Both the position numbers and the translations under genes were made by a program. Below, piece by piece: positions 1 to 25,345 of a DNA stretch of 25,345 nucleotides; positions within the stretch are counted from its first letter, which is position 1; the number at the start of each line of letters is the position of its first letter. Source of the stretch: a virus. Taxonomy: Duplodnaviria; Caudoviricetes. The DNA is taken from positions 1 to 25,345 of IMG/VR virus record IMGVR_UViG_3300037704_000023; one strand, given 5' to 3'. Under the pieces are notes generated by a model. The model searched no databases. It was given only the letters and a program-made list of their open reading frames with translations, and was not told where the DNA came from.

Positions 1-296
1 TCCTCGCCCTGTGCCCACAGACCGGCAGCCAGCTCGACGAACTTCTGCTGCAGCTCACCGAGTGCGACCGTCTGCCCGTCAGCAGAGAAGTTCACCTCGC
101 GCGCCAGGCGGGAGACGATCAGCTCTGCCGCCTTGGACGCCACGAAGTAGACGTTCCCCTTGTGGCTCCACTGGTCGTCGATCCAGGTGATCGACTCGTC
201 CTCGATCAGGTGGTTGGCATCCACCACATCGCCAGTGAGCAGACGCACGCCATCGACCACGCTGTTGCCAGGGTCGTTGCCGTAGGAGAACGTCAT
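1..296 (-). CDS. Putative head-to-tail adaptor/connector (partial, runs off the window)
   Basis: Not in the ORF track. ATG at 296, reads MTFSYGNDPGNSVVDGVRLLTGDVVDANHLIEDESITWI... The 'VRLLTGD...EDE.I' pattern resembles phage head-completion proteins; two genes downstream of the major capsid. Confidence 0.65.
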   Translation of the reverse strand, partial: MTFSYGNDPGNSVVDGVRLLTGDVVDANHLIEDESITWIDDQWSHKGNVYFVASKAAELIVSRLAREVNFSADGQTVALGELQQKFVELAAGLWAQGE

Positions 297-300
297 GAGG

Positions 301-846
301 TCACTTCCCCGCAGTCTTCCGGGCAGTGGGCTTGGGGGCAGGCTTGGGCTCCTCGACTACCGGCTCAGGAGCAGGCTCTGGCTCAGGAGCGGGTTCCGGA
401 GCAGGCTCGGGCTCGGGTTCGGGTTCGACCGTATTGTCCTCGTCCTGCTCGGCCTCGGACTCGTCCACGACGGGGATCGGGTTGACCGGGTCCACCTCGC
501 GGATCAGGTTGGACGCCAGGTTCGCGCGGTCGATCTTGGCCTGACTGGCGGACTCCTTGCGGGTCTGGTCCTCGTCGCCAGCCTTCTGGTCCTCTGCCTG
601 CTTCACCGGCACCAGGGCGACAGCCTGCTTCATCTTGGCGTCCGCCTCCCTGCGCTGCATCACCGCAGTGAAGAGGTGCGGGGGCAGACGGTCGTAGTCC
701 TTCTTGACGTACACCGGGTAGATGTACCCCGAGGACACGAAGGACTCCAGGTAGGGGATGGACTCCAGCTGCTTGCGGGTGAGCTTGTCACCCGGCTCGA
801 CGTAGCCACCATCGACTGCGAACGGGCGACCGGCGATGTACTCCAT
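301..846 (-). CDS. Hypothetical head-region protein with Pro/Glu repeat and basic tail
   Basis: 181 aa with AAGGAG RBS; C-terminal EPEPEPEPAPEPAPEPEPAPEP followed by KPAPKPTARKTAGK; directly after the capsid gene. Confidence 0.75.
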   Translation of the reverse strand: MEYIAGRPFAVDGGYVEPGDKLTRKQLESIPYLESFVSSGYIYPVYVKKDYDRLPPHLFTAVMQRREADAKMKQAVALVPVKQAEDQKAGDEDQTRKESASQAKIDRANLASNLIREVDPVNPIPVVDESEAEQDEDNTVEPEPEPEPAPEPAPEPEPAPEPVVEEPKPAPKPTARKTAGK

Positions 847-865
847 GGGAGATTCTCCTTCTACA

Positions 866-899
866 CCAAAGCGAGGGCGGGAACGACTCCCACCCCCGC
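866..899 (-). terminator. Intrinsic terminator after the major capsid gene
   Basis: Minus-strand RNA GCGGGGGUGGGA-GUCGU-UCCCGCCCUCGC-UUU: 12-bp stem whose two G-U pairs only form on the minus strand. Confidence 0.7.
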
Positions 900-919
900 C
901 AAGGTTAGCTACCTGTGGA

Positions 920-1918
920 TCAGGCGACTGCAGCCGAGAGGAACACGCCGAGGTCGGTACCGACGACCTTCATGTCGTAGGTCTGCTCGGCCTCGATGCG
1001 GTCCGAAGCGATGTGCTCCATCCGGAACCGCTTGATCTTCAGACCCTGGGAGTTGCCACCGAGGTAGCCGTTCCAGGTGAAGGTGTAGCCCGCAGCGGGG
1101 GTCTGGAGACCCGGCGAGGAGGGCGTGTGCACCAGCAGGGCCGACTTGCTGTTCGCGATGAAGGAGTAGGAAGCCGCAGCGTCCTGAGCCTTCGCGTCCG
1201 GGATCTGCGGGCCGGTGGCCTGTGTGGCGTAGCTGACCAGCACCCGGTCCACGTCGAAGAGCGTGGCGATCAGGTCGGTCGTCACGATGCCCTTCTGCGT
1301 GTACTTGATGCGGTCGATGATCGCCGGGTGGTTCTTCAGCGCGTTGATCACGTGTGCGCCCAGAACGAGGGTGTTGGCCTTCACGCCCGTGTTCTGGATG
1401 AACGTGGTCTGCAGGTCAGCCATCAGCTTGATCGGGTCCGAAGACGCCGAGTCCCACTGGATGAACTGGCTGCCGGTCGGCGAAGAAGCGACACCCGTGA
1501 GGTCGGTGCCCCAGATGCCGGTGTTGAAGTACCGGGCGTGCCAGTCCAGGTCCCGCTTGAGCAGGAGCTGGTTGGTGATGAACTGGGTGGCCTCGGAGTC
1601 GAGCTTGAACACCGTGTCGGCATTCGCGCGAACCTGGTCGTCGATGTCCTTGTGGACAGCGTAGACGTGGGCGAAGTAGCTATCCGTGTCCACGGACCAG
1701 CCGATGCCCGGGGACTCGGTCCCAGGGGCGCGGCGCTGAACATCCGTACGACGGAAGTCGGACTTGGAGTACTTCCAGAACAGGTCGCTCTGCTTCTGCA
1801 CCGGGACCTTGGGGAAGACCTTGGTGGCGATGAAGTTCGCGTTGTTCTGGACGTACGCCACGCTGACGTTGGTCAGCGGGATGTTGACGTGGAGATCGGA
1901 CTGAGCCGGGTTAGGCAT
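920..1918 (-). CDS. Major capsid protein (probable HK97 fold, no N-terminal delta domain)
   Basis: 332 aa; LTNVSVAY...FIATKVFPKVPVQKQSD N-terminus and ...GVFLSAAVA end typical of gpE-like capsids; AGAGGA RBS; follows scaffold and decoration genes; strong codon bias. Confidence 0.9.
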   Translation of the reverse strand: MPNPAQSDLHVNIPLTNVSVAYVQNNANFIATKVFPKVPVQKQSDLFWKYSKSDFRRTDVQRRAPGTESPGIGWSVDTDSYFAHVYAVHKDIDDQVRANADTVFKLDSEATQFITNQLLLKRDLDWHARYFNTGIWGTDLTGVASSPTGSQFIQWDSASSDPIKLMADLQTTFIQNTGVKANTLVLGAHVINALKNHPAIIDRIKYTQKGIVTTDLIATLFDVDRVLVSYATQATGPQIPDAKAQDAAASYSFIANSKSALLVHTPSSPGLQTPAAGYTFTWNGYLGGNSQGLKIKRFRMEHIASDRIEAEQTYDMKVVGTDLGVFLSAAVA

Positions 1919-1934
1919 CTTCCTCTATCCTCTC

Positions 1935-2342
1935 TCAGGCCCGACGAAGCAGGACGCTGATGAGTTCACCAGCGCCAGCGGCAGCTGACAGGGCGACTCC
2001 GACTGCAGTACCGGCAGCGAGCGTGATAGCCCGGCCACTGGTGTCGGACTGGACGTTGACGCCAGCGACGACCGCAGCTCCTGCGATCACGTTGCTGACC
2101 CCGAAGATGCCGACCGTTGCGGCCTGCCCTTCGACCTGGGGCTTGTTCTGCAGGACGCCCACAGTGGGGTCGTCGACTCCATCGACCGCACCGACCTGGT
2201 GGGCACCAGTCACCTTCACGAAGGTGTACTGCTTGCCGTAGTTCGGGTCAGCCGAGCCAGGTGTGGACGGGACGCCCGTGAAGACTGCGAGCGAGCTATC
2301 CGCGTTCAGCGAGATAGACTTGAGGCTCTCTTCGTATGCCAT
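1935..2342 (-). CDS. Capsid decoration/cement protein (DUF2190-like)
   Basis: 135 aa; GVLQNKP...ATVGIFGVSNVIAGAAV...GRAI...GVALSAAAGAGELISVLL pattern; AGGAGG RBS; immediately upstream of the capsid gene. Confidence 0.8.
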   Translation of the reverse strand: MAYEESLKSISLNADSSLAVFTGVPSTPGSADPNYGKQYTFVKVTGAHQVGAVDGVDDPTVGVLQNKPQVEGQAATVGIFGVSNVIAGAAVVAGVNVQSDTSGRAITLAAGTAVGVALSAAAGAGELISVLLRRA

Positions 2343-2367
2343 GGTTCCTCCTTTGCTATCTCGCTAC

Positions 2368-3174
2368 TCAGCGGTTGTACTGCTCGGCGAGGTACTCGTC
2401 GTAGGCAGCCGGGTTATCCAGGAATGCCTTGGTGATCAGCTGCTCCTTGGAGGTGTCCCCCTTGGAGATGGACTCACTGATCTTTGCCTCCACGGACTGG
2501 AAGACATCCGAGTTGGAGCCAGCGCCGGACTTGCCGACCTCCTCGAAGAGGTCGCCCGCAGCAGAGGCGCTGTCCAGGGCCTTGGCCAGGACCTCGCAGT
2601 CCGCACGGTCCAGCGCCTCGGCGGCACGCTTGAGGACCGGGCCGAGAACCTCGGGGGCGATGCCCACCGTGTAGTTCTTGGCGACCTCGGTGTACTCGCG
2701 GTCCAGACGGAGCTGACGCTCGCTCTCGGCGGCTGCCTGAGCCTGCTTGGCGATCTCCTCGTACTCGCCCAGACGGTTGAACGCCTTGGCGATCACCTCG
2801 TCCCGGTCGGAGTCGGTGAGCGCCTTGCTCAGCTCCTCGCGGAGGTCGAAGACCTCGTCGTCGTCGGTCTCGTGGTTCTTCTGGATGACGAAGGGGTTCG
2901 CGTTCTTGCCGACCGTGGCCAGCTCGCGCTCGTCCGCTTCCTCCTCGACCTCCAGGGTGAACGCATCACCCTGAGCGTCGTACACCACTTCGCCCGGCTC
3001 CAGCGAGTCCATCTCGACAGGGTTACCCGTCGAGTCGAAGTACTCGTCCATCGTGTTCTCCTCCTCGCCGTGCCGCTTGGCGATAACGGTTCGTGCGTAC
3101 TGGTTGGCTCCCTTGTCGACAAGGGAGATCTCGTCGAACTCCATGTCGAGAAGAGCATTGACCTTGCGGGCCAT
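2368..3174 (-). CDS. Capsid scaffolding protein with N-terminal EISLVDKGAN protease-type strand
   Basis: 268 aa, acidic and helical, upstream of decoration/capsid; many hydrophobic-x-K sites; probable second in-frame start at 3051. Confidence 0.75.
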   Translation of the reverse strand: MARKVNALLDMEFDEISLVDKGANQYARTVIAKRHGEEENTMDEYFDSTGNPVEMDSLEPGEVVYDAQGDAFTLEVEEEADERELATVGKNANPFVIQKNHETDDDEVFDLREELSKALTDSDRDEVIAKAFNRLGEYEEIAKQAQAAAESERQLRLDREYTEVAKNYTVGIAPEVLGPVLKRAAEALDRADCEVLAKALDSASAAGDLFEEVGKSGAGSNSDVFQSVEAKISESISKGDTSKEQLITKAFLDNPAAYDEYLAEQYNR

Positions 3175-3215
3175 CTGCCTACCTCGTTCCTAGTCTCACG
3201 GTGCTTGCAACACCC

Positions 3216-4604
3216 TTACTTCAGCGGAAGCTGCTTGTACGGTCGCCCACCCTTGCGGGAGTGCTGCTTGATCTTCTTTCCTGCCACCAGACCACCAGCG
3301 CCAGCAGCGCCCAGAGCCAGCCCCTTGGCACCGGTCCTGGCCACTGCCTTGGCACCCTGCTTGGCTGCCTTGCCGGTCATGGAGTCCATGCCCTGGACCA
3401 GCCCCTTGCCCTTCTTGCCAGCCTCGAAGAGCTTGAGACCACCAAGAGCACCGAGAGCACCACCACCAGCAGTGGAAGCGGTCGAGTAGCCTTCCAGCCG
3501 CTTCATCCGCTTCCGCTCCGGGTCGTACGCCTTCGCCACGCCAGGCTTCGGGGGCTTGGAGACGGTGGGCATCTTGGGCTGGCTGGCGGTGGGCTTGGGG
3601 GCAGTGGCAGGCTTCGCACCAGGGGTCGCCACCACAGGCGGAGTGATGAGTGACTTCAGCGGACGCATGGACGGCTGCTGCTTGCCCTCGCGCTTCTGGC
3701 CCTTCTGCGGCGCGCTGGACATCGGCATCAGTGCCTTGGCGAACGGTGAGCTGGCCACGTCCGGTGACAGCGCCTTCTTCACCTTGCGCGGCTCGTAGTT
3801 GCCAGCAGCGCGGTTCTTCCGGTGGCCCTTGTCCGCACCAGCGACGATCCCGGTATACACACCGGTCTGTGCGCCACCGACAGCACCCACGCCAGCGGCA
3901 GTACGGGTGTTCTGACTCGTGAGGCTGGACTTGGCCGAGCGCATGGCGTACTTGCGCCCGTAGCCACCGCCCTTGCCCTTGCCGCCCTTGATGGCCTTAG
4001 CACTGCCACGGGCGGCCTTCCAGGCAGCACCATGGGTCTTGGCATTGAGTACCGCAGCAGTACCGCCGAGCGCAGCAGCACCGAGCGCAGCACCGCCCAC
4101 GGTGTGCTGGGCCACCCCCTTGTACGTCTCCTTGAGGTTGGTCTTCATGGCTTCTTTGCGGCGCTTCGGCTTCACCGTCGCGCCGACCAGGTTGTCCTTG
4201 GCGCGGTCACCCTTGGAGATGTCGAACGGGTTGCTGGTGTCCATCTTGGCGACTCGCTTCTTCTTCTGCTTGACCGGACGCATTGCACGCGCCTTCTTGG
4301 ACTCCTGGGACTGGATGGCGGCGAAGTTGTACCCGCCGATGCCACCGACACCAGCAGACGCCGTAGTCAGACCAGTCGCTGCATCGCCTGCTCGCTTCGG
4401 CGCACTGGCGATGCGGTTACCCATCTTCACGCTGGCACCGCGCTTCATGGCTGCGCCACCGAGCTTCCGGGCAGCCTTACCGGCCCCGGGAGTCTTGGCA
4501 GTGGCGGCACCGAGCGCAGAGATGCCCAGGGTGGCACCAGCGCTGCTGATGTAGCTGTGCGCGCGCTTGTGACCCTGCAGCCTCTCGTCAGACCAGGTGG
4601 CCAT
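3216..4604 (-). CDS. Basic Gly/Ala-rich putative internal virion polyprotein
   Basis: 462 aa, very Lys/Arg-rich with six GxxxG-type hydrophobic segments; lies between protease and scaffold. Confidence 0.7.
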   Translation of the reverse strand: MATWSDERLQGHKRAHSYISSAGATLGISALGAATAKTPGAGKAARKLGGAAMKRGASVKMGNRIASAPKRAGDAATGLTTASAGVGGIGGYNFAAIQSQESKKARAMRPVKQKKKRVAKMDTSNPFDISKGDRAKDNLVGATVKPKRRKEAMKTNLKETYKGVAQHTVGGAALGAAALGGTAAVLNAKTHGAAWKAARGSAKAIKGGKGKGGGYGRKYAMRSAKSSLTSQNTRTAAGVGAVGGAQTGVYTGIVAGADKGHRKNRAAGNYEPRKVKKALSPDVASSPFAKALMPMSSAPQKGQKREGKQQPSMRPLKSLITPPVVATPGAKPATAPKPTASQPKMPTVSKPPKPGVAKAYDPERKRMKRLEGYSTASTAGGGALGALGGLKLFEAGKKGKGLVQGMDSMTGKAAKQGAKAVARTGAKGLALGAAGAGGLVAGKKIKQHSRKGGRPYKQLPLK

Positions 4605-4605
4605 G

Positions 4606-4977
4606 TCAGCTCTTCTTTCGCTTCATGCCCTTGATCGCGCCGACCTGGACGTTGCGGTGCGCGCCGATACCAGCGCCAGCACCACCGCCAGCGGCAGTAC
4701 CCAGGAAGGTACCGGCCTTCATCCCGGCCGGACCACTACGCGCACCAACCGCACTACCCAGAGCAGCGCCCAGGCCAGCACCGACCGCAGAGCCACCGCC
4801 AGCACGAAGCACAGCGCCGGTCTTGCGGCCCTTCTTCCCCTTCACGGCAGCGTGAATACCAGACCCCGGCCAACCGAGCGTTGCACCCAGCGCAGTACTC
4901 GCTGCGACGTGCCCGCGCTTCTTCTTGTCGGCCTTGCTGATGTCGCCATGCTCTACGCCCCAGACGCTGGTGCTCAT
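4606..4977 (-). CDS. Basic glycine-zipper protein with N-terminal SVWGVEHG tag
   Basis: Start revised to ATG 4977, which overlaps the protease stop (ATGA coupling); 123 aa MSTSVWGVEHGDISKADKKKRG... Confidence 0.75.
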   Translation of the reverse strand: MSTSVWGVEHGDISKADKKKRGHVAASTALGATLGWPGSGIHAAVKGKKGRKTGAVLRAGGGSAVGAGLGAALGSAVGARSGPAGMKAGTFLGTAAGGGAGAGIGAHRNVQVGAIKGMKRKKS

Positions 4978-5909
4978 GCGGGGATCTCCATCTCCTGTCG
5001 GCGGCCGGAGCCGTGAACGCTGAACATCGGCCGCTTGCCGTCCTTGACGAGCTGCCAGGTCTCGTCGTCGTGCACCTGCATCCCGACCCACCAGCCAGTG
5101 GGGGAGTCAGCCGGGATGCCGAGAGCTTCCTTCTTCTCCGGCGTGATGACCACGGACTCGATCAGGTCGGCCACGTGCTTGGGCTCGTCGCCCACACGCA
5201 CATGCATGTCCCCGCCCTTGCGGGACTTGGAGATGTACTTGTGTGCGGCCTTCTCGATCTCCTCGATCGTGGTGTAGTCCCCCTGGAGGTCCACCACCGG
5301 CTGACCGTCCATCTCGGTGATCGAGGCCCAGCCATAGACCTGGCGCTTGTCCTCGATGGCCTTGGAGACAGTAGCCGAGATGGTGAAGTCCTTGCCCTCC
5401 TTCTTGCGGGCGATCTTCACCTTCGGGGACTTCTCCTCGACCTTGCGCAGGACCTTGACCTTGGCCTCGGCCACCGACTTGGTCACGTCGGTCTTCTTCT
5501 TGGACTTGTCCGCGATGGACTTGGTGGACGCAGCATCAGCCGCCACATTGAAGACCTGACCGCCCACCACAGCGCCAGCTACCGGACCTGCGAACTTGGG
5601 GTTCTTCAGTGCCTTGCCCGCACGACCAGCGGCGCGACCCAGCGGCGTGGCCTTCAGCTTGGAAGGCTTGACGCGCTTGAGCCCCTTGCCTGCGGGCTTG
5701 GCGAACTTGGCCTTGGCGTCTCGGGCCAGAGCAGGGAGCGTCAGCGCACCGAACCCGGCGGAGGCGGCGTTGGCGGCGACCAGGCCCTTGTCGGTGTTGG
5801 ACAGGCCCTCGGTCTTCTTCTTCTCGGCCTTGGCGATCTCCCAGGCCCCGTCACCGTACAGGGCCTTGGCGACCGTCTCGAAGTCGGTTACGGGGACAAG
5901 GCGTCTCAT
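4974..5909 (-). CDS. Prohead maturation protease (XkdF-like serine peptidase) with basic N-terminal extension
   Basis: C-terminal domain KRQVYGWAS...VDLQGD...EIEKAAHKY...GDMH...GWWVGMQVHDDETWQLVKDGKRPMFSVHG matches the XkdF-type pattern (His in DMH, Ser in FSVHG). Start uncertain (ATG 5909 or GTG 5927). Confidence 0.8.
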   Translation of the reverse strand: MRRLVPVTDFETVAKALYGDGAWEIAKAEKKKTEGLSNTDKGLVAANAASAGFGALTLPALARDAKAKFAKPAGKGLKRVKPSKLKATPLGRAAGRAGKALKNPKFAGPVAGAVVGGQVFNVAADAASTKSIADKSKKKTDVTKSVAEAKVKVLRKVEEKSPKVKIARKKEGKDFTISATVSKAIEDKRQVYGWASITEMDGQPVVDLQGDYTTIEEIEKAAHKYISKSRKGGDMHVRVGDEPKHVADLIESVVITPEKKEALGIPADSPTGWWVGMQVHDDETWQLVKDGKRPMFSVHGSGRRQEMEIPA

Positions 5910-6072
5910 GCCCTCATGATCCCCCACGGCTCCATACCCCTGGCACTACGTGCGACTGTAGTTCGGACAGGAGCACTGGTTATGGTCACCCGGCAGTACT
6001 CCGGCATCTACGACACTTGGGCACGTATGGCGGGTTGTTGCGGCTAGCCTGCAAGAGACGACGGAGGAGCAC

Positions 6073-6366
6073 ATGTTCGACGTGCTGGGTGTACCGGTCA
6101 ACATCTTCGAGTTGTCGGGGTGGGGACTCCTGGTGCTGTTGGTCGTAACCGGCAGGCTACGCACCTCGCAGAACGTCAAGGAAATACGAGAAGATCGAGA
6201 CGCTCGCCTAGCCGAGGCGGCAGAGTGGAAGACAGCGTGGCAGCAGTCAGAGGAGACCAAAGCTCAGCTCGTCTTGCAGGTCTCGCAACTCCTGGCCCTG
6301 GGTCAGGTCTCAGCGCACATCCTCAAGACACTGCCGCCACAAGAAGAGAAGTCGGAGACTTCCTGA
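6073..6366 (+). CDS. Membrane protein, lysis-cassette type (one TM plus coiled coil)
   Basis: GGAGGAG RBS; WGLLVLLVVTGRL hydrophobic segment followed by helical region with WKTAW; resembles actinophage lysis-cassette membrane proteins. Confidence 0.7.
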   Translation: MFDVLGVPVNIFELSGWGLLVLLVVTGRLRTSQNVKEIREDRDARLAEAAEWKTAWQQSEETKAQLVLQVSQLLALGQVSAHILKTLPPQEEKSETS

Positions 6367-6578
6367 TGGTGCGGATCTTCAAGCGGAAGCAGAGTCTGTC
6401 CGAGCCGACGGCTGCCGAGCGCTTGAAGGAAGCGCGCGCAGCGCGCGAGGAGACAGAGATGGATCTCCAGAGGGTCAAGCGGCAGTGGCCTGTTGTACAG
6501 AACACGGCCGAAGAGCTGAACATCCAGTTGGAGAAGAACCACTTCGCGGAGCGCTTCCGCACAGCGCTAGGAGGCTGA
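6366..6578 (+). CDS. Small lysis-cassette-associated protein with NHFAE motif
   Basis: Start revised to ATG 6366 (TGATG coupling); 70 aa ending LEKNHFAERFRTALGG. Confidence 0.7.
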   Translation: MVRIFKRKQSLSEPTAAERLKEARAAREETEMDLQRVKRQWPVVQNTAEELNIQLEKNHFAERFRTALGG

Positions 6579-6579
6579 G

Positions 6580-6909
6580 TTGCTTTACTCGATCATGCTG
6601 TACACGATCGCCATCTTGCCGATGCTCGCCTTCGTCGTGCTGTACATACGCGAGTGGCCGCACATCCGGCACACGGCCGAGTCCTACCAGTTGCTGCTGT
6701 TCATCTCGCTGCTCCTGCTGATCTCCGTCAACGGGCTGCTGGTCAACGTCTTCGGCATGGACCTAGACCTGGCGCGCATCTTCAGTCGGGTACTGTCCAT
6801 CCTCGCTGGATTCACCCTGTGGTACTTCACCTATGCGTTGCTGCGCTACCAAGTGATCCCTCGATACAAGCGAGACAAGCTGCGCAAGCGGATGAAGGAT
6901 CAGGGGTAG
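6580..6909 (+). CDS. Putative holin (three TM segments, basic C-terminus)
   Basis: TTG start with AGGAGG RBS; three hydrophobic stretches; tail RYKRDKLRKRMKDQG; convergent 10-nt overlap with the MuF gene. Confidence 0.6.
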   Translation: MLYSIMLYTIAILPMLAFVVLYIREWPHIRHTAESYQLLLFISLLLLISVNGLLVNVFGMDLDLARIFSRVLSILAGFTLWYFTYALLRYQVIPRYKRDKLRKRMKDQG

Positions 6910-8942
6910 AGATCGTCCGGGTCGATGTCGAACATGTGGAACGGCATCCCCACACCCTCGTCCCGCGCGCCCCACTGGGACATCGAGCCGATGTCGCTGG
7001 ACAGCACCTTGTAGGCACCAGGGTTGGTGATGGCCCCGCCGTACTGGTCGTCGTCGAAGGTGTCCACGTTGATCTTGTTGGTCCGGCCCACGACCGGCGT
7101 CAGGCTCTCCACCATCATGGGGATCGCCAGCGCCTGAGCGATGTCGTGGGCCGAGACCGACACCTGCGCCACCGGACGCCCGCTCTCCCGGTCGTAGGCA
7201 GACAGCAGCAGGTGCTCGGAGTGCTCCGGGGTGATCCCGTGCACGGTCTCGATGGTGGCCACGTCGTAGGCGTCGTAGTCCACGTACACGGTGTGCCGAC
7301 CAATCTGCGCCTCCAGCACCGGAGAGCCTGCGGTCTCGCTGAACGTGGACCGGTCCGCGAAGTCCTCGAACAGGTCGTCGTTCTCCAGCGCGTTGTTCCA
7401 GTACTCGTTGACCGCTTGCTGCAGGGTGGAGATCCCTAGCCCCTCGACGCCAGCCGTGTAGAACGGCTGGTACTCATCGATGAACACCGTGTCCTGGTCA
7501 GGGTCCCACTCGTACGGAGCCATGATCACGTAGATCGGCTGACCGTCCGGAGTGTTCATCCAGACATCGTTGGCCGAGGCTGCTTCCAGCTCGGTCTTGG
7601 GTGCCTGGAAGGTGGGGTTGGCCTTGGCCTTGATCTTGGCCCGGATCTTCGCCTTGGCGTTGTGCTCGACGATCTGCGCTCGCTCCGGTGTCATCACCGC
7701 AGTCTTCGCCTCAGCCTGGACCTGAGCCTTGTCCCCCACGACGGCCTTCGCCTTCACGGGTGAAGCCTTCTCGCGTACCTGAGCCTTCACAGGTGAGGCC
7801 TTGGCATCGACGCGAGCCTTCGGTGGCGTGACCGGCACGAGTCGCGGTGTCGTCGGCGCGTCCAGGAGATCACTCGCCTCCGCCAGCACACGCGCGACCC
7901 GGGGATCGGAGTAGTCCACTTCACGGGTCTGCACCTTGCTGCGACGGGACTCCGTCTCGGAGAAGCGCCCCTTGCGGTCGCGGTCGTAGCGGTCCTGGCC
8001 ACGCGCCTTGGAGATCACGCCCCAGGCTGACTTGGTCAGCTCCAGCTCCGGGCGCTCGATGACGATGTCCCCGACGTAGGTGACCAGCCGGATGTCGCAC
8101 CGGCAGTTGGTGTGCGCGATGGGCGAGGAGATGACCTGCCCGTTGGGCATGGTGAAGTCTTCGCTCACCGGCACCCGGGCCTCGTGCAGCGGACCACACA
8201 GCGGGCACACCCGCTCGTCATCGGCAGTGACCCACTCCTTCTCGGCCGTGATCTCCAGCCGACCGGTCTGGGAGAGGTAGGCCCAGTACATCGCCTTGGC
8301 GGTGTTCTTGGTGATGAACGCCTCGGACTCCCCGATGGCCTTGGCCCGGCTGATGATGGCAGCGGCAATCATTCGATCGATCCGGCCGACGATCGTCTTG
8401 GGCACGTCGCGTGAGGTGAACGCCGTGGGGCGGTCGCTCATCCACACGTTGACCAGAGCCTTCATGGTGCGCGGTGCCACACCGAACGCATCGACAACCC
8501 GCTCGATGGCGACACGCGCGACAACCTTGCGATTCATCTGCGCGTTGATGCCCTCCACCATGGACTGGGTCGAGACCTGGTGGATGTTGTCCCCGAGCTG
8601 TACGGCGTAGCGCTCTGCGTTCTTCCGCACCCACGTGAGATCCGGTGCGGAGTTGCCAGCCTCGTGCAGCCCTATCACCAGACCGGTAGCCAGGGCAGGA
8701 GCAGCCACAGCAGCCCACCTGGGCAGGAACAGCATGGCAATGCGCTGGGACAGCTCCTGCATCGCTGCAGGGCCGTCACGGCGCACAGACGCCTCTCGCA
8801 GCCTGCGCCGGAAGATCATCCGGTACAGCCCGAAGGCAGCCCCCAGAGCGAGGGCTACCTCCGTCAGGCTGGTCGAACGCTCTCCAGCCGCTGTGATCTC
8901 CGCAGCCAGCCGCTCCTCGGTGTCGTTCAGTTCCTCATCCAT
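6900..8942 (-). CDS. MuF-like minor head protein with long C-terminal extension
   Basis: KEWVTADDERVCPLCGPLH...PIAHTNCRC is the MuF (SPP1 gp7-like) signature; followed by about 390 aa extension (tags, Lys/Ala linker, acidic domain). Confidence 0.85.
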   Translation of the reverse strand: MDEELNDTEERLAAEITAAGERSTSLTEVALALGAAFGLYRMIFRRRLREASVRRDGPAAMQELSQRIAMLFLPRWAAVAAPALATGLVIGLHEAGNSAPDLTWVRKNAERYAVQLGDNIHQVSTQSMVEGINAQMNRKVVARVAIERVVDAFGVAPRTMKALVNVWMSDRPTAFTSRDVPKTIVGRIDRMIAAAIISRAKAIGESEAFITKNTAKAMYWAYLSQTGRLEITAEKEWVTADDERVCPLCGPLHEARVPVSEDFTMPNGQVISSPIAHTNCRCDIRLVTYVGDIVIERPELELTKSAWGVISKARGQDRYDRDRKGRFSETESRRSKVQTREVDYSDPRVARVLAEASDLLDAPTTPRLVPVTPPKARVDAKASPVKAQVREKASPVKAKAVVGDKAQVQAEAKTAVMTPERAQIVEHNAKAKIRAKIKAKANPTFQAPKTELEAASANDVWMNTPDGQPIYVIMAPYEWDPDQDTVFIDEYQPFYTAGVEGLGISTLQQAVNEYWNNALENDDLFEDFADRSTFSETAGSPVLEAQIGRHTVYVDYDAYDVATIETVHGITPEHSEHLLLSAYDRESGRPVAQVSVSAHDIAQALAIPMMVESLTPVVGRTNKINVDTFDDDQYGGAITNPGAYKVLSSDIGSMSQWGARDEGVGMPFHMFDIDPDDLYP

Positions 8943-11900
8943 CAGCGGCTCGGACGCCAGTTGTCAGACCCGAAGATGGACTCGATGGCACTGCGGGCGA
9001 ACTGCCCCAGCTCTCCAGCCTGGTCGGACCCCACATAGACATCATTGGCCAGCTCCTCGGCTCGATCGATGTCCCCGTTGCGTACTGCGATGGCCACGGA
9101 ACGCAGACCACTGGTGACGGGGTTGTCCGGCCCGTCCACTCCAGCGATGGCCTGGGCTGCATGGTTGAGCGCCTCGACGCCGGTACGGCGCTCGGAGTCA
9201 TCGTCCAGGTTGCGGCGCGGCCAGCGGTTGGACGGCTGGACGGGCTGCGGAGCGGGACGAGGCTGGAGCTGCTGCACGCGCTCAGCGGCACCCATGCCGA
9301 CACCCTGAGCCTGGAGCGTCTGAGGAGAAGCCATGCCCCCAGTCTCCGGCATGGACGTGCCCAGTGCACGTAGCCGCTCGATGTTCTCCGCCATCCCGGC
9401 CAGGGAATCAGCCTGCTGGTTCACCAGCCGCTCGTCACCCTTGGTGTGCTGGAAGGCCCGGAAGCGGTTGCCCACCCATGCAGCAGGCAGGTCCAGCCGG
9501 GTGCGCGCCTCGGTGAGAGAGTCGATGAAGCCCTGCTCCTCACCCCGCTGCGCGTGCTGGCTGGCCCGGCCCAGAGCAGCAGCAGCCTGGCCCAGAGCGG
9601 TGTCCTCCACGTCCGGACCGACCGCCACCCCGGAGTTGGCCAGGGCGTTGTTCACCCGCTGACGCTCGTTGTCCTTGGCGGTGGCGTCCGCAGCGGGCCG
9701 GTAGGCAGCCTCGGCGAACTCACGCGGGGAGGACGCGAAGAACCCCAGGTGCTTGCTCCGGTCGAAGGCATCCCCGCCGTACTGTCCGGAGTTGACCCGG
9801 AAGCGCTCCAGGAGCTGGGTGCCCCGGGTCTTGGCCGCGTCCGTGCGGAACACGCTGATGACCTGGCTCAGCTCGGTGACCAGTGCCTCCCGGTCGGTGG
9901 GGTTCTCCCAGATCTCCTCGGGCTTGCGAGCGCCGCTCTGCACGGAGTTGAGCATGGGGTACACCCGCGCGGCCTCCTCGGTGCTGAAGTCCACCTCGTC
10001 GTCCGCCAGCTTCACCAGGTCCACGGTGGCGTCCCGCGCCTGCTGGGTGCGCTCCACCCGTGCGGCCGACTCGGCCACTGCCTGCTGGGTGTTTGCCGGA
10101 CGGGCTGCGGTAGCCCCACCCCCACCACCGGTGGTGCTCTCACCAGCGACTTCACCCATCATGTCGTCGCGACGCCGCGTCTGCCCGCGCGTGGGGTTGT
10201 TCTCCCAGTTGCTGAAGTTGGTGAACGCAGCCGGGGTCTTGCCGGTGGTCTCCCCGCCCTGGGTGTACGTGCCCGCGCCAGCGACGTGCCGGTCGTAGTA
10301 GCCCTCCAGCACCTCCTCCGGACGGTTGTACCGAGGCGCGACGTAGCCCCGGTCCGCCTCGCGGGTGAACCGCTGCATGAGCCCGTTGGGCGAGTCGGTG
10401 CGCTCACCCGCAGCGTTCAGCGCCTCCTTGCGGTGCATGAAGGAGACCGAGTCGATGTAGTACGGGTACTGCTCGCGCAGCGCCTCCAGGGACGCCGCGT
10501 AGCCTTCGCCGTCGAGCTGGTAGAAGCGCGAGGTCTTGGTCTCCATGGCCTGGTCGATCAGGTCGGCCCGGATGCGGTTGTACTCCTTGCGCCCCCGGTC
10601 GGTGCCCATCTCAGCACCGCCACGTGCCTTGGCGTCGATGGCCTCCAGCTCACCCGTAGTCAGCTGAGGGGTCTCCTTGTAGTCCTTGATCCGACGCTGG
10701 AACTCCGCCTGACGCTCAGCCTGCGTGGACCACCCGGTCATCTCCTCCTCGACCTCGGAGAAGATCTCGGCCCGTGCCTCGCGGCTGATCGGCTCCCGCT
10801 CGACCTGACCGTTCTTGATGGTGTCCAGCGTCTTGGCGTAGCGGTCCACCATCTGCGCGGCCTTGTCGTTGAACCGGCGCGCGCCCCGGAAGTCGTCCGA
10901 GAAGTTGACCGTGAACACACCGGAGTTGGACACCACGGTGACCCGTCGTGCTCCGGAGACCAGACCGGTGTACACATCCTCGGTGGTCAGCCCACCCTTG
11001 GAGCGGGTCCGAACGTACTCCCCGCCCTTGAGGTTGTTCAGGTTCTTGAGGTTGAACGGCAGGTAGTGGTCGTCCGCGAAGCCCACGGCCTGCACCTTGA
11101 CCTGTCCGTCAGCCCCGACGATCACGCCCTCCGAGGGCGGGATACGCCCGGACTTGCGCTGGATCTCGCTCAGGCGAAGGCTGGGCAGCCGGTTGAACAG
11201 GTAGCCCACCGAGGCACCAGAGGTGCGCAGCATCTTCTCCTCGGCCGGGAGAGCCTCCCCACCACCGTCCCGCCGGAGCTGAGTCTGGCGTGCGGTGAAC
11301 AGCTCGGCGTCCACCTTCCGCTCGGTGCCCCGGTAGCGGTAGGCCGTCTTGCGCATGTGCGGGCCGACGACCTTCTCCGCCTCGGGACCGTAGCGGCCGA
11401 CGAACTCCCCGAAGGCGGCAGCGGCCTGGGTCTTCGAGCCCGGAGCGGAGACGGTGCCCAGGAGCTGAGAGCCCGCCTCGATGCGGCGGTAGGTACGCGC
11501 GTTCGTCCCTGTGGGGTCGTTGCTCGCGTCGTTCCACTGGTCCGCGAAGGCAGAACCACCACGCTGCACACCCTGTACCCCGCGCTGTGCCCCACGCCCT
11601 GCGGTCCCACCGGCCAGGGTGGAGACCACGTCGAACGAGGCGTTGCCCGCCATCGAGCCCGGACGCTCGTAGCGGATCGCGACGACATCCTGGCGCTTGG
11701 GGTTCCAGCCCTTGATGGAGTCCGGCGAGCCGCCCTCGATGGTGGCCAGCGCCTGACGCCCGGTGGAGCGATCCTGCACCACGGCCTGCGGGTTGCGCCC
11801 GCCCGAGGTGACCATGCGGTCCATGGCGTCCGCCAGCGCACCGTACTGCTGCTGGTAGGCACTGCGCTCCTTGGAGCTGAGCCTGTCCGTCTTGCGGTAG

Positions 11901-12286
11901 GTGCCGGAGCGCCGGGCTACGAAGGCAGCGCTCTGGATGCCCTGATCCCGCTCCTTGGCCTTGGGCATGGCCCGCTTGGTGCGGTCCGTGCGCACCCGCG
12001 ACTCCACCGTGGAGAACCGGCCGGACTTGTCGCGGGTGTACTCGTCGTCACCGAATGCCTTGACGATGGGCACCAGGCGCGGGTCGGCGGAGGCGAGACG
12101 CTTGTGGATGCGCTGCACCAGCCCGTCCACCGTACGCCGGTTGCCAGCCAGATCTTCGTGCAGCATGCCGTAGGCCACGTTGGTGATGAAGGACTGCGCA
12201 GATGCGTCGTCCATCTTCATCACCAGGTCGTAGGCCCAGGCTGCGGCGCGGGTGTTGAGTTCCATGTCTACCTCCGCGTCCATCAT
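8942..12286 (-). CDS. Large putative internal/ejected virion protein with degenerate JAB/MPN-like segment
   Basis: 1114 aa, coupled to MuF by TGATG; shares a 24-aa motif with MuF. Gene is well supported, function is inference; exact start uncertain. Confidence 0.7.
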   Translation of the reverse strand: MMDAEVDMELNTRAAAWAYDLVMKMDDASAQSFITNVAYGMLHEDLAGNRRTVDGLVQRIHKRLASADPRLVPIVKAFGDDEYTRDKSGRFSTVESRVRTDRTKRAMPKAKERDQGIQSAAFVARRSGTYRKTDRLSSKERSAYQQQYGALADAMDRMVTSGGRNPQAVVQDRSTGRQALATIEGGSPDSIKGWNPKRQDVVAIRYERPGSMAGNASFDVVSTLAGGTAGRGAQRGVQGVQRGGSAFADQWNDASNDPTGTNARTYRRIEAGSQLLGTVSAPGSKTQAAAAFGEFVGRYGPEAEKVVGPHMRKTAYRYRGTERKVDAELFTARQTQLRRDGGGEALPAEEKMLRTSGASVGYLFNRLPSLRLSEIQRKSGRIPPSEGVIVGADGQVKVQAVGFADDHYLPFNLKNLNNLKGGEYVRTRSKGGLTTEDVYTGLVSGARRVTVVSNSGVFTVNFSDDFRGARRFNDKAAQMVDRYAKTLDTIKNGQVEREPISREARAEIFSEVEEEMTGWSTQAERQAEFQRRIKDYKETPQLTTGELEAIDAKARGGAEMGTDRGRKEYNRIRADLIDQAMETKTSRFYQLDGEGYAASLEALREQYPYYIDSVSFMHRKEALNAAGERTDSPNGLMQRFTREADRGYVAPRYNRPEEVLEGYYDRHVAGAGTYTQGGETTGKTPAAFTNFSNWENNPTRGQTRRRDDMMGEVAGESTTGGGGGATAARPANTQQAVAESAARVERTQQARDATVDLVKLADDEVDFSTEEAARVYPMLNSVQSGARKPEEIWENPTDREALVTELSQVISVFRTDAAKTRGTQLLERFRVNSGQYGGDAFDRSKHLGFFASSPREFAEAAYRPAADATAKDNERQRVNNALANSGVAVGPDVEDTALGQAAAALGRASQHAQRGEEQGFIDSLTEARTRLDLPAAWVGNRFRAFQHTKGDERLVNQQADSLAGMAENIERLRALGTSMPETGGMASPQTLQAQGVGMGAAERVQQLQPRPAPQPVQPSNRWPRRNLDDDSERRTGVEALNHAAQAIAGVDGPDNPVTSGLRSVAIAVRNGDIDRAEELANDVYVGSDQAGELGQFARSAIESIFGSDNWRPSR

Positions 12287-12292
12287 CTCGTG

Positions 12293-12589
12293 CTAGCCCA
12301 GGGCCTCTTCGACCGTGAGCACGCGCTGGCCCTTGGTGGGCGCGTGCATCGTTTCACCATCTCTGGTGATCTCCAGCTCCACCAGATAGCTGCCCACCGG
12401 CAGCGTTCCGTCCAACTGCCAGAACACGATCCCGGACGGCGGATCCGGGATGAGGATGTCATCGGTGGTGTCTATCGGCGCACCGGCACTGTTCTCCACC
12501 TTGAGCACCACATCGGCGTCCACGAGCGAGGTGCTGGCCCGCCAGCCGATCTTCCGGGAGTCCCCGAACTTCACCGTCATCTCGTTCAT
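12293..12589 (-). CDS. Small beta-rich structural protein (BppU N-terminal-like)
   Basis: 98 aa; VKFGDS...GIVFW...GSYLVELEIT..G...HAPT.G...LTV pattern; ATGA-coupled to the 954-aa gene. Confidence 0.6.
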   Translation of the reverse strand: MNEMTVKFGDSRKIGWRASTSLVDADVVLKVENSAGAPIDTTDDILIPDPPSGIVFWQLDGTLPVGSYLVELEITRDGETMHAPTKGQRVLTVEEALG

Positions 12590-15450
12590 GGGTTCCTCCA
12601 GTAGCCGATCTGGTCCAGCGTGATCTCGCCGGTCACAGCGTATTGCTCCAGTTCCTCCGGCAGGGGCTCAAGGCTGAGGTCTTGAGTCACCGGAATCAAG
12701 TCCAGATCCTTCGGTGCCGGGAAGGGGCGCGGCGGCACCCGCCCGATCACGTCTGCGGGGATAGCTATCTCGCCCGTGACCGACACCGAAGGAATCAACC
12801 CCGTAGTGGCGATGTCCACCGAGAACGAGCCGTCGAAGTGCATGTCGTGGTCCAGCTCCGTGTACAGGTACAGCGGGGACTGGACCGAGGCCTCTGCGGT
12901 CAGCTCAACCGAAGCCGGAGCATCCCCGGTACGGATGACCGGGTTCCGGCCGACCAGCTTCGCAGTGACAGGAATACTTCCTGTCCGAGAGATCTCCTGC
13001 GCCACGCTGCCCACCAGACCGACAGTGGGCACGACGTTCTTGGAGCCGGTGGGGATACCCGTACCGATCAGCCCCACGGCGAGCGGAAGCTGGCCGGTGG
13101 CCACACCGCCGATCGGCACGGCTATGGTCCATACACTCCACCACTCCAGGCCGAAGTACCCGGTGGGTGCCTCCAGCTCCGCGCGCGAGATGCGCGGATT
13201 CCAGATCACCTGGCTTGCTGTAGCAGGGTTGTACGGTCCACGCGTGCTACCTGGATAGGTGTTGATCACCCAGGTGCGGAAGTCGTCCGGGATCTCGATG
13301 GTGGTCTGGGACTGCGCTCCGCTGGTGCTGGGCAGCGGTGTCATGCCATACGGGTTCAGCGCGATCATGTAGGCGGCGTCGCCCCACAGCCCACCGGGCC
13401 ACATGGTGGAGGCGGGTCGCCACAGCGACATCTGGTACTCGACCAGACCCATCCGTCCTGGACCAGCCAGGGCGTCAGCAGCCAGGTCTCGCACGGGCGT
13501 ACGGGAGATCCCGCCGTTACCGTGGTACTGGGTGTTCCCGCTGACGTTCATGAACCCCACGACATCGCCGTCACCGACACCATTGATGACCGTGACCTGC
13601 ATGGCGAACTCTTCGATCTCTTCCGGATCACGCGTGAGGGTGAACACCTGCTCGGAGTTGGCGGCGTCCACGATGAAGCCCCAGCGCAGGATGCCGACCT
13701 CGTTGGGGTCGTCCACCGTCCACTCGTTGAAGGCTTCGCTGGTGGGATCGTGCCCACCCGTCGTGACATCGATGGGATAGCCTGCCAGGTCCCACACGTC
13801 CGGCGTCGGTGTAGCCCCGGACAGGTCGTAGGTCATCCCGACGATGTCGTGCCCGGTGTCCTGCCGGAAGTCCTTGCTGTAGGCCATCACGATGAGCAGC
13901 GAGCGGTTGGTGATGACAGGCAGGGTGTAGCTGAGGCTGTCCGCCCCCGGAGCGTTCGGTGTTGCGGGCACCACGGTCAGCGGAGCTTCCGAGGTGGTGT
14001 TCTCCCCGTACGCGCGCGTGGTGACGTCCAGGGAGCCGTTCAGCTTGACCACTGCCCTGCCGGTCAGCGGGATGTCTCCGAAGAAGCTGGTCAGCACACT
14101 CATGCCCCGGACGGTGAACTCGGCGTAGTGCCGTTCCCGGCTGTTGCTGATGTCGAAGCTGGTGTGCGCGCCCAGGGTGATGTTGGGGATGGTGGTGCCG
14201 GTGTTGATCGTCTTGACCCGGCCCTCGTAGAGCCAGCCGCCAGGGGAGGAGTCGTCGTCGTTGTAGACGCTGATGTCCACGTTCTGGTACCAGATGCCGT
14301 CATCATCGGTCGGCGGCACGGTCTCGGCTCCCAGACCGAAGGCGCACTGATACCAGATGTCCGGCTGGAGCAGAGTGAAGCTGGAGCTGGTGAACAGGGT
14401 CGTGCCGTTCATGTCATAGATCTTGAACCGGCCGTCCGAGGTGATGGTGGTCCGCACCAGCATGGTTGGGGTGCCACCACCCATGTTGGCCCAGAACAGG
14501 GTGAACTCGTCGGTCCCTGACTCGAACATGAACCGGAAGTGCCCGGTGACGTACTTCCGGTTCGCGGTGTTCCAGGAGATGTTCGCGTGGTACTGGGTGG
14601 ACATAGCCCGGTTGCTACCCAGCACGTCCGGGAAGGCAGACCAGTGCGGAGAGACGAACGCCCCGCCCCCGGGGGTTATCGCAGTCGCGGCAGTACCGGC
14701 GGTGCCTCCCGAGTTCGCGACGGTGATCTCGGCAAGGTGAGTCTTGCCCGCGCCCGTGTTGGTGGCCTGCCAGCGGTCCGTGGAACGCGAGATGGACAGG
14801 TCAGCAGTGCCGGACCAGGCGAAGGTCTCGTCGTCCGTGGTGGGCGTGGTGCCGTCGAAGTGGTCACTCATCTCGGTGAAGCCCTCGTACAGGCGCGACT
14901 CGTAGGCCGTCCCGGTGAAGGGCTCACGCTCGATCATGTGCGCATGCACGTCCAGCTGCGACCCCACCGGCAGGAAGCCCACGCCGTCGGTGGTCTCGAT
15001 CACCGGGATGATCATGAACGATTCGGTCGTATCGAAGTGGATGTAGTTGAGGTACTCGATCTCGACCCAGCCACTACCAGAGCCGAAGACGCCGAACTCG
15101 ACATAGGTAGCAGCAGTGTTGACGTAGGCAGCACCGTTCCAGGAGCGCTCCACGTACCAGTGACCGAGCTGGACCAGGGACTGGTTGGTGCGTACGTAGA
15201 TCCGGTCCCAGTAGAAGTCCCCCTTGCGGTGGGGGAAGTCGTCCCGGTCCGTGTACAGCGCCTGGCCGAACTGTCGCTCGACAGTGGCGACAGCAGTGGT
15301 CTCCACCCGCCGGTAGCTGTCTATGTACGAGATGGGCAGGCCACCGGCACCAGTGAACGCGGTGGCAGTGGCCTTGCCCGCCTCGTAGTAGCCGAGGTAG
15401 CGGTCTGAGCCTCGGGTCCGGGGGTTGGCCGCGTAGTTGACTCGGGCCAT
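12586..15450 (-). CDS. Large fibre/minor tail-type structural protein, putative receptor binding
   Basis: 954 aa rich in Thr/Gly/aromatics with several beta-sandwich-like blocks; flanked by two small structural genes. Confidence 0.6.
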   Translation of the reverse strand: MARVNYAANPRTRGSDRYLGYYEAGKATATAFTGAGGLPISYIDSYRRVETTAVATVERQFGQALYTDRDDFPHRKGDFYWDRIYVRTNQSLVQLGHWYVERSWNGAAYVNTAATYVEFGVFGSGSGWVEIEYLNYIHFDTTESFMIIPVIETTDGVGFLPVGSQLDVHAHMIEREPFTGTAYESRLYEGFTEMSDHFDGTTPTTDDETFAWSGTADLSISRSTDRWQATNTGAGKTHLAEITVANSGGTAGTAATAITPGGGAFVSPHWSAFPDVLGSNRAMSTQYHANISWNTANRKYVTGHFRFMFESGTDEFTLFWANMGGGTPTMLVRTTITSDGRFKIYDMNGTTLFTSSSFTLLQPDIWYQCAFGLGAETVPPTDDDGIWYQNVDISVYNDDDSSPGGWLYEGRVKTINTGTTIPNITLGAHTSFDISNSRERHYAEFTVRGMSVLTSFFGDIPLTGRAVVKLNGSLDVTTRAYGENTTSEAPLTVVPATPNAPGADSLSYTLPVITNRSLLIVMAYSKDFRQDTGHDIVGMTYDLSGATPTPDVWDLAGYPIDVTTGGHDPTSEAFNEWTVDDPNEVGILRWGFIVDAANSEQVFTLTRDPEEIEEFAMQVTVINGVGDGDVVGFMNVSGNTQYHGNGGISRTPVRDLAADALAGPGRMGLVEYQMSLWRPASTMWPGGLWGDAAYMIALNPYGMTPLPSTSGAQSQTTIEIPDDFRTWVINTYPGSTRGPYNPATASQVIWNPRISRAELEAPTGYFGLEWWSVWTIAVPIGGVATGQLPLAVGLIGTGIPTGSKNVVPTVGLVGSVAQEISRTGSIPVTAKLVGRNPVIRTGDAPASVELTAEASVQSPLYLYTELDHDMHFDGSFSVDIATTGLIPSVSVTGEIAIPADVIGRVPPRPFPAPKDLDLIPVTQDLSLEPLPEELEQYAVTGEITLDQIGYWRNP

Positions 15451-15456
15451 GGGAAC

Positions 15457-15807
15457 CTACGACGCAGCGACTGGGATGGCGATGGTCAGCTTGATCTGAC
15501 CCTGAGGGTTGATGGTGGTGGTGGCGCTCAGCGGGTTGCCCCCACGGAAGGTGCCCGAGGTCACGGCGGTCCACACACCGAAGTGCGTGTACGTGCCCGG
15601 CGGAACATCGAACGTCACCTCACCAGCAGTGGCAGTACCCGAGGACGCGGCACCGAAGGACAGGGCCTTGCGCGCGTACGCGGGCGTGCCACCAGTGGCC
15701 TCAGCGGCACCTGTGGTCCCTGGGTCGGCGGTGTGCAGCGAGACGTACACCAGGCGGGCTGCCTCGAAGTCCGCGATGGCATTACGCTCCGCGACTGTCA
15801 GCGGCAT
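15457..15807 (-). CDS. Small virion structural protein (fibre-module type)
   Basis: 116 aa; VSLHTADPG...E.TGG..YARK...FDVP...THFGVW.A.T.G.F pattern common in phage tail/fibre modules; AAGGAG RBS. Confidence 0.7.
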   Translation of the reverse strand: MPLTVAERNAIADFEAARLVYVSLHTADPGTTGAAEATGGTPAYARKALSFGAASSGTATAGEVTFDVPPGTYTHFGVWTAVTSGTFRGGNPLSATTTINPQGQIKLTIAIPVAAS

Positions 15808-15851
15808 GTCGTACTCCTTGCTCGTGGTCTGGCTTCACGCTATCGGTGTCG

Positions 15852-16268
15852 TCAGTCCAGGTCGCGGTTCGTCGGCTGGTTCTCCGTGAGGTTGGGGTCC
15901 GCGCTCTGACCGGTCTTGACCTCGATCATGGCCTGCTCCGCGTCGCCGAGCTCGAACACTGGTCCTGCCGCCTCGATGAGCGGTCCACCAGCAGTGCTGC
16001 CATCGTATGCAGGCGTCTGCGGGCTGCCCAGGAGGAACCTGGTGACGATGTCCGGCAGGTACTTCTCCAGCTTGCGCAGGAGGACATACCAGCCGATGGC
16101 TGCCAGACCGGTGACTGCAGCCACTGCCTCGGGCGAGTTGAGGTCCACGCCCAGGGTGTCCAGCAGGTCACTGACGCCAGGAAGATTGGTGGCCAGCAGG
16201 CCCACCAGGTAGCCCCACAGGATGGGAACGAAGGTGCGAAGGTATGCAGGAAGCTGCGGGGTGTTCAT
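15852..16268 (-). CDS. Holin-like membrane protein (two TM)
   Basis: Start revised to ATG 16268 (overlaps the endolysin stop); YLRTFVPILWGYLVGLL and AVTGLAAIGWYVLLRKLE...FLLG segments; 138 aa. Confidence 0.7.
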   Translation of the reverse strand: MNTPQLPAYLRTFVPILWGYLVGLLATNLPGVSDLLDTLGVDLNSPEAVAAVTGLAAIGWYVLLRKLEKYLPDIVTRFLLGSPQTPAYDGSTAGGPLIEAAGPVFELGDAEQAMIEVKTGQSADPNLTENQPTNRDLD

Positions 16269-16966
16269 CACTTCACTCCTGAGTAGCGACCGTGGAAGGT
16301 GCGAGCGGCACGAATGGTCAGCGGACCGATGATGCCATCGATCTCGCCGGTATACAGCGCGCCGATGATCGAGGAGGCCAGGATCCTCTGGAACCACATG
16401 ACTCGCTTGGAGTTGTAGCCACGTCTGCTGATCGAGGCCATGAGCTTGTCCCAGCCGTTCTTGGTGCCCTGGCCCCACCAGCCGTCCAGAGCCCCGTCGT
16501 ACAGCCGCGCCTTCTTCATCCAGTACTGCAGCAGTACGACCTGACGTGAACCGTCCTTGGCCCGGTTGGCGTACTCCCAGTGCCAGGGCTCGTCCTTCTG
16601 GAAGCCCGGGGCTCCAGGAGTGGCCCAGTTGGGGTTGTCCATGCCGAAGTTCTTGGCGTTGATCTGCATCCACTGGTGCTCGCGCGAGGAGCGCACGTTG
16701 ATGCCGGAGCCCAGGTCGAAGGCCAGACCCCAGCCGTGGTTGCTCGTGCCAGGCGTTGCAGCCAGGTAGCCCTTGGCAGCCTTCACTGCCACCTGCTGCG
16801 CATATGTGCGGTAGCCGTCAGTGATATGCGGGTAGTAGCCGAACTCGCGCTGGAACCTGGCACCGAGCGCGGTGAGCGCGCGTGCCGCATCCTTGGTCCC
16901 TCTGTGCTTGCTCCAACCGACCTGCGTGAGCAGCAGGTCCGGGAGCCGTCCGTTCAGGATTGCCAT
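16268..16966 (-). CDS. Endolysin: M15 (VanY-like) peptidase with C-terminal PG-binding-like repeats
   Basis: YRTYAQQ, ATPGTSNHGWGLAFD and EPWHWEY motifs; two DG..G..T repeats (LDGWWGQGT, IDGIIGPLT); ATG 16966 with AAGGAG RBS; 232 aa. Confidence 0.9.
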   Translation of the reverse strand: MAILNGRLPDLLLTQVGWSKHRGTKDAARALTALGARFQREFGYYPHITDGYRTYAQQVAVKAAKGYLAATPGTSNHGWGLAFDLGSGINVRSSREHQWMQINAKNFGMDNPNWATPGAPGFQKDEPWHWEYANRAKDGSRQVVLLQYWMKKARLYDGALDGWWGQGTKNGWDKLMASISRRGYNSKRVMWFQRILASSIIGALYTGEIDGIIGPLTIRAARTFHGRYSGVK

Positions 16967-17019
16967 GGGGAGTCTCCTTCTCTCGTCTCCATCGTGCGTG
17001 TGTGCGCAAGACCCAGACA

Positions 17020-17071
17020 GCAAGAAGCCCGAGACTCCATGGACAGATGGATGACGTCTCGGGCTTCTTGC
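17020..17071. terminator. Long inverted repeat, probable terminator upstream of the endolysin
   Basis: Perfect 16-bp arms GCAAGAAGCCCGAGAC / GTCTCGGGCTTCTTGC around 20 nt containing an inner TCCAT/ATGGA pair. Confidence 0.65.
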
Positions 17072-17104
17072 GTTGTCCCCAGGGGATGAGGAAGCAGTTT
17101 CAGC

Positions 17105-17323
17105 CTACATCCCGGTGACGGCCTGCGCCTTCTTCATCTTGCGCTTGCGTGTCTTGCCCCTGTTGCCCAGGACATGCACGGCTGAGGGGTCAGGGGACAT
17201 CTTGTGCACCACGCCCCACGCGCTCTTGGCCACCTTGCCGCCGTACTTCTTGTCCCACTTGGCGGCGATCTCCGGGTGCTTGGCGTGCATGAACTTGCGC
17301 TGCTTCTCGCTCTTGTAGGGCAT
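17105..17323 (-). CDS. Small basic protein carrying the VAKSAWGVVHK tag
   Basis: Start revised to ATG 17323 with GAGGAG RBS; 72 aa MPYKSEKQRKFMHAKHPEIAAKW... Confidence 0.8.
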   Translation of the reverse strand: MPYKSEKQRKFMHAKHPEIAAKWDKKYGGKVAKSAWGVVHKMSPDPSAVHVLGNRGKTRKRKMKKAQAVTGM

Positions 17324-17336
17324 GGTGCTCCTCAGA

Positions 17337-17504
17337 TCAGGGCTGCGGGTTGCCCTCGGCGTCACGCTCGTGCGGCGCGTAGCCAGGAGCGTGGTGGTTC
17401 GGGAACGTCGAACGGTTCACGCTGACCTTGCCCTCCAGCTCAGCCAGCTTGGCCTTCAGCTCGTCGTTCTCGGACTTCAGCTCGTCCTTGGTCTGGTCAG
17501 TCAT
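17337..17504 (-). CDS. 55-aa coiled-coil microprotein
   Basis: Below ORF-track cutoff; GGAGG RBS; MTDQTKDELKSENDELKAKLAELEGKVSVNRSTFPNHHAPGYAPHERDAEGNPQP. Confidence 0.75.
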   Translation of the reverse strand: MTDQTKDELKSENDELKAKLAELEGKVSVNRSTFPNHHAPGYAPHERDAEGNPQP

Positions 17505-17514
17505 CGTTTCCTCC

Positions 17515-17523
17515 TGGTAGATT
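17515..17523 (+). promoter_or_regulatory. Candidate extended -10 promoter for the tRNA
   Basis: TGGTAGATT (TGnTAnnnT) ends 6 nt before the tRNA 5' end. Confidence 0.4.
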
Positions 17524-17529
17524 CTTGAC

Positions 17530-17605
17530 TGCGGCGTGGGGGAGTTCGGCCGTCCCCACCTGGCTCATAACCTGGAGATCGCGGGTTCAAATCCCGTCGC
17601 CGCAA
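17530..17605 (+). tRNA. tRNA with CAT anticodon (Met, initiator-like), no encoded CCA
   Basis: Cloverleaf: acceptor TGCGGCG/CGCCGCA, D stem GGGG/CCCC, anticodon arm CCTGG-CTCATAA-CCTGG, T arm GCGGG-TTCAAAT-CCCGT, discriminator A. Confidence 0.9.
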
Positions 17606-17606
17606 C

Positions 17607-17684
17607 TCAGACCATGCTGATGATCCAGATGACGAGTGCAACACACCCCAGGATGCCAAAGATGGTCCATACGGTGTTGTTCAT
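17607..17684 (-). CDS. 25-aa single-TM membrane peptide
   Basis: AGGAGGAG RBS; MNNTVWTIFGILGCVALVIWIISMV; fills the gap between the 36-aa ORF and the tRNA. Confidence 0.6.
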   Translation of the reverse strand: MNNTVWTIFGILGCVALVIWIISMV

Positions 17685-17692
17685 CTCTCCTC

Positions 17693-17803
17693 CTACGGTT
17701 CGAGCGCTTCGACTCGGTCGGTCAGGTCGTTGATCGCATCGATCAGCTCGTTGATCTTGAGGGCGAGGTCGCGCTCACCGTAGTTGTTGACCTTGTCAAC
17801 CAT
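17693..17803 (-). CDS. 36-aa microprotein paralogous to the N-terminus of the 278-aa fibre-like protein
   Basis: GAGGAGGAG RBS; MVDKVNNYGERDLALKINELIDAINDLTDRVEALEP. Confidence 0.75.
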   Translation of the reverse strand: MVDKVNNYGERDLALKINELIDAINDLTDRVEALEP

Positions 17804-17814
17804 GTCTCTCCTCC

Positions 17815-18681
17815 TCAGACGACCGGGTCGCCCAATAGTTCACGGACGTTCGCGCACATGTACCCGATGACATCCTCTGCGAGCAAGATGTCTCGCTCCT
17901 CCAGGCTGTCCACTACAGCGCCCACGATCGGCTTGCCGGTGGACTTCATGTCGATCCACATCTGCTCCGTGGCATCGGCATCCACCCCGATCCAGGTCCA
18001 GTGCGCTGCATCAAGCAGCGCCTGTGCAGGGTCAGCCAGGTAGTCATCGGTCCAGAAGTGCCCCCAGGACATGTAGCCGTGCTCAGTGGCCCAGTCAGCC
18101 AGGGTGATGCCTCCACCAGAGGCGTACTTCATGATCACCTTGTCCTGTGGCCTGGGGAACAGGCTCTCCAGAACCGGCAGGACAGCATCACGCGCAGTAG
18201 GGCCAGCCTGGTACTTGAGGTCCAGGAAGAACACGTGTGAGCCTGCATACGGCTCGATCAGCTCCTCCAGGCGCTCGTAGGGCTGCGGACCGAAGGCAGG
18301 GTCAGCACCGGATGCCGGGCTGCACAGGTGCTCCTGCACCTGCGCCCAGGTGAGCGTGGTGGGGTTGATGTCCACCCCTGAGGTACGCAGCAGGGTCTGG
18401 TCGTGCAGCCCGAACCACACACCATCGCTGGTCTTGGCTACGGAGATCTCCAGAGCCTGCACCCCACGCGTGACGCACTCCACCAGACCACGCTTGGAGT
18501 ACTCGGCCCAGTCCTGCGAACCCAGCCGGTGCGCCACCACGAACTCTGGAGTGGCGCGCAGCTCGTAGACATTCCGCGCACCGTACGGCACCGTACCCGC
18601 GTGCATGGGGCGCTCGCTGTCCCCGTCCCACAGGGAGAACGCCCCCTCGCGCTCCTGTGTGCCGTCCCAGAGCGAGATCAT
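17815..18681 (-). CDS. Glycerophosphodiester phosphodiesterase (GDPD) family protein
   Basis: VVAHRLGS, LEISVAKTSDGVWFGLHDQTLLRT and FFLDLK motifs; ATGA-coupled to the upstream fibre-like gene. Confidence 0.85.
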   Translation of the reverse strand: MISLWDGTQEREGAFSLWDGDSERPMHAGTVPYGARNVYELRATPEFVVAHRLGSQDWAEYSKRGLVECVTRGVQALEISVAKTSDGVWFGLHDQTLLRTSGVDINPTTLTWAQVQEHLCSPASGADPAFGPQPYERLEELIEPYAGSHVFFLDLKYQAGPTARDAVLPVLESLFPRPQDKVIMKYASGGGITLADWATEHGYMSWGHFWTDDYLADPAQALLDAAHWTWIGVDADATEQMWIDMKSTGKPIVGAVVDSLEERDILLAEDVIGYMCANVRELLGDPVV

Positions 18682-19514
18682 GCCGTGCCGCCGATGGCCA
18701 GCACCTCAGAGCCCATTGAGGCCACAGAGGATGGCGAGGTGACCGTGAACGAGGCCAGGTCGGTAGCAGTGAGCTTGAAGCGTACGTTGAGCCACGTACG
18801 CGTGACCCCGGTGTCGTCCGCGCTGGTCACGAAGGCGAACTGCTCCATGTCGTTGCTGAAGGCCAGCGGGTCGGGGTCGTTCGGGGACGAGGAGTTGCCT
18901 TGCGTCATGGAGATGAGCAGCGTGCCCCCGACCCCGGTCAGAGCAGGCACGGTGTACACGGTGGTGACTCGCGAGCCCGTGGTGCCGTTGGCCGCCACTG
19001 GAGTAGTGAGGTTCGCTCCCGTGACGCGGAACATGCAGGTGGCCACGCGGTTGCTCTCCCCGCTGGTGAATACTGCATCGCCCGTGGGCGGCGTACCAGT
19101 GACGGAGAGGCCGTAGTACGCCCCGGCCCGGAAGTCACCGGTGACCGCCTGCTGCTGCAGCTTCACCCAGCCAGCGGGCGGGGTGATCGTAGCGGACTGC
19201 GAGTTGGTGACGATGCACGCCACCAGCAGGTCACCGGTCTCGATGCCCTCGGGGTAGGGGATCGCCCAGCTGTTGCTGGAGGTCGAGCGGTAGGTCGTCA
19301 GGCTCTCGGCGACCAGAACCAGAGGCGCAGGCGGGGGATCGGTTCGCACGATGAACGTTCCCGCCGTGGGCGCAGGGTCTGTGGGTACTGGCTCACCGGT
19401 CTCCAGTGCCAGCACTCCAGCGCCACCGACGCCGCCGGAGTTGATCGTCTCGATCATCTCGTTGATCTTCAGGCGCAGTGCGCTGTCCCCGTAGCCAGGG
19501 ATGATCTCGATCAT
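18678..19514 (-). CDS. Fibre/spike-like structural protein
   Basis: 278 aa; short N-terminal helix, Gly/Pro linker, then P.GIETGDLLVA...TITPPAGW beta-rich domain typical of phage fibre tips. Confidence 0.6.
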   Translation of the reverse strand: MIEIIPGYGDSALRLKINEMIETINSGGVGGAGVLALETGEPVPTDPAPTAGTFIVRTDPPPAPLVLVAESLTTYRSTSSNSWAIPYPEGIETGDLLVACIVTNSQSATITPPAGWVKLQQQAVTGDFRAGAYYGLSVTGTPPTGDAVFTSGESNRVATCMFRVTGANLTTPVAANGTTGSRVTTVYTVPALTGVGGTLLISMTQGNSSSPNDPDPLAFSNDMEQFAFVTSADDTGVTRTWLNVRFKLTATDLASFTVTSPSSVASMGSEVLAIGGTA

Positions 19515-19792
19515 CAGCCATCCTCGTCCTCAGTGAGAAGCTCATCCACCCGGACGCTGTTCTTGATCTTCACGTAGGTGTCCACGTACGCCTCGCCCTT
19601 GTCTCCGTTGTAGGTGACCTCGTAGTAGCGACCGTCCGGGATGGTCGTGCTCAGCAGGGCTTTCCAGTTCTGAAGGGTCTTGCTGAACCACACGACGTAC
19701 ACCTCGAAGTCGTCGCTCTCATCCGCCCGCTCCATGACCTCTTGCGTGACCAGGCGAGCAGCCTTGCTCATGTACGGCTCGAAGATGTCCAT
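19514..19792 (-). CDS. DUF6275-like phage protein
   Basis: VVWFSKTLQNWKALLSTTIPDGRYYEVTYNGDKGEAYVDTY matches this family as recalled; stop/start coupled on both sides. Confidence 0.8.
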   Translation of the reverse strand: MDIFEPYMSKAARLVTQEVMERADESDDFEVYVVWFSKTLQNWKALLSTTIPDGRYYEVTYNGDKGEAYVDTYVKIKNSVRVDELLTEDEDG

Positions 19793-20748
19793 CAGGCGAA
19801 CTTCCCGTTCCTGTCGCGGCGGTACTTGCGGTCTACGTGCTTGCTCCCAGCGTAGGCACCACCAGCACCTGCCCCGGCGACCCCGTAGCGCACCAGACGC
19901 CTGCTCCCTGAGGCGTTGGGCTTGCCAGGGGTAGGCACGTAGGGGATGCCGGACTTGCTCGACTCCTTGCGCGCGCTCTGCCCCCGGCTGCGGAAGATCT
20001 TGTCCTGGGTGCGGCGGAACTCCCTGCTGCCCCGGTCCTGACTGAACCGGTTGCCTGCGGTGTGCGATACCGTGCCACCGGTCTTCCCAGCGGCCAGCTC
20101 ACGTGCGGTGTTCTGCTTGTACGTGCCACTGAGCGTATCCACCCGGGCCTCCTCGCGCTTCAGCGAGCGAGAGCGTGAGCCGATCTGTGAGAGCCGCCAG
20201 GAGGACTTGTTGTCCGCGTGCATGACCTCGTGCCGCATGGTGGCCGGGTTCATCTGTCTGTCGCCCGCGACGATCTCGGTCTTGCCGCCCTTCTTGGACC
20301 CGGTACGGATCGGGTGCGCGTTGGGGTAGTTGGGGACCACGTGCACGGGGTACTTCTTCCCGCTCTTGGCCTGGAAGGCCGTGACGCGAGATGCCTCGCG
20401 CTTGAGTCCGCCCAGTGCTCCAGCGATCTCCTGGTGCGTCTCGTTCACCACATCGGTGCGCGCGTCCCCGCGCCTGCGGTACACACCGGAACGGTTGAAC
20501 GTACTGATCTTGGTGTCCCCCGGCCCCTCGGGGTAGGACATGTCCTTCTTCTTGGGGGCGTCCTCCACCATCTTCCTGCGGAAGCCCACATCGCTCCTGG
20601 CGGGGTGCCAGCGGTCGTCGTTCTTCATCTTCGCGCGTGCAGCCTTGAGCCGCCTGGCCCCCAGCTTCACCGCAGGCACGAACTTGTTCTGGCCCACCAG
20701 TGACTTCGAGACCGGCGTCCCGTGCTCGACACCCCAGGCACTCTCCAT
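19792..20748 (-). CDS. Basic putative internal virion protein with HExxH zincin-like motif
   Basis: Coupled to the portal stop (ATG 20748 or GTG 20751); N-terminal SAWGVEHG, RHEVMH...REEARVD, C-terminal YRRDRNGKFA. Confidence 0.7.
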   Translation of the reverse strand: MESAWGVEHGTPVSKSLVGQNKFVPAVKLGARRLKAARAKMKNDDRWHPARSDVGFRRKMVEDAPKKKDMSYPEGPGDTKISTFNRSGVYRRRGDARTDVVNETHQEIAGALGGLKREASRVTAFQAKSGKKYPVHVVPNYPNAHPIRTGSKKGGKTEIVAGDRQMNPATMRHEVMHADNKSSWRLSQIGSRSRSLKREEARVDTLSGTYKQNTARELAAGKTGGTVSHTAGNRFSQDRGSREFRRTQDKIFRSRGQSARKESSKSGIPYVPTPGKPNASGSRRLVRYGVAGAGAGGAYAGSKHVDRKYRRDRNGKFA

Positions 20749-22643
20749 CACTTCCCCCTGGGCTTCTTCGCAGCGGGCTTGCTGCGCCCTGCGGGCTTCT
20801 TCGGCATCGGCTTGGCGTCGGGCTTGGCTTTCGCCTTGGCCCGCTCGATGCGGATGGAGCGCTTCTCGTCCGCGTCCTTGGACTTGTCCTCACGGTCCTT
20901 CAGGGCGAGCTGACGCTTGAAGTCCTTCTCCTTGCCCTGGTCCTCCCGGTCCTTGATGGCCACCTTGCGCTGGACATCGTGGTCCTTGGCCTCCTCGTCA
21001 GCAGCGGCAGCCTGCGGGTCGAAGCCCTTGCCCTGCTGCTCCATGGCCATCTCGCGCTCCTTGACCGCAGCCACGTCGGGATCCTGCTCCGCCATCGCCT
21101 GGCCCTTGTAGGTGGCGAGCTGCTCGTTGGCAGCCATCTCCTCGTTGGGCTGCTCGGAAGCCAGCATGGCCTGCTCGGGCGTGTAGCCACGACCCATCAT
21201 CTCGGCCTTCTGCTGCATGCCCAGGAACTGCATCTGGGTGTCCGCGTAGCCCATGACCGCGTGCTGCTGGCTCTGCTGACGACGAATCTCCAGCAGCTCG
21301 TCCGGCATGTCGGGCAGGCGCGCAGCCTTGCGCAGGAACTCCTCCAGGTCCGCATCCGGGAACCACTCCATGCCCAGCCCACCCATGGAGGTCATGAACG
21401 AGGACAGCTCGGTGAGGTTGGGCGGGTCGATGTCGTTGGGCACGATCTTGGGCAGCTCTTCCAGCCGCTCACCGTTCAGCTCGAACAGGCGAGGGATGGC
21501 GTGCCGGTTGAAGGTGTCCGCGACCATCTGCGCGATGTGGTTCATGGCCGAGCGGAAGATGCCGCTCTTGTCCGTGTGCAGGGCATAGGAGCCCTGGCCC
21601 TCATGCCCCACCAGGATGAAGTCCGCGAGCGCCGACATCAGGATGCGCTGCTCGTAGCGGCCGATCAGGGCGTTGGTGTCGAAGGTGCGGGTACCAGAGG
21701 CGGAGAGCAGCTCGAACTCGAACAGCGGCTGCTTGGTGTTGCGGTCGTACTGGTTGGGCAGCACCAGGCCCTCGTGCTCGTCCCGCCGCACGTTGGACAC
21801 CATCTTCTTGAACGCCTCGAACACCTTGCGCTCACGCGAACCAGGAGCGGCATCCATGTACGAGGCAGGGATCTTGGCCACCGGCATACCAGCCAGGTCG
21901 CGCTCCACGCCGATGGCCTCGAACTCCTCCAGGCGCTTCTTGAAGAACCAGGGGCGGTACGCCGTACGGAGCAGGGAGACACCCTCCGGGTTGCCCTTGG
22001 CGGTGTTGGTGCGGAACAGCAGGGAGCGCTCGATGGGGATGAGCTTGCTCCCGTAGTCCGGGGGAGCAAGCTGCACCATGGCCTTGATCCCGCCGTCCTT
22101 GTCGAAGACCCAGCGGTGCATGGTCTCCTGGGAGCGGATGACGATCTTGCGCCATCCGATGCGCCCGTCGTTGTACTTCGACTTCTTCTTCGGGTCACGC
22201 TCCCAGGGACCGATGCGCTTCTTGTACACGATCTCGTGCCAGCTCCACCCGTACACCAGGCAGGTGAGGATGTCGCTGAGCATGTCGCCCCACGTGTGGG
22301 ACATGTCGTCCATGCAGGACTCGACGAAGTCCTTCGCCTCGGTGGCCTCTGGGGTGTTGTCTGTCGCCTCCACCCGGAAGTTCACCTGGCGCAGCAGCTC
22401 GGTGATGGCGAACAGCAGCGACCCCACGATGGGGTCGTTGAGCGACATCTCCTGGTAGACCTTGATGGCCTTGCGCCCGCGAAGGGCTGGGAGGAACTCC
22501 TCGTCCACGTACCCTGCGGCACGCTTGAGACCGGTAGAACCGATCTCCGTCATGGGGGAACTGGGAGGCTTGGTCTCCCAGTCGGCCACGCTCACCTCGT
22601 CGTAGCGGGTGATGTCGCTCAGGGACAGCATGGGGTTGGGCAT
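20748..22643 (-). CDS. Portal protein (DUF935/Mu gp29-like) with charged C-terminal tail
   Basis: 631 aa; EIGSTGL...EEFLPALRG...YQEM..NDP, YGWSWHEIVYK, GNPEGVSLLRTAYRPWFFK, GSYAL motifs; GGAGGAGG RBS. Confidence 0.88.
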   Translation of the reverse strand: MPNPMLSLSDITRYDEVSVADWETKPPSSPMTEIGSTGLKRAAGYVDEEFLPALRGRKAIKVYQEMSLNDPIVGSLLFAITELLRQVNFRVEATDNTPEATEAKDFVESCMDDMSHTWGDMLSDILTCLVYGWSWHEIVYKKRIGPWERDPKKKSKYNDGRIGWRKIVIRSQETMHRWVFDKDGGIKAMVQLAPPDYGSKLIPIERSLLFRTNTAKGNPEGVSLLRTAYRPWFFKKRLEEFEAIGVERDLAGMPVAKIPASYMDAAPGSRERKVFEAFKKMVSNVRRDEHEGLVLPNQYDRNTKQPLFEFELLSASGTRTFDTNALIGRYEQRILMSALADFILVGHEGQGSYALHTDKSGIFRSAMNHIAQMVADTFNRHAIPRLFELNGERLEELPKIVPNDIDPPNLTELSSFMTSMGGLGMEWFPDADLEEFLRKAARLPDMPDELLEIRRQQSQQHAVMGYADTQMQFLGMQQKAEMMGRGYTPEQAMLASEQPNEEMAANEQLATYKGQAMAEQDPDVAAVKEREMAMEQQGKGFDPQAAAADEEAKDHDVQRKVAIKDREDQGKEKDFKRQLALKDREDKSKDADEKRSIRIERAKAKAKPDAKPMPKKPAGRSKPAAKKPRGK

Positions 22644-22675
22644 CGTTCCTCCTCCCGCTCAGTCTCTCGTGCCTG

Positions 22676-22990
22676 TCAGTCCTCCTCGTCCTCCTCGGAG
22701 GCAGGCATCACCAGGCGCATCCGGTAGAAGTCGGCGTAGCGGTCGATCTCCACCAGGCCCTTCATGCCCGCCCTGATCTCCTCGTCGCTGATGGTGAGTT
22801 CATGCTGGCGAAGGGGGTGCAGTCCTCCCAGCAGCCCGGCGATGAGCTGCTGCAGGATGACCTGTCCCATCCCGCTGTTCACCAGAGCGTCCACGTCATC
22901 GCTCTTCATGTCCGCGATGCAGGGCACCTGCTGGTCCCCGCTCATCTCGATGATCGCGTCCTGCTGCAGCTCGTTCTCAAGCTCGTCCAT
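22676..22990 (-). CDS. Hypothetical acidic protein
   Basis: 104 aa ORF with phage-like codon usage directly upstream of the portal. Confidence 0.65.
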   Translation of the reverse strand: MDELENELQQDAIIEMSGDQQVPCIADMKSDDVDALVNSGMGQVILQQLIAGLLGGLHPLRQHELTISDEEIRAGMKGLVEIDRYADFYRMRLVMPASEEDEED

Positions 22991-23023
22991 GGTCTAACCC
23001 CCGTGTTTTCGGATAACTCTCGG

Positions 23024-23076
23024 TGATAGCACTGCTCTGACCTGCGTTAATGGGTGCTAGCTGCTAGCATGCTAGC
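23024..23076. promoter_or_regulatory. Operator-like TGCTAGC repeats overlapping an extended -10
   Basis: TGCTAGC at 23055, 23062 and 23070 (perfect palindrome GCTAGCATGCTAGC 23063-23076), variant TGATAGCA at 23024; TGCTAGCAT = TGnTAnnnT, 7 nt before ATG 23078. Confidence 0.6.
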
Positions 23077-23077
23077 T

Positions 23078-23293
23078 ATGGCAACCTCTCAGATGAACCT
23101 CCGTATCCCCGTCGAGGACCACCAGTTCCTCAAGGACTTCGTCGCTCAGTACCCCGAGGACAACCTGAACGCGATGATGTCCCGCTGGATCAGGGAACGG
23201 ATCGTAGAGCTGGACACAGACCCTGACGTCCACACTCCTCAGTGGGATCGTCAGCCCTCGAAGGATGAACCGGTTCTGTATCCCCCGAAGTGA
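23078..23293 (+). CDS. Ribbon-helix-helix DNA-binding protein (Arc/HicB-like), probably leaderless
   Basis: QMNLRIPVEDHQFLKDFVAQ...NLNAMMSRWIRERI fits the RHH strand-helix-helix pattern; no RBS and a -10 directly upstream. Confidence 0.75.
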   Translation: MATSQMNLRIPVEDHQFLKDFVAQYPEDNLNAMMSRWIRERIVELDTDPDVHTPQWDRQPSKDEPVLYPPK

Positions 23294-23296
23294 GCG

Positions 23297-23323
23297 AAGC
23301 CCCCTCAGTGCGAGGGGGCTTTC
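23297..23323. terminator. Terminator between convergent genes, possibly bidirectional
   Basis: AAGCCCCCTC-AGTGC-GAGGGGGCTT 10-bp stem with short T runs on both strands. Confidence 0.8.
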
Positions 23324-23329
23324 TCATGC

Positions 23330-23536
23330 TCAGACCTTGCCTGCCAGGTCAGGGTGCACCTTGAAGCCGTACTGGCCGAAGGTGTAGCTCAGGGCTGCCT
23401 CGGTGATCGTGGTGTACACCCCGTGGATGTCCTCGTAGTCGTACACCTGGTTCTCGTGGTTGACGTCGTCCAGGTCGATGCTGACAACCCCATAGGTGCC
23501 GTTCGACCTGTCGATGATCATGTGCGCTGCTCTCAT
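23330..23536 (-). CDS. Hypothetical protein
   Basis: 68 aa, AAGGGG RBS, ends at the terminator. Confidence 0.65.
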   Translation of the reverse strand: MRAAHMIIDRSNGTYGVVSIDLDDVNHENQVYDYEDIHGVYTTITEAALSYTFGQYGFKVHPDLAGKV

Positions 23537-23631
23537 AGCCCCTTAGAGCCCTTCTGCGTGTCCCGTGGGTGATTGCCTTGCTGAGGTGCTCAGGGCCTCT
23601 AATAGCCCGTGCTGTGTGTCTCTGCGTGGGG

Positions 23632-23874
23632 TCACAGCAGCTCGCAGTACGTGTCCGGGTCCAGATGACCTGAGGACCACGGCCATACGTCCAGGAATAC
23701 GTTGACATGTCCTGGGATGTACTCGTCGTGGATGTCGGTCAGGCTGCTGATGGGAACAGCCTCTGTCTCCACCCGCATGCCGGTGAGGACGCCTCTGATC
23801 TCCCACGCACCGTCCTTGCCGATCACCTTGATCTCTTTGCCCCGGTGCTCCAGGTGCAGATCGAGAACTCGCAT
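23632..23874 (-). CDS. Hypothetical protein
   Basis: 80 aa, TGATG-coupled to the upstream gene. Confidence 0.65.
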   Translation of the reverse strand: MRVLDLHLEHRGKEIKVIGKDGAWEIRGVLTGMRVETEAVPISSLTDIHDEYIPGHVNVFLDVWPWSSGHLDPDTYCELL

Positions 23875-24164
23875 CAGTTCGCCAGGGAATCCGCGTAGTA
23901 GCGCATGCTCACCACAGTCACGGGGTAGGTGAGCTCGTCCAGCATCTTCACCCGCGACAGGGGGCTGTCAGGCTCGTTGTTCTCGTCCCCCTGGGCGTAG
24001 GACGTGGCGAAGAACTCGTCGTCCTCTGCTGTCGCGATGAGCCAGCCACGAGCGTTGGCGTCATACACGTACACGTGGTCCAGAGGCCAGTGATAGCCCT
24101 CGTCCAGGAACTTCACCAGGTCCTTGTGCCCGAACTCCATGATCTCAGCTGCGGTGCGCTCCAT
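23874..24164 (-). CDS. Hypothetical protein
   Basis: 96 aa, TGATG-coupled on both sides. Confidence 0.7.
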   Translation of the reverse strand: MERTAAEIMEFGHKDLVKFLDEGYHWPLDHVYVYDANARGWLIATAEDDEFFATSYAQGDENNEPDSPLSRVKMLDELTYPVTVVSMRYYADSLAN

Positions 24165-24415
24165 CAGTTCTCCCTGGGTGTGAAGGTTGCTGCTACACGT
24201 GCGCCTGCGTAGGTCTCTGTGCCGTTGTACAGGACGTAGAAGATGCTGTCGTAGAAGTGATCGACGCTGTCCCCGTATGCCTTGTCCGCGAAGGCCACAG
24301 CTGGGCGGATCTTGCCCCGCGCCGTCACGTAGCCCTCGACGACCTTGTGGTGCTGGGCTCGCCAGCTCTTGTGAGCGTCACGCCAGAAGAAGACGGCCTC
24401 GATGTCATCACTCAT
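24164..24415 (-). CDS. Hypothetical protein
   Basis: Start revised to ATG 24415 (ATGA overlap); 83 aa MSDDIEAVFFWRDAHKSW... Confidence 0.7.
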   Translation of the reverse strand: MSDDIEAVFFWRDAHKSWRAQHHKVVEGYVTARGKIRPAVAFADKAYGDSVDHFYDSIFYVLYNGTETYAGARVAATFTPREN

Positions 24416-24801
24416 CGGATCCCTCGCTCCACTCGGCTGTCCCAGTCCTGGCGGAAGGCGATCTTCTCCTCCTGCGTCTTGGGGATGGCACTCGACTCCT
24501 GCACCATCGTGATCTCCACGTTCTGGGCATCCAGGATGAACTCGGTGGCAGGGGCGAACATCTCCTTGAAGCGCGCATCCTTGTACGCCTGTGCGAACTC
24601 CCCGTCCCAGACGATCCACTCGCCTGGCTCTGGGTAGGTCACGCCCATCTCCGTGTCCATCTGGATGAGGTTGCTGGTCTCGTCCATGATGCTCAGCTCG
24701 TACTCGTCCCCGAGCATGTCTCTGATCTGGCCGAACGTGTCTTCCTTGCCGTCCCACTGGATGGCGTCTACGGCTACCTGCCGGGTCAGGTACCTGGTCA
24801 T
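24412..24801 (-). CDS. Conserved-looking phage hypothetical protein (VDAIQWDG...PGEWIV)
   Basis: Start revised to ATG 24801 (ATGA overlap); 129 aa; pattern resembles a widespread small phage family. Confidence 0.7.
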   Translation of the reverse strand: MTRYLTRQVAVDAIQWDGKEDTFGQIRDMLGDEYELSIMDETSNLIQMDTEMGVTYPEPGEWIVWDGEFAQAYKDARFKEMFAPATEFILDAQNVEITMVQESSAIPKTQEEKIAFRQDWDSRVERGIR

Positions 24802-25154
24802 GCGCCCATCTGCTCTCTTGCCCACATCAGCGTGGCTTCCATGTGCTCGCGCAGGTCATCCATCACTGTCTCCTGGTTGTTCGTCCAGTGCTCGTAGAAC
24901 GCCAGCACCGTCACAGCCAGGGACAGGATGTGCTGCCCAACCTCTTCACGCGTTACGGTCCCGTCCTCCTTGAGGATGTTGTGAGACATGTTGCGCAACA
25001 CAGCAGCGCTCAGTTCTCCGGCTTCCTCACTGAGCTTGGTCAGCCTGGCGTAGCTGACCATCCGCCCGTCTCGCACACCAGCAGACATAGCCACGTCCAG
25101 CAGCTTGCTGAACTGGGCAGCCTGGCCGCTGATCTCTTCGTTGATCTCGCTCAT
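24798..25154 (-). CDS. MazG-like nucleotide pyrophosphohydrolase fold protein
   Basis: Start revised to ATG 25154; RLTKLSEEAGELSAAVL matches the first MazG acidic motif; second motif atypical. Confidence 0.55.
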   Translation of the reverse strand: MSEINEEISGQAAQFSKLLDVAMSAGVRDGRMVSYARLTKLSEEAGELSAAVLRNMSHNILKEDGTVTREEVGQHILSLAVTVLAFYEHWTNNQETVMDDLREHMEATLMWAREQMGA

Positions 25155-25345
25155 CGGTACAGCACTCCGATCATCTCGAACCCCACTACGGTGTCTGTCT
25201 CCCCAGCCATCTGGCTGTAGACCTTCTGGAAGTGGATCGCCTCCACCATCACCTTGAGGTCGTTGTCCTTCGCGTACTGGAACATCTGGTTCCACACGTT
25301 GTTCGGCCCGTCCATCGTTCCGTCGAAGAACGTGTCGATGTACTG
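25151..25345 (-). CDS. Hypothetical protein (partial, start outside the window)
   Basis: Open frame QYIDTFFDGTMDGPNNVWNQMF...EMIGVLYR*, with its stop overlapping ATG 25154. Confidence 0.6.
   Translation of the reverse strand, partial: QYIDTFFDGTMDGPNNVWNQMFQYAKDNDLKVMVEAIHFQKVYSQMAGETDTVVGFEMIGVLYR

What the first reader, a model, noticed from the sequence alone, without database searches (positions are those of the whole stretch)
2368..20751. Candidate capsid cargo system: shared address tags and Lys cleavage sites on about eight unrelated head-region proteins
Seen: the peptide S[AV]WGV occurs in four non-homologous ORFs spread over 16 kb, each time next to a hydrophobic-x-K site: MSTSVWGVEHGDISK|A (4977), MESAWGVEHGTPVSK|S (20748), VAK|SAWGVVHK|M (72-aa ORF), LTK|SAWGVISK|A (MuF, about 8004-8039). 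Related bracketed aromatic peptides occur in the protease (VAK|ALYGDGAWEIAK|A), the 462-aa protein and the scaffold. Established: T4 internal proteins carry a short capsid-targeting sequence removed by the prohead protease, and the HK97 protease cuts after Lys. Inference: SAWGV is a removable prohead-loading tag, cut off by the XkdF-like protease, that packages a diverse cargo (zincin, JAB-like, Gly-zipper, MuF extension). I do not know of this tag having been described. If real, it would be a programmable protein-packaging signal.
Basis: partly seen in the sequence, partly recalled or inferred. Interest (0 to 1): 0.92.

Follow-up and report, generated by a model that had tools for sequence, protein, structure and literature searches.

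The report
Removable capsid-loading tag on phage proteins
A group of uncultured soil and sediment phages puts the same short peptide on either end of many unrelated, strongly basic proteins encoded among the virion genes, nearly always beside a lysine motif that likely marks a head-protease cut, so it is likely a removable 'load into the capsid' label like that of phage T4, though neither loading nor cutting has been measured.

Summary
The motif is real. Four unrelated window proteins carry S[AV]WGV beside a hydrophobic-x-Lys site.

In relatives it reads M-x-SA[FW]G[VI][DE]HG. It is N-terminal in 227 of 277 copies, C-terminal in 38 and internal in 12.
- [IVF]xK follows 216 of 223 N-tags (control 3.7%) and 55 of 62 held-out tags.
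- A hydrophobic-x-K precedes 31 of 31 C-tags (control 12.9%).
- The same site is 4.4-fold enriched in scaffolds and depleted from mature cargo.
- In five complete genomes 31 of 595 genes are tagged, all in the virion block.
- 214 of 215 cargos are basic, in up to 124 families.

Best reading: a cleavable prohead-loading propeptide working like T4's capsid targeting sequence, with another code, Lys cuts and either-end placement.

MuF homologs mostly lack it (4 of 50) and the JAB-like protein never has it. The binding partner is unknown and no cultured carrier was found.

Side finding: the protease looks split, its last strand sitting on the scaffold N-terminus.

The scan noted this tag before on another genome (e1-9741749).

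The parts
20704..20748 (-). N-terminal tag plus predicted V-S-K|S cut (residues 1-15) of the 318-aa protein
   Evidence: start overlaps the portal stop codon
19792..20748 (-). 318-aa basic cargo (net +39 after predicted cut) with HExxH at 20232-20218 and a C-terminal RDxxGKF motif; only 1 of 29 Lys has I/V/F at P3, the tag site
   Evidence: HExxH in 6 of 6 family members; zincin fold only a lead (under the tool's bar)
17201..17224 (-). internal tag SAWGVVHK bracketed by V-A-K| and V-H-K| in the 72-aa gene
   Evidence: same layout in L164
17105..17323 (-). 72-aa basic mini-polyprotein: MPYKS module, tag, then a K|MxP..S.VH module
   Evidence: first module also in Streptomyces phages
8007..8039 (-). 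internal tag in MuF, L-T-K|SAWGVISK|, followed by an RDxxGRF motif (7982-7962)
6900..8942 (-). MuF head morphogenesis protein with an acidic C-terminal extension (net -19)
   Evidence: PF04233 E 1.4e-6, just under cutoff
8942..12286 (-). 1114-aa conserved protein, untagged; I-V-K| site before an RDxxGRF motif; JAB-like segment by eye only
   Evidence: no Pfam or PHROG hit, NCBIfam only under cutoff
4974..5906 (-). XkdF-type prohead protease: LYGDG propeptide (5864-5829), basic insert, protease domain with invariant His (in 5216-5202) and Ser (in 5024-5010); gene ends 12 residues after the Ser
   Evidence: PF14550 E 1e-18; top fold match T4 gp21 5jbl, Z 8.2, rmsd 3.3, 118 aligned
4933..4977 (-). 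N-terminal tag plus predicted I-S-K|A cut (residues 1-15) of the 123-aa protein
   Evidence: start overlaps the protease stop codon
4606..4977 (-). 123-aa basic Gly/Ala-rich cargo (net +17 after predicted cut)
3216..4604 (-). 462-aa basic polyprotein with 6 [IVF]xK joints; no tag here, but 16 of 29 family members end in a C-terminal tag
   Evidence: counted from the printed last 32 residues
3076..3135 (-). scaffold residues 14-33: DEISLVD..AN strand, likely the missing piece of the protease, ending in an invariant Lys site
2368..3174 (-). scaffold; 11 of 16 Lys have I/V/F at P3
920..1918 (-). major capsid protein, untagged
   Evidence: phrog_1005 E 1e-88; tag in 0 of 91 homologs
20748..22643 (-). 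portal, untagged
   Evidence: PF06074; tag in 0 of 78 homologs

Best explanation
The peptide SA[FW]G[VI][DE]H sits on the N- or C-terminal side of an [IVF]-x-Lys motif in many unrelated basic late proteins and is likely a removable address that would load them into the assembling prohead, where the XkdF-type protease is predicted to cut after the Lys and release the cargo. Shown from sequence: the motif, its end positions, its coupling to the Lys site, its confinement to the virion gene block in five genomes, and the basic cargo. Inferred: (1) the tag binds a prohead component (scaffold, protease or inner capsid surface; not identified); (2) the protease, probably completed by the scaffold's N-terminal strand, cuts at [IVF]xK, shreds the scaffold and clips the tags; (3) the mature basic proteins stay with the packaged DNA and are probably ejected into the host, acting on DNA, membrane passage or host defence.
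For: 182 of 227 N-tags sit at Met+2, and 217 of 227 have a ribosome site or overlap a stop. The first Lys after an N-tag has I/V/F at P3 in 214 of 216. [IVF]xK lies within +5..+16 in 216 of 223 vs 786 of 21500 control windows; hydrophobic-x-K precedes 31 of 31 C-tags vs 799 of 6200. Held-out metagenome tags: 55 of 62 have the site and 54 of those 55 cargos are basic. Scaffolds show 44 sites vs 9.9 expected, 253 non-virion genes 231 vs 242. Mature short cargos show 29 vs 67 expected (z -5.3), while [IVF]xR is not depleted (84 vs 65). 31 of 595 genes in five complete genomes are tagged, all late, 29 of them basic. Two modules of one tagged cargo recur in T4-like cyanophages: the DUF6321 module is preceded by x-x-Glu in 5 of 5 records read and by V-S-K here, and one record names the protein 'virion protein'. 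T4 gp21 cuts after L/I-x-E and T4 internal proteins are basic with 10-19-residue targeting propeptides (PMC9026906). HK97 is cut at K103/S104 (PMC10275583).
Against: No virion, cleavage or binding data exist. MuF has the tag in only 4 of 50 homologs; one 318-aa homolog and the window's 462-aa protein lack it though relatives have it, so it is not always needed. 13 long loci of the same capsid clade have no tag, yet most still have basic late genes. [IVF]xK is also mildly enriched in 26 tail/connector genes (61 vs 46, z 2.9) and occurs 5 times in the capsid protein and inside the protease domain, so the motif alone does not mark a cut. The window's MuF extension is acidic.
Confidence: 0.7

Rival explanations
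1. The tag is a protease docking (exosite) motif that speeds cutting at the nearby Lys; loading is done by the basic or Gly-rich body, or is a by-product of riding on the protease.
For: The tag is nearly always within about 12 residues of a site. The protease propeptide has aromatic-Gly 9-10 residues before its own site in 32 of 52 sequences, the tag's modal spacing. 31 of 68 scaffolds have SAF just after a Lys.
Against: The tag occurs on either side of the site and at spacings from 5 to 12 residues. Scaffold sites are abundant without the full tag. An N-terminal piece whose only job is to be cut off gives no obvious benefit.
Confidence: 0.14
2. The tag loads the proteins, but they are structural core or DNA-neutralising fillers that stay in the head or are lost, not cargo delivered to the host.
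For: 214 of 215 are net basic, median 99 aa, 29% Gly+Ala; only 5 of 123 have any Pfam hit.
Against: Fast turnover (up to 124 families), occasional enzyme-like domains (GNAT, HExxH) and an uncharged Gly/Ala/Ser-rich stretch in 62 of 124 fit host-facing roles better.
Confidence: 0.08
3. The tag directs proteins somewhere else: the outer capsid surface, the tail, or the host membrane or a host protease during lysis.
For: Tagged genes also sit among head-tail connector and fibre genes; half have membrane-like Gly-rich stretches.
Against: The coupled site is the one enriched in the scaffold, and mature cargo avoids it, which points to exposure to the prohead protease.
Confidence: 0.05
4. The shared stretch is a DNA-level cassette or translation-start element, not a protein signal.
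For: Most copies sit at gene starts of small inserted genes.
Against: Ser uses AGY 168 and TCN 109 times and all four Gly codons are used 54-79 times; 38 copies are C-terminal.
Confidence: 0.03

Closest known systems
Phage T4 capsid targeting sequence (CTS) of IPI-III, removed by gp21 (PMC9026906; passages and section 2.5 read)
   Same: Short shared propeptide on divergent small basic proteins, ending in the prohead-protease site; the protease model's best fold match is T4 gp21.
   Different: Predicted cut after [IVF]xK, not L/I-x-E; tag at the N-terminus, C-terminus or inside, whereas T4 CTSs are described as N-terminal; 76-83 kb genomes with a tape-measure tail module (likely siphoviruses); up to 124 cargo families; function not tested.
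Phage P1 DarB packaging signal (PMC9024508; passages read)
   Same: A short terminal peptide sufficient to load a reporter into the head.
   Different: That paper found no consensus among Dar N-termini; here one motif is shared by many proteins and tied to a cut site.
SPN3US / phiKZ head ejection proteins with AxE-cut propeptides (PMC10052503, PMC5694885; passages read)
   Same: Many head proteins carry prohead-protease-removed propeptides.
   Different: Mostly long propeptides (111-254 aa), Glu specificity, no shared short tag reported in the passages read.
HK97 maturation protease
   Same: Lys|Ser cleavage (K103/S104, PMC10275583 passage); related protease fold.
   Different: HK97 cuts a scaffold domain fused to its capsid protein. 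Peptide-directed encapsidation of its protease is recalled only (paper not held). Here the protease appears split between two genes.
Encapsulin cargo-loading peptides (recalled; PMC13739066 seen as listing only)
   Same: Short peptide at either terminus that addresses cargo to an HK97-fold shell.
   Different: Not removed by a protease; cellular compartments, not phage; whether this tag binds the shell is untested.
MuF-linked and polyvalent virion effectors (PMC5512222; passages read)
   Same: Variable domains encoded among head genes and thought to be injected.
   Different: Loading there is by fusion to MuF or portal; the passages read describe no such short tag.

Membership tests
T4-type CTS system | Short shared propeptide on otherwise unrelated proteins | tested here: met
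   223 distinct N-tags on up to 124 BLAST families; propeptides mostly 13-17 aa
T4-type CTS system | Propeptide ends at the site the prohead protease uses on the scaffold | tested here: met
   By sequence pattern only: 216 of 223 tags; same motif 4.4-fold enriched in scaffolds
T4-type CTS system | Cleavage after L/I-x-Glu | tested here: not met
   The coupled site is [IVF]-x-Lys
T4-type CTS system | Strictly N-terminal position | tested here: not met
   38 C-terminal and 12 internal copies of 277
T4-type CTS system | Small basic cargo | tested here: met
   214 of 215 net positive, median 99 aa
T4-type CTS system | Peptide sufficient to package a foreign protein; cargo present and cleaved in virions | not testable with these tools
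   No cultured carrier found
Herpes/T4/HK97-type prohead protease (XkdF, PF14550) | Fold with conserved His and Ser | tested here: met
   Pfam E 1e-18; invariant His and Ser in 62 sequences; gp21 Z 8.2, rmsd 3.3, 118 aligned
Herpes/T4/HK97-type prohead protease (XkdF, PF14550) | Third acidic triad residue in the same chain | tested here: inconclusive
   No conserved acid after the Ser; the candidate strand with invariant Asp-Glu is on the scaffold N-terminus; complex not folded
Encapsulin cargo-loading peptide | Binds the inner face of the HK97-fold shell protein | not tested
JAB domain (1114-aa protein) | HxH..S..D metal site | tested here: not met
   The segment reads R[TS]R[ST]xGGxTxED in the aligned homologs shown; the JAB pattern is recalled
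Zincin metallopeptidase (318-aa protein) | HExxH in a zincin fold | tested here: inconclusive
   HExxH in 6 of 6 homologs; Atlas matches to M56/M78 all under the bar

The most novel reading that the evidence does not exclude
A position-independent cargo code: the tag is a shortened copy of the protease's own propeptide and docks at the same site, on a split protease that only becomes whole on the scaffold's N-terminal strand. Loading, protease activation and tag removal are thereby coupled, and the phage can add any basic protein to its injected payload by gaining seven residues at either end.
Probability: 0.2. Interest if true: 0.85.

Novelty: new variant of a known kind. Interest (0 to 1): 0.62.

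Why it matters
Tested capsid-targeting peptides are known from few phages (T4 and P1 in the papers read), both infecting enterobacteria. This would extend the principle to a likely siphovirus clade with probable actinobacterial hosts, with a tag usable at either end. It marks over a hundred unannotated protein families as candidate injected effectors and gives a short, testable packaging signal. The apparent split protease suggests a way to keep proteolysis confined to the prohead. Interest is tempered because the principle is known, nothing is measured, no cultured carrier was found, and the scan has noted like systems in other phage groups.

Tried and rejected
Complex prediction of the tag with capsid, scaffold and protease, and the profile search of 1.84 billion proteins, were not available, so the binding partner and the full range stay open.

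Literature: a full-text search for SAFGV, SAWGV, AFGVDHG, AFGVEH and SAFGI returned 10 papers, none on phages by title or abstract. Searches showed no description of this tag in their listings. Two recalled papers were not held. No supplements were read, and subscription journals are not covered.

Cultured phages: best capsid identity 46.6%, portal about 46%. The ValentiniPuff and Ottawa head regions and 70 genome-bin loci show no tag; three isolated matches look like chance.

Families and folds: Pfam hit 5 of 123 cargos; PHROGs hit 3 of 26 and NCBIfam none above cutoff among 14 proteins. Atlas gave only leads under 0.9. A PDB sequence search of the protease gave nothing. The scaffold fold search matched only uncharacterised phage proteins.

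Tree and expression: the careful capsid tree did not finish; the quick tree needs 6 label changes, so a single origin is not shown. No RNA holder was listed.

Rejected ideas: that the tag mimics the scaffold's protease strand (GVDH occurs in the Ottawa and ValentiniPuff scaffold strand) was considered and not supported, because the invariant Ser of that strand aligns to the tag's Phe/Trp. A DNA-element explanation was rejected on codon use.
Full report
**Setting.** The window is a 25-kb virus record, about 64% GC. Its minus strand holds portal (20748-22643), a 1114-aa protein, MuF, an XkdF-type protease, scaffold, cement and major capsid genes. The closest cultured capsid is under 47% identical. 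The closest genome-bin contig (67%) is filed under Microlunatus, so an actinobacterial host is likely but not shown. The DNA occurs in soil and sediment runs of several studies.

**Observation.** The four S[AV]WGV copies and their flanks are as described, and the four proteins share only the tag. As a post-hoc pick the window alone is modest evidence: 33-56 of 500 shuffles give some 5-mer in three genes. I therefore fetched relatives with the protease, capsid and portal. S[AVP][WF]G[VI] appeared 246 times on the head strand and 10 on the other in 160 close loci (redundant), against 14 and 17 in 78 distant protease loci.

**Anatomy.** Using a pattern I wrote after seeing, 277 distinct DNA contexts split into 227 N-terminal, 38 C-terminal and 12 internal (a few are chance hits, such as one in a tape-measure gene).
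- N-tags: the consensus is M-x-S-A-[F/W]-G-[V/I]-[D/E]-H-G, 182 at Met+2. The first Lys after the motif has I, V or F two residues before it in 214 of 216 cases; 7 of 223 have no Lys nearby.
- Controls: [IVF]xK follows 216 of 223 N-tags vs 3.7% of control windows. A hydrophobic-x-K precedes 31 of 31 C-tags vs 12.9%. Only 1 of 31 C-tags has a Lys after it. So the tag lies on the short side of the site at either end.
- Hold-out: of 78 new metagenome matches, 16 did not translate to the exact motif and were dropped. 55 of the other 62 had the site and 54 of those 55 cargos were basic. Two misses have near-miss sites and five look like chance. 30 of 51 loci also hit untagged virion genes, and many of the rest are under 700 bases.
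- Codon use shows a protein-level constraint.

**Is [IVF]xK the protease site?** Scaffolds, which prohead proteases shred (T4 gp22; PMC9026906 section 2.5), carry 44 sites vs 9.9 expected in five genomes, and 253 non-virion genes show none of this (231 vs 242). Mature cargos avoid the site: 29 vs 67 in 93 short families and 94 vs 152 in all 124, while [IVF]xR is not depleted. HK97 is cut at K103/S104 (PMC10275583 passage). One tagged cargo (L269) shares two modules with T4-like cyanophages (484 records). In 5 of 5 records read, the DUF6321 module is preceded by x-x-Glu, in L269 by V-S-K; S-SCSM1 names its copy 'virion protein'. That is one cargo only, but the border follows the protease type. 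Against: tail/connector genes are mildly enriched too (61 vs 46), and the capsid protein has five matches with no enrichment, so context decides cutting.

**Where tags occur.** I examined five genomes at least 99% complete, chosen for length among tag carriers. All 32 pattern matches lay on the structural strand and the reversed control gave none. With my own gene caller on the first 80 kb of each, 31 of 595 genes were tagged, all in the late block: between terminase and head-tail connectors, with two among fibre-region genes in G003. 29 of 31 had charge of +0.08 or more, vs 27 of 564 others. Core genes are untagged: 0 of 91 capsid, 78 portal, 73 cement, 74 scaffold, 75 protease and 74 of the 1114-aa family. 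Tagged genes are small insertions that differ between genomes. Tags were found near 48 of 76 capsid genes. 14 long loci lacked the pattern, one of which has a variant tag; most of the others still carry basic late genes (quick tree).

**Cargo.** 215 mature sequences fall into 124 BLAST clusters, an upper bound because low-complexity sequences split. 214 are net basic, median 99 aa, and the propeptide is slightly acidic. 62 of 124 have an uncharged Gly/Ala/Ser stretch. Pfam names 5 of 123 (GNAT, DUF6321, DUF3482, Gly zippers). T4 internal proteins are likewise small, basic and divergent behind a shared propeptide (PMC9026906 passages).

Only four window proteins carry the tag. MuF has it in 4 of 50 homologs, probably a relic of fusion since MuF has its own route into the head (inference). 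The JAB-like protein has it in 0 of 120 and lacks the recalled JAB histidines. The 462-aa family ends in a C-tag in 16 of 29 members but not here. The protease propeptide is a separate conserved helix-L[FY]G motif, present also in tagless lineages. Its aromatic-Gly lies 9-10 residues before its Lys site in 32 of 52 sequences, the tag's modal spacing (139 of 216). 31 of 68 scaffolds have SAF just after a Lys. Both hint that the tag borrows a core assembly signal; this is suggestive only.

**Split protease.** The protease model best matches T4 gp21 (Z 8.2, rmsd 3.3, 118 aligned, chain residues 2-152). It has invariant His and Ser, and the gene ends 12 residues after the Ser. The scaffold begins with a strand holding invariant Asp, Glu and Ser, unstructured in the lone model. 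The same strand is at the protease's own N-terminus in 31 of 37 distant XkdF loci and starts a downstream gene in 5. The enzyme would thus be completed on the scaffold (inferred, not folded).

**Mechanism.** Best reading (0.7): the tag binds a prohead component, the cargo is enclosed, the scaffold-completed protease cuts at [IVF]xK, tags and scaffold fragments leave, and basic cargo is packaged with the DNA and probably ejected. Only the sequence pattern is shown; binding, cutting and ejection are inferred. Rivals are protease docking (0.14), inert core filler (0.08), another destination (0.05) and a DNA element (0.03).

**Novelty.** It works like the T4 CTS but fails two of its features (Glu cut, N-terminal only), so it is a new variant of a known kind. 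I found no paper on the motif in the searches listed under Tried and rejected; supplements and subscription journals were not seen. These are unchecked notes, read after my own analysis, and add no independent support.

Noticed in passing
window 4974-5906 and 3076-3135: Protease apparently split: the strand found at the N-terminus of 31 of 37 distant XkdF proteins starts the scaffold gene here and starts a downstream gene in 5 other loci.
   Followed up: partly
window 7962-7982, 12014-12034, 19798-19818: A second short motif, RDxxG[RK]F or HPRx..GRF, follows a Lys site in MuF and 1114-aa homologs and in some cargos; function unknown.
   Followed up: partly
window 17240-17323: MPYKS..HA.HP.IA.KW module starts 19 different proteins of 72-1287 aa in relatives and matches a gene of Streptomyces phages FlowerPower, Geostin and others (79% over 29 aa).
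   Followed up: partly
window 17171-17200: K|MxP..S[DA][VL]H module, also found right after the propeptide of many proteases in the clade.
   Followed up: partly
L085, L095, L110, L153, L173 scaffold genes: Basic Gly-rich segments are inserted inside the scaffold between Lys sites, a possible piggyback route for cargo.
   Followed up: no
L269:8225-8818: Tagged cargo shares DUF6321 and a Cys-containing module with T4-like cyanophage proteins, with Lys-type instead of Glu-type borders.
   Followed up: yes
window 2368-3174, residues about 45-78: Small conserved acidic beta domain in the scaffold (pLDDT 79-89), a candidate peptide-binding site.
   Followed up: no
window 17530-17606: tRNA-Met gene on the plus strand inside the late region.
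   Followed up: no
window 6073-6909: Three plus-strand genes (DUF7620, holin-like) interrupt the head operon between MuF and the protease.
   Followed up: no
P0008, P0029, P0041, P0047, P0082: Some homologs of the 1114-aa protein are fused to AAA ATPase domains (PF00004, PF17866).
   Followed up: no

Follow-up and report, generated by a model that had tools for sequence, protein, structure and literature searches.

To our knowledge, the ways in which siphoviruses and myoviruses retain non-structural proteins in the head once it has matured and release them with the DNA are largely unexplained. In phage T4, internal proteins (IPI–III and Alt) carry short shared peptides, the capsid targeting sequence (CTS), and are processed by gp21 (PMC9026906, in the parts covered here). 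Fusions of portal or MuF proteins to PBECR, ART, 2H and Nudix domains have been proposed to be injected (PMC6316719, PMC5576092, PMC5512222), polyvalent proteins can contain RadC-like JAB domains (PMC5512222), and a title cited in this literature calls gp7 a DNA-binding protein. The parts of these three papers covered here describe neither a cleavage site nor a peptide shared by carrier and effector; none of the strings ‘motif’, ‘cleav’, ‘linker’ and ‘GRF’ appears in the main text of PMC5576092. In the eukaryotic protein NF-YA, a GXGGRF sequence reads the minor groove through essential Arg and Phe residues (PMC12101057, PMC11802806, sections covered here).

The window analysed here is the whole of a 25,345-nucleotide stretch (positions 1 to 25,345 of IMGVR_UViG_3300037704_000023; Duplodnaviria; Caudoviricetes), and its head module (Table 1) contains a short R…GRF tag that lies behind a predicted protease site in two proteins and ends a third. 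An earlier note had reported an ungapped 24-aa likeness between the MuF-like protein and its 1114-aa neighbour, and this holds up: MuF aa 310–333 and aa 74–97 of the 1114-aa protein are identical at 15 of 24 positions (BLASTP E=2e-4), the sole notable BLASTP match between the two, whereas the best ungapped 24-mer from 100 MuF shuffles against the 1114-aa protein reached 11 identities (mean 9). The two modules share 44 of 72 nucleotides, and the same codon is used at 2 of the 8 identical residues with four- or six-fold codons. This indicates that the likeness is old and has been maintained at the protein level, and it rules out a recent DNA duplication between the two genes. Across all six frames, RD..G[RK]F matches exactly three times, at 7962–7982, 12014–12034 and 19798–19818; the last copy stops one residue short of the stop of the HExxH gene, at the extreme C-terminus as the note had it.

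Table 1. Features of the window discussed in the text.
Feature	Coordinates	Strand	Basis or remark
Major capsid protein, no tag	920..1918	-	PHROG 1005, E=1.4e-88
Probable scaffold, 10 [IVLF]-x-K sites, no tag	2368..3174	-	Position between protease and capsid genes
462-aa basic Gly/Ala/Lys-rich protein, 4 xK sites	3216..4604	-	Site count, charge
Small basic protein, leader 4933-4968, no tag	4606..5091	-	True start probably just upstream of leader
XkdF-type prohead protease (S78_2)	4974..5927	-	Pfam PF14550, E=1e-18; 7 xK sites in itself
MuF-like head morphogenesis protein, 680 aa	6900..8942	-	Pfam PF04233, PHROG head morphogenesis
MuF module copy, predicted cut after K312, tag core 7962-7982	7944..8015	-	Alignment
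Degenerate leader-like stretch K-SAWGV-ISK, directly before MuF tag	8007..8033	-	Likeness by eye
1114-aa core head-module protein	8942..12286	-	412 homologues; AlphaFold model
JAB/deaminase-like fold, aa 386-462	10901..11131	-	Model pLDDT 82.8
1114-aa module copy, predicted cut after K76, tag core 12014-12034 (R85-F91)	11996..12067	-	Alignment
Short basic ORF, degenerate leader between two xK sites (17201-17227)	17105..17365	-	
319-aa basic HExxH (zincin-motif) protein, N-terminal leader 20704-20742, C-terminal tag 19798-19818	19792..20751	-	HExxH at 20218-20232
Portal protein (Mu-type), no tag	20748..22643	-	Pfam PF06074, E=1.7e-38

Comparison of homologues reduces the conserved unit to [IV]-x-K| followed, 7–26 aa on, by R-x(2-7)-G-[RKQ]-[FW], a tag with a variable loop and fixed stem residues. 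Among relatives of the 1114-aa protein 67 of 73 have the tag, as do 49 of 52 MuF sequences, so the motif is conserved in orthologues, its absence from which the earlier note had named as grounds for refutation. Another set of 85 1114-like sequences carries the tag in 80, with R85 and G89 conserved in at least 90%. The position proposed earlier, behind a predicted IxK|A site, is likewise supported: K76 is invariant in all 85 (P3 is Ile or Val in 82), and K312, A313, D317, D320, R321, D322, G325, F327, E331 and R333 are invariant in 13 of 13 MuF proteins. Two other parts of the proposal did not survive. The Y-x-RD consensus was dropped because Tyr and Asp vary: of the 79 listed homologues that have the motif, 13 show Tyr at −2 (counted by eye), and in 10 HExxH sequences R312, G316, K317 and F318 are invariant, while Tyr and Asp are not. 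The 24-aa module overstated the size of the unit, and a genome-specific module was abandoned since MuF and 1114-like tags do not covary within genomes (7.8 residues of 24 alike within versus 7.4 between genomes; p=0.26, 13 pairs). Neither Pfam nor NCBIfam holds a family model for the tag; 28 of 78 tag segments match the unnamed PHROG 30637, and among solved structures the tag matches only two proteins of phage tail/baseplate hubs (E=0.08 and 0.25). No description of the R…GRF tag was found in the literature searched, which consisted mainly of open-access main texts; the supplements of PMC5512222 could define such a header.

Tagged loci are always head modules, and their GC content ranges from 31 to 74%. 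The tag was found in none of 45 capsid, 44 scaffold, 52 protease and 40 decoration sequences. It is found on two families of portal, and in loci whose proteases belong to four families. A longer form, WxExxHPRxxxG[RK]F, is present in about 790 IMG/VR stretches, where it heads anti-host domains on unrelated portals, MuF proteins and proteases. Such domains (ADP-ribosyltransferase, PBECR, zeta, kinase, Nudix, LPD) occur on 24 of 47 tagged ORFs, and in 13 of the 47 the tag is fused to the portal itself. Polyproteins have one short site and a tag ahead of each module (six times in one of them, L146), so the tag should act after cutting. The HExxH copy is limited to close relatives (10 of 10 in the close set; 2 of 10 in related loci, one of these being the window’s own). 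The core is not confined to head cargo, since small terminase subunits have it too (5 of 26 by PHROG; 10 of 29 lie ahead of an ORF with a Walker-A-like motif). No cultured homologue of the MuF or 1114-aa protein was found by tblastn; a relative with tags lies on one MAG contig labelled Microlunatus, and no RNA run was listed among the sequencing runs with a match. A short tag query returned only 2 records from cultured phages, which marks that search as insensitive. In five cultured phages whose capsid or protease is related, the stretches covered gave neither a site-plus-tag nor a leader match, and Burkholderia phage BgManors32, which matched an LPD3 query, has no tag by pattern. The portal of the cultured Xanthomonas phage PhiXhv-5 does have the tag, at aa 529.

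Several observations bear on the predicted cut. Sites of the [IV]-x-K type are 20.7-fold enriched in scaffolds and not enriched in decoration proteins, and the cut-site region of the 1114-aa protein (aa 73–82) is predicted to be disordered in the AlphaFold model. The residue before the tag varies with the protease, being D or N in 11 of 12 DUF2213 loci and in 0 of 4 XkdF/S78 loci. In the window, the XkdF-type protease is presumed to be the enzyme for the xK| sites, and gene position makes the product of 2368..3174 the probable scaffold.

A second signal, the SAFGVDHG…xK| leader, is separate from the tag and found on 140 proteins of the window’s family. All 140 have [IVF]-x-K at position 13–21, and their mature parts fall into 59 clusters; like the T4 CTS, the leader is a short N-terminal peptide shared by unrelated proteins and ends at a protease-type site. 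Many relatives of the 462-aa protein bear it, at either end. Judged from the 10 matches listed, the tag directly follows the site in 4 of the 140 leader proteins. Its place behind the site, together with the existence of a separate leader, makes the tag an improbable capsid-loading address. The earlier idea of a second signal that stays on the mature cargo fits a separate leader that could do the loading; the 24-aa module attached to the idea does not stand.

The proteins that carry the tag differ in layout. In the MuF protein, the MuF domain (aa 205–284; PF04233 at E=1.4e-6 and 29.5 bits against a cut-off of 29.6, and carried by 9 of 10 homologues) is followed by predicted cut sites at K304 and K312, the tag, a basic linker and an acidic C-terminal domain; aa 410–680 match nothing in Pfam or PHROG. 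The 1114-aa protein, whose gene usually lies between those for portal and MuF in related loci, has a predicted helical pro-region (aa 12–75), the disordered site, the tag, a JAB/deaminase-like domain and a helical C-terminal part, and matches no Pfam or PHROG family. Its tag hairpin is modelled at low confidence (pLDDT about 50 for aa 81–90). Its predicted core fold is that of JAB/RadC or deaminase domains: VIA-align gave Z 8.0 for DddB (rmsd 2.4 over 82) and Z 6.0 for RadC (rmsd 2.6 over 76), and JAB or deaminase chains make up most of the top rows, at Z values near the level the tool calls common. Among 50 sequences, the core lacks the zinc ligands H-x-H…D or H-x-E…C-x-x-C and any conserved Cys, and has an invariant R-x-R and E-D in their place. 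Whole-protein fold searches returned nothing at E<=0.001 in the PDB and only uncharacterised viral proteins in BFVD, the ESM Atlas gave no usable named match for the core, and PDB sequence searches with alignments of the 1114-aa protein, its core and the HExxH protein gave nothing significant. The HExxH protein bears both signals, the leader at its N-terminus and the tag at its C-terminus, with no [IV]-x-K site before the latter. The zincin pattern of HExxH plus a downstream Glu (H174, E175, H178; E200, E201) is invariant in 10 of 10 sequences, and the protein has no Pfam, PHROG or PDB sequence match. Several distant HExxH relatives have a basic tail in place of the tag.

We tentatively conjecture that the tag is a hairpin that anchors cut-loose, non-basic head cargo to DNA for co-ejection, a reading that falls a little short of being probable. 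It builds on the observed conservation, position, distribution, attached domains and charge pattern of the tag; from these we infer cleavage after [IV]-x-K, a location in the virion, DNA binding and ejection. Precursors would be brought into the procapsid by their N-terminal parts, namely the MuF domain, the SAFGVDHG leader or, in the 1114-aa protein, the helical pro-region, and would be cut after [IV]-x-K by the XkdF-type protease. At the front of each released fragment would then stand the tag, folded as a small hairpin with an Arg and a Phe/Trp that may grip packaged DNA as the GXGGRF loop of NF-YA does, and the cargo would exit the virion alongside the genome to function at an early stage of infection. 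None of 104 tagged fragments exceeds +3 per 100 aa, which makes them neutral or acidic, whereas leader-bearing cargo is polycationic (137 of 139). Since this contrast draws on two protein families, its counts lack independence, and the tag can also go with a basic protein, as in 13 of 58 fragments of the widespread type and in the window’s HExxH protein. The occurrence of the same core in small terminases, which are not cargo, suggests DNA as the ligand met by both, although the terminase cores may be convergent D-x-x-G hairpins. The tags themselves are a poor fit to simple DNA binding, being acidic in the widespread 14-residue form (mean net charge −1.0, n=88) and near neutral in the window’s phage family (+0.2, n=106). 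Only 2 of 78 tag segments match the Pfam NF-YA model, weakly (E=0.017), and the two tail/baseplate-hub matches do not obviously fit a DNA anchor.

Those hub matches, though weak, speak for a tag by which the released cargo docks on a conserved surface of a phage protein, be it the portal crown, the inner capsid wall or the tail channel, and queues there for ejection. The acidic and aromatic flanks (W-x-E-x-x-H-P) resemble a protein-binding motif, each released module has a single tag, and the tag is always in head modules. We nevertheless consider docking rather unlikely, as MuF and 1114-like tags lack within-genome covariation, the same tag stands alongside different portal, capsid and protease families and often on the portal itself, and the core recurs in small terminases. 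A role in processing appears more doubtful still: the tag would either serve the prohead protease as a P′-side exosite or form a mini-fold that shields the new N-terminus from further trimming and lets cargo survive scaffold degradation. Here the nearly constant place behind a site, the absence of tags from scaffold and protease, both of which are usually broken down, and the fixed stem around a variable loop have to be set against a Lys-to-tag distance of 7 to 26 aa, the same tag behind sites of different protease families, the C-terminal HExxH copy without a preceding site, and the rarity of the tag behind the sites of the 140 leader proteins. Least probable of all, and in our judgement very unlikely, is a tag that acts only after injection by directing effectors to a host structure (chromosome, RNA polymerase or ribosome). 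The anti-host domains on about half of the tagged ORFs would agree with it, but effectors with very different predicted targets have the same tag, the spread in GC content makes distant hosts probable, and the tag is also on MuF tails without known enzymes.

The DNA-anchor reading may extend further. It is possible, if somewhat doubtful, that tailed phages in general use R…G[RK]F as a portable ejection tag: a domain of any kind, once behind a prohead-protease site and the tag, would stay in the head until it is delivered along with the DNA, the DNA-reading mini-hairpin would be shared with small terminases and, by convergence, with NF-YA, and in the window’s family it would be paired with the SAFGVDHG loading leader as a two-signal code. 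If so, the injected proteome of a phage could be read from sequence. A retained short tag would make cargo retention and release testable by a two-residue mutation in a cultured phage; it would also point to genes without annotation as candidates for injected anti-defence proteins, and could find use in phage-based protein delivery.

The window resembles each of the described systems in some respects and differs in others. As in T4, whose system is taken here from the covered parts of PMC9026906, short peptides are shared by unrelated internal proteins, and it is the SAFGVDHG leader that fits the CTS. The protease sites are three residues long with a hydrophobic P3 in both (L/I-X-E in T4, predicted I/V-x-K here), and in both the scaffold is cut many times and cargo near an end, here by prediction; the window differs in its P1 Lys and XkdF-type protease. 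The CTS is a propeptide, N-terminal to the site and removed, whereas the R…GRF tag lies 7–26 aa past the Lys or at the C-terminus and would stay; the covered parts of the T4 paper do not mention a retained tag. MuF/SPP1 gp7, MuF toxins and polyvalent proteins, as far as the covered parts of those papers go, likewise involve a portal-targeted minor head protein with C-terminal cargo. They differ in that the window’s MuF tail and 1114-aa protein match no toxin or LPD family. NF-YA (HAP2), again as described in the sections covered, has the R-x-x-x-G-R-F spacing of the tag, and some phage homologues, though none of the three window copies, read R-G-x-G-G-R-F. The likeness is an analogy only: NF-YA is eukaryotic and sequence-specific and needs an A2 helix and a histone-fold dimer, whereas the phage tag tolerates loops of 2–7 residues, is preceded in the 1114-aa protein by predicted disorder (aa 73–82) instead of a helix, and has no histone-fold match (Pfam) among the 25 window proteins. 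Finally, the 1114-aa core resembles JAB/RadC and cytidine deaminase in predicted fold, with no Pfam or PDB sequence match to either and with R-x-R and E-D instead of zinc ligands. Beyond the tag, the window offers the SAFGVDHG leader as a clean second signal, together with a large, conserved core protein of the head whose predicted JAB/deaminase-like fold lacks the zinc ligands.

The likeness that an earlier note had reported between the MuF and 1114-aa proteins holds: 15 of 24 residues are identical (E=2e-4; the best of 100 shuffles reached 11), and RD..G[RK]F is found three times across the six frames of the window, including the claimed third copy. Synonymous sites of the MuF and 1114-aa modules have diverged, with 2/8 identical. 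A search that scored 8000 candidates gave 412 homologues of the 1114-aa protein, and the motif is conserved in orthologues: among 85 aligned 1114-like sequences K76 never varies, and R85 and G89 are each conserved in at least 90%, in a region that is otherwise variable. The tag pattern with a loop of 2–4 residues lies 7–26 aa past K76 in 80 of the 85 (background windows, 9/1585). Four of the five sequences missing it are visible tag variants, and many MuFs have a 7-residue loop. With loops allowed, the tag occurs across 94 loci in 67/73 distinct 1114-like sequences, 49/52 MuFs and 2/60 portals, and in 0/45 capsid, 0/44 scaffold, 0/52 protease and 0/40 decoration sequences. From this variable-loop distribution in 1114-like and MuF sequences, the conserved unit is R-x(2-7)-G-[RKQ]-[FW]. 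Over the full 24 aa first proposed, high likeness is confined to the window and its nearest relatives, and MuF and 1114-like tags do not covary across the 13 genomes in which both were called, tags of other loop lengths being excluded. The HExxH protein keeps its tag unchanged in all 10 close sequences; among distant relatives the tag is mostly missing, and in several a basic tail stands at the end instead.

The [IV]-x-K triplet before the tag is a predicted prohead-protease site, with cleavage proposed by analogy with T4 gp21, whose site is given as L/I-X-E in an excerpt of PMC9026906. Relative to shuffled sequences, [IV]-x-K with a small residue after it is over-represented in scaffold (20.7-fold), capsid (6.4), portal (3.8) and protease sequences (3.5); the values are 2.3 for 1114-like, 2.0 for MuF, 1.4 for large terminase and 0.3 for decoration sequences. 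Ten such sites lie in the window scaffold, against none in the 954-aa probable tail protein. In the AlphaFold model of the 1114-aa protein, aa 73–82 form a low-confidence linker past a helical pro-region, and a bridge, also of low confidence, pairs R85 with F91.

The tag extends beyond this phage family. A DNA pattern for its long form, WxExxHPRxxxG[RK]F (chance rate ∼1 per 1e10 positions), matches an estimated 790 IMG/VR stretches, from which 78 distinct ORFs were recovered, 47 from loci with flanks scanned. These 47 include 13 portals of two families, one MuF, two DUF2213 proteins, 24 ORFs with ADP-ribosyltransferase, PBECR, LPD, zeta, kinase, Nudix, SNF2 or amidase domains, and 15 without a Pfam match. 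The tag usually sits at the carrier-effector junction. In polyproteins, which are candidate multi-effector precursors, the same short site precedes every tag (six times in L146). We scanned 118 of 195 neighbouring ORFs and could name the protease in 17 of 50 loci. D/N occupies −2 to −4 in 11/12 DUF2213 loci vs 0/4 XkdF/S78 loci (p=0.003; loci not independent), whereas Lys precedes the tag in all four XkdF/S78 loci; one Mu-like protease locus was excluded from this comparison. Thus, the site varies with the protease and the tag is constant. Among cultured phages, Xanthomonas phage PhiXhv-5 carries the tag in its portal; partial head/protease stretches of five others with related capsid/protease gave no site-plus-tag or leader match.

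A second peptide, M-x-S-A-[FW]-G-[VI]-[DE]-H-G, is common to unrelated proteins of the window phage's family (62 proteins in 35/94 loci). A wider collection scan gave 140 proteins from 118 stretches, mostly small and polycationic, all 140 with [IVF]-x-K at position 13–21; their mature parts form 59 clusters, and all 105 complete ones have net positive charge. SA[FW]G[VI][DE]HG also occurs at the extreme C-terminus of some proteins. Overall, the peptide looks like a T4-type, CTS-like loading leader. The tag directly follows the leader site in 4/140 proteins, and the window HExxH protein bears both signals, at opposite ends. Because the two are separable, the tag probably serves a job other than loading, which fits the earlier proposal of a second signal.

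We tentatively favour a DNA anchor, at somewhat under an even chance. One tag accompanies each released module, which argues for action after cutting; a processing or capping element seems improbable, and host targeting more so. Portability over portal, capsid and protease families, with no covariation, argues for a universal ligand. Docking on the portal, capsid or tail is rather unlikely, and the sole PDB matches, which are weak and lie in two tail/baseplate-hub proteins, count against the DNA anchor. Tagged fragments are neutral or acidic (0/104 above +3 per 100 aa), while nearly all cargo with the leader is polycationic (137/139, some incomplete); this contrast is what one would expect if the tag gave its carrier an affinity for DNA that basic cargo has by itself, but it comes from two families and is not without exceptions, and the long form is net acidic, both of which weigh against a DNA anchor.

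Small terminases recognise DNA, and a core shared with them speaks for DNA as the ligand. The core RD..GRF.KGN, found in 31 stretches by a separate scan, occurs mostly in small proteins, among them the small terminase-like proteins of L225–L254; by PHROG, 5/26 ORFs are small terminase subunits and 1/26 a neck protein, and 10/29 sit before an ORF with a Walker-A-like motif. The small-terminase copies may be convergent, and we count this against the DNA anchor. Two of 78 tag segments weakly match NF-YA, whose GXGGRF motif is described in excerpts of PMC12101057 and PMC11802806 as reading the minor groove, with Arg and Phe essential.

The conserved core of the 1114-aa protein is predicted to adopt a JAB/deaminase-like fold (DddB, Z 8.0, rmsd 2.4 over 82; RadC, Z 6.0). 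Zinc ligands were not found in this core, where R-x-R and E-D take their place. Hundreds of uncultured phages have the domain in a core head gene; our guess is that it binds nucleic acid. Five among the 120 homologues listed (P0011, P0028, P0033, P0040, P0101) have an added AAA domain (PF00004 + PF17866).

The window spans a whole contig, and its phage is uncultured, high-GC and tailed, with Mu-type portal, XkdF-type protease, probable scaffold, decoration and capsid genes in a minus-strand head module; contigs related to it extend to about 80 kb or beyond. A cultured-phage search gave no homologue of MuF or of the 1114-aa protein. Arthrobacter phages provide the top full-length portal matches among cultured phages, most endolysin matches are to actinobacterial phages, and a MAG contig labelled Microlunatus carries one relative, which makes an actinobacterial host likely. 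The usual order places the 1114-aa gene between portal (upstream in 45 gene-bearing loci) and MuF (downstream in 59). In the window ∼7.5 kb separate it from the portal gene, which it adjoins in most relatives. The small membrane-protein pair lies opposite in strand, in the MuF-protease gap, distant from the VanY-type endolysin (16268-17023). Positions ∼17530-17620 resemble a tRNA gene region.

Coordinates of features in the window, at other loci and in matched structures
Feature	Location	Strand	Remark
JAB/deaminase-like domain	window 10901-11131	-	highly conserved; predicted structure
Leader or degenerate leader copies	window 20704-20742, 4933-4968, 8007-8033, 17201-17227	-	other loci, L260-L377
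Tail-fibre-like, Gp80, endolysin, GDPD, DUF6275 and HExxH genes	window 12293-19792	-	between portal and 1114-aa genes
Two small membrane-protein genes	window 6073-6366 and 6580-6909	+	one holin-like (PF23778)
Polyproteins	L146:4974-9026; L072; L088; L026		site-plus-tag units repeated ahead of modules, most of them unannotated
HK97-gp10-like neck protein	L238:2306-2995		with RD..GRF.KGN
Phage tail/baseplate-hub chains	PDB 8fqc_C1 (E=0.25), 9rku_Af (E=0.08), residues ∼80-97		weak tag-profile matches

Our search of main texts found nothing that describes a retained R…GRF tag, and Pfam and NCBIfam hold no model of it. New here are the variable-loop core, the separate leader, the covariation of P1 with the protease, the links to terminase and to NF-YA, and the pattern of charge. 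The tag, whose function is inferred, is genuine and widespread and seems not to have been described before, but the head-cargo system in which it acts as a signal is of a known kind: effectors fused to portal or MuF are already on record, as are T4 leaders, in excerpts of PMC5512222, PMC9503650, PMC5576092, PMC6316719 and PMC9026906.
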